64,000 bases of DNA, taken from contig CAWIXE010000002.1 in assembly GCA_963840035.1 (NCBI GenBank), positions 544,001 to 608,000 on the forward strand. The letters are read 5' to 3'. A program made the position numbers and the translations under genes. The stretch is from a candidate division FCPU426 bacterium (GTDB lineage: Bacteria > Oederibacteriota > PGYV01 > Palsa-1178). A model generated the notes under the pieces. That model worked only from the letters and a program-made list of their open reading frames with translations, was not told the origin of the DNA and ran no database searches. Below, one piece after another: positions 1 through 64,000 of this stretch. The first letter of the stretch is position 1. Each line of letters starts with the position of its first letter.

Positions 1-471
1 GCCCATAGCCACCTGGAGCGCTACGGCGGGCATAAGCTTGCCGCCGGCATCACCATGAAAGAGGCCAATTTAAACGGTTTTAAGGGCGCGGTTAACGCAT
101 ACCTTAAGAAGACTTTTAAAAAAGAGGATTTTGAGCCGGTATTAAAGATTGACTGCATGATAAACGAACCGTTAAGCCTGCGGGATATAAAGATATTTGA
201 CAAGCTCCAGCCGTGGGGAGAAGGCAACCCCAAGCCTGTTTTTTCGTTAAATGAAGTGGAAGTAAGGGAAGTAAAACTGATGAAAAGCAACACGATGAAA
301 TTTTACGGAAAGGTTAAGGACAAATTCTATAATTTCCTGCTGTTCGGATATACCGAAGAACAGGCGGATGACATCAAACCGGGACATATATTTGACGTGG
401 CATTTACGCCTACCATAAATGTATGGAAGGACGAGGAATCGCTTATTCTGGAAGTGCAGGATATTAAATAG
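1..471 (+). CDS. recJ: ssDNA exonuclease RecJ, C-terminal part (5' truncated by window)
   Basis: Frame 1 is open from base 1 and has the DHHA1 motif YGGHKLAAG, followed by LQPWGEGNPKPVF and a C-terminal OB-like region. Confidence 0.85.
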   Translation, partial: AHSHLERYGGHKLAAGITMKEANLNGFKGAVNAYLKKTFKKEDFEPVLKIDCMINEPLSLRDIKIFDKLQPWGEGNPKPVFSLNEVEVREVKLMKSNTMKFYGKVKDKFYNFLLFGYTEEQADDIKPGHIFDVAFTPTINVWKDEESLILEVQDIK

Positions 472-585
472 TGGCGAGTGATGTGTGATATGTGATAAGT
501 GAGGGCTTAAAACCGGATATTGAAATTCACTTTTCACATAGCACGCGCCACCCGGCACAAAACATGATAAAAACGGAGGTGTTAC

Positions 586-954
586 ATGAAGAAAATTGTG
601 ATGGTTATTGTGGCGGTTTTAGTTTGTGCTGTTATGGTGTTTGCGGCGGATAAATCAAAGAAAGCTTCTTCATCAGACGAAAAAAAGCCGACGGTTGTGG
701 TGGCAAACGGCGAATATGCCGGGTCTTTGGTGGCGGACGGGAACGGCAGGAGCGTGGTTATAGTGAACACGTATACCGGCGATTTCGAGGTATTTGACAT
801 AGACAGGCAGGGAATGGAAAGAAAATCAGGTACGGGCAATGAGATATTCTACAGCGCAATAAAATACAACCACAAAAATGGAACCAGACAACTGGTTAAA
901 TACAAAGTTGTTTCAGACGCAAACGCAGGGGAGACAGAACAAACGGAAGAATAG
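586..954 (+). CDS. Hypothetical secreted protein
   Basis: GGAGG RBS; signal peptide MKKIVMVIVAVLVCAVMVFA. Confidence 0.75.
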   Translation: MKKIVMVIVAVLVCAVMVFAADKSKKASSSDEKKPTVVVANGEYAGSLVADGNGRSVVIVNTYTGDFEVFDIDRQGMERKSGTGNEIFYSAIKYNHKNGTRQLVKYKVVSDANAGETEQTEE

Positions 955-969
955 TTCAAAACCTAAAAC

Positions 970-1066
970 CCGGGCGGGCCACCGGCTCGCCCCTACGAAA
1001 ACAGAACAAAACGAAGTTAGTATGATTTGTCTTGTCCTCGTAGGGGCGAGCCGGTGGCTCGCCCGG
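970..1066. repeat. Inverted pair of GTAG-type REPs (family A, GTAGGGGCGAGCCGGTGGCTCGCCCGG)
   Basis: Minus-strand copy at 970-996 and plus-strand copy at 1040-1066; each has a 5' GTAG and a GGGCGAGCC/GGCTCGCCC palindrome. Confidence 0.9.
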
Positions 1067-1100
1067 TTTTAGATATTTACGTATATTCAGGGGTGTGGGG

Positions 1101-1700
1101 ATGACGTTTAATTGGGTCAAATCAATTTTTACTAACACGGGATTTTATGCGCTGTTTATTATTATTTTTTATCTTCTCTTCAACAAATACAAATCAAAAA
1201 CAGAAACCACTGCAAACGCATATATTTTTATTTACTCTCTTCTCGTTAATATCATCACACTCGGGATTGTAGCCATATTATCCAATCCTAACATAAATGA
1301 AAATACATGGTCGTTCGTGCTGTTTTCAGCTCCGGCTGTCCTGGGCATTCCGCTGTCGTTATTCGGGCTGTCTTTGGTCCCGTTGCTGCTAATATGCCTT
1401 ATACCGTTTGTGTTTATTTTTCACGCGTTGAGAATGGATGTATATATAGGCGCTATAGGAGTATCTTTCGCGCTGACAATGCTCGCCACAGGCTGTGTCC
1501 AATATTACATGCTGGGTTGGGGAGTAAAGCACGGTTTTAAGGCTTTAAAGGAAAAGATGAAAGAAAAAGGAAAGATATTACTTGCGGTTTCTTTGATTGT
1601 AATACTGGTTTCGCTGCTGGGCGTATTTTCCTGGTCGAAAATGCGGGAAGTGCTCCAGCCGTTGTATCTGGATAAAAGGCAGGAGATAAAGTACTGGTAG
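1101..1700 (+). CDS. Hypothetical multi-pass membrane protein
   Basis: About 200 aa with several hydrophobic segments; start could be GTG 1095. Confidence 0.75.
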   Translation: MTFNWVKSIFTNTGFYALFIIIFYLLFNKYKSKTETTANAYIFIYSLLVNIITLGIVAILSNPNINENTWSFVLFSAPAVLGIPLSLFGLSLVPLLLICLIPFVFIFHALRMDVYIGAIGVSFALTMLATGCVQYYMLGWGVKHGFKALKEKMKEKGKILLAVSLIVILVSLLGVFSWSKMREVLQPLYLDKRQEIKYW

Positions 1701-1726
1701 GTTGTTATTGATTGGTTCTAGTTTTC

Positions 1727-1907
1727 GTAGGGGCGAGCCGGTGGCTCGCCCGGCTTTTGACCGGTCCAAACCAGGATCTAAAGCCGGGCGAGCCACCGGC
1801 TCGCCCCTACGAGGGCAAAGCATTACAGAACAAAGCCAGGCTGGATTTGTCTTGTTTTCGCAGGAGCGAGTCCTGCTTCGCTGGACATGGCCGGTGGCTC
1901 GCCCGGG
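1727..1907. repeat. Three family-A REPs upstream of the RAYT; the third carries a 20-nt nested insert
   Basis: Copies at 1727-1753 (+), 1784-1810 (-) and about 1860-1907 (+, insert at 1871-1890). Confidence 0.9.
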
Positions 1908-1941
1908 TTTAGATTTAGAACAAAGATATAGAGGGGTCTAT

Positions 1942-2508
1942 ATGGAAAACAAGGGAAAAATGCCGGACCGCAGGTCTGTCCGTTTGCGTGGTTATGATTA
2001 CTCTCAGGCCGGGGCGTATTATGTCACGGTTTGTGTTGAAAGCCGCAGGTGTGTTTTATCAATGATTGATAACGCGGAAAGCAACCTTAATGACTACGGG
2101 GAAGCTGTAAGGGATGAAATATTGAAAACACCGCAAATCAGAACAAACATTATAATCGATGAATTTGTTATCATGCCGAACCACTTCCACTTAATCATAA
2201 TAATTAACTCTGAAAAAGGCGTCATACTGCCCGGTGTTATTAATAGTTATTCGCCCGAAAAGATGCCGTTTGAGCTTAATAAAGACTCGCTTGGCGCGGT
2301 AATGGCGCAAATTAAATCAATAACAACCAAGAAGATACGAAAACTTGGCTTAAAGGATTTTGAATGGCAGAGAGGATATTATGAACACGTTGTTAGGGAT
2401 GAAGAGGATTTGATGGTTAAAAAGGAGTATATAGTTAACAATCCACTACAGTGGGAGCTGGATGATTACAATCCGCATAATAAAAAGACAAAGGCAGAAA
2501 ACCCTTAA
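1942..2508 (+). mobile_element. REP-associated tyrosine transposase (RAYT/TnpA-REP, Y1 HUH)
   Basis: RRSVRLRGYDYSQAGAYYVT N-terminus, HUH motif MPNHFH, WQRGYYEHVVR, catalytic Tyr in EYIVNNP; REPs on both sides; GAGGGG RBS before ATG 1942. Confidence 0.92.
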
Positions 2509-2521
2509 AACAAACCAAAGG

Positions 2522-2634
2522 CCGGGCGAGCCACCGGCTCGCCCCTACGAAAACAAAACTTGGCAAAGCAAGGCAAAACTAAGTAAGGGTTGATTTGTCT
2601 TGTCTTCGTAGGGGCGAGCCGGTGGCTCGCCCGG
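2522..2634. repeat. Inverted pair of family-A REPs downstream of the RAYT
   Basis: 2522-2548 (-) and 2608-2634 (+); arrangement and flanks resemble 970-1066. Confidence 0.9.
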
Positions 2635-2645
2635 TTTTAGATTTA

Positions 2646-3305
2646 TTACCTGGAATTACCGACACCTATACGCGGGCAGTATTTTGACACCGGGCATTTA
2701 GAACACCACGGCGATACTGAAAGGCATATGTTCTGGCCGAATAATACCAGCCAGTAGTTTATTTTCATCCAGTACTTTACCGGCAATATCTCCCTTAAAC
2801 GCAGTTCCGTGTGGTCGGCATCCTTGGTTTTGACGTATCCCCAGCGGTTGTTTATCTTGTGTACGTGCGTATCCACGCATATGCCCGGTTTGTTAAAAGC
2901 AACTGTGACTACCAGGTTGGCTGTTTTGCGGCCAACTCCGGGGATAGTCAGCAGTTCATCAAGGTCATCGGGTACTTTGCCTTTATACTTTTCCAGGATT
3001 ATCTTAGTTATATTCAGCACGTTCCTTGCCTTTACGTGATAGAAACCTGTTTTGTAAACTATCCTTTCCATCTCTTTAAGCGTTATTTTCATGACCTTTT
3101 CAGGGGTGGGCGCTATCTTATAAAGGTTCTCTGATACTATGGCCGTGGCCTCATCCTTGGCGCGCAGGGAAAGGATGCAGGGGATAAGGACCCAGTAAGG
3201 GTCGTGTGTTTTGTCGTGGAAACGCTCCAGGACCGGCGCCCGGTATTTTTTTGTGTAATCCCTGATAATCTTTAAAACGATATCGATATTTTTGTTATTA
3301 ACCAT
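2646..3305 (-). CDS. nth: Endonuclease III
   Basis: HhH motif LLTIPGVGRKTAN, VDTHV, and C-X6-C-X2-C-X5-C 4Fe-4S motif. Confidence 0.92.
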   Translation of the reverse strand: MVNNKNIDIVLKIIRDYTKKYRAPVLERFHDKTHDPYWVLIPCILSLRAKDEATAIVSENLYKIAPTPEKVMKITLKEMERIVYKTGFYHVKARNVLNITKIILEKYKGKVPDDLDELLTIPGVGRKTANLVVTVAFNKPGICVDTHVHKINNRWGYVKTKDADHTELRLREILPVKYWMKINYWLVLFGQNICLSVSPWCSKCPVSKYCPRIGVGNSR

Positions 3306-3306
3306 A

Positions 3307-3798
3307 TTACACCTTTATATTCTTTATGAGATGGATTGCGTAGAAAAACAACATAAAGCCGCAGCAAAGAACCTTAAATATGACACCTGCGATAAATCCC
3401 AGGAATGTCCCGAAAGAAGCCTTAAGCGACGGTAATATCTTTGATCCGAGGGTCAATTCGCCGATTAGTGCCCCTAAAAAGGCGCCGGCAACCATGCCTG
3501 CCGGAGGTAATACAAAAATACCGGCGAGCATTCCGATTATAGAACCTGTAACAGCCCTGTCAGAACCGCCGAATTTTTTCGCGGCAATTACGGGGAATAA
3601 ATTATCAAGGAAAGTAGCGGCGAGGGTTAAGATGCCGAGCAGAATAAGCGTGTCCGTGGTAAAGTGCCCGTATTTTGAAAAATGAAGGCATAACAGGCCG
3701 GCAAATGACAGGGGGGGCCCGATAAGTATGGGCATCACACAGCCGAGCAGCCCGACAATCAGCAATAAACCGCCTATTATAACGAGAGCTATGTCCAT
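3307..3798 (-). CDS. DUF456-like membrane protein
   Basis: GLLGCVMPILIGPPL, AKKFGGS and GAFLGALIGE patterns. Confidence 0.8.
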   Translation of the reverse strand: MDIALVIIGGLLLIVGLLGCVMPILIGPPLSFAGLLCLHFSKYGHFTTDTLILLGILTLAATFLDNLFPVIAAKKFGGSDRAVTGSIIGMLAGIFVLPPAGMVAGAFLGALIGELTLGSKILPSLKASFGTFLGFIAGVIFKVLCCGFMLFFYAIHLIKNIKV

Positions 3799-3908
3799 GG
3801 AACTCCTTTGAGTGGGGGGCTCGAGATGCAGAATCTGGAATTAAAAACAAGGCAGTTATTCACGGTTTGTTTTTTAATCCGCATTCCGCAATCGACATTC
3901 CGCATTTC

Positions 3909-5297
3909 CTATATCTCCTCCCTTGCCGGTGAAACCGGCCGTTCTTTCATTTTCATCAATGCCCGTTCTTTCCATTTGCCGGCTTTATAGTACCAGTAGG
4001 AAATGATCATCCCGATATATACGCTCACTGTCATGCCGATCCAGATGCTTAGTTCCTTTAACTGCGTTTTTTCAATAAGCAGCCAGGATATGCCGGCCCT
4101 GAAGATGATAAGCGATATGAAGGCAAAGACCGTAAGGGGGATTGTGTCGCCGGCGCCGCGGATAACACCCTGGAAAGCGAACATCATGGCAAAGGCAAAA
4201 TATGTAAGGGAATCTATACGCCAGTACATCTTTGCCGCTTCCCAGACATGCTCGTGATTGGAGAATAATCCGGCAATCTGGTTTGGGAACACATTGACGG
4301 GTATGTAGAAGAAAAGCGCGAAGCCAAGGGATATGAACATGGCATTTCTCATTATTTCGGGTATTTTGTCATCCTTGCCGCTGCCGATTGCCTGTGCTGC
4401 CATAGCTGAAACCGCTGACCCGAGCGACATGGCAGGCAGAAAAGAGAACTGGTCAATCCTCATGCCGATTCCATAACCGGCGATGACGTCCGCCCCGAAT
4501 TTATTAACAAATGTTATTATTATAACCGCGCTCACAGCGTTAATTACCATCTGTACTGAAACAGGGACGCCTATTATGAACATTTTTTTTATAATGGAAA
4601 AATCAAGTTTGTATTTCCATCTTAGGACATTAAGCATGACGTTTTTCTTCGCGAGGTAGACAAATGCGAAAAGCGCGGCTATGAACTGCGATATTACGGT
4701 GGCAAGGGCCGAACCGGCAATACCGAGTTTTGGAAGGCCGAATGCCCCCACTATGAGAATCGGCGCCAGAATGACATTTAAAATAATCGCGATTATCTGC
4801 AGTATGAAAGGGGTCTTTGAGTCCCCGAGGCCGCGCAGCACGCCTGAGAACCAGTTAAAAGAGAACATGAATATCAGGCCGGAGAAAATTATGACGATGA
4901 AAGTCTGCGCGTCCTTGACGATGTTCGCGGGGGTATTAAGGGCGTGCAGCAGCGGGCCGATAAAAATGATGGCCAGCGTGGAAACTACGACGCACATCGC
5001 AAGAACGGTCATGAAAGAATTGACAAGTATTTTTTCAAGGAAGGGCATGTCTCCCATGCCATATGCCTGTCCTACCATGATTACTGTGGCAATGGCAATG
5101 CCGATAACCAGCGATATCATAAGAAACATAAGGGGCCCGACAGATGATATGGAAGCCAGGGCGTCTGAACCGATTAGGCGGCCAACCCAAAGGGCGTCTA
5201 TTACGCTGAAAGAAGCCTGCAGCATGTCGCCCAGAATAATGGGGAATGAATATTTAAGGAGGTTCTGTAAAAGGTTGCCTTCAGTAAGATTTTTCAT
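3909..5297 (-). CDS. MATE family efflux transporter
   Basis: NLTEG start, about 12 TM segments, LRGLGDSKTP and GIAGSALATVISQ motifs. Confidence 0.92.
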   Translation of the reverse strand: MKNLTEGNLLQNLLKYSFPIILGDMLQASFSVIDALWVGRLIGSDALASISSVGPLMFLMISLVIGIAIATVIMVGQAYGMGDMPFLEKILVNSFMTVLAMCVVVSTLAIIFIGPLLHALNTPANIVKDAQTFIVIIFSGLIFMFSFNWFSGVLRGLGDSKTPFILQIIAIILNVILAPILIVGAFGLPKLGIAGSALATVISQFIAALFAFVYLAKKNVMLNVLRWKYKLDFSIIKKMFIIGVPVSVQMVINAVSAVIIITFVNKFGADVIAGYGIGMRIDQFSFLPAMSLGSAVSAMAAQAIGSGKDDKIPEIMRNAMFISLGFALFFYIPVNVFPNQIAGLFSNHEHVWEAAKMYWRIDSLTYFAFAMMFAFQGVIRGAGDTIPLTVFAFISLIIFRAGISWLLIEKTQLKELSIWIGMTVSVYIGMIISYWYYKAGKWKERALMKMKERPVSPAREEI

Positions 5298-5568
5298 ATT
5301 TCCTCGATTCATTGGTTTATTTCATCAGTTATTGTAATAAAAATAGGGGTGGATGGCAAGGGGGAAGTGTTTTAAGGTAGGTACAAAGCTCAAGGTACAA
5401 AGCTCAAATCCCAAAGCCCAAGGTTCAAAGTCCGAAGGTGTATCGTTGCTTAACCTGGGACGGAATTTCGACCAGAAGTAAACTTACGGTCGAAAAAACG
5501 GCTTTTAACCCGTTCTGGATAAAGTTTCACTATGCGATATTTTATTGTTAAGTACCTGATATTTTTTG

Positions 5569-5597
5569 TTGACATGGTATGGGGGGTTCTGTATAAT
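5569..5597 (+). promoter_or_regulatory. Sigma70-type promoter of the yceD-rpmF-fab cluster
   Basis: TTGACA-17 nt-TATAAT, exact consensus. Confidence 0.8.
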
Positions 5598-5634
5598 TTA
5601 ACCTCGATTATCTAAAGAGCTGAGGTTATTTGAA

Positions 5635-6132
5635 ATGTTTAAAATTAAACTATCGTCATTTGGCGACAGGCAGGAGTTCACGCATGAACTCAAAAAAGGA
5701 GAAATTTCCTTTGAAAACCTCGAATTTGAGGACGGCCTGTTCATAGAGGTGGCGCTTACAAAGGACGGAACAAACACAGTCATTGTTGAAGGCCATATAA
5801 AGGGCACCCTTATGCTTACTTGCGGCAGGTGCCTGGAAGGCTACAAGCAGGCTGTGGATTCGGATATTATCGGTATTTTTAAGGAAAAAAATACGATACT
5901 TCAGGATGATATAGCAAATGACGTTATGCCATTTTCAAATAATGTAATAGACCTGCATGATTTTCTGAGGGAGGCCATGCTTTTGGAGCTGCCCCTGAAA
6001 CCCCTTTGCCGTGTGGACTGCCAGGGACTTTGTCCCGTATGCGGCAAGAATAATAATAATGAGAAGTGTGACTGCATAAAGAAACTCAAAGAAGAAGAGA
6101 CATTCAAGCCTTTTAAAAAGCTTGATTTATAA
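5635..6132 (+). CDS. yceD: DUF177/YceD family protein
   Basis: CGRCL and PLCRVDCQGLCPVCG motifs; lies upstream of rpmF. Confidence 0.88.
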   Translation: MFKIKLSSFGDRQEFTHELKKGEISFENLEFEDGLFIEVALTKDGTNTVIVEGHIKGTLMLTCGRCLEGYKQAVDSDIIGIFKEKNTILQDDIANDVMPFSNNVIDLHDFLREAMLLELPLKPLCRVDCQGLCPVCGKNNNNEKCDCIKKLKEEETFKPFKKLDL

Positions 6133-6149
6133 ACCAGGAGGTAAGTAAA

Positions 6150-6335
6150 TTGGCAAATTTAACAAGAAAAACATCAAAGTCAAAATCAAGAAGCAGGAGG
6201 GCCGCCAACCAGAAGTTGAGGCAGAGCCTTAATCTCTCGGACTGCCCGAACTGCCACCAGAAAAAATTACCGCACAAAGTCTGCGGAAACTGCGGTTTTT
6301 ATGACGGCAGGGACATCCTTAAAAAGGCCGACTAA
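6150..6335 (+). CDS. rpmF: 50S ribosomal protein L32
   Basis: Basic N-terminus and CPNC...PHKVCGNCGFY; TTG start after AGGAGG. Confidence 0.93.
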   Translation: MANLTRKTSKSKSRSRRAANQKLRQSLNLSDCPNCHQKKLPHKVCGNCGFYDGRDILKKAD

Positions 6336-6368
6336 GACAAAACTTAACAATCTAAATCCGGAGGCATA

Positions 6369-7382
6369 ATGAGAATAGTCCTTGACGCTATGGGGAGTGA
6401 TAATGCCCCTCATGTTGAAATAGACGGGGCGCTGCAGGCGGTAAAAGAATTTTCTGATATTACTGTGGTGCTTGTCGGAAAAAAAGACGTGCTGGAACCT
6501 TTGCTTAAAAGCAAAGGCGATGCCGCATCCTTAAAAAGGATAGAAATCGTCAATGCCGATGAAGTTGTCACCATGTCGGACCACCCGGCAGAGGCTTTTA
6601 AAACAAAAAAGAATTCATCAATCGCGGTATCTGCCGCGCTCTTGAAGGAAAATAAAGCTGACGCGCTCGTGTCAGCCGGCAACACAGGCTCTGTAGTGGT
6701 ACACTCACTGCTTATTATAGGAAGGATACCCGGAGTTTCCAGGCCTGCTATACTTATCCCGATGCCCAACGCAAAGGGCTTTGGCGCGCTTTTAGACGCG
6801 GGCGGCAATGTGGACTGCAAGCCAGCACACCTGGTTCAGTTCGCGTTAATGGGAATACTTTATGCCAAACACATCCTGAAGATAGATAATCCTTCTGTTG
6901 GAATGGTGTCAGTGGGTGAAGAAGAGGAAAAAGGAAATGAACTCACCAACGAAACCAACGAGCTTTTCAAGACATCAGGACTGAACTATAAGGGCCATGT
7001 GGAGGGTAAGGACATCGTAAACGCAGTCACTGATGTTGCGGTATGCGACGGGTTTGTGGGAAACGTTATTTTAAAGTTCGGTGAAGGCCTCTCTGAGTTC
7101 CTGTTTAACGGCATAAAGGATGGCATAAAAAACGGGGGCATTCTTGCCATGATAGGCGGCATGCTTTTGAAGCCTGTTTTCAGCAAAATGAAGAAAAAAT
7201 TCAGTTACGACGAATACGGCGGAGCGCCGCTTATAGGCATAAAAAAACCTGTAATAATAACCCACGGCAGGGCCAATGTAAAGGCGATTAAAAACTCGAT
7301 CAGAGTAGCCGCGGAGTTCATCAAGGACCACATAAATGAAGAAATAGAAGAGGGAATAAAAGTCTTAGGAGGAGAGAAGTGA
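6369..7382 (+). CDS. plsX: Phosphate acyltransferase PlsX
   Basis: LDAMGSD, SAGNTG, DGFVGNV and YGGAPLIG motifs. Confidence 0.95.
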   Translation: MRIVLDAMGSDNAPHVEIDGALQAVKEFSDITVVLVGKKDVLEPLLKSKGDAASLKRIEIVNADEVVTMSDHPAEAFKTKKNSSIAVSAALLKENKADALVSAGNTGSVVVHSLLIIGRIPGVSRPAILIPMPNAKGFGALLDAGGNVDCKPAHLVQFALMGILYAKHILKIDNPSVGMVSVGEEEEKGNELTNETNELFKTSGLNYKGHVEGKDIVNAVTDVAVCDGFVGNVILKFGEGLSEFLFNGIKDGIKNGGILAMIGGMLLKPVFSKMKKKFSYDEYGGAPLIGIKKPVIITHGRANVKAIKNSIRVAAEFIKDHINEEIEEGIKVLGGEK

Positions 7383-8359
7383 GCATAAAAGCGGGAATAC
7401 TCGGGTGCGGTTATTATGTGCCTGAAAGAATAATGACCAATTTTGAACTTGAGAAAATCGTTGATACATCCGACGAATGGATAAGAACCAGGACGGGTAT
7501 AGAGCAGAGGCGCATAGCTGCCGAAGGCGAATGCACGTCAGATATGGCTTTAAAAGCGGCTGAGCGCGCCATCAAGGACGCCGGCATTAATAAGGATGAG
7601 ATTGACCTCGTAGTTATACCGACTATCTGTCCGGATTACGCGTGGCCGGCTACGGCATGTATCACAACTGCAAAACTCGGATTGAAAAACGTGCCGGCTT
7701 TTGACGTTTCAGCCGCGTGCTCGGGTTTCATATACGGGCTGACAGTGGCCAGGTCCATGGTTGAGTCAGGGCTTTATAAAAGGGTCCTGCTTATAGCGGC
7801 CGAGAAATTTTCCACATACCTTGACTGGACAGACAGGAACACCTGCGTTTTAATGGGCGACGGTGCCGGAGCCATGGTAATAGGCCCCAGCGAGACCAGC
7901 CAGATAATGTCAACATATCTTAATTCCGACGGAAGCCATCCTGAATATCTTTGCCAGCCCGGAGGCGGATCTGTTATGCCTTTATCCCAGAAAGTGCTGG
8001 ATGAAAAGCAGAACTTCATGCACATGAACGGCAAGGAAATATATGTAAACGCCGTTGAGAAGATGCCGGAAGCCCTTGATAAGGCTATGGCGCTGGCGGG
8101 AGTCACCGCGGATCAGGTGGATTTTATGATATTCCACCAGGCAAACATAAGGATAATCCAGTACATAGCTAAAAAATTCAACGTACCTGATGAAAAAAAT
8201 ATAATAAACATACAGCGTTACGGCAACACTTCAGCCGCGACCATCCCGATAGCGTTCGCGGAAGCGTATGAAGCGGGGAAGATAAAAAGGGGCCACACAG
8301 TAGCATTCTCCGCTTTCGGCGGGGGATTGACGTGGGGCGGAGCGGTTGTAAAGTTCTAA
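7379..8359 (+). CDS. fabH: Beta-ketoacyl-ACP synthase III
   Basis: DTSDEWIRTRTGI, AACSGF, HQAN and YGNTSAA motifs. Confidence 0.95.
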   Translation: MSIKAGILGCGYYVPERIMTNFELEKIVDTSDEWIRTRTGIEQRRIAAEGECTSDMALKAAERAIKDAGINKDEIDLVVIPTICPDYAWPATACITTAKLGLKNVPAFDVSAACSGFIYGLTVARSMVESGLYKRVLLIAAEKFSTYLDWTDRNTCVLMGDGAGAMVIGPSETSQIMSTYLNSDGSHPEYLCQPGGGSVMPLSQKVLDEKQNFMHMNGKEIYVNAVEKMPEALDKAMALAGVTADQVDFMIFHQANIRIIQYIAKKFNVPDEKNIINIQRYGNTSAATIPIAFAEAYEAGKIKRGHTVAFSAFGGGLTWGGAVVKF

Positions 8360-8464
8360 AAATGTGATAAGTGATATGTGCTAAGTGGTATGTGAAAGAT
8401 GAAGCGGTACACATATCACATACCACACACCACATAGCACGAATTAATTTTTAAAGGAGTTTTT

Positions 8465-9400
8465 ATGAGCATCGCACTTGTTTTCCCCGGCCAGGGCGCG
8501 CAGTACGTGGGCATGGGTTTTGATTTCTGCGAGGGCAATGAAAGGGCGCACGCGATTTTTGCGGCGGCCGAAGCCGCGCTCCGGAGCAAACTTGATATCC
8601 GTTTAAAAGATGTCATGTTCATCGGCCCGGAAGAGGAATTAAAGAAGACTGATTATACGCAGCCCGCGATTTTTACCATGAGCTGCGCCATATATGAGGC
8701 ATTAAAGGACAGGTTCGCCGGAAAAGTGGCTTACACGGCAGGGCACAGCCTTGGCGAGTACAGCGCGCTTTACGCGGCAGGGGCGTTTTCATTTGAAGAC
8801 GGCATCAAGCTCGTCAGCCGCAGGGGCGCTCTTATGCAGGAAGCCTCAGTTAAGAATAAAGGCGGCATGGCAGCGGTGCTCGGGCTTGATGACGCAAAGA
8901 TTAAAGACCTTTGTGATAAGGCTGGGGCAGCGGGATATATAACGGCAGCAAACCTGAACTCCCCGGGACAGGTGGTAGTATCAGGAAGTATTGAAGGAAT
9001 AGACGCCGGAGAGGCCATCGCAAAGGAACTCGGCGCGAAAAGGTATATTAAACTAGCTGTAGCCGGAGCGTTCCATTCAAAGTTAATGCAGAGCGCGGCA
9101 GACAGCCTGAAAACAGAGATATCCGGATTTGGAATTAAAGACGCGGCCATACCCGTTATTTCAAACTTCCTGGCAGGCGAAGTAAAGACCTCCGGGCAGA
9201 TTCAGGAAGCCCTTATTAACCAGATTACAGGTTCGGTACGCTGGGTCGAGTCAGTCCAGTATATGATATCAAAGGGCGTTGATACATTCGTTGAAATAGG
9301 CCCGGGATGCGTGCTCTCAGGCCTTATAAAGAAGATAGACAGGAATGTAAAGGCTTTTAACGTAGATAAGCTTACAGACGTGGATAAGCTGACAGTTTAA
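8465..9400 (+). CDS. fabD: ACP S-malonyltransferase
   Basis: FPGQGAQ, GHSLGEY and AFHS motifs. Confidence 0.95.
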   Translation: MSIALVFPGQGAQYVGMGFDFCEGNERAHAIFAAAEAALRSKLDIRLKDVMFIGPEEELKKTDYTQPAIFTMSCAIYEALKDRFAGKVAYTAGHSLGEYSALYAAGAFSFEDGIKLVSRRGALMQEASVKNKGGMAAVLGLDDAKIKDLCDKAGAAGYITAANLNSPGQVVVSGSIEGIDAGEAIAKELGAKRYIKLAVAGAFHSKLMQSAADSLKTEISGFGIKDAAIPVISNFLAGEVKTSGQIQEALINQITGSVRWVESVQYMISKGVDTFVEIGPGCVLSGLIKKIDRNVKAFNVDKLTDVDKLTV

Positions 9401-9453
9401 CCCGGAATCCAGAATCTAGAATATAGAATCCGGAATAAATTTTGGAGGTAATC

Positions 9454-10197
9454 ATGGGATTAGTTAGCGGTAAAGTAGCTTTAGTTACAGGCGGGGCGCA
9501 GGGTATTGGCGAGGCCATATCCATGACGCTCGCAAAAGAGGGCGCATCTGTAGCCATTCTCGACGTAAACCTTGAAAAAGCGCAGGAAACAGCGGCAAAC
9601 ATTAAAAAACTCGGGGTCGATTCCGAGGCGTTCAAATGTGACGTTTCTAACACAGCCGACGTTGAAGCAACAGTGGAAAAAGTGGTTGACAGGTTTAAAA
9701 AGATTGATATACTTGTCAACAATGCGGGCATCACAAGGGACAACCTGTTAGTCAGGATGACCGAGCAGGAATGGGACCTTGTAATAGCCATTAATTTAAA
9801 GGGCACTTTTAACTTTACGCAGAAGGTTGGCAAGTTAATGATGAAGCAGAGATGGGGTTCGATAATTAACATTTCTTCGGTTATCGGCCTCATGGGAAAT
9901 GCCGGACAGACCAATTACGCGGCTACAAAAGCCGGCGTTATCGGTATAACCAAATCTGTGGCCAAGGAACTTGGCGGACGTAATGTCCGCGTGAACGCCA
10001 TATGCCCGGGATACATCCAGACGGCTATGACGGATAAGCTCACTGAAGAGGTAAAGGCAAAGATGATCGAGTTGATACCGGCTAAAAAGATGGGAACGCC
10101 CCAGGACGTCGCGAACGCGGCGCTGTTTTTGGCTTCGGACCTTTCGGCATATACGACGGGCGAGACCATCAGAGTAGACGGCGGAATGGCGATGTAG
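9454..10197 (+). CDS. fabG: 3-oxoacyl-ACP reductase
   Basis: TGGAQGIG, NNAGITRD and YAATK SDR motifs. Confidence 0.95.
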   Translation: MGLVSGKVALVTGGAQGIGEAISMTLAKEGASVAILDVNLEKAQETAANIKKLGVDSEAFKCDVSNTADVEATVEKVVDRFKKIDILVNNAGITRDNLLVRMTEQEWDLVIAINLKGTFNFTQKVGKLMMKQRWGSIINISSVIGLMGNAGQTNYAATKAGVIGITKSVAKELGGRNVRVNAICPGYIQTAMTDKLTEEVKAKMIELIPAKKMGTPQDVANAALFLASDLSAYTTGETIRVDGGMAM

Positions 10198-10409
10198 CAG
10201 ATCGTAGCTGAGCCAAGCGCTTAAGCGCGCAGGCGAGGCGTACGAGATGCTATACCCGCTCAAGTCCGAGGAGCTTGCGACGAGGACAAGCGGTATAATA
10301 TATAATTACGCAGCAGACGTCGGACTACAAGCAGCGCTTTGCGCTGAAGAATATTAAAACAAATTAAAAACAAAAAAAGAAAGAAAACAAAATTCAGGAG
10401 GTTTTAGAA

Positions 10410-10649
10410 ATGGCAGACAAAACAGTAGAAGAAAGAGTAAAAGACGTAGTTGTAGCGCAGCTTGGCGTGGATCCTTCGGAAGCAAAACCGGAAGCTTCGT
10501 TTGTTGATGACCTTGGAGCCGATTCGCTCGATACAGTTGAGCTTGTTATGGCACTTGAAGAAGAATTCGGCCTGGAAATAGCCGATGAAGACGCCGAAAA
10601 GATCAAAACAGTCGGCGAAACGATTGAATTCGTTAAGTCAAAGATATAA
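10410..10649 (+). CDS. acpP: Acyl carrier protein
   Basis: [20 protein letters not shown]. Confidence 0.97.
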
Positions 10650-10680
10650 GGCTTAACAAAATCCAAATCAGAGGTTTCGC

Positions 10681-11925
10681 ATGAAGAATAAAAGAGTAGT
10701 AATTACCGGCATGGGCGTGATTACGCCCGTTGGTAACAATGTTAATGATACGTGGGCAGCCCTTTTAGAAGGCAAAAACGGCATAGGGCCGATAACGCAC
10801 TTTGACACTGCGAAATACAAGACCAGGATTGCCGGTACCATAAAGAACTTTGACGCCACAGAGGTTATGGATAAAAAGGAAATAAGGCGCACTCCGCTTT
10901 ATATCCAGCTGGGCTTAAAGGCGAGCAAAGAAGCCATTGAGCAGTCGGGGATACTGAATTTTCCCGGATTAAATAAGGACCGCGTAGCGGTGCTTATGGG
11001 CTCGGGCGTAGGCGGCATCAATGTAACGGAAGAGCAGCAGACCGTGCTCCTTGAAAAAGGACCGGACAGGATCTCACCGTTCCTTATCGCCATGCTTATA
11101 CCCAACATGGCGTCGGCATTTGTATCCATGAAGTACGGTTTCAGGGGGCCAAACATGTGCATAGTCACGGCATGCGCCACCGGAACCCATTCCATAGGCG
11201 AAGCCGCGAATATTATTCAGAGAGGCGACGCTGATGTGGCAATTGCAGGCGGTACTGAAGCCGCGATTACACCGCTCGGTTTAGCCGGATTCCAGGCAGC
11301 GAGAAGCTTATCGGAAAGAAATGACGACCCGGAGCACGCGTCCAGGCCTTTTGACAAAGACCGCGACGGGTTTGTCATGGCTGACGGTTCGGGCATGATG
11401 GTACTCGAGTCACTTGAACACGCACAGGCGCGCGGCGCGAAGATTCTTGCCGAGTACGCCGGTTATGGCGCTTCAGATGACGCTTACCACATGACAGCGC
11501 CTTCGGCTGACGGCGGCGGAGCCATACTGTGCATGAAAAACGCGTTGAATGACGCGGGCATCGGTGTCAACGACGTAAGCTATATCAACGCCCATGGTAC
11601 TTCCACTGAACTGAACGATAAGACAGAGTCACTGGCTGTGAGGACCCTTTTTGGGGCGCAGGCTTATAAGGTGCCGATATCATCGACAAAATCGATGACC
11701 GGACACATGCTCGGCGGAACAGGCGCTGTGGAAGCTATCATCTGCGCCATGTCCTGCATGAATAACGTTATCCATCCCACCAGGAACTTTGTTCAGGGCG
11801 GGGAAGGCTGCGACCTGGATTACGTGCCAAATACGAAAAGATCGCTTGAGGTAAACTACGCATTATCAAACTCTTTCGGTTTCGGGGGCCACAACGGCTC
11901 GATAATAATAAAGAAGTTCAGGTAA
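10681..11925 (+). CDS. fabF: Beta-ketoacyl-ACP synthase II
   Basis: TACATG, INAHGTST, KSMTGH and NSFGFGG motifs. Confidence 0.96.
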   Translation: MKNKRVVITGMGVITPVGNNVNDTWAALLEGKNGIGPITHFDTAKYKTRIAGTIKNFDATEVMDKKEIRRTPLYIQLGLKASKEAIEQSGILNFPGLNKDRVAVLMGSGVGGINVTEEQQTVLLEKGPDRISPFLIAMLIPNMASAFVSMKYGFRGPNMCIVTACATGTHSIGEAANIIQRGDADVAIAGGTEAAITPLGLAGFQAARSLSERNDDPEHASRPFDKDRDGFVMADGSGMMVLESLEHAQARGAKILAEYAGYGASDDAYHMTAPSADGGGAILCMKNALNDAGIGVNDVSYINAHGTSTELNDKTESLAVRTLFGAQAYKVPISSTKSMTGHMLGGTGAVEAIICAMSCMNNVIHPTRNFVQGGEGCDLDYVPNTKRSLEVNYALSNSFGFGGHNGSIIIKKFR

Positions 11926-11939
11926 AAAAGGAAAGTTAC

Positions 11940-12599
11940 ATATTTTCCTACCTGCGTAAAAGCAGGCTGCTGAACTCCAAAGAAGTAAAGCAGGCGCTGA
12001 CACACAAGTCAGTGAATGATTTGCATTACGAAAGGCTTGAGTTCCTGGGTGATTCCATACTCGGGGCCGTGGTAAGCGATTTTCTTTACCATGAGATAAA
12101 ACAGCCTGACGTAGGCGCCATAGCCAAGCTTAAAGGGTACCTTGTAAGCAAAGAGGTGCTTTATAAGATAGGCGCTGAGAACCAGCTGGCCGGCCGTGTC
12201 AACTTAGGTTCGGCATTAAAGGTAAAGGACATCGAGAATAACAAGAAGATAATAAGCGATGTCATAGAGTCCATAATCGGGGCCATTTACCTTTTGAAAG
12301 GCTATCAGGAAGCAAGGAAGTTCATCCTGCATATTTACGAAGAAGAGTTTAAGGACCTTAAGTCCCGTACGGATTTCGGGGATTATAAGTCCGGGCTCCA
12401 GATAAAAGTGCTCGCAACCTCGGGGAAGCTGCCGGAGTATACGGTGGTAAAGTCCGAAGGCCGGGAGCACATAAAGGTTTTCTTTGTGGACGTTGCGGTA
12501 AACGGGGCGGTAATAGGCTCGGGTCAGGGAAAGACCATAAAGGAAGCTGAACAAATGGCGGCGCAGAGGGCCATGGAAAAAATGCTTAAGGAGGAATAA
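11940..12599 (+). CDS. rnc: Ribonuclease III (probable non-canonical start)
   Basis: ERLEFLGD signature and C-terminal dsRBD; the QALTHKS motif lies upstream of the first GTG (12012), so the start is placed at ATA 11940 by inference. Confidence 0.88.
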   Translation: MFSYLRKSRLLNSKEVKQALTHKSVNDLHYERLEFLGDSILGAVVSDFLYHEIKQPDVGAIAKLKGYLVSKEVLYKIGAENQLAGRVNLGSALKVKDIENNKKIISDVIESIIGAIYLLKGYQEARKFILHIYEEEFKDLKSRTDFGDYKSGLQIKVLATSGKLPEYTVVKSEGREHIKVFFVDVAVNGAVIGSGQGKTIKEAEQMAAQRAMEKMLKEE

Positions 12600-12604
12600 A
12601 AGAA

Positions 12605-13786
12605 ATGAATTATTTTTTATCAGAAGAAGAACAGATGATAGTGGATACATGCAGGGAGCTTGCCCAGAAAAAGATTAAGCCTGTCAGGGAACACTATGAC
12701 GAAGAGGGAATATTTCCCTGGGATATAGTAAAAGAAATGGCGGACCTCGGGCTCTGCGGACTTTACATACCCGAAGCGTACGGCGGCATGGCCACACCGG
12801 CATCAAACGGCAAAGGCATCATGCAGCTCGTGCTCGCGGTTGAAGAACTTTCGAAAGTTTGCGGCGGCATATCGCTTGCCATGGCAGCCACGGCGCTCGG
12901 CACATTCCCGATTCTTTTGGGAGCAACAGAAGCGCAGAAGAAAAAATACCTTCCAGACATAGCCTCGGGCAAAAAACTCGCGGCGTTCGGCCTTACTGAA
13001 GCTGACGCGGGCTCCGACGCCGGCTCCATGAGGACCACAGCCGTTAAAAAAGGCGACAAGTACATATTGAACGGGACAAAGCAGTGGATCACAAACGGCA
13101 GCGAAGCCGAGACCTACACCGTATTTGCCATGACTGACAAGGCAAAAGGCACCAGGGGCTGCTCCTGCTTCATAGTTGAAAAAGGATGGAAAGGCTTCAC
13201 ATTCGGAAAGAAAGAAAACAAGATGGGCATCAGGGCGTCGGCAACGACCGAACTGATTTTCCAGGATTGCGAAGTACCGGCTGAAAACCTGCTCGGCGGA
13301 AAAGAAGGCATGGGCTTCATCCACGCCGTATGGACACTGAACCACTCGAGGCCGGGAGTTGCGGCACAGGCATTGGGTATAGCCGCGGGCGCACTTGACG
13401 AAGCCCTGGCATACACAAGGCAGAGGGAACAGTTCGGTTCCAAGATATCGCAGTTCCAGGCTGTCCAGCATATACTCGCCAATATGGCGGTAGATGTTGA
13501 AGCGGCAAGGGCCCTCCTGTATCAGGTATCGCGTTCAGTTGACGCGGGCGCCGCTGATTTCGCTAAGGACTCGGCCATGGCAAAGTATTACGCTTCCGAA
13601 GTGGCCATGAGGGTCACGACAAACGCGGTCCAGCTTTTCGGCGGATACGGATACATGAAAGAGTACCCGGTAGAGAAGATGATGAGGGACGCGAAGATAA
13701 CCCAGATATATGAAGGAACAAGCCAGATACAGTTAAATGAGATAGCCGCGAAAATGATCAAGGAATCGGCGGCAAAGAAGAAATAA
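12605..13786 (+). CDS. Acyl-CoA dehydrogenase (butyryl-CoA dehydrogenase-like)
   Basis: FGLTEADAGSD, GTKQWITNG, GGYGY and RDAKITQIYEGT motifs. Confidence 0.93.
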   Translation: MNYFLSEEEQMIVDTCRELAQKKIKPVREHYDEEGIFPWDIVKEMADLGLCGLYIPEAYGGMATPASNGKGIMQLVLAVEELSKVCGGISLAMAATALGTFPILLGATEAQKKKYLPDIASGKKLAAFGLTEADAGSDAGSMRTTAVKKGDKYILNGTKQWITNGSEAETYTVFAMTDKAKGTRGCSCFIVEKGWKGFTFGKKENKMGIRASATTELIFQDCEVPAENLLGGKEGMGFIHAVWTLNHSRPGVAAQALGIAAGALDEALAYTRQREQFGSKISQFQAVQHILANMAVDVEAARALLYQVSRSVDAGAADFAKDSAMAKYYASEVAMRVTTNAVQLFGGYGYMKEYPVEKMMRDAKITQIYEGTSQIQLNEIAAKMIKESAAKKK

Positions 13787-13789
13787 AGA

Positions 13790-13890
13790 CAGTTCGGAGT
13801 TCGGAGGGTAGGGTTCGGAGTTCGGTCCGTTAGATCGAACTCCGAACTCCGAACTCCGAACCCCGAACTTCGAACTTCGAACTTCGAACT
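13790..13890. repeat. Heptamer tandem repeats (GTTCGGA then TCCGAAC/TTCGAAC) in inverted arrangement
   Basis: Directly visible; the two tracts are complementary. Confidence 0.9.
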
Positions 13891-13912
13891 TATACTTTTA
13901 AGGAGGCACTAA

Positions 13913-14701
13913 ATGAGAATCGTTGTTTGCATTAAGCAGGTTCCTGACACGACTAACATCAAAGTCGACCCGGAAACAGGGACACTGAAAAGGGAGACCG
14001 CGGGTACGGTAATGAACCCCTTTGATATGTACGCTGTTGAAGAAGGATTGAGGATTAAAGAGAAAGTTGGAGGCACCGTTACAGTTGTAACCATGGGGCC
14101 GCCTATGGCGAAAGAAATGCTGAAGGTTACCATTGGAATGGGCGTTGATGAAGCAGTCCTTTTAAGCGACAGGCTCCTTGCCGGAAGCGACACATGGGCA
14201 ACATCATACGCGCTCGCCAAAGCGGCTGAGAAGATAGGCTGCGACATCATACTTTTTGGAAAGCAGGCAGTGGACGGGGACACGGCGCAGGTTGGCCCGT
14301 CAACGGCGCAGTACATGAAGATGCCTTCGCTTACATGGGTAAAGAAAATCAGGGAAATCAATGATAAAGAGATAGTTGTGGAAAGAATGATGGAAGACGG
14401 CATAGATGTGGTAAAAGCGACACTGCCGGTTGCCCTCACAGTGGTAAAAGAGATCAATGAACCAAGGCTCGAGTCATTAAAAGGCAAGATGCGCGCGAAG
14501 AAGTATGAACCCGCGGTTATGACGCTTGCCGATATTAACGGCGACGAGAAAATGGTCGGCGTTAAGAATTCCCCGACCAGGGTGGCAAAGAGCTGGAACG
14601 CAACAAGGGAAGCGGGCAAAGCCGAGATGATAGAGGGCGATGCGGCAACAAAGGCAGAAAATCTATTTGGCAAGCTTAAATCGCTTGGCCTCGTTAAATA
14701 A
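13913..14701 (+). CDS. etfB: Electron transfer flavoprotein beta subunit
   Basis: VCIKQVPD, NPFD and GKQAVDGDTAQVGP motifs. Confidence 0.94.
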   Translation: MRIVVCIKQVPDTTNIKVDPETGTLKRETAGTVMNPFDMYAVEEGLRIKEKVGGTVTVVTMGPPMAKEMLKVTIGMGVDEAVLLSDRLLAGSDTWATSYALAKAAEKIGCDIILFGKQAVDGDTAQVGPSTAQYMKMPSLTWVKKIREINDKEIVVERMMEDGIDVVKATLPVALTVVKEINEPRLESLKGKMRAKKYEPAVMTLADINGDEKMVGVKNSPTRVAKSWNATREAGKAEMIEGDAATKAENLFGKLKSLGLVK

Positions 14702-14715
14702 GGGGGCACATACAC

Positions 14716-15723
14716 ATGGCTGAATTAAATAAAGCGGATTTTAAGGGAGTATGGGTTTTTGCCGAGCAGAGGCGCGGCGTACTTCATAAGGTTGATTTTG
14801 AGCTTTTAGGTAAAGGCAGGGAGCTGGCTGACCAGCTGAAGGTTGAGCTCGCGGCAGTCCTTATAGGAAACGGAATAAAGGCAAAGGCGCAGGACTTAAT
14901 CGCGGCCGGAGCGGACAAAGTATACGTGGTGGACGACCCGAAACTCGACCATTTCAATGACGAACTTTACGCCAATGTGCTTGCTGACGTGGCGGAACAG
15001 TTCAAGCCTGAGATTATCCTCACAGGCGCGACCGCTGTAGGCAGGGCGTTCTTTCCGAGGGTATCCATACTCTTAAACGCGGGCTTAACAGCTGACTGTA
15101 CGGGTTTTGAACTTGATATGGAAGCCAGGAACTTAATGCAGATCAGGCCGGCATTCGGCGGGTCTCTTATGGCAAAGATTATGACACCTGAGAGAAGGCC
15201 CCAGATGTCAACCGTCAGGTATAAAGTATTCAAACCGCTTACACCTGACGCGGCAAGGAAAGGCGAGATCATCGAACCGAAGATCAAACCGGAGAACCTC
15301 GAGTCAAAGTCGCATTTTGTTGAATTCATTGAGGAACTTGAGACGACAATAAACATCTCTGAAGCCGATATCATAGTATCGGGCGGAAGGGGCGTAGGAA
15401 GCGGAGAAAACTTCAAGCTGGTACGCGACCTCGCGCAGGCATTAGGCGGCGCAGTGGGAGCATCCAGGGCCGCGGTTGACTCAGGCTGGATCGCGTACTC
15501 GCATCAGGTAGGCCAGACTGGAAAGACCGTCTCGCCGAAGATCTACATCGCGTGCGGCATTTCAGGTTCAGTCCAGCACCTGGCGGGCATGCAGTCGTCG
15601 GATATTATCGTAGCGATAAACAAAGACCCGGAAGCGCCGATATTCGGAGTGGCAAAGTTCGGACTCGTTGGTGACTTAAACGAGATCCTCCCGGCGATAA
15701 CGGAAAGGCTGAAGAAGGGCTAA
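14716..15723 (+). CDS. etfA: Electron transfer flavoprotein alpha subunit
   Basis: GLTADCT, RPAFGG, QVGQTG and GISGSVQH motifs. Confidence 0.94.
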   Translation: MAELNKADFKGVWVFAEQRRGVLHKVDFELLGKGRELADQLKVELAAVLIGNGIKAKAQDLIAAGADKVYVVDDPKLDHFNDELYANVLADVAEQFKPEIILTGATAVGRAFFPRVSILLNAGLTADCTGFELDMEARNLMQIRPAFGGSLMAKIMTPERRPQMSTVRYKVFKPLTPDAARKGEIIEPKIKPENLESKSHFVEFIEELETTINISEADIIVSGGRGVGSGENFKLVRDLAQALGGAVGASRAAVDSGWIAYSHQVGQTGKTVSPKIYIACGISGSVQHLAGMQSSDIIVAINKDPEAPIFGVAKFGLVGDLNEILPAITERLKKG

Positions 15724-15760
15724 TTTTCAATTTTCGATTTTGAATTTTCAATTAGATACG

Positions 15761-15790
15761 GGGCCGCCTGAAAAGGCGGCCCTTTTTTAT
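15761..15790 (+). terminator. Intrinsic terminator after etfA
   Basis: GGGCCGCC-TGAAAA-GGCGGCCC followed by a T run. Confidence 0.85.
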
Positions 15791-15811
15791 TAGCATTTCA
15801 ATTACGTCCCT

Positions 15812-16357
15812 GTAGGGGCCGCCCCATGTGGCGGCCCGCACGGTGTTTCGCGTGACGGGTGGATGTGTCCTTGTAGGGGCGGACCTATGTGTCCGCCCGC
15901 ACAGCTTTTCGCGTGGCGGGTGGATGTGTTTTTTGAAGTAACAATGGCTTTGCTTGTATCCTGGCTTGAGATAATCAACATGGCTGGAGGAAGTGTGATG
16001 CTGGAAGGGTATCATTACGGATTGCTAAATTGGGAAGCAGTTGATTAGTCCGCAATCCTCCGAGCCCATACGTTCCTTCAAAAAGCCACATCCACCCGCC
16101 ACGCGCAGCGTTAAAACGCAAATGTGCTTTGTAACGCAATGATTCTAGATTCTTTGTGTTCCTGTAGGGGCCGCCCCCATGCTCGCCGGCTGAAGCTTCA
16201 GCGAAAGCCGGTGGCAGCCCGCAAGGAGGAACAACACAACACCGTTCTTTTTGTTAAGACTTTGATCTCGTAGGGGCGAGCCGGTGGCTCGCCCGGCCTT
16301 AGATCTAAACCCGGGCGAGCCACCGGCCATGTCCAGCGAAGCAGGACTCGCCCCTAC
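15812..16357. repeat. Mixed REP cluster (two other GTAG-REP types plus a family-A pair)
   Basis: GTAGGGGCCGCCCCATGTGGCGGCCC at 15812, GTAGGGGCGGACCTATGTGTCCGCCC at 15873, an insert-bearing copy at 16164, and family A at 16270 (+) and 16311-16357 (-, with insert). Confidence 0.85.
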
Positions 16358-16391
16358 GAAGGACTTTGATTATTGATTGGTAAAATTATAC

Positions 16392-16420
16392 TTGATTCTC
16401 GTAATATTTTACGATATACT
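16392..16420 (+). promoter_or_regulatory. Promoter with palindromic operator for the putative TA operon
   Basis: TTGATT-17-TATACT with TCGTAA-TATT-TTACGA (16399-16414) between the boxes. Confidence 0.7.
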
Positions 16421-16448
16421 TGTTTTAGAAACGAACAAGGAGGTTTAC

Positions 16449-16685
16449 ATGAGCACCATCACCGTAACCCTAAAGATAGACAAAGAAAAGAAAAAAGCCT
16501 TTTACGACTTCTGCCACGAACAGGGCCTCATGGTAAACAAATTCTTCGAAAAAGCCGCTGAAAACGAGATAGAACGCTATTTACTTAACGAAAGCGCCAA
16601 TGTTTTCGCCGGGTATGAGAAGAAAAAGAAGGACGCCGTTGATTTTGACGAGGTTGTAAAGACGATAAAGGCCAAGAAGAAGTAA
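16449..16685 (+). CDS. Putative antitoxin (ribbon-helix-helix-like)
   Basis: AGGAGG RBS; N-terminal TITVTLKID strand then helices; C-terminal VDFDEV resembles RelB-type antitoxins. Confidence 0.65.
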   Translation: MSTITVTLKIDKEKKKAFYDFCHEQGLMVNKFFEKAAENEIERYLLNESANVFAGYEKKKKDAVDFDEVVKTIKAKKK

Positions 16686-16688
16686 CGG

Positions 16689-16988
16689 ATGCGGCTTGTT
16701 AAAATGCTCGCTGATTTCTTAAGGAAATTCCTCCTTCTGTCCGCGGAGGAACAGGCAATAATCACGCGAATCAGGGCGGATGTAGGCAGGAAAAGGGAAT
16801 ACAACAGAAGCGATGGTTTTGTCCGTCTAAAAAGTCCCTACGTCAAAACCGCGCAGCCATTCGTATACGAGCCATCTCTGGACACCCGTCTAAACAAGAT
16901 CCACATGACCGGTCCGTATTTTAGGGTTTGGTTTACAGTTGAAAAGAACGGGTATGTCTATTTTGTGAACTTTGCGAAAGTTGGATAG
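16689..16988 (+). CDS. Putative divergent RelE/ParE-like toxin
   Basis: 99 aa, basic, 3 bp after the antitoxin; FLRKFLLLSAEEQAII and YFRVWFTV...VYFV fit the RelE pattern. Confidence 0.5.
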   Translation: MRLVKMLADFLRKFLLLSAEEQAIITRIRADVGRKREYNRSDGFVRLKSPYVKTAQPFVYEPSLDTRLNKIHMTGPYFRVWFTVEKNGYVYFVNFAKVG

Positions 16989-17008
16989 ACCAATCTTTAA
17001 TTATAACA

Positions 17009-17036
17009 GCGGGTTCGAGTCCTGTTTTCCCCGCCA
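17009..17036 (+). other. Isolated tRNA 3'-end fragment (T-arm plus CCA), possible att scar
   Basis: GCGGG-TTCGAGT-CCTGT-TTTCCCCGCCA with no recognisable 5' half upstream. Confidence 0.6.
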
Positions 17037-17038
17037 TT

Positions 17039-17075
17039 GAAAAAGCCCTTCTCTTTAATTGGAGAAGGGCTTTTC
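17039..17075. terminator. Intrinsic terminator after the tRNA fragment
   Basis: AAAAGCCCTTCTC...GAGAAGGGCTTTT. Confidence 0.8.
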
Positions 17076-17214
17076 TCATTTAAAGACAGGGGTTTATTAA
17101 GCCGAGATTTTCACTGGTTTATCAAATAGGACTACCCAAAACAGCATCTTGAACTTTTATCTTTGTTTTTATCATTTGTGGTGATAAAATAAGTATCAGA
17201 TTAGCGGAGGGAAA

Positions 17215-17682
17215 ATGGAAAAAATCAAGTTACTGATTAAAATCATTTCAACGGTATTTGTTGGATATGTTATTGTTAGTGTGTTTTATACGATGTTTGC
17301 AGTATGTGATGTCAAGATATACGCAACACTATACAATAACTGCGGGGAGAAAATTTATATCCAGCCAATCTTCTACAAAAAAGACAAGGGGAAAATTGAT
17401 AAAATCGTTATTGGGAAGGTGTTGGTACTAAATAATCAAAGTGCAAAAATTTCATCTTCGGGTGCTTTCATTGTGTTGTTAGGTGATAAAAATCTTGAAT
17501 ATAAATTTGACCAAATCAAGTGGGACGATAACGACTATAAATCTTATTATAATTCAAACGATATACTTTTTCGGATTGATGAAAATGAATTGATATATAT
17601 TCTTAATTCAGCAGATAAATCGTTTGCGACAAACAACGCCAAGCAGCCCAAAGGATTTCCGCTCAAACCAATTTTGAAGTAA
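17215..17682 (+). CDS. Hypothetical AT-rich protein with N-terminal TM segment
   Basis: GGAGG RBS; 155 aa ORF. Confidence 0.7.
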   Translation: MEKIKLLIKIISTVFVGYVIVSVFYTMFAVCDVKIYATLYNNCGEKIYIQPIFYKKDKGKIDKIVIGKVLVLNNQSAKISSSGAFIVLLGDKNLEYKFDQIKWDDNDYKSYYNSNDILFRIDENELIYILNSADKSFATNNAKQPKGFPLKPILK

Positions 17683-17947
17683 TTTGTTAAAATGTCTATA
17701 AAACATTATTATCGTATAGTTCAAGTGATTCTTCGGTCGCAATCCACTCCTTCAATTGCCTAATCAAGTTCTGTAAGTTGCCTCGTTTCGTCCGCCATTC
17801 GATACAATGAAGCCTTTCGATGAATTTCCTTACTTCTGTCCGTTATTATTGGATGTTTAACACGACTATTTTTCTTGACCCGGTCGGGGCTTTATAATAT
17901 ACTCATTACGTTGTTTTCTTAGCTTAAAACAATCATGGAGACGAGAA

Positions 17948-18757
17948 GTGAAAAAAACCTTAATAATAGCAACAATAATGACCGTTATATGCGGGTTCTG
18001 TTTTGCGGCTGATGTTCCTGCTGTCATAACACCGGCTACTTCATCAACAGCCTCTTTGACGCCGCTGTCAACGGACGTGCCATATGGAGCCATGTTTGCT
18101 TCGGCTACCACTATCTGTGCTTCTTTGAGCGCTACAATCAAGGACTGGCAGGTCATATCCCCTCTGAACATGAAAGGCCGCTGGCATTTCAGGATGATAC
18201 ATAAGGATAAACCCAACACAATATTAAACGTGGTGGGGCTGCTGGACTCTAAAACAGTCATAAACGGGAATGACTACTATTATTATTTCGTGCCTGCCGA
18301 AAATAAAGGGAATGTTGTCCGTTTTACAAAGGACGGGGCATTCATACGCAACCTGAAGTTCCCGGTGTTCGGCTTCATATTTGTGGATGTGCTGCTTGAG
18401 CCTGAAATGCAGTACCTTAAATTCCCGCTTGTGAAAGGGGATACGTGGGAATCAAAAGCCACGGGTACCGTATTTCTCATGAACTTTTTCAAGATTACAA
18501 GACAGACTTCGGCGAAGTTTACAGTGCTTGATGAAGTTGAAGCTGTGATTGACGGCAAGAAGACCCACATTTTCAGAATCGCAAGCGAGATAGACGAGGG
18601 CGACGGCAAAATTGGGCATGAAGAACACTGGTACGCCATGGACATCGGGCTTGTATATCAGAATACGGACGCTTACAACCTTGAAATATACAAATATCTG
18701 CCGGACGGGGAAGTTGTAACAGACGCCCAGGCTGATACCACACCGGCAAAGTTATAA
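17948..18757 (+). CDS. Hypothetical secreted protein
   Basis: Signal peptide; PLVKGDTWES and WYAMDIGLV resemble beta-rich lipoprotein-like domains. Confidence 0.72.
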   Translation: MKKTLIIATIMTVICGFCFAADVPAVITPATSSTASLTPLSTDVPYGAMFASATTICASLSATIKDWQVISPLNMKGRWHFRMIHKDKPNTILNVVGLLDSKTVINGNDYYYYFVPAENKGNVVRFTKDGAFIRNLKFPVFGFIFVDVLLEPEMQYLKFPLVKGDTWESKATGTVFLMNFFKITRQTSAKFTVLDEVEAVIDGKKTHIFRIASEIDEGDGKIGHEEHWYAMDIGLVYQNTDAYNLEIYKYLPDGEVVTDAQADTTPAKL

Positions 18758-18763
18758 TATATC

Positions 18764-19324
18764 ATGGAAGAAACCCCGAAGCGATTTACAGTATTGCAGG
18801 ACGGGGATAAAACTGTAATCAGGATAAAATCAAACAACAGTCTTTTAAACATGTCCATACTTCTAGTAGTCTTACTTGCCGCTTTTACAGCCACGGTAAT
18901 ACTCTTTAACCTGTTGGGTTTTGTATTCTCCAGGGGCGTCATGGCGGTGATTCTCGGATATACCATGGCAGGAATTTCAATCGTGTTTAAGTGGCTGGCA
19001 GCTTTTATTATAACCCGCGCGGCTCTATGGACGCTCTTTGGCAGCGAAACAATCACGATTGATAAAGAGAAGCTGGTATACGCCAGGAAAATTGCAGGTA
19101 TAGGCTATGAAAAACAGGCGCTGCTCGGCGGGATAAACGGGATAAAAATGACGTCATACGCCCCGGAAAAAGATATTCAATACATGCTTAAGTCGGAGGC
19201 GGAACTGAATAAAGGGTGTTTTGAGGCCGGGACGCAAAGCGGCATCATAAAGATCGGCGTATTTTTAAGTTTTGATGAGGCTGACTATCTTGAAAAACTT
19301 TTTAAAGCGTCGGGGTTGTCCTGA
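18764..19324 (+). CDS. Hypothetical membrane protein
   Basis: Two TM segments then GSETITID. Confidence 0.7.
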   Translation: MEETPKRFTVLQDGDKTVIRIKSNNSLLNMSILLVVLLAAFTATVILFNLLGFVFSRGVMAVILGYTMAGISIVFKWLAAFIITRAALWTLFGSETITIDKEKLVYARKIAGIGYEKQALLGGINGIKMTSYAPEKDIQYMLKSEAELNKGCFEAGTQSGIIKIGVFLSFDEADYLEKLFKASGLS

Positions 19325-19332
19325 GAAGCATG

Positions 19333-20049
19333 TTATTGTGGTTTTTTTTCGGACATCCGCCTGAATAATTCCGCGAGTTCCGGGCCCCTGGCTGCTGAAT
19401 CGTCCTCGTGTTTGAAAAAAATAAAAGCCTTTTTCCATTTTTGCGCGTTTATTTTTTTTGCCCATTGTTTTAATTCTTTAACCCCGTAATCAAGCCCCCT
19501 CATCCTTAAATAACCCCATTTTGCCGTGGAAATAATCTTTTTTACCGGGCTTTCATCAGTGTCCTCCATGCAAAGGCTGAAATCGCGTTTTTTAAGCAGT
19601 GCATATGTGCCCGGATTATGCCAGGTGGCGCTCCTGAAATCAAAGGAGCAGGGGATTTTGGCGGGTATAAGCTTTAAAAAATCCTTAAGCCGCTTTTGGT
19701 CGTCGCGGAAACTCGCGGGGAACTGGAACAGGACGCAGCCAAGGTTTTTTTTAAGCCCTGAAATTGAATTAAAAAAGAACCCGCACTCCTCATCAACGTA
19801 TTGCAGCCGTTTTATGTGGGTTATGATGCGCGGCGCTTTGACCGTAAAAAGGAAGCCGGGCGGGACCTGCTTCACCCAGGAATTGACCACGGCCGGGGTG
19901 GGCATCCGGTAAAAGGTGTTGTTTATCTCGACGGTTTGAAGCCGGGTTGAGTAGTAGGAGAGCATTTTCGCGCCTGATATTTTTTCCGGATAAAAATTTC
20001 CTTTCCATTCATCGTATCCAAAACCGCTGGTGCCGGCATATATCCTCAT
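19333..20049 (-). CDS. DUF72 family protein
   Basis: GTSGFGYDEWKGNFYP, VEINNTFY, LFQFP and YLRMRG motifs. Confidence 0.9.
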   Translation of the reverse strand: MRIYAGTSGFGYDEWKGNFYPEKISGAKMLSYYSTRLQTVEINNTFYRMPTPAVVNSWVKQVPPGFLFTVKAPRIITHIKRLQYVDEECGFFFNSISGLKKNLGCVLFQFPASFRDDQKRLKDFLKLIPAKIPCSFDFRSATWHNPGTYALLKKRDFSLCMEDTDESPVKKIISTAKWGYLRMRGLDYGVKELKQWAKKINAQKWKKAFIFFKHEDDSAARGPELAELFRRMSEKKPQ

Positions 20050-20062
20050 AACTGAGCCTCCT

Positions 20063-21628
20063 TCATGGTTTCATACGGTCCCTGGAAACTTCTTTTGCTT
20101 TCATGTCGTCCCTCACCCTTAAAAATACAGGATGCCTTAATATGCCCTCTTTTGTCCATTGAGTGAATTCAACTTCACATACCATCACCGGTTTTACCCA
20201 GGATGCCTGTGCCGTTCCGGGCGGGATTGCCTTAAAAGGGCATTTTTTCACCGACAGAGGAAGGAGCTTTTCATACAGGTTTTTTATTGTGCTGCTGCCA
20301 AAGCTGCCGCCTGAGTGTCCCGCGTATGTAAGGACCCCTTTTTCATAGGTGCCCAGCACCAGGCTGCCCAGGTATCCCCTGGAACCCCGGGGTTTTGTAA
20401 AACCCGCTATGACGCAGTCCTGGGTGAGGCGGTTCTTTATTTTAAGCCAGTCACCGTTTCTGGAGCCGGGCTGATAACGGCTGTCAGCCCTTTTGGCGAC
20501 AATGCCTTCCAGCCCTTTTTTCCTGGCGGCATTAAAAAAGGATATGCCGTCGCTTAGGACATGGTCGGAGTAGCGTATGCTGCCGGCAGAAGGGATTATG
20601 GATTTCAATATATCCTTCCTTTTAATTAGGGGAAGGGAGGTAAGGTCGCGGCCGTCCAGGAAAAGTATGTCAAAGGCGTAATATATGAGATTGCTTCCCT
20701 GACCGGAATGGTCCTGCAGCTTCTGGAAGTCGGGCATCCCGGCGTTGTCAAGGGCTACGACCTCGCCGTCCAGTATGGCATCATGTTTTATGTTTTTAAG
20801 CGCTTCTGCGACGGAAGGGAACCTGCTGGAAAGGGAATTTTTATTTCGCGAGAAAAGCCCTGTTCCGGCCCTGCCGGTTTCGGCGATGGCGCGGTAGCCG
20901 TCCCATTTTACCTCGAAAATCCAGCCGGGGCGGTCAAAAGGTTTTTTAACCGCCATGGAAAGCATGGGGTTTATCCCGTGAGGCATGGATTTTTTTGGGG
21001 TGTCATTGCCCGGGATGGCATCTTTTTTTGGATTTTCATGGCCGGGCGCGTTATTTTTTCCGGTGAGTTTTTCCAGTGTGATTCCTGACGCGGCTGAACG
21101 GCCGTCCATGAGGACGTCAGCGGAGGCGGTGAAGGAGTCCTTTTCCTTGAATAAGAGCCATGAATTTTTTTCCCACTTGGTTTTCACCAGTGCGAATCCG
21201 CCCTTTAACTTTTTGCCCGCAAGAACAAATTTCAATTCGCCTTTTTTTAATCCGGCAAGGAGGAGCTTTTCCGCGTCTTTTGCGTTTTCCGCCAGGGGAT
21301 GCGTATAAACCCCGCGGTCCCAGATTATGACTCCGCCGGCGCCGTAATTGCCTTCGGGAATGACGCCTTCGAAGTCCTTATAATCATAGGGATGGTCCTC
21401 AACCATCATGGCGAGCCTTTTTACTGAAGGATCAAGCGAAGGCCCTTTGGGCACGGCCCAGCTTTTGAGTACGCCTGCCATTTCCAGCCTCAGGTCATAG
21501 TGAAGGTTCCTGGCGGCGTGCTTGTGTATGACAAATATGAGGTTGCGGCCGGATGCTTTTTTGGGGGCGGGGCCGGGCTCGGGCGTGGCGTTCAGTTTTC
21601 TTTTTTTTCCGTATTCTTTCAGGCTCAT
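20063..21628 (-). CDS. ligD: LigD, phosphoesterase plus ATP-dependent ligase domains
   Basis: HAARNLHYDLRLE...SWAVPKGPS (PE domain); EVKWDGYR, EGIVAK, WLKIK and LRHPVF (ligase). Confidence 0.92.
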   Translation of the reverse strand: MSLKEYGKKRKLNATPEPGPAPKKASGRNLIFVIHKHAARNLHYDLRLEMAGVLKSWAVPKGPSLDPSVKRLAMMVEDHPYDYKDFEGVIPEGNYGAGGVIIWDRGVYTHPLAENAKDAEKLLLAGLKKGELKFVLAGKKLKGGFALVKTKWEKNSWLLFKEKDSFTASADVLMDGRSAASGITLEKLTGKNNAPGHENPKKDAIPGNDTPKKSMPHGINPMLSMAVKKPFDRPGWIFEVKWDGYRAIAETGRAGTGLFSRNKNSLSSRFPSVAEALKNIKHDAILDGEVVALDNAGMPDFQKLQDHSGQGSNLIYYAFDILFLDGRDLTSLPLIKRKDILKSIIPSAGSIRYSDHVLSDGISFFNAARKKGLEGIVAKRADSRYQPGSRNGDWLKIKNRLTQDCVIAGFTKPRGSRGYLGSLVLGTYEKGVLTYAGHSGGSFGSSTIKNLYEKLLPLSVKKCPFKAIPPGTAQASWVKPVMVCEVEFTQWTKEGILRHPVFLRVRDDMKAKEVSRDRMKP

Positions 21629-22529
21629 AAGAATGGCAGCTTCTGCTTTTTTTCAAGCATGAATTTAAAAAGGTCGCCGTATTTTTTGGCGCGCAACGCG
21701 GCCTGCAGGTGCGTTATCAGGAATTTGTCAGGGTCATTTTGTTTCAAAAGTTTTTTCAGCTCTTTCCAGGATATCGGGCAGGAAACCGACGGTATGTCTC
21801 CGGCCCGCAGGGAGTATACGCATACCATGGTTTTTGAAGGGTCGTTCTGAGACCAGTTTATGAATACTTTTCCGGAGCGCAGCTTTTGTCCATTTTTGAC
21901 GTGACAAGGCCAGGGTAAGCGGACTGCAGCGCTTCGGCAACGGCCCGTGAAAATTTTTTAGTGTCATCATATGTGGCGGCAGCGTAATTAAGGGGGACGA
22001 AGACATGAAGCCCTTTTTTACCTGAGGTTTTAACCGCGCTCTCAAGGCCGGTGTCATCAAGGAGTTTTTTCAGGATGAGGGCCACCCGGGCGCATTCCAG
22101 CACGCCGGCGCCTTCACCGGGGTCAAGGTCAAACACTATGCTGTCCGGGGTATACTGGCTGGCAGCCCTGGCAAGGGGGACATGCAGCTCGATGGAGGCG
22201 AGGTTTTCCACCCACATGAGGCTTTCAAGGCCGTTAATAAGGCAGGCTGTGAGCTTTTTATCCTTTCCATAGGCGACTTCAGCCGTTTCCATCCAGGCCG
22301 GCCTGTAGGCGGGGCAGCGTTTTTCAAAAAAATAACCCTTTTCAACACCGTCGGGATAACGCTTCAGGGTAAGCGCGCGGCCTTTTAGATGGGGAAGCAT
22401 ATAAGGGGCGATGACCCGGTAGTATTCAAGTATCCGGGCTTTGGAAAAACCGTATGAGGCGTATAAGTTTTTCTCCAGGTTTGAGAGGGTAAGGGTTTTG
22501 TTGTTAATCCTAACTGTTTTGGAGCTCAT
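21625..22529 (-). pseudogene. Stand-alone LigD polymerase (AEP) domain with a 1-nt frameshift near 21884-21887
   Basis: RYPDG, FFEK, DLDP and KTSGKKGLH motifs; adding one A to GACAAAAG restores KLRSGKVFINWSQNDPSKTMVCVYSLRA. A sequencing error is possible. Confidence 0.82.
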
Positions 22530-23398
22530 TTTTCCTTCTCTGCGTTCCGCATGCTGGCTTCAAGCGCCGCCACCAGGTCTTCCACGCCTTCAGCGGTTTT
22601 TTCACCTGTATCCGGAGACTGCACCTCTTTTTTCTCCTTTGCCTTATCCCTAAGGATTTCCATGAGTTTTTTTCTTCGCGGATCGGAGAATTGTTCCGGT
22701 GAAAATACCGTCATCATTTTTTTAATGGAATTTTTCAATGTGCTTACCTCTGCGGGGTCGGCGGCATCCGCGGGAATAAGGGCTTCATCCGACTGTATCT
22801 CGCTGCTGTAATGCAGGGTGGAAACCTCCAGGACCTTATCCCTGCTTTTAACCGCCACAAGATATTCGCGCTCTCCGAGCACAAACTTCGCTATGCCTGC
22901 CCTGCCGGATCTTTGCAGCGCCTCCGCCAGGAGGCAGTATGATTTTTCACCGCCTTTTAACGGGGAGAGGTAGTAAGGGTGGTCGTAATATATGGGGTCG
23001 ATATCGGAGGCGTTTACAAACTCCAGTATCTCTATGGTGCGGCTGCGCTCAGGCGATACGGATTCCAGTTCCTCGTCGGTTATGACCAGGTGTTTCCCCG
23101 GCTCAATCTCATAACCCCTGACTATTTCCTCAGGTGGGACTATCTTTTCCTCGTCAGGGCAGAACATTTTTCTTTCGAGAGGGGAATAATCCCTGCCATG
23201 CAGCATGCGGAAGGAGACCCGGCCGGGTTCCACGGCTTTTACAAGACGCACCGGTATGGCCACAAGGCTGAAGCTTATAGTGCCGCTCCAGATGCCCTGA
23301 TGGGGGGCGGCAGGCTCTTTTGGCTGCGCCATCGCCGGTCCTGATTTTTTGAGGGAAGGGATTTTTTTAATGGCGGATTTTTTCTTTTTTGTCTTCAT
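22526..23398 (-). CDS. ku: Ku protein (copy 2) with Lys-rich N-terminal extension
   Basis: IWSGTISFSLVAIPVRL, IVRGYE, YYDHPYYL and DLVAALEAS motifs. Confidence 0.9.
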   Translation of the reverse strand: MKTKKKKSAIKKIPSLKKSGPAMAQPKEPAAPHQGIWSGTISFSLVAIPVRLVKAVEPGRVSFRMLHGRDYSPLERKMFCPDEEKIVPPEEIVRGYEIEPGKHLVITDEELESVSPERSRTIEILEFVNASDIDPIYYDHPYYLSPLKGGEKSYCLLAEALQRSGRAGIAKFVLGEREYLVAVKSRDKVLEVSTLHYSSEIQSDEALIPADAADPAEVSTLKNSIKKMMTVFSPEQFSDPRRKKLMEILRDKAKEKKEVQSPDTGEKTAEGVEDLVAALEASMRNAEKEK

Positions 23399-23399
23399 T

Positions 23400-24167
23400 T
23401 TATGCCGCCTTTTTGAGGCTTTTTTTAAGGGCCTCAAGCAGTTTTCCGGGTTCTGTCGCTTTGAGGTGTTTTGGCTTAAGCAGGGTTATCTTTTCACCGC
23501 GTTTTTTCCTGTCGATGAGCCCGTGCAGTTTTTCGATATGCCCGTTGACGTATTTTGACGGGTCAAACGCCACGGTCATCTTATTGATTAGTTCGCTGCC
23601 TATTTCCATTTCCTTTTCTGAAAGAGGGAACTCCTCAAGTCCCAGGCTCCGCGGCTGGATGATCTCGTCGGCATACCTTAAAGTATCGAGCCTTAATGTC
23701 TTTCCCGCTGACTGCAGCGCTCCCAGGTAGGAGCGTTTCCGCATGGTCCACGTGCAGATACCCAGCGCGTTCATCTCTTTTAGCGCGGCGGCGAGAGCGC
23801 TGTAGGTTTTTGCGGGCGCCTGAGGACCGAGAAAATATGTGCGTTCAAAAAACGCCGGGTCGATATCTCCGGGCTTTACAAAACCGCTGACAACTATATC
23901 CCTGCTTTCAGCCGGATCGGCCAGTTCCAGTTCTTCAGGGTCTATGAGCAGGTATTTTCCGCCTTCAAGGGGGAATCCCTTTACCTGCTCTTCAGAAGGC
24001 ACTGCTGATTTGTCATACGCGCATATCATTTGCTGCCGCAGCCTGACCCTGTCGCGGCTGTGCAGAAGGTGGAAACCGATAAGGTCCTGGGTTACCGAAC
24101 TGTGGAGTTTTACAGGGACATTTACCCGGCCAAATTTAATATTGCCTATCCAGATGGTTGATGACAT
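23400..24167 (-). CDS. ku: Ku protein (copy 1)
   Basis: IWIGNIKFGRVNVPVKL, FFERTYFL, TLRYADEI and LLEALKKSL motifs. Confidence 0.9.
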   Translation of the reverse strand: MSSTIWIGNIKFGRVNVPVKLHSSVTQDLIGFHLLHSRDRVRLRQQMICAYDKSAVPSEEQVKGFPLEGGKYLLIDPEELELADPAESRDIVVSGFVKPGDIDPAFFERTYFLGPQAPAKTYSALAAALKEMNALGICTWTMRKRSYLGALQSAGKTLRLDTLRYADEIIQPRSLGLEEFPLSEKEMEIGSELINKMTVAFDPSKYVNGHIEKLHGLIDRKKRGEKITLLKPKHLKATEPGKLLEALKKSLKKAA

Positions 24168-24391
24168 AAAAACCCCTTTCAAATATGGGAATTATTAACC
24201 TTATAATCATAAATTAAGTATACCAGCGTTTTTCGCGTATTTCAAGTTTCCGGCCTTAAAAAACGTAAAAACGTCCGTTTTTATTCAAAAAAAATGATTT
24301 TTCTGCCTTGAAATAGGTTTATCATTATGATAAAATTACGCTGTTGTTTTCAATTACAAATCTTTTATATTATACCAAGGAGGAAAGAGAA

Positions 24392-27184
24392 ATGGCCAAG
24401 AAAGCAAAAGCAAAAAAGCCGGCCGGCAAAGGCAAAGCCTCGAAAAAGTACGTTTATTTTTTCGGCAAAGGCAAAGCTGACGGAAACGGCGAAATGAAGG
24501 CACTGTTAGGCGGAAAAGGCGCGGGACTCGCGGAAATGACAAACGCGGGCGTACCGGTCCCTCCGGGATTTACCATCACCACCGAAGTTTGCACGGGCTT
24601 TTACGAGAATAACAAGAAAGTACCCGCAGGCTTAGACGACCAGATGATGCAGTACATCAAAAAGCTCGAGGAAGTTGAAAATAAAAGGTTCGGAGACCCG
24701 GTTAACCCGCTGCTCGTATCAGTACGCTCGGGCGCGAAGTTCTCCATGCCGGGAATGATGGACACCATACTTAACCTCGGTATCAACGACGTGACAGTAC
24801 AGGCCATCATCAAGAATACAAACAACCCGCGTTTCGCGTGGGATTCATACAGAAGGTTCATCCAGATGTACGCTGACGTTGTCATGGAGCTCTCGAAGAA
24901 AGAATTCGAGCACCTCATAGACGCCATGAAGAAGAAAAAGGGAATTTCGCTGGACACTGAATTCACGGCGGACGACATGAAAGAAATGGTTGTGGAATTC
25001 AAGGCATTTGTGAAAAAATCCCTCGGCAAAGACTTTCCGCAGGACGCTATAGAACAGTTAAAGGGCGCGCGCGATGCTGTGTTTAAATCATGGATGAACG
25101 ACCGCGCTATATTCTACAGAAAAGCAAACAGCATATCCGAGTCCATCGGAACCGCCGTAAACGTTCAGGCCATGGTATTCGGAAACATGGGTAATGACTC
25201 GGGAACGGGCGTAGGTTTCACAAGAAACCCTGCCACCGGGGAAAAAGTTCCTTATGGAGAGTACCTCTTAAACGCGCAGGGCGAGGACGTCGTCGCCGGC
25301 GTTAGGACACCAAACAAGATCGCCAATCTCGGCAAGGACATGCCGGCTGTTTACAAGCAGCTTATGGACATCACATCCAGGCTCGAAAAAAAGTACCGCG
25401 ATGTCCAGGATTTTGAGTTCACAATCGAAAAGAACAAACTTTACATGCTCCAGACACGCTCGGGCAAAAGGACCGGCATGGCAGCTGTAAAGATAGCCGT
25501 TGATATGTTCAAGGAAAAACTCATCACCAAAGAAGAAGCGGTATTAAGGGTGGAGCCGGTTCAGCTCGACCAGCTTCTGCACCCCGTATTTGACTCAAAG
25601 GCCGAGAAAAAAGTAATCGCGAAGGGCCTTAACGCTTCACCCGGCGCAGCCACCGGAAAAGCCACATTCACTGCGGACGACGCTGTGGAATGGAAGGCAA
25701 AAGGCGAAAAAGTTATCCTCGTAAGGCAGGAAACATCGCCTGACGACATTCACGGAATGGACGCTGCGGCCGGCATATTGACGGCGCGCGGCGGAGCAAC
25801 ATCACACGCTGCTGTTGTCGCAAGGCAGATGGGCAAAGTTTGCGTGGCCGGATGCGAAGAGCTTATCGTTTCCGAGAAGACAAAGTCAATGACAGTAAAA
25901 TCATCGGGCCTTGTAATTAAAGAAGGCGACTGGATATCCATCGACGGAACAACCGGACAGGTAATGGCCGGCAAAGTCCCGACAATGGAGCCTAAAATGG
26001 AAGGCGAATTCGGCGAGTTCATGAAATGGGTCGACGAGTTCAAAACCATCAAGGTAAGGGCAAACGCCGACGTCCCAAGGGACGCGAAAGTGGCAAGGCA
26101 GTACGGCGCAGAGGGAATCGGGCTTTGCAGGACAGAGCATATGTTCTTTGACGCTGACAGGCTCCCGTTCATGCAGGAAATGATCCTTGCCTCAGACGAA
26201 GCCGGCAGGAGAGATGCTCTGAAAAAACTCCTCCCGATGCAGAGAAGCGACTTCTCAGGGCTCTTCCAGACCATGGAAGGCTACGGAGTAACCATCAGGT
26301 TCCTGGATCCGCCTCTCCACGAGTTCCTCCCGAAGAGAGAAGAGCTCATGGTTGAAGTAGCCAGGATGGAAGCTACAGGCAAGACATCAATGTCAAACGA
26401 TATGCTTAAAAAATCGCTTGACCTTATTAAAGGCACAGGCACTGACCTGGAAAAGGCGAAGATCCTCTTAGCCCGCGTCGAAGAACTCCACGAGTTCAAC
26501 CCGATGCTCGGGCACCGCGGATGCCGCCTTGGTATCACATATCCGGAGATTTCAGAGATGCAGACACGCGCCGTCATTGAAGCCGCAATCGAGCTTAACA
26601 AGACAGGCAAAAAGATCATCCCTGAGATCATGATACCGCTCGTAGGCAATGTAAAAGAGTTCCTTGACCAGAAGAACGTAGTTGACGCTACAGCCAAGGC
26701 AGTTATGGCTGAAAAAGGCGTTAAGATACCGTACCTCGTCGGAACCATGATTGAAGTACCCAGAGCGGCAGTTACGGCCGATGAGATAGCGGTTCACGCC
26801 GAGTTCTTCTCATTCGGTACAAACGACCTGACCCAGACATGCCTGGGCTTCTCGCGCGACGACGCAGGCGGATTCACCAAAGCATATATCGACAAGAAAA
26901 TATTTGAATCTGACCCGTTCCAGACACTCGACCAGGTGGGCGTAGGCTCGCTTGTGAAGATGGCTGTGGATAAAGGGCGCAAAGTAAAGGCGAAATTGAA
27001 GATCGGAATCTGCGGAGAACACGGCGGAGACCCGGCATCTGTTGAATTCTTTAACGGAGCAGGGCTTGATTACGTATCGTGCTCGCCGTACAGGGTACCG
27101 ATCGCAAGGCTCGCTGCCGCGCATGCTGCCATAAAGGCCGCTCACGCGAAAAAAGGAAAAAAGATAGCGGCAAAAGACAAATAA
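24392..27184 (+). CDS. ppdK: Pyruvate, phosphate dikinase
   Basis: LLGGKGA, SVRSGA-SMPGMMDT, GGATSHAAVVAR and GICGEHGG motifs. Confidence 0.97.
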   Translation: MAKKAKAKKPAGKGKASKKYVYFFGKGKADGNGEMKALLGGKGAGLAEMTNAGVPVPPGFTITTEVCTGFYENNKKVPAGLDDQMMQYIKKLEEVENKRFGDPVNPLLVSVRSGAKFSMPGMMDTILNLGINDVTVQAIIKNTNNPRFAWDSYRRFIQMYADVVMELSKKEFEHLIDAMKKKKGISLDTEFTADDMKEMVVEFKAFVKKSLGKDFPQDAIEQLKGARDAVFKSWMNDRAIFYRKANSISESIGTAVNVQAMVFGNMGNDSGTGVGFTRNPATGEKVPYGEYLLNAQGEDVVAGVRTPNKIANLGKDMPAVYKQLMDITSRLEKKYRDVQDFEFTIEKNKLYMLQTRSGKRTGMAAVKIAVDMFKEKLITKEEAVLRVEPVQLDQLLHPVFDSKAEKKVIAKGLNASPGAATGKATFTADDAVEWKAKGEKVILVRQETSPDDIHGMDAAAGILTARGGATSHAAVVARQMGKVCVAGCEELIVSEKTKSMTVKSSGLVIKEGDWISIDGTTGQVMAGKVPTMEPKMEGEFGEFMKWVDEFKTIKVRANADVPRDAKVARQYGAEGIGLCRTEHMFFDADRLPFMQEMILASDEAGRRDALKKLLPMQRSDFSGLFQTMEGYGVTIRFLDPPLHEFLPKREELMVEVARMEATGKTSMSNDMLKKSLDLIKGTGTDLEKAKILLARVEELHEFNPMLGHRGCRLGITYPEISEMQTRAVIEAAIELNKTGKKIIPEIMIPLVGNVKEFLDQKNVVDATAKAVMAEKGVKIPYLVGTMIEVPRAAVTADEIAVHAEFFSFGTNDLTQTCLGFSRDDAGGFTKAYIDKKIFESDPFQTLDQVGVGSLVKMAVDKGRKVKAKLKIGICGEHGGDPASVEFFNGAGLDYVSCSPYRVPIARLAAAHAAIKAAHAKKGKKIAAKDK

Positions 27185-27200
27185 GTTTTTTGTTTAATAC

Positions 27201-27231
27201 AAAAAGGCCGGGCATATCGCCCGGCCTTTTT
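27201..27231. terminator. Bidirectional intrinsic terminator
   Basis: AAAAAGGCCGGGC-ATATC-GCCCGGCCTTTTT between convergent genes. Confidence 0.88.
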
Positions 27232-27260
27232 GGTTTTTATAAGTAATTGTGAGTAGTGGT

Positions 27261-27566
27261 TTACTTACCCAGTATAATCTTCAGTCCCTCAAAATCAGGC
27301 TGGGAGTATGATTTGAAGTCAACTGTATACTTTATGCCATTCGAGGCCGTCAGTTCAAATTTTCCGTCGTATAAGGTTCCTGCAGGTTTTATCATAATGG
27401 ATGAAATTTCTGATATTTTAAAGGATTTATTTGATTTTTTTACCGAGTTTGAAAGACCTTTTTTACGCAGGATGAGCCTGTCCTTATAGAGATCAAGCTG
27501 GTCTTCAACGCCGACGGCGGACTTTATGGGTTTTTCTTCCTCGAAACCTTCTTCTTTTATGTCCAT
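27261..27566 (-). CDS. Hypothetical small protein (bacterial PH-like/DUF4429-like)
   Basis: GGAGG RBS; GVEDQLDLYKDRLILRKKG...ISEISSIMIKPAG. Confidence 0.65.
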   Translation of the reverse strand: MDIKEEGFEEEKPIKSAVGVEDQLDLYKDRLILRKKGLSNSVKKSNKSFKISEISSIMIKPAGTLYDGKFELTASNGIKYTVDFKSYSQPDFEGLKIILGK

Positions 27567-27689
27567 GATACCTCCGGTTTTTAATAATATAAATAAATTA
27601 ACAGAATTTGAAATTAGTGTCAACGTGTATATATGGCAGGATGGGCAGCAAAGTGAGCGGCATGGAAGCCAAAGAAAGCCGGGTTAAGT

Positions 27690-28000
27690 TCAAGTGCCGG
27701 GCGAGCCGCCGGCTCGCCCGGCACTTGACTTTGTTGGTATGTCTTGTCTTGTTTTCGTAGGGGCGAGCCGGTGGCTCGCCCGGCCTTTGACTTTGTTGGT
27801 ATGTCTTGTCTTGCTTTCGTAGGGGCGAGCCGCCGGCTCGCCCGGCCTTTGACTTTGTTGGTATGTCTTGTCTTGCTTTCGTAGGGGCGAGCCGCCGGCT
27901 CGCCCGGCCTTTGACTTTGTTGGTATGTATTGTCTTGTTTTCGTAGGGGCGATCCGGCCATGTCCGTTGAAGCTTCAGCGAAAACGGATGGCTCGCCCGG
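27690..28000 (+). repeat. Tandem array of family-A REPs with 62-bp period
   Basis: GTAG at 27757, 27819, 27881 and 27943 with near-identical linkers; starts with a perfect palindrome; last unit has a 31-nt insert. Confidence 0.93.
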
Positions 28001-28165
28001 TTCTTGTTTTAAGCTCTTTAATCAAGCCCGAAGCCTCGCCGCCGATAAAAATGCTTTTAAAGAGACATTAGCAGTAGTATAATATACACATAAAGAAATT
28101 TAAATAGGCGCAGTTGAAAAAAAGCGTCCGGATTTAATTGTGAATATATATCACAGGGAGAAAAA

Positions 28166-28774
28166 ATGACGCATATTGACATAAAAGACATTACCCCGGC
28201 AGAGCTCCGGGCCATACAGGACCATAAGTACTTCATGTCCCAAAAAGAAGGCAAGGAAGTCACCATAGAAGAGGCCATAAAGGATTTTCTTGAAAAATAC
28301 CTGGATGAATGGCGTCTTGAAAAAACCCGTAATGACAACATGGAACAGGTGGCAAAGATAAAGGATTACATGGCAAAAGGCGGCGACCTGGAGGACTGGT
28401 CGGAAGAATACGCGCCGGTATGGAGGACTGAAAGGGAATCCCTGGAAAAAAATCAGTTTCTAAGCCGTGTACTTACGGTCAATATTGACCATGGCCTGCA
28501 TGTCAGGCCTTCGGGAAAATTGGTAACGATAGCCAAGAAATATGACTGTGAGATATATGTCCACAGGGAAGGCATGCAGCACCATAATTTTAAGCTGGAT
28601 GGCAAACCCTTTATGAATGTCAAATCCGTCCTTGCGGCCCTTGAGCTGGTATCAATGTGCGTCTCAAAAGGCGAGAAACTTGAATTTCTGGCATACGGCA
28701 AGCAGGCGGGAGAAGCGCTTGATTCCATAGAAAGGGTCGTCACCAGCAGGCTCGGGGACGTGGATAAAATATGA
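28166..28774 (+). CDS. HPr-family phosphocarrier fused to an N-terminal DUF4032-like domain
   Basis: C-terminal GLHVRP and NVKSVL (His15 and Ser46 equivalents); N-terminal IQDHKYFMSQKEGKEV. Confidence 0.75.
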   Translation: MTHIDIKDITPAELRAIQDHKYFMSQKEGKEVTIEEAIKDFLEKYLDEWRLEKTRNDNMEQVAKIKDYMAKGGDLEDWSEEYAPVWRTERESLEKNQFLSRVLTVNIDHGLHVRPSGKLVTIAKKYDCEIYVHREGMQHHNFKLDGKPFMNVKSVLAALELVSMCVSKGEKLEFLAYGKQAGEALDSIERVVTSRLGDVDKI

Positions 28775-30255
28775 TGACTGACAAAGTAAGGTTGTTTTAC
28801 ATATCGTGTGTTGTTTTCATAACGGGAGCGGTCGTGCTTATGCTGGAAATACTCGGGACAAGGATAGTTGCCCCGTATTTCGGGACCACAATATATGTGT
28901 GGTCTTCCCTTATAGGCGTGACATTGCTGGCGCTTACGGCAGGTTATTTTATCGGGGGCAGGCTTGCCGATAAGAATCCGGCGCCTGTAATACTGTGCGC
29001 GATACTGCTGGCCTCAGCTTTTTTTGTTTTTATAATACCTTTTATTTCAAACCCTGTCATGAAGTTCTTAAACGGGGCCGGAGCCAGGGCAGGCAGTCTT
29101 TTAACCGCGGTAGTGCTCTTCGCGCTGCCGCTTTGCCTTCTGGGAATGGTTACGCCATTTGCCCTTAAGTTGGCGATAAAAGATGTAGGTTCCGCAGGAA
29201 GCGTTTCAGGCATGCTTTATGGGATATCAACAATAGGCAGTTTTGCAGGCGCAATATCAGCGGGGTTTTACCTCATCCCCATGCTGGGCATAAATATAAT
29301 TATTGATATAATGGCGGGCGTATTATGCGCCGCAGCCCTTATATGGCTGGCCATGTCAGGCAAGCCAAAATTGCCGGTTTTTTTTCTGCTTCTGATAGCA
29401 GTAATACTTGTTTTAAAACCGCATGAAGGCGGCTTCCTTAAGCAGGGAGGAACGACAGTTATTTATGACAGGCAGTCTGCGTACGCTCGGATAAAGGTTG
29501 TGGACTATATGAGGACGCTGCGGGCTCTGTTAATCGACGGGTCAATACAAACTTTATACGACAAAAGAAAAGATGAATTTTGGGTAAGTTACATGAAAAT
29601 GTTTGAAAATTCGCTCCTAATGCAAGGCGCCCCAAAGACCGCCCTCATAGTCGGCCTTGGCGGAGGCGGGTTTGATATAATACTTAAGAAAAAGGGACTT
29701 GATGTGGATAACGTGGAGATAGACCCGGTTATCGCGGAAATTGCCGCAAAGTACTTCGGTTTCAGCGGAAATGTCATAATTGACGACGGCAGGCATTACA
29801 TAAGAAATACAAAAAAAAGGTATGATATGGTGTTTGTGGACGCGTTTTCAGGATACAGCATTTACCAGTATATACTTTCAAAAGAATCAATAGAAGAGAT
29901 TAAAACCGTCCTGAACCCGGGCGGAATGCTGGTAATAAACCTCATAGGGACAACGACCGGAGACACAAAAAAAGCTGAGCTTTCAGACGGTTTAACCGCC
30001 GCTGTTTATGCCACAGCGGCAACCGCATTTAAGAATGTTAAGCTAAAATGCGACGATATAGGGCTTGCCAATGTGGTTGTTTACGCCTCGGAAAAGGATT
30101 TTAAGACAAGCCCCCTATATATAGACGCGTACTCGAATAAACAGGGGACAGTGCTGACGGATAATTATAATCCGGCAGAGTCGCTGATGTTAGGGACGTC
30201 GGAAAAATGGAGAAATGAGTATGATGAGAGGGCCGGCAAGATAATACCCATGTAA
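28771..30255 (+). CDS. Fused membrane domain/spermidine synthase-like SAM-binding protein
   Basis: EILGTRIVAPYFGTTIYVW TM domain; VGLGGG, VEIDP, DDGR, VDAF and LTDNYNP motifs. Confidence 0.88.
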   Translation: MMTDKVRLFYISCVVFITGAVVLMLEILGTRIVAPYFGTTIYVWSSLIGVTLLALTAGYFIGGRLADKNPAPVILCAILLASAFFVFIIPFISNPVMKFLNGAGARAGSLLTAVVLFALPLCLLGMVTPFALKLAIKDVGSAGSVSGMLYGISTIGSFAGAISAGFYLIPMLGINIIIDIMAGVLCAAALIWLAMSGKPKLPVFFLLLIAVILVLKPHEGGFLKQGGTTVIYDRQSAYARIKVVDYMRTLRALLIDGSIQTLYDKRKDEFWVSYMKMFENSLLMQGAPKTALIVGLGGGGFDIILKKKGLDVDNVEIDPVIAEIAAKYFGFSGNVIIDDGRHYIRNTKKRYDMVFVDAFSGYSIYQYILSKESIEEIKTVLNPGGMLVINLIGTTTGDTKKAELSDGLTAAVYATAATAFKNVKLKCDDIGLANVVVYASEKDFKTSPLYIDAYSNKQGTVLTDNYNPAESLMLGTSEKWRNEYDERAGKIIPM

Positions 30256-30303
30256 ATTTAAGCGGCAAAACACTTTTTACAATAACTTGCTTTTGTATGC
30301 TCT

Positions 30304-30711
30304 ATGAGTTATACTATGTATATGGATAATACTATGGGGTTACAGCAGGGGCCTGAGCGAAGGCTTTTTAAACGGCTCAATACGCGAATACCGGTTCAAT
30401 ATGAAATATTTCCCGTTATGTCACAGGCGATCAGTTCAAGGATGAAAAAACAGGTCAAAACCGCCGAAGTTGAGAACATAAGCGAAGGCGGAGCCCTTTT
30501 ACTGATGGATGTGGAAATTCCTCCCGAGCAAATAATCAGGTTCTACATTAACCTGGATGAATATTCCGTTAAAATATGCGCGTATGCCAATGTGCGCTGG
30601 TCAAAGTACGAACCAGAGCTGCAAAAATACCGCGTAGGGATGAAGTTTTATTATTTGAAGGACGCGCACAGGGAAGCGATTAAGAGGATAATAAAGGAAA
30701 AGATGAACTAA
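30304..30711 (+). CDS. PilZ domain protein (start uncertain)
   Basis: RRLFKR (RxxxR) and NISEGG (D/NxSxxG) motifs. Confidence 0.85.
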   Translation: MSYTMYMDNTMGLQQGPERRLFKRLNTRIPVQYEIFPVMSQAISSRMKKQVKTAEVENISEGGALLLMDVEIPPEQIIRFYINLDEYSVKICAYANVRWSKYEPELQKYRVGMKFYYLKDAHREAIKRIIKEKMN

Positions 30712-30861
30712 AAGCCCGCGTTTAGGCCCCTTCCGGATATAATTTACCTTGATAAATCCAAACAGGATTGATAATATAATATATCCTTTTAGATTAATAA
30801 ATTTGAGCTTTTGAGCCTGGAGACAGGAGACAAAAGTTATAAAAAGACACGGAGGAAATAG

Positions 30862-32358
30862 ATGCTTGAAGTCAAACTTGCTGGGTATAATGCGGACGCT
30901 GACATAATAAACAAGCTGAAGAAAAACGGCTGGGACGGGAAGAATAATATCTCACCCGAGACCATTTCCGCGGCATATGCCAGGATAAGCAGGGACCCAA
31001 GGCCGGTAACCGAACTCAGGGCTGATTCCCTTGAAGAAGTGGATAAAGCAAGAAAGTCAAATGAGAACATTGTATTTAAAATGGGCCACCATTCCGTGGC
31101 TGAGCACGCATACCTGAACTTTGACATACTCGGCCTCTCCAGGCTGGCTGTGGAATCGCTTCAGGAAGCCAGGCTTTGTTCATATACCGAGAAATCACAG
31201 AGGTATATTACCCTTGAGGGCGACTATGTCTCGCCGAAGGAATTTTCTGTCCCTGAAAAGAAGATATTTGACGCCGCGGTTTCAACGCAGGTTGAGGCTT
31301 ATAAGAAGCTTTTTCCAATCCTTCATGAATTCCGCAAGAAGCAGTATCCAAAACAGCTTGAGACAAAATCAGGGCAGAACCTGCTTGAAGGCTGGGCCAA
31401 AGAGGACGCGCGCTACGCGTTATGCCTGGCAACCGAGTGCCAGCTTGGCTTCTCCTCAAACGCGAGGAACTTAGAGCACATTATAAGGAAGCTTAAATAC
31501 CATCCGCTTGCTGAAGTGCGACAGTTGGGAGCGGCATTATATGAAAAGGCCAGGGATATTGTGCCGTCGCTTGTGATACTTTCAGATCCGGAAGCCTTTA
31601 AAAAGCAGTTCGGCGCTGAAGTCTCGGACGGGCTTTTAAAAGACGGCAGGGAAAAAGCTTTGTCAGCCGTAAAAAAATACATGAAGGCCGGAAAAGCAAA
31701 GTCGAAAAAGCAGTCTTTTGTCAGCCTGATTGACCATACTGATTCACCGGACACAAAGGTAATCGCGGCAATGATGGCAGGCTATTCAGACAAACCTTAC
31801 ACGGATTGCCTGGCTGCGGCAAAGAAACTCGGTAAGAAAGGAAGCGCTGATTTTGTAAAGGCAATATTTAAAGGGCTCAATGAACATGATTCGCTTTACA
31901 GGGAATTTGAATCTGTGAATTTTGTATTTGATGCGGTAATGAGTTCAAGCGCGTTTGCACAGATGAAACGCCACAGGATGATGTCCATATTCAAGCAGCA
32001 GTATGATGTGAAGCTGGGGTATACTGTGCCGCCTTCAATTATAGAGACAAAACAGACTGACATTTTTAAAAGCGCCATGGAGTCCGCCGAGAAAGCTTAT
32101 AAGCTGCTCGTAAAATCAAACCCGGACGCCGCGGAATACGCGCTTACAAACGCGCACAGGCGCAGGGTGATAATTAACGCGAACTTAAGGGAAGTATATC
32201 ATATAGCCCGCTTAAGGATGGACTGGCACGCGCAGTGGGATATCCAGGAAGTATCAGCGGCTATGGTAAATGAGGTTAAGAAAGTCGCTCCGCTGACAGC
32301 GGCGCTGGCATGCGGTAAGGATAAGTTTAAAGAGACATATCAGAATTTTATAAAGTAA
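30862..32358 (+). CDS. thyX: FAD-dependent thymidylate synthase, two-domain form
   Basis: GHHSVAEH, EKSQRY and EDARY; second repeat QMKRHR and HAQWDI. Confidence 0.85.
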   Translation: MLEVKLAGYNADADIINKLKKNGWDGKNNISPETISAAYARISRDPRPVTELRADSLEEVDKARKSNENIVFKMGHHSVAEHAYLNFDILGLSRLAVESLQEARLCSYTEKSQRYITLEGDYVSPKEFSVPEKKIFDAAVSTQVEAYKKLFPILHEFRKKQYPKQLETKSGQNLLEGWAKEDARYALCLATECQLGFSSNARNLEHIIRKLKYHPLAEVRQLGAALYEKARDIVPSLVILSDPEAFKKQFGAEVSDGLLKDGREKALSAVKKYMKAGKAKSKKQSFVSLIDHTDSPDTKVIAAMMAGYSDKPYTDCLAAAKKLGKKGSADFVKAIFKGLNEHDSLYREFESVNFVFDAVMSSSAFAQMKRHRMMSIFKQQYDVKLGYTVPPSIIETKQTDIFKSAMESAEKAYKLLVKSNPDAAEYALTNAHRRRVIINANLREVYHIARLRMDWHAQWDIQEVSAAMVNEVKKVAPLTAALACGKDKFKETYQNFIK

Positions 32359-32427
32359 ACAAAAATGCGGTATGCCGTTGGTTTTGTGTATGTGGTAATA
32401 GTTGCAATTGAGGAATTGTCTGCGTTT

Positions 32428-32510
32428 GGGCGATTCGTGAATCGCCCATACAACATCTGACATAGAAGCGCAGTATACCTTGATTTTGTAGCCGCAACCT
32501 TCAGGTTGCG
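32428..32510. repeat. Two further REP-like hairpins
   Basis: GTATGGGCGATTCACGAATCGCCC (-) and GTAGCCGCAACCTTCAGGTTGCG (+, 32488). Confidence 0.7.
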
Positions 32511-32677
32511 CAGGGAAGCGATATTGATTTTTGTATGCATGGGGATTTAACAAGGGGATTACAATGACTTACAACTTTCTTAAAAAAATATCATTATTTC
32601 CGACTCAGAGTTCTATTTTAAATACAACAAAATATTAGCGCATTTGACTTTAAGTCGCCTTGTGAAAAAAATCCTTA

Positions 32678-32705
32678 TTGACAGAATAAATTAATATAAT
32701 ATAAT
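32678..32705 (+). promoter_or_regulatory. Sigma70-type promoter upstream of the hydrogenase operon
   Basis: TTGACA-16-TATAAT. Confidence 0.6.
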
Positions 32706-32955
32706 GCAATCATTAAATATAACAAACCGTTCTTAACAGCAGGGAACAGAGGATTGTCATGCGAAATGGCAGAAGGCCTTCTGAACCTTAAAATTTCACA
32801 GTATTCATTAATTTAGCACGTTTTTTTTGTTAAGCCTTGTGAAATATTTCTCTTACTTTTGGGTTTTCTACAGTAAATGCAACCAAAGTAGTAGCAATTT
32901 AGTCCGGCGCATAAAAATTACAAAGATAAAAAATTCTCACAAAGGAGAGACTGAC

Positions 32956-33471
32956 ATGATCACAGTTAAGCTGCCGCAGCAGGATGAGAAAAAGTTAGAC
33001 GAAATTATCAGCAGTTACAAGGGAAAGCAGGGAGAGGTTTTGGGCATACTTGAAGACGCTCAGAAAGCGAATAAGTACAACTACCTCCCGGAGGAAACAA
33101 TCAATTATATTTCCTCGAAAACAGGGGTACCGCTTACAAGGCTTTTTAGCGTAGCCACCTTTTATTCGTTCTTTAACCTCAAACCGCAGGGCGAGCATAC
33201 GGTTGTTGTGTGCAGGGGAACAGCCTGCCATACAAAGGGTTCAAAAGCCCTCCTTGACGACCTTGGAGCGGCAATGGGCGGGACAAAGGAACTCGAAGGC
33301 GGAGAACCTTCTTTCACCACCCCGGATAATAAATTCACCATCAGGACTGTCGCGTGTTTCGGCCAGTGCGCGCAGGCGCCTGTGGTATCCATTGACGGCG
33401 TGATATACAGCAATGTTACATCCGCCCAGATGCGCAAGCTTGTTTCAAAAGTCTCCAAAGGGAGGAAATAA
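32956..33471 (+). CDS. [FeFe]-hydrogenase NuoE-like 2Fe-2S subunit (HydC)
   Basis: VATFYSFF, CRGTAC and CFGQC motifs; AAGGAG RBS. Confidence 0.9.
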   Translation: MITVKLPQQDEKKLDEIISSYKGKQGEVLGILEDAQKANKYNYLPEETINYISSKTGVPLTRLFSVATFYSFFNLKPQGEHTVVVCRGTACHTKGSKALLDDLGAAMGGTKELEGGEPSFTTPDNKFTIRTVACFGQCAQAPVVSIDGVIYSNVTSAQMRKLVSKVSKGRK

Positions 33472-33473
33472 TA

Positions 33474-36400
33474 ATGAAGATAACCGAAAAAGCAGCGCTT
33501 CTTGAACTTCAGAAAAAAGCCCTAAAAAGAATCACTCCCGGAACACCCATGATTTCAGTGGGCGCGGGAACATGCGGAATTGGCACGGGCGCGGACGATA
33601 TATTCATGGCGCTCGGCAAAGCCATAAAGGTAAAAAAAGCCGACATTAAGCTGAACAAAGTGGGCTGCTTCGGATTCTGCGCGAGCGAGCCAATTGTAAA
33701 TATCTACATCCCGGGTAAGCCGCTTATAATGCTGAGCAAAGTTTCATCGAAAGACGCCGCGTCAATTGTTGAGAGCGTGGCAAAAGGCAACGCTCCGCTG
33801 AAAAAGGCGATGTGCAGGATAGAGTCTTGGGACTTCCTGACGTCAAAAGTTGAATACGGCAAAGGATATGAACAGGTCCCGGCATGGGATGAAGTCCCGT
33901 TCTTTAAAGGCCAGAAAAAGATGGTCCTGCGCGACGCCGGACTCATCAATCCCGATGAAATAGAAGAGTACATCGCCATCGGAGGATATCAGGCGCTCTT
34001 TAAGGCGTTAAAAGAGATGAACCCTGATACTGTCCTGGCTGAGATGCACAAGTCAAAGCTCCGGGGCCGCGGAGGCGCGGGGTTCCCGGTTGGAAAAAAA
34101 TGGGAACTCATGAAGAATGTCAAGGCGGACCAGAAGTATATAATATGTAACGCGGACGAGGGCGACCCGGGCGCATACATGAACAGGAACGAGATAGAAA
34201 GCGACCCGCACGCGCTTATCGAAGGCATGATAATCGGAGCTTATGTGATGGGCGCTTCAAAAGGGGTCATTTACATCAGGGCGGAATATCCGCTGGCAGT
34301 GGAACGCCTGAAAAACGCAATTAAGCAGGCAAAAGAACTGGGCATCATGGGCGAGAACATTTTCGGTTCAGGATTTAACTTTGACCTGGAGTATGTAGAG
34401 GGAGCCGGCGCGTTCGTTTGCGGCGAGGAAACAGCCCTCATGCAGTCCATAGAAGGCAAAGCCGGAAGGTCCATGCCGAGGCCGCCGTTCCCGGCTCAGA
34501 AGGGCCTCTGGGGCAAGCCGACAAACATCAATAACGTCGAGTCTTGGGTAAACGTCCCCCTCATTATTAATAGGGGCGGCGACTTCTTCGCCCAGACAGG
34601 CACTGAAAAATCATCCGGCACCAAGGTGTTCTCGCTCGTTGGAAAGATCAAGAACACCGGCCTTGTGGAACTTCCGCTTGGCACGCCGCTTGAGAACATC
34701 ATATATGAAATGGGTGAAGGCGCAGGCAAGAATAAGCAGATACGCGCCGTACAGACAGGCGGCCCGTCAGGCGGCTGCATACCCGTTGAGAATTTTAACA
34801 CTGCCGTGGATTATGAGTCGTTAAACGCGCTTGGCGCCATCATGGGCTCGGGCGGAATGGTAGTTATGGACCAGGATAACTGCATGGTTGACGTGGCCAG
34901 GTATTTTGTGGAATTTACAGCCTCGGAATCATGCGGAAAATGTACTGCATGCAGGGAAGGATTGTCGCAGTCCCTGGAGATATTAAACAGGATCACAAAA
35001 GGCAAAGGACAGCTTGAAGATATTGAAACCCTTGAAAAACTGGCGTATGTCATAAAGGATTCGTCGCTGTGCGGCCTCGGCCAGACCAGCGCGAACCCGG
35101 TGCTTACGACACTGCGTTATTTCAGGGATGAATACAAAGCCCACATCATGGAAAAACGCTGCAAGGCCGGCGTTTGCGAAAACCTCTTTATGGCCCTTTG
35201 CGAGAACAGCTGCCCCATGCACATGAACATACCGGCCTACCTGCAGATGCTAAAGGAAGGCAGGATAGAGGAGGCTTTTGAATCAACGCTCCGCGACAAC
35301 CCGCTTCCCGGAACGCTCGGCAGGATATGCCACTTCCATTGTAAGATGCGCTGCAGGAGGGACTCAGTAGACGAACCGGTGGCACAGGGCGAGATTCACC
35401 GCTATCTTGCGGATACCATGTATAAAATGGGAAAAGAAAAACAGCTTTACGCGAAGCTTATAAAAGAAAAACTCGCGCCCACAGGCAAGAGGATAGCCAT
35501 AGTCGGCGCCGGCCCTGCCGGACTGACCGCGGCGTTTTACCTGGTGCGCCTGGGACACACGGTAACCATTTATGATTCGCACCCGCTGCCGGGAGGAATA
35601 CTGCACTATGGTATCCCGGCTTACAGGCTGCCAAAAGACATACTTGCGAAGGAAATTGAGCTCATCAAAAAGCTCGGCGTAAAATTTGTCATGAATACGG
35701 CAGTGGGAACGGATATTTCCTATAAGACACTGGCAAAGGATAATGACGCGGTTCTGCTCGGCATAGGCGCGGAAAAAGACACGCCGCTTGACATACCCGG
35801 CAGCAACCTTAAGGGTATTTTCCCGGGATATGAATTCCTGGAAGACTATACAAAAGGAAAGAAAGTCAGGATAGGAAAGAAAGTCGCCATAGTGGGCGCC
35901 GGAAACGTTGCCATAGACGCGGCAAGGACAGCTTTAAGGCTCGGAGCGGAAGTCACAATCGTTTACCGCAGGGACAGGAACGAAATGCCCGCCAATCTTC
36001 ACGAGATTGAGGACGCGGAGGCGGAAAAGATTAAGTTTAAGCTCATGTCAGGCCCGAGCAAGGTAATCGGCGACGCGAAAGGCAATGTAAAAGGGCTTGA
36101 AGTTGAAAAGATGAAATTCGGCTCCATTGACCGTTCCGGAAGGAGGAAGCCTGTCGGCACGGGAGTCTTTGAGACCGTTGACTGCGACACGATAATCCTG
36201 GCCATCGGCGAAAAGGTCGAGTCGGCATTCGCAAAGGACCTCGGCATTGAGACAAATAAGAACGCCACGCTCAAAACGAATCCGTTTACCTTCAGGACTT
36301 CGAATGAAAAGTTCTACGCCATCGGCGACGCGGTAACAGGCCCGGCCACCGCGGCGGAAGCCATGGGCATAGCTAAGAAAACCGCTGAAGCCATAGACAT

Positions 36401-36629
36401 GGATTTAATGAAGGAAAGAAGGCTGTCAAAGCTTTACAAAAAGTTTGTATATAAAAATGAGGTTTCCTTAAAGCCCGAGGGCGGCAAGAATACAAAGCCC
36501 AAGAAAGTGGCTGCAAAGGACAGGATAAACAGTTTCCAGGAAATACTCTCCGGCTATTCCGGCGAGCAGGCATTACGCGAAGCTACCCGGTGCTTAAGGT
36601 GTGACATCAAGCCCGGCAGCGAAGAATAA
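33474..36629 (+). CDS. NuoF-like diaphorase subunit (HydB) fused to a GltD-like flavoprotein domain
   Basis: GRGGAGFP, NADEGDPG, CGEET and ESCGKCTACR, then CENSCP, GRICHFHC, GAGPAG, GAGNVAIDAAR and EATRCLRC. Confidence 0.92.
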   Translation: MKITEKAALLELQKKALKRITPGTPMISVGAGTCGIGTGADDIFMALGKAIKVKKADIKLNKVGCFGFCASEPIVNIYIPGKPLIMLSKVSSKDAASIVESVAKGNAPLKKAMCRIESWDFLTSKVEYGKGYEQVPAWDEVPFFKGQKKMVLRDAGLINPDEIEEYIAIGGYQALFKALKEMNPDTVLAEMHKSKLRGRGGAGFPVGKKWELMKNVKADQKYIICNADEGDPGAYMNRNEIESDPHALIEGMIIGAYVMGASKGVIYIRAEYPLAVERLKNAIKQAKELGIMGENIFGSGFNFDLEYVEGAGAFVCGEETALMQSIEGKAGRSMPRPPFPAQKGLWGKPTNINNVESWVNVPLIINRGGDFFAQTGTEKSSGTKVFSLVGKIKNTGLVELPLGTPLENIIYEMGEGAGKNKQIRAVQTGGPSGGCIPVENFNTAVDYESLNALGAIMGSGGMVVMDQDNCMVDVARYFVEFTASESCGKCTACREGLSQSLEILNRITKGKGQLEDIETLEKLAYVIKDSSLCGLGQTSANPVLTTLRYFRDEYKAHIMEKRCKAGVCENLFMALCENSCPMHMNIPAYLQMLKEGRIEEAFESTLRDNPLPGTLGRICHFHCKMRCRRDSVDEPVAQGEIHRYLADTMYKMGKEKQLYAKLIKEKLAPTGKRIAIVGAGPAGLTAAFYLVRLGHTVTIYDSHPLPGGILHYGIPAYRLPKDILAKEIELIKKLGVKFVMNTAVGTDISYKTLAKDNDAVLLGIGAEKDTPLDIPGSNLKGIFPGYEFLEDYTKGKKVRIGKKVAIVGAGNVAIDAARTALRLGAEVTIVYRRDRNEMPANLHEIEDAEAEKIKFKLMSGPSKVIGDAKGNVKGLEVEKMKFGSIDRSGRRKPVGTGVFETVDCDTIILAIGEKVESAFAKDLGIETNKNATLKTNPFTFRTSNEKFYAIGDAVTGPATAAEAMGIAKKTAEAIDMDLMKERRLSKLYKKFVYKNEVSLKPEGGKNTKPKKVAAKDRINSFQEILSGYSGEQALREATRCLRCDIKPGSEE

Positions 36630-36643
36630 GGAGGAGGCGAAAA

Positions 36644-38458
36644 ATGGAGAATAAAACAATGGTTAACGTAAAGATTAACGGAGCACCGTATCAGGTGGAA
36701 AAAGGCGCCACTATACTCGCCGCCTGCAAGAACGCCGGAATAGACATACCCACACTTTGCTATATGGAGGATGTTTCAAGGAACGCTTCCTGCGGCATCT
36801 GCGTTGTTGAGGTCAAAGGGGGCAAGTCGCTCATCCGCTCATGCATCACGGAAGTATTTGAGAATATGGAAATATCCACGAATACCGGAAGGGTCAGGGA
36901 AGCGCGCAAGATGAATCTTGAACTTATCCTTGCGAACCACCCGAATGACTGCTTAAACTGCCTGCGCAACCAGAACTGCGAACTGCAGTCCATGGCCTTT
37001 GAGCTCGGTATTAAGGAACCAATGTTTGGAAGGACAAAACCCATGGTAAAGCTGGACAATTCATCACCGGCTGTGTCAAGGGACATGAACAAATGCATCC
37101 TGTGCAAAAGGTGCGTCAATGTCTGTTCGGAAGTCCAGACCGTGAACGCGTACGAGATAATAAACAGGGGCATAAAATGCAAGGTAGCCCCTTATTTTGA
37201 CAAAGGCCTCGGTGAAGTGGCCTGTACCAACTGCGGTCAGTGCGCGCTCGTATGCCCGACCGGGGCGATTGTGGAGCAGGACCACACCGAGAGGGTGTGG
37301 AAAGACCTGAACAATGCCGACAAGGTCGTGCTGGTGCAGACCGCGCCGGCTATCCGCGTGGGCATCGGAGAAGCCATGGGTATGGAGAAGGGCGCGCTCG
37401 TCACCGGCAAGATGGTATCGGCTTTAAGGCGCCTGGGGTTCAACAAGGTATTTGACACGAATTTCACGGCAGACCTTACGATACTTGAAGAAGGCCACGA
37501 GCTGATAAAAAGGCTTACAAAAGGCGGAGTACTCCCTATGATCACTTCGTGCTCGCCGGGATGGATAAAGTTCATAGAGCATTTCTTCCCGAACCAGCTT
37601 GACCATTTATCCACCTGCAAATCGCCCCAGCAGATGTTCGGCGCCGTGGCGAAGACCTATTACGCTGAAAAAATGGGCATAGACCCGAGGAAAATATCTG
37701 TCGTATCCATAATGCCGTGCACCGCCAAAAAATACGAGGCAAAGAGGCCGGAGATGATGGGCGGGTATGAGTACTGGAAGGAAAAGATGAATCTGACAGA
37801 AGATGATAAGTTTTATGATGTCGACCATGTCCTGACCACAAGGGAACTCGCCAGGATGTTCAAGGAAGTCGGCATACATTTTGACACTCTTCCGGAGGAA
37901 GAGTTTGACAGCCCGCTGGGAGCGTCAACCGGAGCCGCGGTAATATTCGGAGCCACCGGAGGCGTCATGGAAGCAGCGGTCAGGACAGCGTATGAAGTGG
38001 TGGTAGGAAAGCCGCTCCCGTCGCTTGACCTGCAGGTTGTCAGGGGATTTGAGGGAATAAGGGAAGCCGAGCTTGACTTAAACGGCACCAAGGTAAGAGT
38101 GGCTGTAGCGCATACCCTTGGCAACGCCCGCAAGCTTTTAGAGCAGATAGAGGCCGGCAAGTCGCCGTACCATTTCATCGAGGTCATGACCTGCCCCGGA
38201 GGATGCTTAGGCGGCGGCGGACAGCCGATACCCACGACATGGGCCACAAGGCAGAAGAGGGCGGATTCCATATACGCCGAAGACAGGCACAAAGGCCTGC
38301 GCAAGTCGCACGAAAACCCTGAAGTGGCGACGCTTTACAAGGAATTCCTGAAAGAGCCGCTGGGCCACCTGTCACACGAGCTGCTCCACACCACATATGA
38401 AAAGAGGGGATATTTTGTAACCCCGTCTGAAGTGCTGCAGGAAGTAAAGATAGACTAA
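36644..38458 (+). CDS. hydA: [FeFe]-hydrogenase catalytic subunit, group A
   Basis: H-cluster motifs TSCSPGW, MPCTAKKYE and EVMTCPGGCLGGGGQP; N-terminal 2Fe-2S and 4Fe-4S motifs. Confidence 0.96.
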   Translation: MENKTMVNVKINGAPYQVEKGATILAACKNAGIDIPTLCYMEDVSRNASCGICVVEVKGGKSLIRSCITEVFENMEISTNTGRVREARKMNLELILANHPNDCLNCLRNQNCELQSMAFELGIKEPMFGRTKPMVKLDNSSPAVSRDMNKCILCKRCVNVCSEVQTVNAYEIINRGIKCKVAPYFDKGLGEVACTNCGQCALVCPTGAIVEQDHTERVWKDLNNADKVVLVQTAPAIRVGIGEAMGMEKGALVTGKMVSALRRLGFNKVFDTNFTADLTILEEGHELIKRLTKGGVLPMITSCSPGWIKFIEHFFPNQLDHLSTCKSPQQMFGAVAKTYYAEKMGIDPRKISVVSIMPCTAKKYEAKRPEMMGGYEYWKEKMNLTEDDKFYDVDHVLTTRELARMFKEVGIHFDTLPEEEFDSPLGASTGAAVIFGATGGVMEAAVRTAYEVVVGKPLPSLDLQVVRGFEGIREAELDLNGTKVRVAVAHTLGNARKLLEQIEAGKSPYHFIEVMTCPGGCLGGGGQPIPTTWATRQKRADSIYAEDRHKGLRKSHENPEVATLYKEFLKEPLGHLSHELLHTTYEKRGYFVTPSEVLQEVKID

Positions 38459-38469
38459 AGCCACAAACC

Positions 38470-38501
38470 AAAAGGCCGGGGATAAAACCCCGGCCTTTTT
38501 T
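38470..38501 (+). terminator. Intrinsic terminator after hydA
   Basis: AAAAGGCCGGGG...CCCCGGCCTTTTTT. Confidence 0.85.
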
Positions 38502-38566
38502 ATTGGTATACGCAAGCGTTTTGTTCTCGTAGCGGGCGCATATCATTCGTCCGTTTAACCGGAATA

Positions 38567-38882
38567 GTGTCGTGACCCAAATGTGGTAGAAAAAAGTTAT
38601 ATAAATACATGAATGGTATTATATTGGACAAAAACAGAGGTTTTGTTTATAATATCGAAAATGTAGGGGTTATTTGTACAGGAAGCTGTGTGTTGTGTTT
38701 GTTATGTAAGCGCAAAAGAATATGAGAAAAGTAGTTTATTTAAGTGCTTAAAAGCAACATTATGACTTCTATATTTTGTTGAGGTTATTATAATAAAAAA
38801 TACGTTAAATACTAGAAATAGTGAAAACGACAATAAAGTAAGGCATTTTATACGAGAATGTCTTGAGTCACGACGCGGACCC
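38567..38882 (+). mobile_element. Internally deleted, degenerate copy of the 39763-40906 element
   Basis: Left about 130 bp aligns by eye with 39769-39905; right end AATGTCTTGAGTCACGACGCGGACCC matches 40881-40906 with one mismatch. Confidence 0.82.
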
Positions 38883-39103
38883 GGTATGTTGAATAGCATA
38901 GTGACTTATGTGAAGACCGGTAATTGGCCTAGTCAAATTCAATTAGATAAATGTGGCCCTTGTATTGCAGATATTATGTCCAGCTTGGGTGAATGTACAG
39001 GAGAAGACGATAATCATACATATACTACGAGATGTGTCGATCCGTCAGAATTGGTCTGTGAATTGGCGCCGAGTTTGCAATAAATATCATTTTTAAACAT
39101 GAG

Positions 39104-39625
39104 GTGAAAATGAAAAAACTAACATTAATTATTATTTTTGTTGTTCTTGCGGTAATTGGGGCTAGCAATTATTTTGTTTACTCAAATCATGATAAAGCAA
39201 TCAACTACGATTTAAAAAATGTTTTTATTCCAAAAAAATGGTTTGTATTAAGATATAAAATTGATGAAAAGCGAAAAGTATTTAAAACATATACGCCCGA
39301 CACAACGTCAATGCTAATAGTAGCAACTGTTTATAATAAAATAACAGAAACGACGGTAAAAAGTTTAATTTCTGATTTAAATGTTTACAGACTCAATTTT
39401 ACAGACTATGATCTGATTCAAAAAAAAGAGCTTTCAACAAATGTTTTGTTTTATCGTTATGCAACTAGAAGCGATGAATTATTTTATATAATCGACGTAT
39501 TTGCTAAAAAACTGAATGATTCTTGCATTTATTTATACTACGCAAAAAAGGTAAGTAAAAAAAATGAGCCATACAATTTTGACGTACTGGATTTTATTGT
39601 AAAAATTAATGCCGAACTTGTTTGA
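39104..39625 (+). CDS. Hypothetical AT-rich exported protein (possible immunity protein)
   Basis: Signal/TM N-terminus, low GC, follows a Cys-rich gene fragment. Confidence 0.65.
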   Translation: MKMKKLTLIIIFVVLAVIGASNYFVYSNHDKAINYDLKNVFIPKKWFVLRYKIDEKRKVFKTYTPDTTSMLIVATVYNKITETTVKSLISDLNVYRLNFTDYDLIQKKELSTNVLFYRYATRSDELFYIIDVFAKKLNDSCIYLYYAKKVSKKNEPYNFDVLDFIVKINAELV

Positions 39626-39762
39626 TTAATATATTTACGTACAACATAATTAGGGTAACTGGTGGGTGTTAGGATGATGCATGCGACAATTTTTCGCTAC
39701 GGTAACCAGAACAGGCTTACAATCGAGAGGTATGCGGATGACAGTTATCTGAGGTAATAACC

Positions 39763-40906
39763 GGGACCGTGTCGTGACTTAAGACATTGTAGAAAAAAAG
39801 GCTATAAAAATAAGGCCTTAGTATTATAATTGGATAAATACAAGGGTTTTGCTTATAATATCGAAAATATAGGGGGGATTTATGAGCAGGCAGTTGCGTA
39901 TTGTATTTCCTGGTGCGGTTTATCATGTAAGCGCCAGGGGGTATGAGAAAAGTTTTATATTTAAGGATTATAAAGACAAACAAAGGCTGATGGATATTAT
40001 TTTTGACGTACATAGAAAGTACAGTTTTATTATTTATGCATATGCAATCATGGATAATCATTATCATCTAATAATGGAAACAATCGAACCAAATCTGTCA
40101 TTTATCATGTACCATATAAATAAGAGATACGGGACGTATTATAATATCAGGCATGAAAGAAAAGGCTATGTTTTTGAAAAGCGTTTTAGCGCTTTTATAA
40201 TACAAAAAGGGGAAGCCATGAAAGCTCAGGTTCAGTATGTTCATATGAACCCGATGCGCGCAAATATGGAAAAAGTATTGGGGGAATACAAGTGGACCAG
40301 CCATAATTATTACCTTGGGAACGAAAAACAGTCGATAGCTGACAGTGAATTTGTGCTTTCGATGTTTGGTGAAGACACAAAGACAGCGATACCGGAGTAT
40401 GAAGCTTATATGGCAAAATCACGCAGATTCGGCAAATCAAGGACTGAAATCGGCGTTTATGGTACGGGAATAATAGGGGAGGAAAGTTTTGTAAAACAAA
40501 TAAAACTTATAGCTAATAATAAAAAGCTGCCCGAAGCTATAAACAAACGCAAGGAAATGAAAAAGATTTACGGATATGGGGAAATAATAAGGGCTGTAAG
40601 CGGATATTACGGAATTTCTGAAGTGGTTTTGTGCTCTAAAAAGGGGTGTTGGAATATATATAAGAAAGCAGCGATTTATTTATTGTTAAATGATGGGGGA
40701 TTAACAGGAGCAGACATAGGCAGGCTGTTTGAAATGCATCAAAGCTCAATATCAAAAGCTTCAAACCGGCTTAAAGATAAAATGGAGAAGGATAAAGAAA
40801 TAGCAAGTGAAATAGAAAAAATACGTGTTAAATACGTAAAAATACGCGAAGCACTAATAAAATAAGGCGTTTTATATTAGAATGTCTTGAGTCACGACAC
40901 GGACCC
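39763..40906 (+). mobile_element. Y1/HUH transposase element bounded by 26-bp inverted repeats
   Basis: GGGACCGTGTCGTGACTTAAGACATT (39763-39788) and AATGTCTTGAGTCACGACACGGACCC (40881-40906); 2 mismatches. Confidence 0.85.
39882..40865 (+). CDS. Y1/HUH transposase-like protein with C-terminal DnaA-C-like HTH
   Basis: MSRQLRIVFPGAVYHV, MDNHYH, YVHMNP and YKWTS; C-terminal AAIYL...GLTGADIGRLF. Confidence 0.9.
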   Translation: MSRQLRIVFPGAVYHVSARGYEKSFIFKDYKDKQRLMDIIFDVHRKYSFIIYAYAIMDNHYHLIMETIEPNLSFIMYHINKRYGTYYNIRHERKGYVFEKRFSAFIIQKGEAMKAQVQYVHMNPMRANMEKVLGEYKWTSHNYYLGNEKQSIADSEFVLSMFGEDTKTAIPEYEAYMAKSRRFGKSRTEIGVYGTGIIGEESFVKQIKLIANNKKLPEAINKRKEMKKIYGYGEIIRAVSGYYGISEVVLCSKKGCWNIYKKAAIYLLLNDGGLTGADIGRLFEMHQSSISKASNRLKDKMEKDKEIASEIEKIRVKYVKIREALIK

Positions 40907-41142
40907 TGTAGCAGGAGAATATGCAGGCATGACAGGGGTGTCGGCCGGCGGGGCCTATTATGCGACTATTTATGCCTGTGATGGACTTGTTTACCGGACG
41001 TGGATAGACGCCGGTGCGGATAACGCATATAAATAAACAGTAATTTTGTGCTTGACAAAATCCTGAAATATGATAATATTAACGTAATAAATGTAGCAGA
41101 TTTTACTACATGTTTCAAAAATTTTTTGGAGGTTCCAGAAGT

Positions 41143-41343
41143 ATGGCAAAGGGAAAAGTGAAATGGTTTAACGACAAGAAAGGGTACGGATTCATTGAAC
41201 AGGAAGGCGGAAAGGACGTATTTGTTCATTTCGACGCGATCAAGATGGAAGGCTTCAAGACCTTAAAAGAGGGCGAAGAAGTATCGTTTGACATCGTTGA
41301 AGGCGCGAAAGGCCCGCAGGCAGCAAACGTAACAAAGGGCTAA
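41143..41343 (+). CDS. cspA: Cold-shock protein
   Basis: GKVKWFN, KGYGFI and DVFVHF motifs. Confidence 0.95.
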
Positions 41344-41363
41344 TTTAGCTTTCGTACCAATAT

Positions 41364-41396
41364 AAGGCCCGGCTGAAAAGCCGGGCCTTTTTTTTT
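41364..41396 (+). terminator. Intrinsic terminator after csp
   Basis: GGCCCGGC-TGAAAA-GCCGGGCC followed by T9. Confidence 0.88.
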
Positions 41397-41471
41397 ATAT
41401 TCATTCAAGAGTTTTAATGCTAAAACGGTTTGGGTACGCCCCGGGACATACCCAACATATAATTAAAAAAG

Positions 41472-42671
41472 TAAAAAGTGTAAGATGAAAAACCCCACAT
41501 AGAAAAAGAAAAAGTCCCAACAGAACAACTGATGGTATTATGTAAGTGCGACCAAACATAAACCAAAGGAGCTGGACTGATGGGACAAGTAAATAGTACC
41601 ACAAGAACGTATTTAAGGGAAAGCGAAAGATACAAGATTGAGGCTTTACGGCAGAAGAAATTAACAGGTCGCGAGATAGGCCGTTTGTTGGGTAGAAATC
41701 ACAGGACGATAAACAGAGAGATAAAAAGAGGCACGATTGAGCTGTTGAATAGTGATTTAACAACCCGGAAGGTATATAAAGCGCACATAGGCCAGGAAAT
41801 ACATGATGAAAAGTCAAAGCACAAAGGACCAGGATTAAAGATAGGCAGCGACCACAAACTGGCTGAATACATAGAACTAACCATAAAGAAAGACCGATAC
41901 TCTCCGGCCGCGGTTGCAGCAACAATCAAGAACAAAGAACAGAAATTTACTGTGACTTTAAGTGCAAAAACCATTTATAACTATATAGGCAAAGAAGTTT
42001 TTTATGGCATAAGCAATGAGGATTTATGGATGAAACGCAAAAGGAAAAACAAGAACAAAAGAGTGCGTGTTTTCGATAAGAACAGACTTTGCAAGAGCAT
42101 AGAAGACAGACCAAAAGAGGCCAATGAAAGATCTGAATACGGTCACTGGGAAATCGATTGCGTCAAAGGAAAGCAAGGGGATAAAGAATGTTTGTTGACG
42201 TTGAGTGAAAGGAAGACAAGAAAGGAAATAATTGAGAAAATGAAGTCAGCCTCAAATGAAGAAGTCGACAGAGTTCTGACGAAGTTGGAACAGAAATACA
42301 AAGAAAATTTTAAGGATATTTTTAAGAGTATCACGGCAGATAATGGCTCGGAGTTCTTGAACTGGGAGTTTTTAGAAGCCAGCAAAGTATTTAATGGACA
42401 AAAAAGGACAAATATATATTTTGCTCACCCTTATTGTTCCTGTGAAAGAGGTACAAACGAGAACTCAAACAGGATGATAAGACGGTTTATACCCAAGGGA
42501 ACCAGCATAGGCCCTATAAGCAATAAGGAAATCAAGAAAATAGAGACATGGATGAACAATTACCCCAGAAAGGTAATTGGATACGAAACTGCGACACAAA
42601 TGACAAATCAAATCTTTACAAGAAAAATGCCTCAGTTGGTTGGGGTGGGGTTTTAATTGTTGCAACTTACG
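41472..42671 (+). mobile_element. IS30-family insertion sequence (1200 bp)
   Basis: Imperfect 27-bp TIRs with shared inner AAAACCCCAC; flanked by a 15-bp direct repeat at 41457-41471 and 42672-42686. Confidence 0.85.
41580..42656 (+). CDS. IS30-family DDE transposase
   Basis: N-terminal HTH (TINREIKRG), GHWEID, ITADNGSEF and ERGTNEN motifs. Confidence 0.95.
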   Translation: MGQVNSTTRTYLRESERYKIEALRQKKLTGREIGRLLGRNHRTINREIKRGTIELLNSDLTTRKVYKAHIGQEIHDEKSKHKGPGLKIGSDHKLAEYIELTIKKDRYSPAAVAATIKNKEQKFTVTLSAKTIYNYIGKEVFYGISNEDLWMKRKRKNKNKRVRVFDKNRLCKSIEDRPKEANERSEYGHWEIDCVKGKQGDKECLLTLSERKTRKEIIEKMKSASNEEVDRVLTKLEQKYKENFKDIFKSITADNGSEFLNWEFLEASKVFNGQKRTNIYFAHPYCSCERGTNENSNRMIRRFIPKGTSIGPISNKEIKKIETWMNNYPRKVIGYETATQMTNQIFTRKMPQLVGVGF

Positions 42672-42776
42672 ATATAATTAAAAAAGCCACGGATACATTG
42701 ACGGAAAGTCAAATTATGTTATAATCACATGTTGCCGCGCTAAATTATGTGAAGACTGGAAGACAAGGGAGATAAA

Positions 42777-44348
42777 ATGGCTAAAAAAATAAAATCCACC
42801 ACTGCTGGGAAGGCGAAAAAGCACCGGGCGATACTTCCGCTGGGCGTTAAGTTCAGTTTCTTCGTCGGATTGCTGCTGGTTTCCATAATGGCCGTTATCA
42901 TGATGTTCATATATAACTGGGCTAATACAGCCCTGGAAAAAGAGGTCAAGGAAAGGGGAATAGCGATAGCCAAGAACATCGCGAATAATGCCGCTGACCC
43001 GCTTATTAAAAACGACGACCTGCCGCTTGCCATATTGACAAATCAAGCAGTCCAGTTCCCGATGAAACAGGAAAGGGAATCCACGGATATCATAAGCAAC
43101 ATCCTTGAATCGCTTAAAAATGACCTTATCAGTACGGGTGAGCCTGAAATTATAAAGAATGAAGGGATATATGAGGCTTTTATTGTAAATAAAAGAGGAA
43201 TAATAGTTTCGTCAAATGAGGTGTTAAAAAACGGGGAACCGTACCAGTTGCCTCAGGGAATCAGGGCCGTAAAAGACAGTGAGGACGCGCTCGTGCAGGA
43301 TTATGAAAAAGACGGCAGGCACTTTTTTGACATAGGCGTCCCTATCACGACAGTTATTAATGGCAACAGGTATTATGTCGGAGAGGTCCACCTTACCATA
43401 TCCAGGAACATAATATCCAAGGCGGTTACTCTGGCGGCCATAAAAATAGGCCTTATAATTCTCGTAGCACTGCTGCTGGGCATCATCATATCAATCCTTC
43501 TGGTAAATTTCATGGTGAGGCCCATCGGGTACCTGCTGAAGGGCGTTAAATCAATCGGAGAAGGCAACTATGATGTGGAAATCAAGCTTAAAACCAATGA
43601 TGAGCTCGGGTTGCTGACGGATATTTTCAACGATACGGCAAAGAGCTTAAAGGAAAAAGAATTATTAAAAGGCGCTTTTTCCACTTATGTATCAAGTGAG
43701 ATAATGAACGAAGTGCTTAAAGACCCGAAGAAACTCGCCCTCGGAGGTAAAAGGCTTAAGGCAACAATGCTTTTTACCGACATAAGGGGGTTTACATCCA
43801 TGTCGGAAACCCTGGAACCCGAACAGGTCGTCGGTGTTATAAACGAATACCTCACGGTTCAGACCGATAAGGTCCTTAAATGGAAGGGCGTGCTTGACAA
43901 GTTCGTCGGGGATTGTGTCATGGCGGTATACGGAGTCCCCATGCCGAAAGAAGACGATTCATACAGGGCGGTAAGGACGGCCATGGACATAAAGGAAAGC
44001 GTTGACCGGTTGAATGTCATCAGGGCAAAGACAAAGCAGATCACTGTGGGGATCGGGATAGGCGTAAATACGGGCGATGTCGTATCAGGGAACATGGGCT
44101 CACCGCAAAAGATGGATTACACGGTAATAGGGGACAATGTAAACCTCGCGGCAAGGCTTGAGGCCAACGCGCCGGCAGGAAGGGTGTACTGCAGCGAGTC
44201 CACATACGACGAAACAAAAGACAGAATAGAGTTTGTGGAGCTGGAAGCCATCAAGGTAAAAGGAAAGAAAGATCCTGTCAGGATATTTGAGCCCGTGGGT
44301 TTGAAGCCGGGCGTTGAGATAAAACCAAAACAGACTGAAATCAAATAA
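42777..44348 (+). CDS. Membrane-bound class III adenylate cyclase with HAMP domain
   Basis: Two TM segments, HAMP (NDELGLL), [14 protein letters not shown] and [16 protein letters not shown]. Confidence 0.92.
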
Positions 44349-44361
44349 TCAGGAGAAGACA

Positions 44362-45993
44362 ATGGCACCCAAAAAAAAGGCTCTGACGAAATTTGCTTCA
44401 TGGAAATCGCTGAAATCAAATCATGGAAAGGTAATGAAGACCGGCTTAAGGGAGTTATTTTCTTCAGACCCTGGCCGGGCGCAGAGCATGTCCATAGAAG
44501 CCGAAGGGATATATTATGATTATTCAAAGCACAGGGTTAATTCAGAGACCATAAAGCTGCTCGTAAAGCTCGCCAAAGAAGCGGGTTTGAGGCAAAAAAT
44601 TGACGCGATGTTCCGCGGGGAAAAGATTAATTCAACTGAAAACAGGGCAGTCCTGCATGTGGCGCTGCGTTCGCCAAAGTCCTCATCCATAATAGTGGAC
44701 GGTAAGGACGTAATACCGGGAGTGCACGCGGTCCTGGATAAGATGGAGGGGTTTGCGGGCAGGATAAGGAGCGGGTCCTGGAAAGGTTATACCGGCAAAA
44801 AGATAAAGAACATAGTAAACATAGGCATCGGAGGGTCGGATCTGGGGCCTGTTATGGCATATGAAGCGCTGAAGAGTTATTCCATGCGCGAACTGACATT
44901 CAGGTTTGTCTCGAATGTCGATGACACGGATTTTGCCGAGGCGACTTTTGACCTGAACCCGGAAGAAACGCTTTTCATAGTCTCTTCCAAGACTTTTACC
45001 ACCCTTGAGACCATGACGAACGCACTAACAGCGCGTGACTGGCTGCTGAAAAGTTTAAAGGATAAGGGCGCTGTCGCTAAACACTTTGTGGCTGTGTCAA
45101 CAAACGCGGCTGAGGTATCAAAGTTCGGCATAGATACCGCGAATATGTTCGAGTTCTGGGACTGGGTCGGCGGCAGGTATTCCATGACCTCGGCCATAGG
45201 GCTTTCAAATATGATAGCGTTCGGGCCGGAAAATTTCCGCGCCATGCTAGCGGGGTTCCATGAGATGGACGAACATTTCAGGACAGCCCCGTTTGAAAAG
45301 AACATTCCGGCAATCATGGGCCTGCTGGGACTCTGGTATACTGATTTTTTCGGGGCTGAAACCATGGCTGTGCTTCCATATGAGCAGTATTTAAAACGGT
45401 TCCCGGCCTATCTCCAGCAGATGACCATGGAGAGCAACGGAAAACGGGTGACAATAAAAGGGGAAAAGATAAACTACCAGACAGGGGCCATCTACTGGGG
45501 CGAACCCGGGACAAACGGCCAGCATTCTTTCTACCAGCTCATACACCAGGGGACAAAACTGATACCCTGCGATTTCATAGCGTTCGCGAAATCCATAAAC
45601 AAAATAGGCAGGCACCATGACCTTCTGATGGCAAATGTGTTCGCCCAGGCTGAAGCGCTGGCGTTCGGTAAGACTGCGGCTGAAGTAAAGGCTGACGGCG
45701 CCCCTGAAAACCTTGTCGCGCATAAGACATTTGAGGGCAACAGGCCTTCCTCCACGATACTCATGGAAAAACTTGACCCGAACGCGCTTGGCAAACTAAT
45801 TGCCATGTATGAGCACAGCGTATTTACACAGGCGGCAGTATGGAATATTAACGCGTTTGACCAGTGGGGAGTGCAGCTGGGAAAAGTCCTCGCTGAGAAG
45901 ATAGTGCCTGAACTTGAGGCAGTGAAAGAACCGCAGTTAAAGCACGATAATTCGACCAATACACTTATAAAAAGATACAGAAAACTCAAATAA
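44362..45993 (+). CDS. pgi: Glucose-6-phosphate isomerase
   Basis: [27 protein letters not shown] and FDQWGV motifs. Confidence 0.97.
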
Positions 45994-46022
45994 TACGGGG
46001 ATTCAAACGGGGAGGCGCGACA

Positions 46023-46910
46023 ATGAAAAGGATAAACGATTACCAGGTTGAGTGGAGCGGACTGGCTAACAGGATGGCCCAGATGTTTGACTTAAAATCA
46101 GGCAGGACCGTGCTGCTTGCGGTTGACCATGGTTATTTCCAGGGCGCACCGGCAGGCCTTGAGAACTTAAGAAAGACAATTGAACCGCTGCTTCCTTACT
46201 GCGACGCGTTCAGCCCGACAATCGGAGGATTGAAATCCAGCGTAAACCCGTGGATGAAGACCCCGGTTATTATGCGGGCTACCGGCGGGAACAGCATGAG
46301 GAAGGCTGCGGAACTGGATGATGAAGTTATAACGGTTACGGTTGATGAGATGTTAAGAATGAACGCCATCGGATTTACAGCTTCGTGCTATATAGGACTG
46401 CCGCACCAGAAGCAGACCATTGAAAATCTCACAAACCTTTCAAACGAAGCACGCAAATACGGGCTTATATCAATCGGTATTACTGCTGTCGGATCTGACC
46501 CTGTCCTGGGAAAATTTGTCAAAGGCGAGAGGGAAGACGGCGGAGAACTCTCAAAAGAGGATAAAAAAGAAGCCATCAAGTATTTAAAGCACGCCGCGCG
46601 TGTTGTTTCTGAAAACGGCGCGGATATAGTAAAGACCTATTACTGCGACGGGTTCGAGGAAGTTGTCGAGTCATGCCTTGCGCCCATTGTGATAGCGGGC
46701 GGAACAAAAAGGCCGACTAAAGAGGCGCTTGAATTCACATATAACGCCATAAAGGCCGGGGCGGTGGGCGTTGATATGGGGCGCAATATATTCCAGAACG
46801 AAAACCCTGTGGCCATGATTAAAGCGGTAAGAAGCGTGGTGCATGAGGGCAAAACGTCAAAGCAGGCCCTTGACCTTTATAACAGCCTGTCGAAGAAGAA
46901 GGCAAAATGA
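46023..46910 (+). CDS. DhnA/LsrF-type class I aldolase family protein
   Basis: LAVDHG, GADIVKTYY, IAGG and GRNIFQ motifs. Confidence 0.88.
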   Translation: MKRINDYQVEWSGLANRMAQMFDLKSGRTVLLAVDHGYFQGAPAGLENLRKTIEPLLPYCDAFSPTIGGLKSSVNPWMKTPVIMRATGGNSMRKAAELDDEVITVTVDEMLRMNAIGFTASCYIGLPHQKQTIENLTNLSNEARKYGLISIGITAVGSDPVLGKFVKGEREDGGELSKEDKKEAIKYLKHAARVVSENGADIVKTYYCDGFEEVVESCLAPIVIAGGTKRPTKEALEFTYNAIKAGAVGVDMGRNIFQNENPVAMIKAVRSVVHEGKTSKQALDLYNSLSKKKAK

Positions 46911-47935
46911 AGGCCGGCGTATACTATAATAACAGGGATGTCAGGGTTGAAGAACGGCCGATGCCTGAAACCGGTCCGGGTGACGTGCTGATAAAAGTGG
47001 CAGCCTGCGGAATATGCGGCAGCGACGTGCTGGAGTGGTACAGGATAAAAAAGGCGCCGCTGGTGCTCGGACATGAAATGTCCGGGGAAATTGTTGAAGC
47101 CGGTAAAGGCGTTAAGGGTTTTAAAAAAGGGGACAGGGTTTTTGCCACCCACCACGTGCCGTGCGGGGAATGCGCGTATTGCAAAAACGGGCATGAAACA
47201 GCGTGCGAAGTATTTCACGGTGAGAATAATTTTACACCCGGAGGGTTTTCTGAATATCTGCGGGTAACAGGAAGGTCTATAAAAACCGGATTATTTAAAC
47301 TTCCCAAAAATATGACTTATGAGCAGGCCACATTCATAGAACCGCTTGGGACCGTGGTAAGGGGACAGCGCGCCGCCGGGCTGAAGAAAGGCGATTCAAT
47401 TCTGATTCTTGGAAGCGGCATTACCGGGATTTTACACATTATGCTCGCGAAACATACGGGAGCGTCAAAGATAATTGCCACGGATATAAACCCCTATAAA
47501 CTTGAAGCGGCGAAAAAAGCCGGAGCTGACGCGGTAATAGACGCGCGCGCTGATGTCCCGGCGGAAGTCTTAAAGGTAAACGGCGGAAAACCGGTTGACA
47601 AAGTAATAATCTGCGCCGGCTCGCTCGCGGCGGCAGAGCAGGCAATAAATTCAGTTGATAAAGGCGGCACCATAATATTCTTTGCTGTGCCTAAACCCGG
47701 TGAAAAGGTAGCCATAGATTTTACTCCATTCTGGAGGAACGATATAAGCATAAAAACCAGCTACGGCGCCGCCCCACGTGATAATAAGGAAGCGATAGAA
47801 CTCATAAGCAGCGGAAAAATAAAAGTTACTGATGTAATAACCCACAGGTTAAACCTTGATAATATTGCGGAAGGGTTTAAGCTGGCGGCTGAAGGAAAAG
47901 ACTGCCTTAAAGTAATAATCACACCAAATGCATAA
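46907..47935 (+). CDS. Zn-dependent alcohol/polyol dehydrogenase
   Basis: CGSD, GHE, structural Zn CGECAYC...C and GSGITG motifs. Confidence 0.9.
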   Translation: MKAGVYYNNRDVRVEERPMPETGPGDVLIKVAACGICGSDVLEWYRIKKAPLVLGHEMSGEIVEAGKGVKGFKKGDRVFATHHVPCGECAYCKNGHETACEVFHGENNFTPGGFSEYLRVTGRSIKTGLFKLPKNMTYEQATFIEPLGTVVRGQRAAGLKKGDSILILGSGITGILHIMLAKHTGASKIIATDINPYKLEAAKKAGADAVIDARADVPAEVLKVNGGKPVDKVIICAGSLAAAEQAINSVDKGGTIIFFAVPKPGEKVAIDFTPFWRNDISIKTSYGAAPRDNKEAIELISSGKIKVTDVITHRLNLDNIAEGFKLAAEGKDCLKVIITPNA

Positions 47936-48053
47936 AGTATAAAAAAATCCAAAAATAAATTAGGATAATGCTTGACTTATTATACAAAATGTAGTATAAA
48001 CTATACATAAAGATTATCTTATACATCTAAAATTAATAAAAGGAGGCAAAATA

Positions 48054-48296
48054 GTGGGAAAACTGGAACCAAAGCTGAAAATTGTAAGCCGGCTGCACAT
48101 ATTGCGCGCTGAAAAACGGCTTTCCCAGGATGACCTGGCTAAGGCAATAGATGTTACACGGGGGACTATAGTCGCGATCGAAGGCGGGGATTATAACCCG
48201 TCGCTTGAGCTGGCTTTCAGGCTTGCGAGATATTTCAATACGGATATACACTCGATATTTCAAATAGAGGAGGGGAATGATGCAAAAAATAAATAA
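48054..48296 (+). CDS. XRE-family HTH regulator
   Basis: LSQDDLA...TIVAIEGGDYNPSLELA. Confidence 0.9.
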   Translation: MGKLEPKLKIVSRLHILRAEKRLSQDDLAKAIDVTRGTIVAIEGGDYNPSLELAFRLARYFNTDIHSIFQIEEGNDAKNK

Positions 48297-48891
48297 GTTC
48301 CTGCTTAAGTATCTTGTATACGCAATACCGTTCCACGTAATCCTGCTGATATGGGGTCTGCTGGCTTCTAAATTTGAATTTTTAAAGGGAATAAAACCCC
48401 TTGCCGCGGCCATGGATATACTTCCGTGGAATTTTATTGCCTGGCTGATTGTTCTTGTATTTGTCCTTGCGGAACTTTTGTGGTACCCGGACATGCAGAG
48501 GCGGTTTTTTGAGTCGGCAGCAAAATTCGCGGGAGTTAAGGAAAGGGATGAGAGGGAAAGTCTGGCAATTGACAGGGCGGGCAGGTACGCGTATATTTCA
48601 ACGTTGTGCCTCCTTATAGTTATGCTCTGTTTTTATTCCATCAATGTAACAATCGGCAATATCCCGCCGGATAAAGTCGTAGACGGGAAACACAGGTACA
48701 TAACTGTCGGCATCGGTATCGCCGTTACTGATGACAAACCGGTTGTTAAAAATGATAATTACATAAAGACATTTTCTAACTGGGACCTTCCGCTTTCAAA
48801 ATGGAGCCTTATATTTCTTGTCATAGCATGGCACGTGCTCAGCTTTCTATATTACCTGAGGAAAACTGATAAGTATAACCTGGAAAAATAG
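48277..48891 (+). CDS. Hypothetical membrane protein (DERE motif, DUF2178-like)
   Basis: TM segments and ERDERE...A; coupled to the XRE gene. Confidence 0.7.
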   Translation: MMQKINKFLLKYLVYAIPFHVILLIWGLLASKFEFLKGIKPLAAAMDILPWNFIAWLIVLVFVLAELLWYPDMQRRFFESAAKFAGVKERDERESLAIDRAGRYAYISTLCLLIVMLCFYSINVTIGNIPPDKVVDGKHRYITVGIGIAVTDDKPVVKNDNYIKTFSNWDLPLSKWSLIFLVIAWHVLSFLYYLRKTDKYNLEK

Positions 48892-48934
48892 CGGCCTGAT
48901 TGCCGTTCTATAATAAATTTTTAAGGAGGATGTT

Positions 48935-49558
48935 ATGGCAGAAGTAATTAAGAATCTCGCGATAGTGGGTGACGTATGGGTGCTCTATATACTCATAATT
49001 GCCAGTATAGCAAGCGTGGCAATCATGGTGGAGCGCTGGATGGTATACCGTGCAAATAAAGGGGACATATCCGCGTTCATGGACAGCCTCGCGGAAAAAC
49101 TTGATAAAAAAGACATAAAAGGCGCCATAGAGCTTGCGAATAAATCCTCGCGCATTGAGGCAAAGGTCGCTTTAGAGGGGCTGAGTAATGTGAAAAAAGG
49201 GCCGGCGTCTGTCGAGGAAGTCATGACATCAAGGTGGCTCAGGGAGAAAATTAAGCTGGAAAAGAACCTTGTCATACTCGCGACCATGGGCAACAACGCC
49301 CCGTTTGTGGGGCTCTTTGGAACGGTACTCGGCATAATCAAGGCTTTTAATGACCTGGCGCTTACAGGCCAGTCAGGAATAGCCGTTGTCATGTCAGGCA
49401 TATCGTCGGCATTGATTGCCACGGCGCTTGGCATACTTGTGGCAATACCTGCTGTTATCGCGAATAATTATTTCGCGTCCAGCTTAAGGCAGGCGCAGTC
49501 CAACAGCGAAAGCTTAACGCATATCATAATGGCGTTTTTAAAGGAAACGGGTAAATAG
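48935..49558 (+). CDS. exbB: MotA/TolQ/ExbB proton channel
   Basis: APFVGLFGTVLGI and ALIATALG motifs. Confidence 0.9.
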   Translation: MAEVIKNLAIVGDVWVLYILIIASIASVAIMVERWMVYRANKGDISAFMDSLAEKLDKKDIKGAIELANKSSRIEAKVALEGLSNVKKGPASVEEVMTSRWLREKIKLEKNLVILATMGNNAPFVGLFGTVLGIIKAFNDLALTGQSGIAVVMSGISSALIATALGILVAIPAVIANNYFASSLRQAQSNSESLTHIIMAFLKETGK

Positions 49559-49560
49559 CC

Positions 49561-49959
49561 ATGAAATTTGACGATGAACAGATGATAGTCTCCGGAATAA
49601 ATGTAACGCCGCTGGTGGATATCACGCTTGTGTTGCTGATCATATTCATGGTCACCGCCACATTTGTAAGCGAACGCGCCATGGAAGTAAACATCCCAAA
49701 AAGCGCGACAAAGGAAAACGCGCCGACGCCCGCCATATCGGTTACGCTTGGCAAAGACGGAACGCTGAAGATCATGAAGAAATCAGTTACGCTTGAGCAG
49801 TTAAGCGTGCTGCTTGCCAATGAGGTAAAGGCGTTTCCTGATGAGAAGGTGCTTTTAAAGGCTGAAAAGGACCTGCCGTACTATAAGGTGGCGGAAGTAC
49901 TTGAAGCGATTAAACTGGCCGGGATTAAAAAAGTGGCCCTGGCAATGGAAAGAAAATGA
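49561..49959 (+). CDS. exbD: ExbD/TolR protein
   Basis: INVTPLVDITLVLLIIFMV. Confidence 0.92.
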   Translation: MKFDDEQMIVSGINVTPLVDITLVLLIIFMVTATFVSERAMEVNIPKSATKENAPTPAISVTLGKDGTLKIMKKSVTLEQLSVLLANEVKAFPDEKVLLKAEKDLPYYKVAEVLEAIKLAGIKKVALAMERK

Positions 49960-50567
49960 GGCTCCTAAAGGGTTTTACAGCGTCCATACTTATACATGTA
50001 TTCATTTTTTTATCATGCTATTACATGATTATATGGTGGAAAAATTCGGATTTGTCGGCCGTTGATATTGACCTGACATCGTCGACCCTTATGCTGCGGC
50101 CTTCAAAAGCAACAGCCAAATCCGCGCAGCCGGAGATTACGGTTCAGGATTGGTATTTAAGCGACAGCAAACAGCTGCCGCCCAAACCTGTGTTAACATC
50201 CCAAACAGAAGCTGCTGAGCAGCCTGCCATAGCAGAGTGCCCGGCGCCGTGTCCGGATAATACTTCTGACTGGGCAACGGCAGGATCCACTACGCGAAGG
50301 CCGGTGTGGTCAGAAGGGTTTATAACTGAGGACGACTATCCCAAAGAAGCAAGGGCGCAGGGGCGTGAAGGAAAAGTTAAAGTCGAAGTTTTTATAGACG
50401 CGACAGGCAGGGTGCGGGACGCGAGGGTAATTGAGTCAACGGACGGAAGGTTCACCGCGGTCGTACTTGACAAACTTAAAAAAGCGAAGTTTGAACCGGC
50501 GCTTGATAAATCCGGAAATCCTGTAGCTGTGCATATGGCCATGCCTATAGTGTTTGAACTACGATGA
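49956..50567 (+). CDS. tonB: Energy transducer TonB
   Basis: TM segment with SxxxH; YPKEARAQGREGKV...FEPA C-domain. Confidence 0.88.
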   Translation: MRLLKGFTASILIHVFIFLSCYYMIIWWKNSDLSAVDIDLTSSTLMLRPSKATAKSAQPEITVQDWYLSDSKQLPPKPVLTSQTEAAEQPAIAECPAPCPDNTSDWATAGSTTRRPVWSEGFITEDDYPKEARAQGREGKVKVEVFIDATGRVRDARVIESTDGRFTAVVLDKLKKAKFEPALDKSGNPVAVHMAMPIVFELR

Positions 50568-50583
50568 ATATGAGGACGGTAAA

Positions 50584-52831
50584 ATGAGAAAAAAATTCAG
50601 GTTAAAGATCGCGTTTATAATTGTAATAATTTCATTTGCAGCTGTTTTAAACGCTGCCACCGCAAGTGCCGGAGTAACAGTTACGGCAAATGCCGCTATA
50701 TCCGGAAAGGTGATGGTGCTTGGCGCTTCGGATGCCATTGAAGGGGCCATTATCAGCTTAAACGGGGTGACTCAGAGCGCTGCAGTTACCGGACCGGACG
50801 GAAAGTACAGGTTTGAGCTGGCGACAGGGACAGCGGATGTCCGATGCACAGCCTATGGCTTTCAGGAAAGGGCGTTTCACACGGTTGTGGAGCCGGGCAA
50901 TGAATATGAAATGAATGTTTACCTGGACAGGGTGGATTTCATTTCTGACGCGGTGGTAGTGCGCGCAAAAAAAGATAAAAACGAAGTTATAAAAACAACG
51001 ATTGAGCGGGCGCAGCTTAAGAAAATTCCCGGGACTGCCGGCGACGCGCTCCGCGCGGTGCAGTCCATGCCGGGAGTCGCAGTAATGAGCGACTATTCAA
51101 GCGGGCTTGCCGTACAGGGAGGAGGCCCCGGGGACAATATGTATCTTTTAGACGGAATTCCGTGGCCTTATCCATTTCATTTTGGCGGGCTGCTTTCAAC
51201 GGTTTACTCAGGCCTGCTTTCATCCGTTGACCTGAACACGGCCGGATTTGGCGCGCAGTGGGGAAATATAATGGGCGCGGTGCTTGACGCAAAGACCAGG
51301 CCGGGCGCCAAAGACAGGTTCAGGGGTGATATAGACATAAGCATCATAACTTCACAGGCTCTTTTTGAGGCGCCTATCGGCCTGGGTGACGCTTCTGTTG
51401 CCGTATATGGCAGGAGAAGCTATATTGACCTTATTATCGGACAGGCAATGAAAACAGAAGGGTTTACAGCCTTCCCGTTTTTCTGGGATATTGGAGGGTC
51501 TCTTGATTTTACCCTGGGCAAGGACAACCATTTTAAAGCCATAGCACTTGCCACCGACGACATGCTAAAAATGTACGTGGACCCGGCGGAGAATACAGCA
51601 AGTTCCTATACCGGCGATTTTTCCATGGACAACGGCGCTTTTACGGGAGGCGCGAGCTGGTCAAATACATCTTTATCCGGACTTACATCGAAATTAACGG
51701 CATATTACTATAATCTTTTTGAAAAATCCGTTATTGGAAAAGATTTTAACATAAATTTGGGGCAGTCGGATTTCGGGCTAAAAGAAGAACTTGAATGGGA
51801 TGCGGGAAGTTTTATGGGGGTTGGGCATGCGATAGGGTTCGGCGCTGACGTGCAGCGCATACATGATGAGGCTGTTGTGAATCTTGCTTTTGACATAATC
51901 CACCATACAGCTGACCCGACTTCGACAAAAGTTGACGGCTGGCACACAAACCGCGGAGGATATCTGCAGGACAGGATGCGGCTGCTGCCCGGCCTTGACC
52001 TGACTGCCGGCATCCGGTATGACAAAAATGACAAAGTGGGGCGCGACACAACGCTTCCAAGAATATCACTTTCATGGCAGAGCGATGAAAAGACTCTCTG
52101 GAAGGCGGCGTGGGGAATTTACAGCCAGTTTCCGACAGATGTGCAGCTGAAATAACGTTTTCGGAAACCCGGCGCTTACCGCCAATATGGCTCAGCATGC
52201 CGTTTTCAGCGTGGAGAGAAAACTGACCAATGAGATTACAGCAAGGCTTGACGGGTATTATAAGTATTATACCGGCCTGGTGGGAAGCGATCCTGACACG
52301 GGCATGTATGACAATAATACTTCAGGAAGCGCGAAAGGCGCGGAAATATTCATAAAAGCGGATTATGGCGAAAAATTTTTCGCGTGGATATCATATGCGC
52401 TCTCAAAATCCGAGCGTTTAAAACCGTCGTTTGATAAGTGGGTGGCATACCAGTATGACCAGACTAATTTGCTCACGGCCGTGGCGAGCTATGGCATAAC
52501 GCCGGCGTGGTCAATAGGCGCAAAGCTGCATTACAATTCAGGCCCGCTTGTTAAAAAATTGCTGGGCAGTTATAAGGATGTAAATGACGAATGGCACGGC
52601 ATATTCTCTGATAATTATGACAAAAGGCTGGATGACTATTTAAGGCTGGATGTAAGGACGGATTATGCCTTCCGTTTTGAAGGCTGGAAGTTGAACATTT
52701 ATGTGGAACTGTTGAATGTATTAAACAGGAAAAATCCGAACCAGATAATGTATTCGGATGACTACAGCGAATCGCAGACAGTTAATAACCTGCCGTTTAT
52801 CCCGTATCTGGGGGTGGAGGCGGAATGGTGA
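50584..52831 (+). pseudogene. TonB-dependent receptor with a 1-nt frameshift at about 52150-52152
   Basis: Carboxypeptidase-like N-domain, plug (IPGTAGDALRAVQSMPGV) and barrel ending in W; removing one A in CTGAAATAA gives VQLNNVFGNPALTANMAQH and joins the two ORFs. Confidence 0.85.
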
Positions 52832-52885
52832 TAAACACAATTGAGGATTTACAATTGACGATTGTCGATTCTTGCGTGCGGAGTG

Positions 52886-52974
52886 GTAGCCGCAGCCTCC
52901 ATGTCCGTTGTAGCTTTCGCGGAGACGGATTAGGCTGCGTAACGGGGTACCGTAACCGGAAGGTTTGCGACTAC
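52886..52974. repeat. GTAGCCGCA-type REP pair, first copy with a 31-nt nested insert
   Basis: GTAGCCGCAGCCT[insert 52899-52929]TTAGGCTGCG, then an inverted degenerate copy ending GCGACTAC. Confidence 0.78.
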
Positions 52975-53006
52975 GAACGTAATTGTTTTCAATAAGGAGG
53001 TTAAAA

Positions 53007-53429
53007 ATGGACAACAGGTCATGGTGTGTTCCGTTAATACTTGTATTACTTCTTCTTATATTTCAGGGTTGTGCGGCTGCTGTTATAATGTCTGACGTTA
53101 AGACTGAAAAAACACCGGCTGCCGCCGGAGCGCAGATAAAACAGGAGCCGCTCCTTGATTCAGGGGCCATAGTAGTCAGGGCAAAAAGGCTTACAAGGCT
53201 CGAACGCAAGAAAAAGGAGGCTATAAGGATTAATAACAGGGATACATACGCCGTTTTGTTCGGAACTGCCGGAGCGCTGACGGCTTATACCGCGATGAAC
53301 GTTTATTACGCATCCAGAAATGAGCAGGGAAATCCTCTGGTGACATTTTGCGCTGTGGGAGCGGCGGCATATGCGGTAACAGCAATAGCAAACCTTATTT
53401 ATGATCTATTTGACGCTAAATTAAAATGA
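53007..53429 (+). CDS. Hypothetical lipoprotein/membrane protein
   Basis: AAGGAGG RBS; lipobox-like FQGC; two C-terminal hydrophobic helices. Confidence 0.72.
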   Translation: MDNRSWCVPLILVLLLLIFQGCAAAVIMSDVKTEKTPAAAGAQIKQEPLLDSGAIVVRAKRLTRLERKKKEAIRINNRDTYAVLFGTAGALTAYTAMNVYYASRNEQGNPLVTFCAVGAAAYAVTAIANLIYDLFDAKLK

Positions 53430-53539
53430 TTGATTCAGGTTGTATGCTGGCGTAAATAATGTTAAAATTTTATCTTCGTGAACGGGGTGATGCCTGTTTA
53501 ATGAAATATCTTCGTAAAATACACCGTAAAGAGGAATAA

Positions 53540-55144
53540 ATGAGCGTTTTAGATGAAATAAAAAAGAGAAAAACATTTGCAATCATAAGCCATCCTGACG
53601 CGGGTAAGACCACGCTTACGGAGAAATTTCTTTTGTTTGCCGACGCCATTCAGATGGCGGGAGCTGTTAAATCCAGCAAAATAAAGAAAACAACGGTCTC
53701 TGACTTCATGGAAATCGAGCGTCAGAGGGGCATATCCGTAACTTCGGCTGTCATGAGTTTTGAATACGGCGGCATGAAGATAAACCTGCTGGATACACCC
53801 GGCCATAAGGACTTTGCGGAAGACACATACAGGACCTTAACCGCCGTGGACAGCGTAATACTTGTTGTCGACAGCGTAAAGGGCGTGGAAGAGCAGACTG
53901 AAAAGCTCATGAATGTCTGCAGGATGCGCAATACGCCTGTAATGATATTTGTGAACAAACTTGACCGCGAGGGCAAAAATCCCATAGACCTGCTTGACGA
54001 ACTGGAAGACAAACTCAGCATCAAAACAACCCCGATGAGCTGGCCCATCAGCAGGGGCGCTTCTTTTAAAGGCGTATACCATTTATATAAAAGAGACCTT
54101 CATATTTTCAGGCCGCATGGAAAAGCTGACAGCGAAGAAACCCTTAAAGTAACCGATATAAAAAGCCCTGTAATAGATGAACATACAGGGGCGGACCTCG
54201 CGGCACAGCTGCGTGAAGATGTGGCTTTGGTGGACGGCGTATATCCGCCCTTTAACAGGGAATCGTATCTGTCCGGACATCAGGCGCCGGTGTTTTTTGG
54301 CAGCGCGCTGAATAATTTCGGGGTAAGGGAACTGCTTGAGACGTTTGTGGAGCTTGCTCCCGGGCCCGGCAGCATGGAGTCGGATATAAGAATGATAAAA
54401 CCCGAGGAGGAAACCTTCAGCGGGTTTGTATTCAAGATTCACGCCAATATAGACCCCAGGCACAGGGACAGGATAGCTTTCTTAAGGATTTGTTCGGGCA
54501 GGTTTGAGCGCAACAAGTTCTACCACCATGTGCGCCTGAATTCTGACGTGCGTTTTTCAAACCCAGCCAGTTTTCTCGGGCAGAAAAAGGATGTCATAGA
54601 CGAGGCTTTTCCCGGGGATGTCATAGGTTTATACGACAGGGATAAATTTAAGATAGGCGACACTATTACTGAAGGCGAAAATATCATGTTCAAGGGCATA
54701 CCTAAATTTTCACCCGAGATATTTAAAGAACTTGTGCATACTTCGCTTAAGGCAAAACAGCTAGAAAAAGGAATAAGGCAGCTGACAGATGAGGGCGTAG
54801 CACAGCTGTTTTTAATGAAAAATGACAATAAAAAAATCGTTGGAACCGTAGGCCAGCTTCAGTTTGACGTCATCCAGTACAGGCTGAAAAATGAATACGG
54901 CGCTGACTGCCGTTTTGAGCCGATAAACGCTAAAAAGGCATGCTGGTTCAAGTCGGATAACAAGGTTAAAATGGAAGAGTTCTGCCAGTACAAAGCAGAC
55001 AGGATAGGGTACGATAACGAGGAAAATCTGGTGTTCTTTGCCGAGTCGGAATGGGACCTGGGGTATTACGTTAAGAAATACCCGGAAATAAAATTTTATT
55101 TTACATCAGAGTTTAAGGATGAAACAGAAGTAAAAGCGTATTAA
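53540..55144 (+). CDS. prfC: Peptide chain release factor 3
   Basis: [25 protein letters not shown] and VGQLQFDV motifs. Confidence 0.97.
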
Positions 55145-55231
55145 ATACGAGAAAAATCACGTCGCATTCACAATCTGTTTAAAAATACATTTTTAACATT
55201 ATATTATTTTTATAGGTGTGGTTTTGTTTTC

Positions 55232-55361
55232 GTAGGGGCGAGCCGGTGGCTCGCCCGGCCTTAGATTGTAATGCCGTGTCCATGCGAAATCCATAATTCA
55301 ACTCCTGTTTATACCCCGAGTCTAAGATCTAAAACCGGGCGAGCCACCGGCTCGCCCCTAC
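55232..55361. repeat. Inverted pair of family-A REPs
   Basis: 55232-55258 (+) and 55335-55361 (-). Confidence 0.9.
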
Positions 55362-55458
55362 GAAAACTTGAGCCTTTAACCACCCGCAATTTACCGCGCC
55401 CACTTGAGCCTTGGGCCTCCCAATCCTGCATATCTACAAATTATTGTTAAAATTATGC

Positions 55459-55500
55459 TTGACAAATATGTGATTACATTGTATGCTTTTAGTAATTACA
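55459..55500 (+). promoter_or_regulatory. Promoter with two GTRATTAC palindromic operator candidates
   Basis: TTGACA-17-TATGCT; TGTGATTACA (55469-55478) and AGTAATTACA (55491-55500). Confidence 0.68.
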
Positions 55501-55517
55501 GAATAAAGGAGGGTATT

Positions 55518-55931
55518 ATGAGACAGCAGGTTATTGACATTGGTAATTCGAAAGGCATCAGGATCCCGCAGGCTATTTTAAAACAGGTGGATTTCGGCGG
55601 GGAAATTGACATGGATGTATCGGACGGCAAGATTGTTTTGCGCAGGACGGTTAATAAGGATCAGGTTTTTGGTTTTGAGACGCTGTCCGAGATGGACGAC
55701 GCCAGCATCAAGAGGATGATAAAAAAGGTGAACACTTCTGACCTGGTTATCTCCTTAATTGACGCGGACAAGATGACTAAAGAGGCGGTTTACCGTAACT
55801 TATCAGAACCGGTAAAAGAGCACGTAAAAGTACGGGTCCACAAGCTGGAAAAGGGAAATGCCCGCGACCTCATCATTGAGAGAAGCAGAAACATGGTCAG
55901 CGAAGCGTTTGTGGAACTGCTGCGCGATTAA
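55518..55931 (+). CDS. AbrB/MazE-type DNA-binding domain fused to a FliG C-terminal-like domain
   Basis: IGNSKGIRIP (AbrB/MazE); FGFETLSEMDDASIKRMIKKV...DLVISL...VYRNLS (FliG_C pattern); AAGGAGG RBS. Confidence 0.75.
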   Translation: MRQQVIDIGNSKGIRIPQAILKQVDFGGEIDMDVSDGKIVLRRTVNKDQVFGFETLSEMDDASIKRMIKKVNTSDLVISLIDADKMTKEAVYRNLSEPVKEHVKVRVHKLEKGNARDLIIERSRNMVSEAFVELLRD

Positions 55932-55972
55932 TCAGTATTTTTGTAATTTAAAAGCGATCATAAGGAGAATAT

Positions 55973-56323
55973 ATGCATCAAATGTCTGATGTGATAAGTA
56001 CGGGTAAAATCCACCAATACTTTTTATTGCATAAAAAAAGAAAGGTCCTGAATGATGTGGACTGGACTGAGGCATTTGAATCACTCGGACATATGAGTTC
56101 CGCCGGTATTAAGGAAGTGTTGGAAAAAGTTGGTTTTGATGACATAATAATCGCTCTTGCCGGAACCACGCCTGCCGTTAAGGAGACTATCCTGGCACAA
56201 ATGCCTGACCGCTTAAGGCACGTAGCAGGGACTTGCGCATCCAGTATAGCTTTTTGTGATATTCCAAAAAAAACCATAATAAAGAGCATGCGCGTGGTGG
56301 TAGACGCGATGCTGTCAGCCTGA
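55973..56323 (+). CDS. Small FliG C-terminal-like protein
   Basis: FESLGHMSSAGIKEVLEKV...DIIIALAG...VKETILAQMPDR; AAGGAG RBS. Confidence 0.62.
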   Translation: MHQMSDVISTGKIHQYFLLHKKRKVLNDVDWTEAFESLGHMSSAGIKEVLEKVGFDDIIIALAGTTPAVKETILAQMPDRLRHVAGTCASSIAFCDIPKKTIIKSMRVVVDAMLSA

Positions 56324-56423
56324 AATATATAACCGTAAAACAAATTCCCGCACGCTCGAATCTCATAAAATCATAATTCGTACCCACGGCGTTACGCCAT
56401 AAGTGTCAGCGTCCTCAAACTGT

Positions 56424-56456
56424 TTCACAAATTGGGGTCTGACCCCGATTTGTGAA
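56424..56456. repeat. Palindrome with GGGGTCTGACCCC core
   Basis: TTCACAAATTGGGGTC-T-GACCCCGATTTGTGAA. Confidence 0.75.
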
Positions 56457-56497
56457 TTAGAACCGGGGCCGCACTTACTATACATCCAATAATTATG

Positions 56498-56526
56498 TTG
56501 ACACCCCATAATACTTCTTATAAAAT
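56498..56526 (+). promoter_or_regulatory. Sigma70-type promoter of the xylose genes
   Basis: TTGACA-17-TAAAAT. Confidence 0.7.
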
Positions 56527-56553
56527 TGTATGTATATTAATACGGAGGTACAC

Positions 56554-58041
56554 GTGAACCTAATCGGATATGATATTGGAAGTTCATCAATAAAAGGGAC
56601 TATCATTAACGCGCAGACCGGTAAAGTCATTGCGTCAGCGTTTTATCCCCATAAGGAAATGGAGATAATAGCAAAAAAGGCCGGATGGGCCGAGCAGGAC
56701 CCGGAACTCTGGTGGAAAAATCTCATATTAGTTACTTCCGCGCTGAAGAAAAAGGCGGGAAACGCCCTGAAAGAAATAAAGGCAGTCGGCATATCCTATC
56801 AAATGCATGGCCTGGTATGCGTTGATAAAAATCAAAAACCCTTAAGGCCTTCCATAATTTGGTGCGACAGCAGGGCGGTCATGCTTGGCGATAAAGCCGC
56901 TAAAAAAATTGGGGAAAATACATCCTTAAAACACCACTTAAACCTTCCCGGTAATTTTACCGCGGCAAAGCTAGCCTGGGTGAAGGAAAACAAACCCGCG
57001 ATTTATAATAAAATTTACAAAGTAATGCTGCCCGGGGATTATATTGCCATGAAGTTAAGCGGGGGCATAGCGACCAGCGACTCGGGGTTATCGGAAGGCA
57101 TATTCTGGGATTATCAGAAATCCGCTCCTTCAAAACTTATCCTTAGCGCGTTTGGAATTGATGAAAAGCTGCTCGCTGATTACGCGCCATGTTTTTCAAT
57201 ACGCGGTGAAGTATCCCGCGAAGCGTCTGCCGCGCTTGGAATCCCCGCCGGAGCCAAAATATCGTACAGGTCCGGGGACCAGCCCAATAACGCGTTTTCG
57301 CTAAACGTCCTTGAGCCCGGAGAACTTGCCGCGACCGCCGGGACATCGGGTGTTGTTTACGGCGTCTCGGATAAGCCTTCATATGACATTAAATCAAGGG
57401 TCAATACTTTTATACATGTAAATAATTCCAAGGGATATCCCAGATACGGAACACTGATGTGTTTAAACGGAACGGGAATACTTAACAGCTGGATGAAAAA
57501 GAACGTGGCAGGCGGGATTGATTACCCGGAAATGAACACTCTCGCCGCGGGTGTAAAGCCCGGTTCTGAAGGTGTTTTTATACATCCTTACGGCAACGGA
57601 GCTGAGAGGACGCTGGAAAACATGTGTCCCGGCGCGTCAATCACCGGATTAAGCCTGACAACGCATACGAAGGCGCACCTTATGAGGGCGTCGCAGGAAG
57701 GCATAGTATACGCGCTGAACTATGGCGTCGGCATCATGAAACAGATGGGGATAAAAGTGAAAAAGGTCAGGGCCGGTAACGCGAACATGTTCTTAAGCCC
57801 TGTATTCAGGGAAATATTCGCAGCGGTAACAGGCGCTGTAGTGGAACTTTACGACACTGACGGGTCGCAGGGCGCGGCGCGCGGCGCGGGAATTGGCGCG
57901 GGTATATATAAGGACAACAAAGACGCTTTTACCGGGCTTAAGGCGCTGAAAGTGATAACACCGGATAAGAAACTTGTAAAGTTTTATTCCGGGGCTTACG
58001 CGCGCTGGAAAGAAATGCTTGAGGATATGAAAAAGGCTTAA
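56554..58041 (+). CDS. xylB: FGGY-family sugar kinase, probably xylulokinase
   Basis: GYDIGSSSIK, AEQDP, QMHG, IIWCDSR, GDQ and AGTSGV motifs; GTG start after GGAGG. Confidence 0.85.
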   Translation: MNLIGYDIGSSSIKGTIINAQTGKVIASAFYPHKEMEIIAKKAGWAEQDPELWWKNLILVTSALKKKAGNALKEIKAVGISYQMHGLVCVDKNQKPLRPSIIWCDSRAVMLGDKAAKKIGENTSLKHHLNLPGNFTAAKLAWVKENKPAIYNKIYKVMLPGDYIAMKLSGGIATSDSGLSEGIFWDYQKSAPSKLILSAFGIDEKLLADYAPCFSIRGEVSREASAALGIPAGAKISYRSGDQPNNAFSLNVLEPGELAATAGTSGVVYGVSDKPSYDIKSRVNTFIHVNNSKGYPRYGTLMCLNGTGILNSWMKKNVAGGIDYPEMNTLAAGVKPGSEGVFIHPYGNGAERTLENMCPGASITGLSLTTHTKAHLMRASQEGIVYALNYGVGIMKQMGIKVKKVRAGNANMFLSPVFREIFAAVTGAVVELYDTDGSQGAARGAGIGAGIYKDNKDAFTGLKALKVITPDKKLVKFYSGAYARWKEMLEDMKKA

Positions 58042-58065
58042 ATGCCAAAATAACAGGAGGATGAA

Positions 58066-59190
58066 ATGGAAAAGAGTTTTCATTCAATTTGTAAGTGGAC
58101 TTTTAACGCGGGCAAAGGCGGTTTCGTGCCAAACAATATGAGGCCGGAATGGTCGGGAGATAACCTGGATACCGTGGGCATCATAAAAATCATAAAAGAC
58201 AAAGTGGCGCCAAGGCTTCCGAATAACGTCGTGCTTGGTTTTGAGGCGCATTACGACGGCGAATATAATGAAGACAACGCGGCTGATATAGCGGACGCGC
58301 TTGTTGACGCGGGAATGTACCTGGCTATGGCTACTCCGGGAGCTCACAGCAGGTTCGCGTACGGCGGGATATCGTCGCTTGACGCAAATGAAAGGGCGCG
58401 CGCGTGTGAGTTCGGGGAAAGATCGTTAAAACTGGTGTACGGCCCGCTTAAAAAAGCATGGCACCCGAAAAAGCAGCCTACGTTTGTCCTGTGGAACGGT
58501 TCTTTTGGATACGATGTAGCCACAGTGGGCATAGGGCGCATGTATAAGTATTTAAAGGAAAATGTGGCGGGACTCTGCAAGCTTGAAAAGAAATTAGGCG
58601 GCAAGATGATGCTGGCAATAGAGCCAAAACCAAACGAAGGCCATCCTGCTATGCTTCTGCCAACAGTGGCAAGCGCGATAATTTTCTGGAAAAAACTCGG
58701 AGAGGAATTCGGAATTGACGTAAAGCGCACCGGGGTTAACAAGGAATTCGGCCACTCGGAAATGATAGGCCTGGACCATGTTTATGATACAGTGGAGGAA
58801 ATAGACAATTCCATGCTTGTACACATGCACTTAAACAGCCAGGGTTATAACGACGGCATAATCATGGGCGGACCGGGAAAGTATGACATAGACAACGGAG
58901 CCAGGATTAACGGCATGAACATAGCCATTGCCGGGCTCATACAGGACGCCGGATATTCAAGGTGGAAGGGCCATGACATGCAGCCGCGCGCGTATGATAA
59001 TGAGGAGCAGGCCATAGACAGGGTTGTGCGCTCAGTCCTTTCGTGGGAAGCGTGCGAAACAGCAGCCAGGAATATTGATTACAAGAATCTTAATAAAGCG
59101 CTCAATAACCGCGAAACAGCAAAAGCTGAGGATGTCATGAGGCACGCGGTAGTCGACGCGCAGAAAATATTTGACCGGCTTTACAAGTAG
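58066..59190 (+). CDS. Xylose isomerase-family protein
   Basis: WTF, EPKPNE, NKEFGH, HLNSQ and YDID motifs; adjacent to xylB. Confidence 0.8.
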   Translation: MEKSFHSICKWTFNAGKGGFVPNNMRPEWSGDNLDTVGIIKIIKDKVAPRLPNNVVLGFEAHYDGEYNEDNAADIADALVDAGMYLAMATPGAHSRFAYGGISSLDANERARACEFGERSLKLVYGPLKKAWHPKKQPTFVLWNGSFGYDVATVGIGRMYKYLKENVAGLCKLEKKLGGKMMLAIEPKPNEGHPAMLLPTVASAIIFWKKLGEEFGIDVKRTGVNKEFGHSEMIGLDHVYDTVEEIDNSMLVHMHLNSQGYNDGIIMGGPGKYDIDNGARINGMNIAIAGLIQDAGYSRWKGHDMQPRAYDNEEQAIDRVVRSVLSWEACETAARNIDYKNLNKALNNRETAKAEDVMRHAVVDAQKIFDRLYK

Positions 59191-59197
59191 GCCCCGG

Positions 59198-60649
59198 ATG
59201 ATAAAAAAACTGGCGGTATTGGCTCTACTTGCCGGGGCGTTGGCCATGATTTTAGGATGCGCCGTCCCAATAACCATTAAAGAGGTAAAACCTGTGACTG
59301 ATGGGCCTGTAAAACCGCTTGAAGAATTACAGAGGGATTTCGCGGAACTGCGTTATGGTATGTTCATTCATTTTGGCATACTGACATACACGGGTTCCTG
59401 GTCGCAGAAAAACCTTGATATCAGCAAATTCAACCCGGAAAACCTTGACTGCGGCCAGTGGGCTTACGCGGCAAAAGCAGGGGGCATGAAGTTCGGCGTG
59501 CTCACAACAAAACATCACGACGGTTTCGCGCTATGGCCTACACAAACAAGCGATTTTTCCGTTAAGGCAATCCCGTGGCGCGGCGGCAAGGGCGACGTGG
59601 TCAGGGAGTTTGTGGACGCGTTCAGGGCAAAAGGCCTCCAGCCGGGATTATATTACTCGGTATGGGATAATACAAAGGGAATCGGCAACAAGCCGGTTAC
59701 CGAAGCTGACATAGAGTACGTCGAAGAACAGCTTAAAGAACTGCTGACAAATTACGGGCCAATTCCGTTGCTCGTCCTTGACGGTTATTCCTGGAAAATG
59801 GGGCACAAAGCAATACCATACGACAGGCTCAGGGCGTTCATCAAGTCGCTGCAGCCAAACTGCCTCGTAATAGACCACACGCATCTGCAGTGCCTGTATG
59901 ACAATGACCTTGCTGTGTTTGAAGAGCCCAAAGGGGTCTTCGCGCCAAAAGGTAACAAAGTGGCATCGGCGCAGGACCAAAAAATCATCGGCGGCAATGA
60001 CTGGTTCTGGGGGCCGTCGACCGAAATGGAAAATCCGATGAGTTTAAAGGACCTGGTTGAAGGCCACCTGATACCGCTTGAGGAAAGATACGCGGTATTC
60101 ATATTAAACTGCCCGCCGAACAGGCAAGGGCTGATGGATGGCAAGATAGTTACAAGGCTTGCTGAAGCAGGCGCAAAATGGAAACCCAATATGAAAAGAA
60201 AACCGCTGCCAGCGCAGGGCCCGCAGAACGAACTGCCTGTTACGCCCGAGAGCGCCGCGGCCACAAGCGGGAACGCGTCATTTGCCATAGACGCTATAAA
60301 CGATTCGTATTTCTATTCAGTCTGGGAATCAGACAAACAGCTCCCGCAGTCGATTACTTTAGACCTGGGAAAATCATATCCTGACATAGGGGTGCTGTGT
60401 TATGTGCCAAAGTACATAACAGTGGAGAAACCCACTGACGAAGGTGCCATAACTTCCTATGAAATATCGGTAAGCGTTGACAATGCTGATTTCAAGAAGG
60501 TGGCTGCAGGCAAATGGGCCGCTGATTCAGCCATGAAAACCGTTGCTTTTGGGGCAGTGCAGGCAAGGTATGTAAGGCTTACCGCTGTTTCCGCCAAAGA
60601 TGGTTTCGCCGCGGCTACGGAAATCAGCGTCGGCAGGGCAATGAAATAG
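59198..60649 (+). CDS. GH29 alpha-L-fucosidase lipoprotein with C-terminal F5/8 (CBM32-like) domain
   Basis: GMFIHFG, TTKHHDGFALW and GLYYSVWD; ITLDLG and ARYVRL; lipobox ILGC. Confidence 0.88.
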   Translation: MIKKLAVLALLAGALAMILGCAVPITIKEVKPVTDGPVKPLEELQRDFAELRYGMFIHFGILTYTGSWSQKNLDISKFNPENLDCGQWAYAAKAGGMKFGVLTTKHHDGFALWPTQTSDFSVKAIPWRGGKGDVVREFVDAFRAKGLQPGLYYSVWDNTKGIGNKPVTEADIEYVEEQLKELLTNYGPIPLLVLDGYSWKMGHKAIPYDRLRAFIKSLQPNCLVIDHTHLQCLYDNDLAVFEEPKGVFAPKGNKVASAQDQKIIGGNDWFWGPSTEMENPMSLKDLVEGHLIPLEERYAVFILNCPPNRQGLMDGKIVTRLAEAGAKWKPNMKRKPLPAQGPQNELPVTPESAAATSGNASFAIDAINDSYFYSVWESDKQLPQSITLDLGKSYPDIGVLCYVPKYITVEKPTDEGAITSYEISVSVDNADFKKVAAGKWAADSAMKTVAFGAVQARYVRLTAVSAKDGFAAATEISVGRAMK

Positions 60650-60686
60650 AATTCGGATAATTTATGGGGGTTGTTTCATAAAACGG

Positions 60687-60714
60687 TTGACTTAAAAGGC
60701 TTTTTCAGTATAAT
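60687..60714 (+). promoter_or_regulatory. Sigma70-type promoter
   Basis: TTGACT-16-TATAAT. Confidence 0.6.
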
Positions 60715-60795
60715 TAGTGTAATTAGGGTTCACGTTTACCCTGAATGATGAAACGTATAAAAGAAAGATATTCTATTAAATTTAAGGAGGATAAG

Positions 60796-61434
60796 ATGAA
60801 AAAAGTTTTAACGGTTTTTGCAGTATGTGTAATTGTTCTTGTTCTGGGTTTTTCAGTAGGATGCAAAAAAGCGGCAACAAGCAACCCGACACCGGAACCC
60901 ACGCCGGTACCGACAGTTGTATTAGAAGATTTTGCGACAGCAGACCTGGGAACCAACGCGTTTAACGGCGCGTGGTTCGGTTACAGCAAGTTTGATACGA
61001 ACAAAACAGACGATCCTTATGGTTTTGGCGTACTGGCGCCCGGATATGATTTCACCGGATATGCCGCGTACCTTACAGCAACCGTTGGAACAGTTTTAGG
61101 AGCTTATGGCGTGTGGTTTGGCTGCAATGTGTCATCAACCGCCTCGGCAAATATTTCACAATATACCGGGATAAAGTTCTACGTAAAAGAGTCTGGCGGA
61201 GCAAACTGTAAGATTTCGGTCCTATCGGACCTGACATCAAAAAATTACCAGTATACATTTACAACTACGTCAAACTGGGCGCTTGTGACTGTCCCGTTCT
61301 CTTCGTTGACTCAGGAAACCACGGATTCGGTGACAATCAATGATGTGCTCGGTACGGCAACAAGGATACTCTGGTCGAATGGTACAAAACCCCAGACACT
61401 TTATCTCTATCTGGATCAAATTGTACTCTATTAA
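60796..61434 (+). CDS. Lipoprotein with Pro/Thr linker and CBM11/CIA30-like domain
   Basis: Lipobox SVGC, PTPEPTPVPT linker, ISQYTGIKFYVK, WALVTVPFSSL and LYLDQI. Confidence 0.72.
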   Translation: MKKVLTVFAVCVIVLVLGFSVGCKKAATSNPTPEPTPVPTVVLEDFATADLGTNAFNGAWFGYSKFDTNKTDDPYGFGVLAPGYDFTGYAAYLTATVGTVLGAYGVWFGCNVSSTASANISQYTGIKFYVKESGGANCKISVLSDLTSKNYQYTFTTTSNWALVTVPFSSLTQETTDSVTINDVLGTATRILWSNGTKPQTLYLYLDQIVLY

Positions 61435-61442
61435 AATGTGAT

Positions 61443-61473
61443 AAAGCGGGGAGCTGAAAAGCTCCCCGCTTTA
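61443..61473 (+). terminator. Intrinsic terminator-like hairpin
   Basis: AAAGCGGGGAGC-TGAAAA-GCTCCCCGCTTT. Confidence 0.75.
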
Positions 61474-61488
61474 ATTTTTGGAGGGATA

Positions 61489-62790
61489 ATGAAAAAAATA
61501 ACCGCAATCATAATACCGGCCTTAATTACTGCCCTGCTTTTATCCGCGTGCGCGAAGAAACAGGAAAAGATACGCGTCATGCACTGGGGCGATGTCATAG
61601 AAATGGGCAACGTCAATACCATAATAAAAGATATTAAAAAAACAAAAGGCATCGATGTTATCCAGGAACGCGCGCCGGCCGGCAACTCTTATATGGAAAA
61701 AATACTCACACAGGCGGCCGCGGGCATGGCGCCTGATATTGTTTTTGTTGAAGTAAGCAATTTTAAGGACCTCTACGACAGGGGGCTGCTGCTTGACCTC
61801 GGGCCTTTCATGGAAAAAGACGCCGCTAAAGAGCTTGACCTGAAGGCGTATTACCCGGAAATAGTGGACAGGTTCACCATTGATAATAAATTATACGTAA
61901 TACCCAGGGACATAGCGCCGATATGCGTTATATATTACAACAAGAAAGTATTTAATGACGCGGGAATCAAATATCCCAAAGACAACTGGAACTGGGCTGA
62001 ATTCCTCGATACCGCAACAAAACTGGTAAAAAAGGAAGGCAATAAAATTACACGCTATGGCTTCCTTGATGAGTGGACCATATGGGACGCCTGGGTATAT
62101 TCTAACGGAGGCGCGCTGGTGGACAATGTAAAAAAACCCACGAAGTGCGTCCTTGATTCGCCTGAGGCAATAGAGGGCATGCAGTTCAGGGCAGACCTTT
62201 CATATAAGTATAAGGTCGCGCCTGAACCCTCGGTAGTGGCGCAGTCATCGCAGGGATGGTACGGGACAGCGGGCATGTTCGTAAACGGACAGGTCGGCAT
62301 GTTTTATACCGGCTACTGGAAATCAAGCTTTTTCAGACAGCAGCAGGACCTGGACTGGGATATTGTGATGTTCCCGAAAGGTCCAAAAGGCAAAAGGGCC
62401 TTCCCGACAGGCGGTTCAGGATATGCCATAACAAGCCAGTGCAAGAATCCCGCGGCAGCCTGGGAAGTATTGAAAAAACTCGCGGGCGAAGAGGGGCAGA
62501 AGGTGCTCGCAAGCCAGGGCGGCCTGCAGCCCGCGATAATCAAGCTGGCTGAATCAAAGCAGTTTATGGATGATAATAAACCGGTAAATAAGAAGATAAT
62601 GCTTGAGGCTGTAAAATACATAGTATTCAGCCCGCTTTTAAAGACGTGGGACGAGATAAACATAGCCCAGCTCGGGCCTGTCCTTGACGACGTATGGAGC
62701 GGCAAATCAACGGCTGAAAAGGCGATGAAAAAAATAGTGCCGAAGATAAATAAGGAATTTTTTCCCGTTAAAAAAGAAGAGAAAAAATAA
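61489..62790 (+). CDS. Sugar ABC transporter substrate-binding lipoprotein
   Basis: Lipobox LSAC, APDIV, IYYNKKVF and WNWAEF motifs. Confidence 0.9.
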   Translation: MKKITAIIIPALITALLLSACAKKQEKIRVMHWGDVIEMGNVNTIIKDIKKTKGIDVIQERAPAGNSYMEKILTQAAAGMAPDIVFVEVSNFKDLYDRGLLLDLGPFMEKDAAKELDLKAYYPEIVDRFTIDNKLYVIPRDIAPICVIYYNKKVFNDAGIKYPKDNWNWAEFLDTATKLVKKEGNKITRYGFLDEWTIWDAWVYSNGGALVDNVKKPTKCVLDSPEAIEGMQFRADLSYKYKVAPEPSVVAQSSQGWYGTAGMFVNGQVGMFYTGYWKSSFFRQQQDLDWDIVMFPKGPKGKRAFPTGGSGYAITSQCKNPAAAWEVLKKLAGEEGQKVLASQGGLQPAIIKLAESKQFMDDNKPVNKKIMLEAVKYIVFSPLLKTWDEINIAQLGPVLDDVWSGKSTAEKAMKKIVPKINKEFFPVKKEEKK

Positions 62791-62831
62791 GCCGTTTTAA
62801 AATTCGACACCACTTTGAGGGAAGGAATTTA

Positions 62832-64000
62832 ATGACAAATACGGTTCTCTTTGCGCGTGCTGCCGCAGGCGGTATGAAAAGAACGGCAGGCAAAATGTTT
62901 ATGGCGTTGTTCTTATTTGCGGTTTTTGCTGTCGGCGTTTTTGCGGCTCCTGCTGCGGGAAATAATGAAGAGCGTATTTTCGTATCCCAGAAGGACGCGC
63001 TGTATAATGATCTTTCAACACTTGCCGGGGCAGGGCTTATTAAGTCAAAAGACGCTGATTATTTTCTGTATAATCCCATAACAAAAAAACAGGCCGCCGG
63101 GTTTATAATTGAGGCGCGTTATTACCTGGGGGTAACACGTCCGGCTGAAGACGCCGTTGATGAAAAGAAATTTACGAAAGTCATCAATTCCTGCGCTTCC
63201 GGATTACAGGAAGAAATAAAATCAGCGCCGGCATTTGCCGTTGTTGCTGTAAATGAATCTGAAGCGCAAAGCCGGCTTGATGGAGTTGAGGCGGCGATAA
63301 GCGACGCTGAAAGCGCCCGTAACGAAACGTTCTTTAACTCCGGTTCGTCCCTGAAAATCGAGGGCATAATAAGCGCTAAATACACGGACCTTGGAGCTTA
63401 TGGCGTATGCCCGTTCAACCATTCGGCTTTTACCGGCACATATATGCAGCTGCTGATCTCAAAAAGCTTTTCAAGCGACCTGTCCTTAAGCATGTACTTA
63501 AACCTTGAACCGCGTTACAACGACCCTGTCATAGGCACAGCATATCCCGATTTTTTTACTCCGTCAAATATTATGGACAATTTCTCCATGAGCTTAAACG
63601 CGGGCCCGTGGAAAATAAGCGGCGGGACCATCTGGGAGGATATTACTTCCTTTATCGCCTCGCAGGGGCCTTCAGACAGGCCCTGGATATTTGAACGCGA
63701 CCAGCTGGCGGCCGATGAAAAGGCAAAGGACCATTACGAGACCATTTTCCGCAATTATTTTCAGTCCCTGGATGACAGGTGGTCAAAACACCCGTGGATG
63801 GGGCTCGAAGTATTTAATGACAAACTCTTCGGCAGGGACCAGCTGAAACTCATGGCCGGAAAGGCCAATAACTTTTATACCAATTATTTATATGAGTTCG
63901 GCGCGCGCTATACCAGGCGCCAGGATATACTCTTTTTTTCCGCGGCTGAATGGTCGGCAAATTTCTATAACACTTCAAACCAGAAAGCTGAAGCGTTTGC
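62832..64000 (+). CDS. Exported protein with SLH-like N-domain and probable beta-barrel (3' truncated)
   Basis: ATG after AAGGA; signal peptide; DALYNDLSTLAGAGLI...PITKKQAA SLH-like pattern; helical linker then a beta-rich region; appears open to the window end. Confidence 0.6.
   Translation, partial: MTNTVLFARAAAGGMKRTAGKMFMALFLFAVFAVGVFAAPAAGNNEERIFVSQKDALYNDLSTLAGAGLIKSKDADYFLYNPITKKQAAGFIIEARYYLGVTRPAEDAVDEKKFTKVINSCASGLQEEIKSAPAFAVVAVNESEAQSRLDGVEAAISDAESARNETFFNSGSSLKIEGIISAKYTDLGAYGVCPFNHSAFTGTYMQLLISKSFSSDLSLSMYLNLEPRYNDPVIGTAYPDFFTPSNIMDNFSMSLNAGPWKISGGTIWEDITSFIASQGPSDRPWIFERDQLAADEKAKDHYETIFRNYFQSLDDRWSKHPWMGLEVFNDKLFGRDQLKLMAGKANNFYTNYLYEFGARYTRRQDILFFSAAEWSANFYNTSNQKAEAF

Follow-up and report, generated by a model that had tools for sequence, protein, structure and literature searches.

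We analyzed a stretch of 64,000 nucleotides (the window) whose genome carries hairpins of 30-31 nt (long form) or 20 nt (short form) as exact inserts within many unrelated small repeats. Our preferred explanation, which we hold with modest confidence, is that these inserts are gene-less copies of the tRNA/tmRNA-end hairpin of a GIY-YIG cassette, spread with the help of the nuclease in two tiers. The inserts of the window and their hosts are the following.

1860..1904, plus strand: filled REP A host headed by GCAG, a variant of GTAG, 45 nt versus 25 nt when empty, upstream of the RAYT gene
1871..1890, minus strand: short 20-nt insert with leader CCATG, stem TCC/GGA and a GC-GAA-GC triloop hairpin
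1942..2508, plus strand: RAYT-like Y1 transposase gene, 188 aa (PF01797, 29.1 bits, cut-off 23)
16164..16221, plus strand: filled REP C host, 58 nt versus 27 nt when empty, with an extra C in the host C-run
16182..16211, plus strand: long 30-nt insert within the REP C loop and followed by T, with leader CTCG and stem CCGGCT/AGCCGG
16313..16357, minus strand: filled REP A host, 25 to 45 nt; its inverted partner at 16270-16294 (plus strand) is empty
16327..16346, plus strand: short 20-nt insert, equal to that at 1871-1890 in sequence, site and orientation relative to the host
27738..27998, plus strand: tandem array of four 62-bp units, with empty REPs at 27757, 27819 and 27881 and a filled one at 27943-27998
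27958..27988, plus strand: long 31-nt insert within the REP A loop, junction G|T, host 25 to 56 nt
52886..52939, plus strand: filled REP B host, 54 nt versus 23 nt when empty
52899..52929, plus strand: long 31-nt insert in the loop of REP B, junction T|T

All five hairpins that the original prediction had described as nested in REPs are present, four of them (1871, 16327, 27958, 52899) at exactly the claimed coordinates. Their removal restores the length of the REP (A from 45 to 25 nt twice and from 56 to 25 nt, B from 54 to 23 nt), and the array at 27738..27998 provides a set of empty and filled hosts within the window. As had also been claimed, target duplication is absent at every insert and the length gain of the host is exact. 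The fifth insert, placed at about 16177-16210, does lie in a third REP type, but its true extent is 16182-16211, with 30 nt and the leader CTCG; the CCATG at 16177 is part of the host, being found in empty REP C copies and in two other filled ones. Likewise, the inserts at 1871 and 16327 are indeed the same 20-nt sequence; they share one family A site and orientation and do not represent two events. A private flank common to both was discarded, as empty copies have the same flank.

The long hairpin consists of a leader of 4-5 nt (C-[A/C/T]-[T/A/C]-G), a 6-bp stem, an RNA/GNA 3x3 internal loop and GC-n4-GC, an architecture which replaces CCATGTCC..GGA as the invariant of the hairpin. The predicted covariation of the stems was borne out (TCCGTC, TCCGTT, TCCGCC, CACGTT, CCGGCT, and others), and the letters of leader and loop are kept across phyla. 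A structure scan of the genome retrieved 22 matches with a C..G leader versus 0, 0, and 1 in three block shuffles, so the hairpin is not a chance pattern. The 86 copies of the long form fall into 35 flank classes, across which the size of 30-31 nt is constant, the unpaired leader conserved and the edges fixed. Leaders were CTTG in 14 classes, CATG in 6, CCTG in 5 and others in 10, with GTAG in none. The base at +1 is T in 29 of the 35 classes, independently of the leader (empty-site junctions being G|T, T|T, C|T, G|G, and G|C), and in five cassette-carrying genomes from other phyla it was T in 9 of 18 cases, A in 6 and C in 3. Among the 35 classes we detected no base preference at -1, no covariation between leader and target and no CT junction rule, and folding energies singled out neither strand of the hairpin. 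The short form is followed by C or G at +1. None of the other genomes among 99 of the phylum has its exact pattern, and no copy was found near GIY-YIG genes nor any partner gene in 11 viral loci. Four long copies turn into the short pattern on loss of one GCGAAGC unit (two of the four being the same locus), and the 20-nt form has probably collapsed, by slippage, from a long form in which this unit is directly repeated.

The genome (98% complete, three contigs) has the most hairpin copies seen of any genome. After dropping five doubtful matches (C2:1078573, 865533, 1306162, 1376935, 16389) and adding five degenerate copies, a total of 51 were curated, 42 of which lie inside GTAG-headed REPs that span about 0.4% of the genome, in agreement with the predicted excess of copies inside over outside REPs. 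Empty hosts are plentiful. REPs are favoured but not exclusive targets, because a heptamer array, another palindrome and the hairpin itself were also entered. As a pattern, the hairpin lands preferentially in dispersed repeats, REPs included, at loops that are exposed. A third hairpin family is also nested in REPs of this genome.

That jumps occur is shown by hosts which are unrelated and yet carry the same insert. Identical 30-mers occur in hosts A and F (the last 30 nt of the insert at 27958 and an insert at C2:1581313) and in hosts B and D2, and two insert types occupy one site of REP A and, likewise, of REP C. In congeneric species, orthologous sites lack the hairpin and its presence is patchy. 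Together, the shared inserts and these empty sites sustain the original idea that a tiny hairpin, provided with a leader of its own, enters several REP families. Within a host class, however, inserts are more alike (26.4/30) than between classes (22.5; 0/5000 permutations), which argues for later same-site spread and against most copies being independent jumps. Descent from one composite ancestor, the scenario that had been set against mobility, thus holds in part. In addition, a filled REP C composite is common to three genera, and six of the seven D1 copies lie within 19 kb. One composite lineage per family could not be traced by outer flanks: those of filled copies did not cluster, and nearest neighbours were mostly empty (filled in 0/6 and 0/6 for A, 0/7 for B, 0/3 for C, and 3/7 for D). 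Variable target duplications of a nick-and-TPRT-like kind, considered from direct repeats at C2:811377, L012, L034, and L041, were rejected for the first of these and are doubtful for the other three. The 14-bp repeat at C2:811377 is a doublet of a heptamer that was there already, as 50 empty copies of it show, and the others sit in similar short tandem repeats; a 7-nt periodicity was found in 7 of 92 flank sets versus a background of 1.9%.

The hairpin is associated with one SLX1-like GIY-YIG clade and with tRNA ends. Among 71 metagenome loci of this clade (80 fetched, 9 left out for having less than 250 nt upstream), 63 have it in the 300 nt upstream of the gene, 27 in both orientations, as compared with 11/1420 shuffles, 0/47 distal downstream regions and 23/3000 random genome windows. 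Loci of other GIY-YIG groups in relatives had none (0/22). In most cases it occupies the interval from a tRNA 3' end to the gene: a same-strand tRNA or tmRNA lies within 450 nt at 59 of 91 loci, and at 50 of these the hairpin arm starts in the CCA. At one locus (L097), stem and loops of the sense copy are those of inserts in the window's genome. The gene product, of 80 residues, is a single-domain GIY-YIG protein (PF01541) which retains the catalytic Tyr/Arg/His/Glu. Its predicted fold resembles SLX1/HIGLE (pLDDT 95), and its best sequence and fold matches are stand-alone Slx1-like GIY-YIG proteins (PDB 1zg2, 7wme, 7cq2). In a tree, the clade (23 rows), whose monophyly is partly by construction as loci were chosen by likeness to the query, was apart from four proteins taken as Ssn-like for their flanking CGTC/TGTC-type repeats (95/93 versus 100/99).

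Neither the window's genome nor two others with 14 and 7 pattern matches (G006 and G020, 86-88% complete) have a gene of this clade, and within the same family two genera retain broken copies of it (L060, L069). A putative remnant at C2:1238188 was a chance frame inside another gene, and the genome's own GIY-YIG genes (L009-L011) were dismissed as partners since the hairpin flanks none of them; L009 is an Ssn-like gene with TGTC-headed repeats. A plasmid collection gave no nuclease match at E<=1e-8.

The preferred explanation had to be weighed against three others. In the first, an RNA role (terminator, stabiliser, or tRNA-processing signal) keeps the hairpins and their spread is incidental. 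Although 46 of the 51 copies lie outside ORFs of 150 or more codons and cassette copies abut tRNA ends, this is very improbable, given that inserts occur in both orientations in their hosts, lack a U-run, and are patchily present among congeners, and that Rfam at gathering score matches nothing but tRNA/tmRNA, in 7 loci.

The second is that of the original prediction, in which the hairpin is recognised by an HUH enzyme (RAYT or IS200-like) that is guided by the leader and moves the hairpin into the loops of REPs. The hosts are mostly RAYT-type REPs, the lack of target duplication is as in HUH transposition, at least 10 Y1 genes are present in the genome, and a short form lies in the REP adjoining the window's RAYT. 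At the genome level, the hairpin was found in 6/7 genomes with the clade gene versus 7/34 without, and in 8/15 with the RAYT versus 5/26 without; as it tracks both, only the locus-level test separates them. There, in contrast to the GIY-YIG loci, no Y1 gene flanked by the long hairpin was found: it was absent within 300 nt at all 33 Y1/RAYT loci, 14 of which have GTAG-SSS. Besides, the guide rule given in the available text of PMC8266576 predicts CA sites for leaders of the NNTG type; instead, most classes with CTTG, CATG, or CCTG have T at +1, and -1 lacks a preferred base. Finally, the window's RAYT has no match in G029, a genome with 10 copies and an intact GIY-YIG gene. We thus regard HUH transfer as unlikely. 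The window's RAYT gene (65.5 bits against NF047646, under the cut-off of 80) is flanked by REP A copies at 1727-1751(+), 1786-1810(-), 2524-2548(-), and 2608-2632(+), and we infer that it is the carrier of REP A and not of the hairpin insert.

To the third, a passive passenger, we give a low but appreciable probability. Here, the cassette-end hairpin would enter repeats by enzyme-free template switching and be multiplied within composite REPs, through gene conversion or by RAYT; the GIY-YIG nuclease would act on the full cassette only. The missing clade gene, the likeness of inserts within hosts, the REP C composite of three genera, and the clustered D1 copies are in line with this. The constant length, the conserved unpaired leader and the edges that stay fixed throughout 35 flank classes, the identical inserts in unrelated hosts, and the conservation of leader and loop letters across phyla while stems covary all speak against it.

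Under nuclease-aided spread, the first and rarer tier would start with the nuclease binding the hairpin as ssDNA and cutting just 5' of the leader, a step modelled on SsnA, which cuts at its own hairpin. Copying from the hairpin foot to the cut end would be primed at the new site by a host 3'-OH, which lies on the opposite strand and in most cases ends in A. The resulting exact insertion would be flush on its 3' side, before T/A, would vary by one base on its 5' side (30 versus 31 nt), and would leave no target duplication. In the second and commoner tier, once a repeat family holds an insert, filled copies may multiply at the same site, through homing-like gene conversion via the REP arms or RAYT copying of the composite REP. 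The joint claim that these are mobile elements of 20-31 nt, among the smallest known, moved by an SLX1-like GIY-YIG protein via nick-primed copying and homing among parasitised selfish repeats, with each small GIY-YIG clade having its own hairpin, is tentative, possible rather than probable. Nick-primed copying, within that claim, involves no transposase, target duplication, or reverse transcriptase.

If true, genes annotated as putative GIY-YIG endonucleases, which number in the thousands (at least 6147 clusters at E<=1e-20 among 8000 scored), would not encode repair enzymes but drive a family of minimal repeats across phyla, and a 30-base hairpin would be a parasite of REPs, themselves parasites. 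It would also offer a new candidate sequence-specific ssDNA nuclease, and a direct assay on whether Ssn-like nucleases move their repeats. Furthermore, identical hairpins across phyla can falsely link unrelated contigs in assemblies.

Same-site spread among homologous copies resembles the homing of free-standing GIY-YIG homing endonucleases, although the clade protein has no DNA-binding domains beyond the nuclease. MITEs are also small dispersed palindromes, but the hairpin has only 20-31 nt and lacks terminal inverted repeats with target duplication. Nor does it resemble IS200/IS605-derived miniatures with a fixed 4-5 nt target and two end hairpins: there is one hairpin, and flanking conservation is limited to a single base (+1 T/A). 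No description of this hairpin family was found in the literature covered, a scope outside which fall subscription papers, figures, and bioRxiv supplements. In the available text of Di Nocera 2013 (PMC3733652), some REP families are inserted in other palindromes, and Rickettsia palindromic elements are mentioned as small dispersed palindromes, sometimes in frame; five hairpin motif words were absent from its four text supplements, figures excluded. Compared with GTAG REPs/RAYT, as described in the available part of Corneloup 2021 (PMC8266576), the hairpin is similarly short, with a 5' tetranucleotide, compensatory stem variants and no target duplication. However, it has neither GTAG head nor CT/CA junction rule, the long form is never beside a RAYT, the short form by the window's RAYT lies inside a REP, and the REP is here the host, not the guest. 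Stand-alone bacterial Slx1-like GIY-YIG proteins, which share the minimal domain without the C-terminal Asn region, are treated as probable repair enzymes in the accessible portion of Dunin-Horkawicz 2006 (PMC1564403), where we found no link to palindromes or tRNA ends.

The closest likeness is to Ssn nucleases (cd10448) and their NTS/SRM hairpin repeats. The available text of Chenal et al. 2025 (PMC11893778) describes ssDNA cleavage by SsnA at a few bases upstream of its hairpin, with homologues differing by one base, and puts forward repeat movement by Ssn as a hypothesis; neither cd10449 nor tRNA was found mentioned in that text. In both cases a single-domain GIY-YIG gene (80 aa here, physically linked to the hairpin at the 63 loci) adjoins a dispersed hairpin that is short and has conserved bases left unpaired next to its stem. 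Here, the partner is, as judged by the tree, outside cd10448 and has an SLX1-like fold; the repeat has an RNA/GNA internal loop, is anchored at the CCA ends of tRNAs and nests exactly within other repeats. By analogy, this is a system that would work like Ssn/SRM, but with another clade and another repeat.

All five inserts named in the original prediction are present in the window, and their gains in length are exact when compared with empty host copies (i.e., REP copies without the insert).

Hairpin inserts within the window
1871-1890: short insert in REP A, exactly +20 nt versus the genome's empty copies
16327-16346: short insert in REP A, exactly +20 nt versus the genome's empty copies
27958-27988: long insert in REP A, exactly +31 nt versus the genome's empty copies
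52899-52929: long insert in REP B, exactly +31 nt versus the genome's empty copies
16182-16211: long insert in REP C, +30 nt versus empty copies, the host having one further C

The boundary of the REP C insert had been mis-set, as CCATG at 16177 is host sequence, and the two short inserts share both their sequence and their host site. Of the four units in the array at 27738-27998, three are empty and one is filled. A structure scan of the genome retrieved 22 hairpins with a C..G leader, versus 0, 0, and 1 in three shuffles.

The long form consists of an unpaired leader of 4-5 nt, a 6-bp stem with covarying pairs, a 3x3 internal loop (RNA/GNA), and GC-n4-GC. The short form has the leader, a TCC/GGA stem, and a GC-GNA-GC triloop hairpin. 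Because dropping one of the two GCGAAGC units from long copies with a TCCTGC stem yields the short pattern, the short form probably represents a collapse of the long one. Y-GNA-R loops in DNA are unusually stable owing to sheared G-A pairs. Folding energy revealed no strand preference of the hairpin (z -1.0 to -2.6).

After five doubtful matches were removed and five degenerate copies brought in, 51 curated copies (42 long and 9 short) were retained in the window's genome. The proposed count inside and outside REPs placed 42 of the 51 (33 long and all nine short) inside eight families of GTAG-headed REPs, which make up ~0.39% of the genome.

Copies by REP host family
REP A: 8 long and 6 short
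REP B: 8 long
REP C: 3 long and 3 short
REP D: 8 long
REP F: 3 long
REP G, H, and I: one long each

Three further copies lie within another palindromic repeat (17 empty copies), one within a heptamer doublet (50 empty copies in the genome), and one within another copy of the hairpin itself (contig position C2:878172); four had no host assignment. Inserts point either way with respect to the host's GTAG strand, and in REP G a few loop bases of the host are missing at the insert. For the 51 candidates before curation, rejoined flanks folded at a mean of -8.7 kcal/mol versus -3.2 at random sites.

Other repeats were also observed in this genome. At least 50 copies of a four-unit heptamer repeat (TGGGATT/TGTGATT type; e.g., C1:13846 and C2:809200) are scattered through it, usually preceded by a T-rich run. 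A third small hairpin family, with core CCTGAGC[T/C]TGTCGAAGG and 34 loose matches, nests in GTAG REPs, CGTC-type repeats, and the heptamer repeat (outside the window, C2:254545, C2:252160, C2:898628, and C2:903687); in the genome G001, tRNA-Gln and a UPF0213-like GIY-YIG gene have one such hairpin between them (locus L074).

Of 41 genomes of the phylum, 13 contained a match to a degenerate hairpin pattern, and none matched when the pattern was reversed as a control. Among 35 flank classes, obtained by imperfect clustering of 86 copies from the window's genome and its relatives, the base following the hairpin was T in 29, A in five, and C in one, with no preferred base on the 5' side; rejoined sites folded at -6 kcal/mol or below in 17 of the 35, versus a 16% background. 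Congeneric species lack the hairpin at orthologous groES, trpB, and a third locus, and G004 lacks it at a site filled in G002 and G006, the 5' sides being too diverged for exact empty alleles. In G006 (contig C163, L249:1780-2200), GC-rich sequence carrying a tRNA-Ala cassette meets the host-type gene exactly through the hairpin, and the remainder of that gene starts a different contig; this is probably an assembly chimera caused by a hairpin common to both sequences.

Inserts were more alike within host classes than between them (26.4/30 versus 22.5/30; 0 of 5000 permutations), and the nearest insert belonged to the same host class for 24 of 28. Identical inserts were nevertheless shared between hosts, namely the one at 27958 with REP F and a REP B insert with D2, and filled copies did not cluster by outer flanks. 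Together, these sequence patterns suggest that entry into new hosts is rare and is followed by flank-free spread at the same site, through either conversion or copying of the composite alone. A single site of REP A, and likewise of REP C, holds two different insert types, D-type hosts have at least three insertion sites, all four REP B host haplotypes include filled copies, and C1:211251/218588 is a near-identical pair with one member filled and one empty. Within-class likeness would also suit a passive passenger that enters repeats without an enzyme and is multiplied inside composite REPs; we consider this unlikely.

The original prediction attributed movement into REP loops to an HUH (RAYT/IS200-like) enzyme. 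This link was not borne out, as none of 33 Y1/RAYT loci had a long hairpin within 300 nt; the hairpin did occur in 8 of 15 genomes having RAYT versus 5 of 26 without, and overall such a mover seems improbable. In a relative, by comparison, a copy separates a tRNA from a GIY-YIG gene encoding 80 aa (L013). This gene belongs to a large SLX1-like clade, separate from Ssn-like and UPF0213-like sequences, that retains Y5, Y17, G19, R27, H31, and E63, and whose confidently predicted structure matches HIGLE and Slx1. Among the best 80 of 505 metagenome loci of this protein group, 71 had sufficient upstream DNA, and the hairpin was upstream of the gene in 63 of these (shuffles, 11/1420); a stricter scan requiring leader and short loop retained 15 of 71 versus 0/1420. 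It was absent from distal downstream DNA (0/47) and from loci of other GIY-YIG groups (0/22, two with short upstream DNA). In relatives, five of seven clade loci had it by scan and a sixth by eye. The usual order is tRNA or tmRNA, antisense hairpin, sense hairpin, and GIY-YIG gene; the antisense arm begins within CCA in 50 of 59 loci, and only 5 of 53 show a second, downstream copy of a tRNA 3' piece of at least 10 nt. The pattern was also matched in four of five cassette-bearing genomes from other phyla, several copies again lying within GC-rich REP-like hairpins. Against this partnership, no clade gene was found in the window's genome; broken copies persist in two genera of the family to which it belongs. 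The hairpin was present in 6 of 7 genomes having the clade gene versus 7 of 34 without, and such co-occurrence does not tell the clade from RAYT as partner.

Several neighboring features were recorded. In G002, a short ORF, presumably of the four-helix-bundle type, lies between tmRNA and a broken GIY-YIG gene, taking the place of the gene's start (L060:1040-1370). In the window's genome (G000), TGTC-headed hairpin repeats flank an Ssn-like GIY-YIG gene that is followed by a tandem array (L009:1370-2200; C2:229100), and a RAYT-like gene has one of its own REP copies within the reading frame (L225:1489-2040; C1:545239). A second Y1 gene in the window (39921-40244, 327 aa; L006) adjoins neither REP nor insert. 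Many tRNA genes of G000 carry AT-rich perfect hairpins at their CCA 3' ends (e.g., C1:177527 and C2:1369639), and a common CGGCTG-rich repeat, unrelated to the insert, also follows tRNA 3' ends.

Passages of PMC11893778 describe SsnA as binding its own hairpin as single-stranded DNA and cutting a few bases upstream. By analogy, we lean towards a two-tier spread of the hairpin driven by the clade nuclease, which would cut 5' of the leader; a target end on the opposite strand would then prime copying that runs off at the cut. Copying of this kind would account for a 3' edge that sits flush before T/A, for a 5' edge that varies by one base, and for the missing target duplication.

In the literature text searched, no description of the hairpin family, the tRNA-end cassette, or the nesting in REPs was found; REPs within other palindromes are already on record in passages of PMC3733652. 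The mode of working resembles that of Ssn/SRM, the GIY-YIG system with hairpin repeats, and more loosely that of REP/RAYT, but the hairpin family did not test as a member of either. The hairpin inserts are real, and their kind is related to these known systems.

Follow-up and report, generated by a model that had tools for sequence, protein, structure and literature searches.

TIRtrons, in which the gene of a Y1 transposase of the HUH type lies between long inverted repeats, are common and pose the question of how inverted repeats are processed by an HUH enzyme, which acts on single strands. One such locus lies in the stretch of 64,000 nucleotides analyzed here (the window), which belongs to a 3.46-Mb genome (G000 in locus labels, with C1, C2, and C3 as its contigs). 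We asked what the element at this locus recognizes, whether it moves as a unit, and what its ends do to neighboring genes.

The element lies between a hydrogenase gene with its terminator on one side and a cold-shock gene on the other, and a shorter copy stands upstream of it (Table 1). The genome holds one full copy. As the original prediction had it, the full element ends in 26-bp inverted repeats without target duplication: the two repeats agree at 24 of 26 positions (a repeat finder stretches the pair to 43 nt at 81%), and no direct repeat was found abutting either end. An A/T-rich subterminal motif, present in direct orientation at both ends, discriminates left-type from right-type ends. 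Sequence common to copies runs 7-8 nt past the 26-bp repeats, so that the two units extend from about 38554 to 38890 and from about 39756 to 40913. Since the left spacer is the same at the rpoN locus of this genome (see below) and the right spacer of the short copy agrees with the right end there at 7 of 8 nt, tips are predicted near 39756, 38554, and 38890; the right spacer of the full element is unlike the other two right ends (3/8). One weak RNA run was present among the sequencing runs, with reads over the cold-shock gene only. The window also contains an IS30-family transposase (41580-42656), of which the genome has four copies (at least 99.8% identical), one of them within an array on C2 (940421-941620) that is described below.

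Table 1. Features of the two related units and of the DNA between them, in window coordinates
Feature	Positions	Strand	Remarks
GTAG-tagged REP-type hairpin	38529..38553	+	Separate repeat family; abuts predicted left tip of short copy
Short copy, left outer spacer, 7 nt	38554..38560	+	5/7 as in full element; predicted tip 38553/38554
Short copy, left inverted repeat, decayed	38561..38586	+	Core 38567-38576 intact
Short copy, decayed promoter region and frameshifted transposase start	38587..38760	+	Consensus -35/-10 at 38625-38653
Short copy, transposase 3' remnant and right subterminal motif	38770..38856	+	Sequence match to full element
Short copy, right inverted repeat	38857..38882	-	25/26 as in full right repeat
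Short copy, right outer spacer, 8 nt	38883..38890	+	7/8 in common with rpoN-locus right end; holds ATG of 65-aa ORF
65-aa Cys-rich ORF	38886..39083	+	Likely 5'-truncated tail of larger gene; putatively toxin-tip-like
173-aa AT-rich ORF, hydrophobic N-terminus	39104..39625	+	Cargo between the two copies
Full element, left outer spacer, 7 nt	39756..39762	+	Same letters at rpoN-locus left end; predicted tip 39755/39756
Full element, left inverted repeat, 26 bp	39763..39788	+	G-rich tip, then two 7-nt-spaced sub-repeats
Left subterminal motif	39802..39819	+	Direct-orientation repeat at 40854-40871
Predicted sigma-70-like promoter for transposase	39831..39859	+	Consensus match only
TIRYT (Y1 HUH transposase), 327 aa	39882..40865	+	Y1 core and C-terminal DnaA-domain-IV-like HTH
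Full element, right inverted repeat, 26 bp	40881..40906	-	Pairs with left repeat
Outer right flank	40907..41036	+	Spacer, then start-less open stretch of 42 codons; likely truncated gene tail

A Y1 gene with an extra C-terminal HTH had been proposed, and the protein bears this out. The Pfam model Y1_Tnp matches above its cut-off (27.2 bits, residues 14-121), and the motifs NHYH (residues 59-62) and YVHMNP (residues 119-124) are present, with H60-Y-H62, Y119, and N123-P124 invariant among 12 close homologs. A close homolog carries the source label Candidatus Goldiibacteriota. The C-terminal part resembles DnaA domain IV: DnaA models match it at E 6e-9, and Pfam Bac_DnaA_C falls below its cut-off (E 0.003, residues 234-295). 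The NCBIfam RAYT model NF047646 gave an E-value of 1.5e-18, but 67 bits against a cut-off of 80. The AlphaFold model is weak overall (pLDDT 61.8, pTM 0.43) and better in the C-terminal part. Its first fold match is 3pvp, a DNA-binding domain of DnaA (target TM 0.85, rmsd 1.7 Å, E 1.3e-3), followed by the RAYT 4er8 and IS608 TnpA; no fold match reached E 0.001. A PDB sequence search using the homolog alignment returned no matches.

Transposases of the IS200/IS605 family nick and join single strands, and the same chemistry is assumed here for the window element. The element shares with this family (IS608, ISDra2) the catalytic fold and the absence of target duplication, whereas its protein lacks Y-x-x-x-Q and, with an extra 190 aa, is not of the short core-only kind, and inverted repeats take the place of subterminal hairpins. 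The Y-x-x-x-NP class is common to the window protein and the REPtron (E. coli TnpA-REP, PDB 4er8), from which the window element differs by its non-hairpin flanking repeats and the extra HTH. Identity as a REPtron was considered and rejected: the nearest clear GT[AG]G REP lies 1.2 kb from the left repeat, on one side only. As a HUH element of the TIR type, it is rightly placed apart from both IS200/IS605 and the REP-flanked RAYTs, as had been proposed.

The original prediction also called this a poorly characterized type of element, which overstates its novelty. The window element is a TIRtron whose TIRYT fits TnpA-Y1 subclass 2.1.2, with the features of the class that were tested; the class has already been named and described, and the window locus is an ordinary example of it. 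In the available text of Di Nocera, De Gregorio, and Rocco 2013 (PMC3733652), Y1 genes with long flanking inverted repeats are termed TIRYTs and the units TIRtrons; the repeats are also dispersed and moderately abundant, with dimers and clusters, and one genome may hold several TIRYTs with different repeats. The window element likewise combines a Y1 HUH gene, long inverted repeats that are not REPs, and dispersed repeat copies (24 strong sites in this genome). The motif GGGGWSAS is given there as common but not required, other TIRs being unrelated; the window repeat agrees with it at 6 of 8 positions at both ends, and 37 of 87 distinct repeats of homologs contain it exactly. Whole-unit movement, cut positions, truncation of neighbors, and gene-punctuating arrays, on which the comparisons below bear, are not described in that text. 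According to the available text of Quentin et al. 2018 (PMC6006769), subclass 2.1 is found in about 15% of species, and subclass 2.1.2 has Bac_DnaA_C and repeats that do not resemble DnaA boxes. RAYT group 1 of Bertels et al. 2017 corresponds to this subclass. From what is given there, the window protein shares with this subclass NHYH, Y-x-x-x-NP, a core of about 110 aa, a serine motif past the core, a C-terminal Bac_DnaA_C-like HTH, and the lack of flanking REPs; the subclass motifs NH[YF]H and Y[IV]HLNP read NHYH and YVHMNP in it (M for L). In the available text of these authors (Quentin et al. 2018; Bertels et al. 2017, 10.1101/119735), recognition of the repeats by the HTH is doubted and evidence of mobility is reported as not found, whereas our sequence comparisons favor both recognition and mobility.

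Homologs were gathered by an alignment-based scan of genome contigs, a single-protein scan having returned none. Among 188 homolog loci fetched, 164 had enough flank (the window locus and redundant records included). The original prediction had named a lack of repeats at homologous genes as evidence against it; instead, an inverted repeat (score of at least 14) surrounds the gene at 99 of the 164 loci, compared with 0 of 106 same-shaped controls shifted by 2.5 kb. The 99 loci represent 87 distinct repeats, kin among them not being independent, and the remaining 65 loci have no detectable repeat. The closest homologs (61-64% identity) carry nearly the same repeat as the window element. A repeat profile found 25 sites in G000, 24 of them above 20 bits, whereas the reversed genome gave none that reached 15 bits; the genome-wide search that had been suggested gave strong sites in number, but the short copy once only. 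No match to the exact repeat pattern was found in viral contigs.

The body of the repeat is periodic. In 30 distinct repeat bodies (kin included), bases 7 nt apart agree at a frequency of 0.49, compared with 0.29 ± 0.02 in shuffles (z = 9.4), and lag 7 alone stands out among the lags tested. At three window ends, folding equaled that of shuffled sequences (z of 0.15, -0.89, and 1.45), and a REP-like hairpin reading of the repeat was rejected on this ground. This anatomy would suit an HTH that binds duplex DNA rather than recognition of hairpins. Both the 7-bp period and the DnaA-domain-IV fold match, the latter taken from a predicted model, suggest that the HTH may bind the repeats.

Relatives in other genomes suggest that the unit is mobile. 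Within the closest family, L026 (in G012) and L109 agree at 94% across 1159 nt, which comprise the element alone, and have different flanks, the shared stretch running from about 10 nt before the repeat core to about 6 nt after it; L110 and L111 (85%) provide a third flank context. Among distant relatives (about 30% protein identity), copies that are 97-99.8% identical stand in unrelated flanks in G073, G076, and G078. Since near-identical relatives occupy unrelated places, the element likely jumps as a unit. One could suppose instead that the gene is a domesticated, immobile RAYT-like gene and that its repeats spread like REPs and are rearranged by host recombination at short homologies. Near-identical whole units in unrelated flanks, within as well as between genomes, make this highly improbable, as does the available text of Bertels et al. 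2017 (10.1101/119735), in which group 1 is the most IS-like of the true RAYT groups, with 6.3% near-identical duplicates.

The same relatives locate the ends. In 18 copies from G073, G076, and G078 (the copies at L254 and in G055, G027, and G072 were left out), what the copies have in common ends some 4-10 nt beyond the G/C run. None of the 18 has a duplication abutting its ends, and the longest flank repeat was one of 7 nt, off the ends, in a single copy. In the window family, conservation fades 5-8 nt outside the tip at 44 left-type and 28 right-type sites, whose automatic typing includes a few errors and two or three chance matches. The boundaries had been predicted to coincide with the repeats; the borders do fall near them, but since identity between copies continues for about 4-10 bp past the repeat, the true ends should lie beyond those boundaries, most of this evidence coming from relatives that are about 30% identical in protein. 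The search for empty sites that had been suggested yielded no clean empty/filled pair for the window element or any homolog. The sister genomes examined for the G073 and G076 copies gave one pair only, with G074, and it covers a single junction. For the G012 element, G022 and G023 share the right flank only, from about 20 nt past the repeat, and the upstream gene differs. At the window locus, all five relatives have other genes after the hydrogenase gene. In these relatives (L189-L193), the hydrogenase is about 12 residues shorter at the C-terminus, and a ferredoxin-reductase-like gene comes next in four of the five.

Orientation was also compared with replication-associated base skew: elements lie on the G-rich strand at 7 of 8 loci, which is no excess over long ORFs (1966 of 2233; 88%). 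Among homolog loci, with duplicates kept, 45 of 57 lie on the G-rich strand when total skew is used, and 26 of 36 when fourfold sites are used. At one locus (L211, G077:C24), the TIRYT inverted repeat continues without mismatch (100% identity) into the two flanks for 300 bp or more; either the flanking DNA has been duplicated in inverted orientation, which a simple same-strand model would not produce, or the assembly is at fault.

A second locus with both kinds of ends lies on C1, where rpoN and hpf are 9.5 kb apart in G000, compared with 113-188 bp in all five family relatives. The insert consists, in order, of a REP, a transposase 3' remnant, a right end, four Rhs fragments accompanied by small partner genes, a left end, and a decayed promoter, so that a right end and a left end stand at the borders of the 9.5-kb Rhs insert. 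The four orphan Rhs core-plus-tip fragments (C1:1157500-1166400, L023) have cores that are 93-97% identical, and tblastn found no full-length Rhs gene in the G000 assembly. Rhs-type fragments flanked by TIRtrons occur in G078 (L244) and G076 (L261) as well.

The short copy in the window was predicted to keep both ends, the promoter region, and a decayed gene start. The right repeat, the promoter region, and the decayed gene start are indeed there, but the left repeat, which starts near 38561 rather than 38567, is badly decayed, retaining a 10-bp core and roughly 17 of 26 positions by alignment. Compared with the full element, the copy is 71% identical over 208 nt at the left and 81% over 95 nt at the right, and it retains about 90 nt of the 3' end of the transposase gene. 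Its anatomy is that of a non-autonomous derivative, as proposed, but not of a member of a spreading family: it occurs once in the genome, and with the left end decayed, the idea of a spreading MITE was rejected. A 150-bp two-ended mini of the sister repeat variant is located at C1:218327-218464.

Between the two window copies lie 865 bp of cargo with a G+C content of 0.32, compared with 0.47 for the genome. The 65-aa ORF is likely a truncated tail, because its ATG falls within the right spacer; it has no Pfam or NCBIfam match, the 173-aa protein has no Pfam, NCBIfam, or homolog match, and flanking fragments around the window units have no other match within the genome. The two copies may have carried this cargo as a composite or translocatable unit, via their outer ends or an IS26-like circle, a possibility that is not exclusive of one-ended joining. 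The low G+C content of the cargo agrees with it, as does the recurrence at the rpoN locus of the layout right end, cargo, left end, the inner ends being best preserved at both loci. In addition, full copies in G078 stand in tandem and in the same orientation, separated by Rhs-type fragments, and pairs are found in G073, G076, and G072. However, the window copies differ by 19-29% and are thus of different age, decay has affected the outer left end, no homolog of the cargo was found by which its movement could be followed, and several local insertions would produce the same arrangement. We regard a composite unit as unlikely.

The ends also affect neighboring genes. An ORF that is continuous in G074 is cut at a right tip in G073, and the downstream sequence is 99% identical between the two. 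Directly downstream of the full elements of G073 and G076, their own right end is repeated, over 239 and 119 bp, respectively, and in one of these two cases the right end of another TIRYT family comes next. Left tips cut gene starts in G012 and G022 (truncated starts at L025 and L027). These truncations and duplicated ends fit the joining of a tip to an arbitrary site, which would give a deletion if the site is downstream and a duplication if it is upstream. On a smaller scale, a 15-nt tandem duplication of right tip plus spacer is present at G000:C1:1157480-1157510, similar tip stutters occur in G055 and G073, and doubled left ends in G078, in G012, and at 339.7 kb of C1 in G000.

Single ends are further concentrated in arrays. 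In C2:927772-946172, 11 co-oriented right-type ends occupy 18.4 kb. In most cases a single gene or short operon separates one end from the next, and ends belonging to a second TIRYT family are interspersed; the genes include methylase/UvrD (at the edge), Nmad3, TPR, Kelch, a nucleotidyltransferase pair, and an exonuclease. For several of them, fewer than 110 nt separate the stop codon from the repeat, where a left end would not fit. Left-type ends predominate in the arrays of G012, from a genus of the same order, with 9 in 12.5 kb. Four modules (a PIN pair, YhcG, a 435-aa gene, and a T5orf172 gene) are common to three species of one genus at 88-93%, with different neighbors and with borders at or in repeats; some of the junctions sit in repeat bodies, off the tips. 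Also in G012, six paralogous NHL-repeat lipoprotein genes (52-64% identical) form a run flanked by two left ends (L024:8159-15152).

Integron cassette arrays have co-oriented repeats between unrelated accessory genes, and in IS26 pseudo-compound transposons direct copies bracket cargo. The window system differs from both in that its enzyme is of the HUH type, not a tyrosine recombinase or DDE enzyme, and its joints are often imprecise. Integron attC-type folded sites were rejected, there being no notable hairpin in the window ends, and no IntI tyrosine recombinase was found among the C2 array proteins scanned. Could the arrays nevertheless be built in an integron-like manner, with tip-for-tip exchange of co-oriented ends moving circles of a gene plus one end, and the window cargo as one such cassette? 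The orderly C2 array is more than chance would place together (24 sites placed at random gave at most 5 per 20 kb in 20,000 trials), and the left-type arrays of G012 and the shuffling of modules among three species, with borders at or in repeats, point the same way. But tips also cut genes (probably the 65-aa ORF in the window; L025, L027, and G073/G074), three different repeat families are stacked at joints, joints between cargo and inner end are off the tips and variable in length, co-orientation is expected from the 88% strand bias of genes, and neither a circle nor an array reordered in close strains was seen. Gene-cutting tips and duplicated element ends fit loose end-joining better than tidy cassettes, and a cassette system of this kind appears improbable.

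In our view, the whole units, the truncations, the duplications, and the piles of ends are probably the work of an IS-like unit that also joins its ends loosely, one at a time. Under such a mechanism, the transposase gene and its 26-bp inverted repeats would move as an insertion-sequence-like unit without target duplication, the adjoining short copy being an older, deleted one. The DnaA-like HTH would bind the 7-bp-periodic repeat body as duplex DNA, while the HUH/Tyr119 site would nick and rejoin single strands at a position some 7-8 nt beyond the G-rich tip. Probably the enzyme can also use a single end, whose tip would be joined to any site nearby; this would lead to genes truncated by tips, ends duplicated in tandem, and piles of solo ends in accessory regions. 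The sequences themselves show the anatomy, the catalytic motifs, the link between repeat and gene, near-identical relatives in unrelated flanks, and junctions close to tips; binding of the repeats by the HTH, the strand that is cut, the exact cut site, one-ended joining, and the present activity of the window copy are what we infer.

The comparisons thus yield a testable design: cleavage 7-8 nt beyond the G-rich tip, insertion without target duplication, an HTH on a 7-bp-periodic site, and one-ended joining. A widespread class thereby gains concrete predicted cut sites. The names TIRYT and TIRtron are rare in the literature searched, and the TIRtron literature found reports, in its available text, no bench test of these elements; supplements of the class papers could list boundaries or members. 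A bolder extension, which we hold possible but on balance doubtful, is that TIRYTs act as recombinases of the HUH type: the HTH would read a duplex site with a 7-bp period, and the nickase would join tips to each other or to DNA arriving from elsewhere. Integron-like arrays of defense, toxin-antitoxin, Rhs toxin-immunity, and surface-protein genes would be built and reshuffled in this way, as a Y1-run gene capture and perhaps a source of orphan Rhs modules. If the enzyme does build arrays, this would be an unrecognized route of accessory-gene capture. Nothing relevant on HUH-driven cassette arrays or Rhs links was found in a literature search that covered main texts, mostly of papers outside subscription.

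A GTAG REP hairpin stands at the left border of both loci of the window repeat variant, abutting the predicted tip in the window and 230 nt from the repeat at the rpoN locus (G000:C1:1157252-1157276), whereas every locus of the sister variant is more than 15 kb away from any REP (49 REP sites scored). It is possible that this variant targets REP hairpins (n = 2). Also present in the genome are a short RAYT (C2:115.6 kb), whose flanking REPs belong to a family with about 20 copies, and two more TIRYT genes (C3:278093-279058 and C3:318387-319385; 32-33% identity) with their own repeat families, one with a 30-bp repeat (16 sites with up to 7 mismatches) and the other with a self-complementary repeat.

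Follow-up and report, generated by a model that had tools for sequence, protein, structure and literature searches.

An operon in a 64,000-nucleotide stretch of DNA from a candidate division FCPU426 bacterium (the window) encodes a predicted regulator that joins the DNA-binding domain of a MazE-type antitoxin to the C-terminal helical bundle of the flagellar rotor protein FliG. Judging from the sequence of gene 1 and its operator, this regulator is very probably a toxin-free autorepressor. Its FliG-derived helical domain probably serves as a surface for oligomerization or partner binding, and gene 2, which encodes such a domain without the DNA-binding part, is put forward somewhat tentatively as a titrator. 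As a whole, a MazE-type/FliG-bundle autorepressor with domain-linked dimers and gene 2 as titrator is our best overall explanation, to which we give an even chance.

The fusion family is real and, as a regulator family, apparently undescribed: no description of it was found in a literature search of main texts covering few subscription journals, so that the undescribed regulatory module proposed by an earlier, sequence-only reading of the operon is borne out. The operon suggests the reuse of a motor part as a regulatory module and points to a role outside the motor for the FliG torque domain, a domain that the literature consulted treats as motor-dedicated. It would also be a clean case of a toxin-free regulator derived from an antitoxin, its promoter still attached and intermediate forms visible in the tree.

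Operon layout and operator

Along the stretch, prfC (encoding RF3) is followed by a REP-like inverted pair, the promoter, genes 1 and 2, a hairpin and a sugar-kinase gene (Table 1).

Table 1. Features of the operon and its flanks (window coordinates; nt, nucleotides; aa, amino acids).
Feature	Position	Strand	Description
REP-like inverted pair after prfC	55226-55367	.	flanking only, outside the module
Sigma-70-type promoter	55459-55487	+	TTGACA-17-TATGCT, 10/12 matches; same layout upstream of homologues
Operator site 1	55470-55477	.	GTGATTAC; in -35/-10 spacer; one mismatch from palindrome; family consensus GTAATTAC
Degenerate middle site	55481-55488	.	GTATGCTT; spaced 11 bp from both outer sites, overlaps -10 box
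Operator site 2	55492-55499	.	GTAATTAC; perfect palindrome, 22 bp after site 1, over likely transcription start
Ribosome-binding site of gene 1	55506-55512	+	AAGGAGG (from sequence)
Gene 1 (P0001)	55518-55931	+	137 aa; AbrB/MazE DNA-binding domain (~1-44) and FliG C1-6 (FliG-CC) helical bundle (~48-137)
Ribosome-binding site of gene 2	55962-55967	+	AAGGAG (from sequence), inside the 41-nt gap after gene 1
Gene 2 (P0002)	55973-56323	+	116 aa; FliG-CC domain, short eroded N-terminus
Hairpin 3' of gene 2	56424-56456	.	single-copy palindrome, 16-bp arms, without U-tail

The two palindromic sites that the sequence-only reading had seen overlapping the promoter are indeed a conserved pair. Two sites 22 bp apart, with up to 3 mismatches, were found in 29 of the 36 upstream regions examined, whereas only 2 of the 2297 upstream regions used as a control from this genome have such a pair. 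This spacing of GTAATTAC sites is characteristic of the fusion, being present at 41 of 55 non-redundant fusion loci and at 2 of 42 plain mazE loci, whereas the 11-bp spacing occurs at 17/55 fusion loci and 32/42 plain mazE loci; one locus (L064) has too little upstream DNA for this comparison. The middle site, whose commonest sequence in the family is GTATACTT, may owe its sequence to the -10 box and not to binding. The predicted palindromic operator lies over the operon's own promoter, as in type II toxin-antitoxin systems.

With an operator matrix built without the window, the gene 1 promoter scored 33.8; elsewhere in the genome the best site reached 15.6, and within the flagellar cluster scores stayed at or below -2.0. 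The search for a wider regulon found no second operator in the genome and none upstream of the stand-alone FliG-domain gene at G000:C2:279384, and the carrier loci showed no further operator at a score above 18. Since the operator is unique in the genome by matrix score, the regulon appears to be the operon itself.

Downstream, the region around the hairpin (56416-56470) has a folding energy of -24.5 kcal/mol and the hairpin is a possible transcript end. The sequence-only reading had placed the unit between a REP pair and another palindrome; both are present and the palindrome is single-copy, but the REP pair is a generic repeat with 77 arm copies across the genome, and as a boundary of a mobile unit it was rejected for this reason. 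Elsewhere, the REP arms also form three direct copies spaced 62 bp at G000:C2:571757-571905. For an opposite-strand open reading frame of 121 aa that overlaps gene 2, Pfam gave no match. At 56498-59190 of the window, a strong promoter (11/12 matches) stands ahead of the FGGY kinase gene and a gene for a 374-aa protein without Pfam match, which presumably resembles a divergent xylose-isomerase-type enzyme. No flagellar genes were seen among the open reading frames of 48000-64000, in line with the sequence-only reading, and full FliG is encoded ~430-470 kb from the operon in a basal-body, hook and motor cluster.

A MazE-type regulator family without adjacent MazF

The C-terminal part of gene 1 had been read as FliG_C-like, and residues 47-118 match Pfam FliG_C above the cut-off (E 5.4e-10). 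For the N-terminus, which had been called a clear AbrB/MazE domain, the assignment of origin holds and the match is weaker by profile than "clear" implies: residues 8-44 match Pfam MazE_antitoxin at E 0.0018 and 18.7 bits, below the cut-off of 24.7, with further matches to the NCBIfam MazE model (E 2.7e-4), to MazE structures (E ~0.009) and to plain MazE-type antitoxins, mostly ~82 aa long, at 45 genome loci. In the structure model, the AbrB part consists of three strands and one helix at low confidence (pLDDT 54-67, monomer) and had no fold-search match. For the C-terminus the model gives six helices (pLDDT 76-92), and on this prediction gene 1 lacks the unstructured toxin-neutralising tail of an antitoxin.

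MazF is missing as well. This toxin (PemK/MazF) adjoins plain mazE in 40 of the 45 loci, 42 next genes having been scanned, and a MazF profile built from 16 of these toxins found no match at the 77 fusion loci or in this genome. A Pfam scan of 34 downstream proteins, the sole check of other toxin folds, revealed no toxin family. With gene 2 falling among the duplicates of gene 1 (see below), the toxin-antitoxin pair suggested by the sequence-only reading is not upheld.

A word-indexed search returned 316 homologues of gene 1, and at least 120 of them are 136-159 aa long and 54-100% identical at a query coverage of at least 97%. Near-full-length matches made up 35 of the best 80 genome loci and 41 of the best 80 metagenome loci. 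The 35 carrier genomes belong mostly to Spirochaetota, besides Goldiibacteriota, two Bacillota, one Ignavibacteriales and one Ozemobacteraceae, and the fusion is a small gene family of Goldbacteria and free-living spirochaetes without adjacent MazF. In the order of the host, the fusion is present in 8 out of 24 genomes, and among 13 loci compared flanking genes are common to only a few close pairs; the fusion therefore moves like a small cassette, of which phage and plasmid collections held no match. No longer fusion proteins built on gene 1 (260-2000 aa) appeared at E 1e-8 among 7996 candidates, which is weak evidence.

The AbrB/MazE N-terminus is the best-conserved part of the family (pN 0.03-0.10 against pS 0.54-0.76 in four pairs), and a motif LExG[DN]ARDLIIERSRN is specific to the family and sets it apart from FliG. 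The ESM Atlas contains one automatic cluster of 73 members with the same two Pfam names and without a named function. Automatic annotation calls many of the family's genes "FliG" or "antitoxin MazE", labels that inflate flagellar and toxin-antitoxin counts in metagenomes. One regulator gene (L074:5001-5409) is frameshifted, maybe through an assembly error, and was left out of the tree.

For a census of downstream genes, 57 of the 77 loci were kept after removal of those more than 90% identical, and 52 of these offer 400 nt or more of downstream sequence; part of the material for the profiles came from the loci being counted. Across these 52 loci, the counts were 20 for a 122-aa ankyrin protein, 14 for FliG-domain-only proteins, 8 each for a ~130-aa predicted membrane protein and a dienelactone hydrolase, and 13 for loci with none of the four. 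A fixed two-gene unit, as the sequence-only reading would have it, is not what the survey found, since any FliG-domain-only neighbour is present in just 14/52 loci. A frameshifted small FliG-domain gene directly after the regulator in L052, maybe again an assembly error, was not counted. The membrane-protein family (L045:5449-5832, L046:4502-4882, L048:5234-5644 and L057:5707-6111) comprises hydrophobic proteins of 127-137 aa, and three that were scanned have no Pfam match. A PADLOC run gave a weak DrmC match (E 0.003) and generic ankyrin matches, which were dismissed.

The helical domain as the torque bundle of FliG

A comparison of the predicted folds with known structures returned FliG as the best match for both proteins, at an identity of ~20-28%. 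Over 61 residues the gene 1 model superposed with an rmsd of 1.2 A (Z 9.4), its last helix not docked as in FliG; for the gene 2 model the match to FliG C1-6 extended over 82 residues with an rmsd of 1.4 A (Z 13.3). The second-best match was the cytoplasmic domain of MgtE (Z 7.4 for gene 1 and 6.0 for gene 2). For gene 2, which had also been read as FliG_C-like, residues 34-82 match Pfam FliG_C above the cut-off (E 2.2e-7) and the model reaches a pLDDT of ~90 over residues 31-116.

Neither protein fits the description of a FliG rotor protein, since they have 137 and 116 aa in place of ~330 aa with N, M and C domains and the EHPQ motif, and they score 37.5 (gene 1) and 16.9 bits (gene 2) against the TIGR00207 cut-off of 226.7. 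In FliG, ARM-M (D116-L166) and ARM-C (E197-F237) precede the MFXF hinge, which C1-6 follows (PMC4642947), and the ARMs have been described to drive domain-swap oligomers (PMC11853002). The structural alignments of both proteins begin at 3HJL 237/238, after the hinge and at the end of ARM-C; one alignment row (8umd) reaches upstream through the low-confidence residues 19-32 of gene 2. The shared module is therefore the torque bundle and not the stacking unit of FliG, and stacking through ARM motifs, which the sequence-only reading had invoked, finds no counterpart in proteins that align solely to the C1-6 bundle. While they share the C1-6 fold with FliG, both proteins are without FliG-N, FliG-M and ARM-C, MFXF is down to one conserved Phe, and the acidic torque residues are lost. 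FliG_M was found in this genome solely in the true fliG gene.

Torque residues were numbered from an alignment with Salmonella FliG and included K264 and D288 as further charged torque residues. R281 and D289 contact MotA (PMC6680979). At positions 264/281/288/289, gene 1 has I/P/V/R and gene 2 has A/R/T/C. Among 72 family members, an acidic residue occupies the D289 position in 1 and the D288 position in 3, with mostly Lys, Thr or Arg at the former, while the K264 position is Val or Ile in 70 and the R281 position Arg in 49; R281 and both acidic positions are kept in 12/12 FliG controls. An action on the stator in the manner of FliG is thus not supported, given the non-acidic D288 and D289 positions in both proteins and in nearly all of the family. 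Positions charged in FliG are hydrophobic in the regulators (81, 132 and 135) and in the duplicates (126/132/135), with the alignment of the last helix maybe out of register.

Wider non-motor use of the bundle is supported by its other contexts. It also occurs as solo proteins of 80-135 aa, and among 28 longer profile matches that were scanned it stands with an ECF sigma factor (P0271; three copies), with an adenylate/guanylate cyclase domain (P0234) or as tandem repeats. P0271, P0234, P0144, P0175, P0241, P0174 and P0188 comprise these fusions of the FliG C-terminal bundle and the tandem repeats, the latter without FliG-M.

Gene 2 and the domain-only paralogues

In a word-indexed search, gene 2 was itself alone among 6 candidates, and its relatives came from a profile search. 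Over 80 residues, gene 2 shares 36% identity with P0160, a member of a protein series whose N-termini show stepwise erosion of the AbrB domain. In a tree of 76 rows, gene 2 groups with 14 further domain-only paralogues inside the main regulator clade (100/99) and has the longest branch overall (2.03). A tree of 34 rows agrees on this placement, with weak support for the whole duplicate clade (68/75), and AU tests on groups named after the first tree reject gene 2 with FliG (p 0.006) or with an older small family (p 0.002). By these phylogenies, gene 2 likely arose as a tandem duplicate of gene 1 and shed the DNA-binding domain.

In two other duplicate pairs, the helical domain shows a pN of 0.25-0.29 against saturated pS and the N-terminus a pN of 0.35-0.43. 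Given this N-terminal value, which compares with 0.03-0.10 in the regulators, and the lower helical pN, the duplicates are kept for the helical domain; for gene 2 itself, which is 25% identical to the single duplicate compared at the DNA level, selection is poorly measurable. Tandem duplicates are found in 5/52 loci and in 3 of the 8 carriers of the host's order. Together with an older spirochaete family of 82-90 aa, domain-only partners arose twice and are present in 14/52 operons. Their repeated origin favours a role for them, and most loci manage without: a titrator is not required because 38/52 loci have no domain-only neighbour and 13 lack all four common neighbours.

At L124:1327-2210, two successive diverged duplicates of different sub-branches (by sequence) stand behind one regulator. 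Far from the operon, at G000:C2:279384-279632, the host genome encodes on its own an 82-aa FliG-domain protein of the older small family; its gene has no operator and could act in trans, and similar solo FliG-domain matches are found in G002:C60 and G006:C69.

Proposed origin and mechanism

We propose that the fusion goes back to a mazE gene which retained its promoter and N-terminal domain and had its toxin-binding tail replaced by the C1-6 bundle of FliG, and that mazF was lost. AbrB-fold dimers bound to two GTAATTAC sites, two helical turns apart, would block RNA polymerase. The helical bundles would bridge these dimers and thereby take over the toxin's job in MazEF and VapBC; such bridging would account for the change of spacing from 11 to 22 bp and fits extra hydrophobic residues on the last helix (whose alignment is uncertain). 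Domain-only partners, be it gene 2 or members of the older 82-90 aa spirochaete family, would mix into the oligomer and change the repression of the short operon. The signal would be expected to come from a protein partner (a co-encoded ankyrin or domain-only protein) or from a stress ligand, rather than from the stator. A broader version, in which the torque bundle is a free-standing signalling module whose copies bind each other, so that solo ones switch fused regulators, replaces the toxin as the bridge of mazEF, affords conditional cooperativity without a toxin and possibly takes input from motor components, is speculative and probably goes too far.

The closest known system is mazEF of E. 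coli (PF04014, PF02452), which has in MazE an AbrB-fold N-terminus like the one predicted here and a palindromic operator over its own promoter; the nearest plain mazE relatives share the GTAATTAC site with the fusion family. Unlike mazEF, the fusion has a tail predicted as a folded helical bundle instead of a disordered toxin-binding one, no MazF was found, the neighbours are variable non-toxin genes, and the main site spacing is 22 bp, not 11 bp. SpoVT (with a GAF domain) and AbrB are toxin-free swapped-hairpin regulators with a C-terminal oligomerization or sensor domain, a layout that the fusion may share. By comparison, the effector domain of gene 1 comes from a motor protein and the regulon is apparently its own operon, as far as this genome is concerned. 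E. coli MazE is described to autorepress through a three-site "cab" operator with MazF raising its affinity (PMC4333400), and in VapBC of Shigella flexneri toxin-bridged AbrB-type dimers occupy two operator sites over the -35 and -10 boxes (PMC3384007). There the PIN toxin is the bridge, whereas here the fused domain would play this part. For gene 2 we propose the logic of microProteins, single-domain paralogues that bind and tune multi-domain relatives in plants and animals (PMC9638782), with the gene 1 protein as its predicted binding partner. These proposals are directly testable, in a small system whose operator is defined to the base and which has a carrier in a named, cultured-type species, Sporosalibacterium faouarense (L071).

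Alternative explanations and flagellar context

The FliG-derived domain might instead sense a small molecule, a metal or stress and free a local detoxification or stress operon, with gene 2 as cargo. This is compatible with the first half of our best explanation and draws on neighbours such as the dienelactone hydrolase (8/52 loci), a metallo-beta-lactamase-fold protein, a methyltransferase, and CNNM and YbjQ proteins, on the MgtE cytoplasmic domain as the next fold match after FliG, and on proteins in which the domain accompanies an ECF sigma factor or a cyclase domain. We nevertheless consider it unlikely, with no Cys/His cluster in the invariant columns of 32 aligned members and with protein-interaction modules (ankyrin in 20/52, domain-only in 14/52) as the commonest neighbours. 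Alternatively, gene 2 could be a decaying duplicate without a regulatory role, leaving gene 1 alone to matter; its long branch, the rarity of duplicates and the progressive loss of the N-terminus across their group would agree with this. Yet its frame is open behind its own AAGGAG, its model is well folded, two other duplicate pairs show purifying selection and one locus (L124) retains two diverged duplicates, so we see little probability in decay. A genuine type II toxin-antitoxin pair, gene 2 being the toxin (a motor poison, for instance) and gene 1 neutralising it through FliG-type stacking, is the reading in which we place hardly any belief: gene order, a mazE-type promoter and the unrelated flanks of most Goldbacteria carriers compared, as in mobile toxin-antitoxin cassettes, speak for it, against a gene 2 that clusters with gene 1 duplicates, no fixed partner over 52 loci, absent stacking parts (ARM-C/ARM-M) and a 41-nt gap where mazEF controls mostly overlap.

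It is also conceivable, if improbable, that the domain binds a free MotA stator or a FliG-binding brake (YcgR) and couples the state of the motor to transcription. A flagellar marker is present in 34 of the 35 carrier genomes, the R281 position is Arg in most members, and deep-branching members from Bacillota and Ozemobacteraceae have a more FliG-like torque helix; moreover, YcgR is described to target the C1-6 bundle of FliG (PMC4642947). The co-occurrence with flagella says little because these are near-universal in the lineages concerned, and of the 22 genomes of the order that have FliG, only 8 carry the module. Further points against a motor sensor are the near-absence of acidic residues at D288 and D289 and the Val or Ile at K264 noted above, a flagellar cluster without the operator, no flagellar gene among the neighbours scanned, and a carrier (G045) without a match to FliG, flagellin, FlhA or FliM, in a possibly incomplete assembly.

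The flagellar cluster of the host genome (G000:C2:1039075-1071591) comprises basal-body, hook, motor and FliA genes, and the genome has five chemoreceptor matches and no match to flagellin, FlgL or FliD. A link between the fusion and flagellin loss was considered and rejected: flagellin is absent in 8/8 carriers of the order and in 12/16 non-carriers, but present in 28/35 carriers overall. Across the 24 genomes of the order, FliG is found in 22 and flagellin in 4, and the genomes that carry a second, divergent FliG are those same 4.
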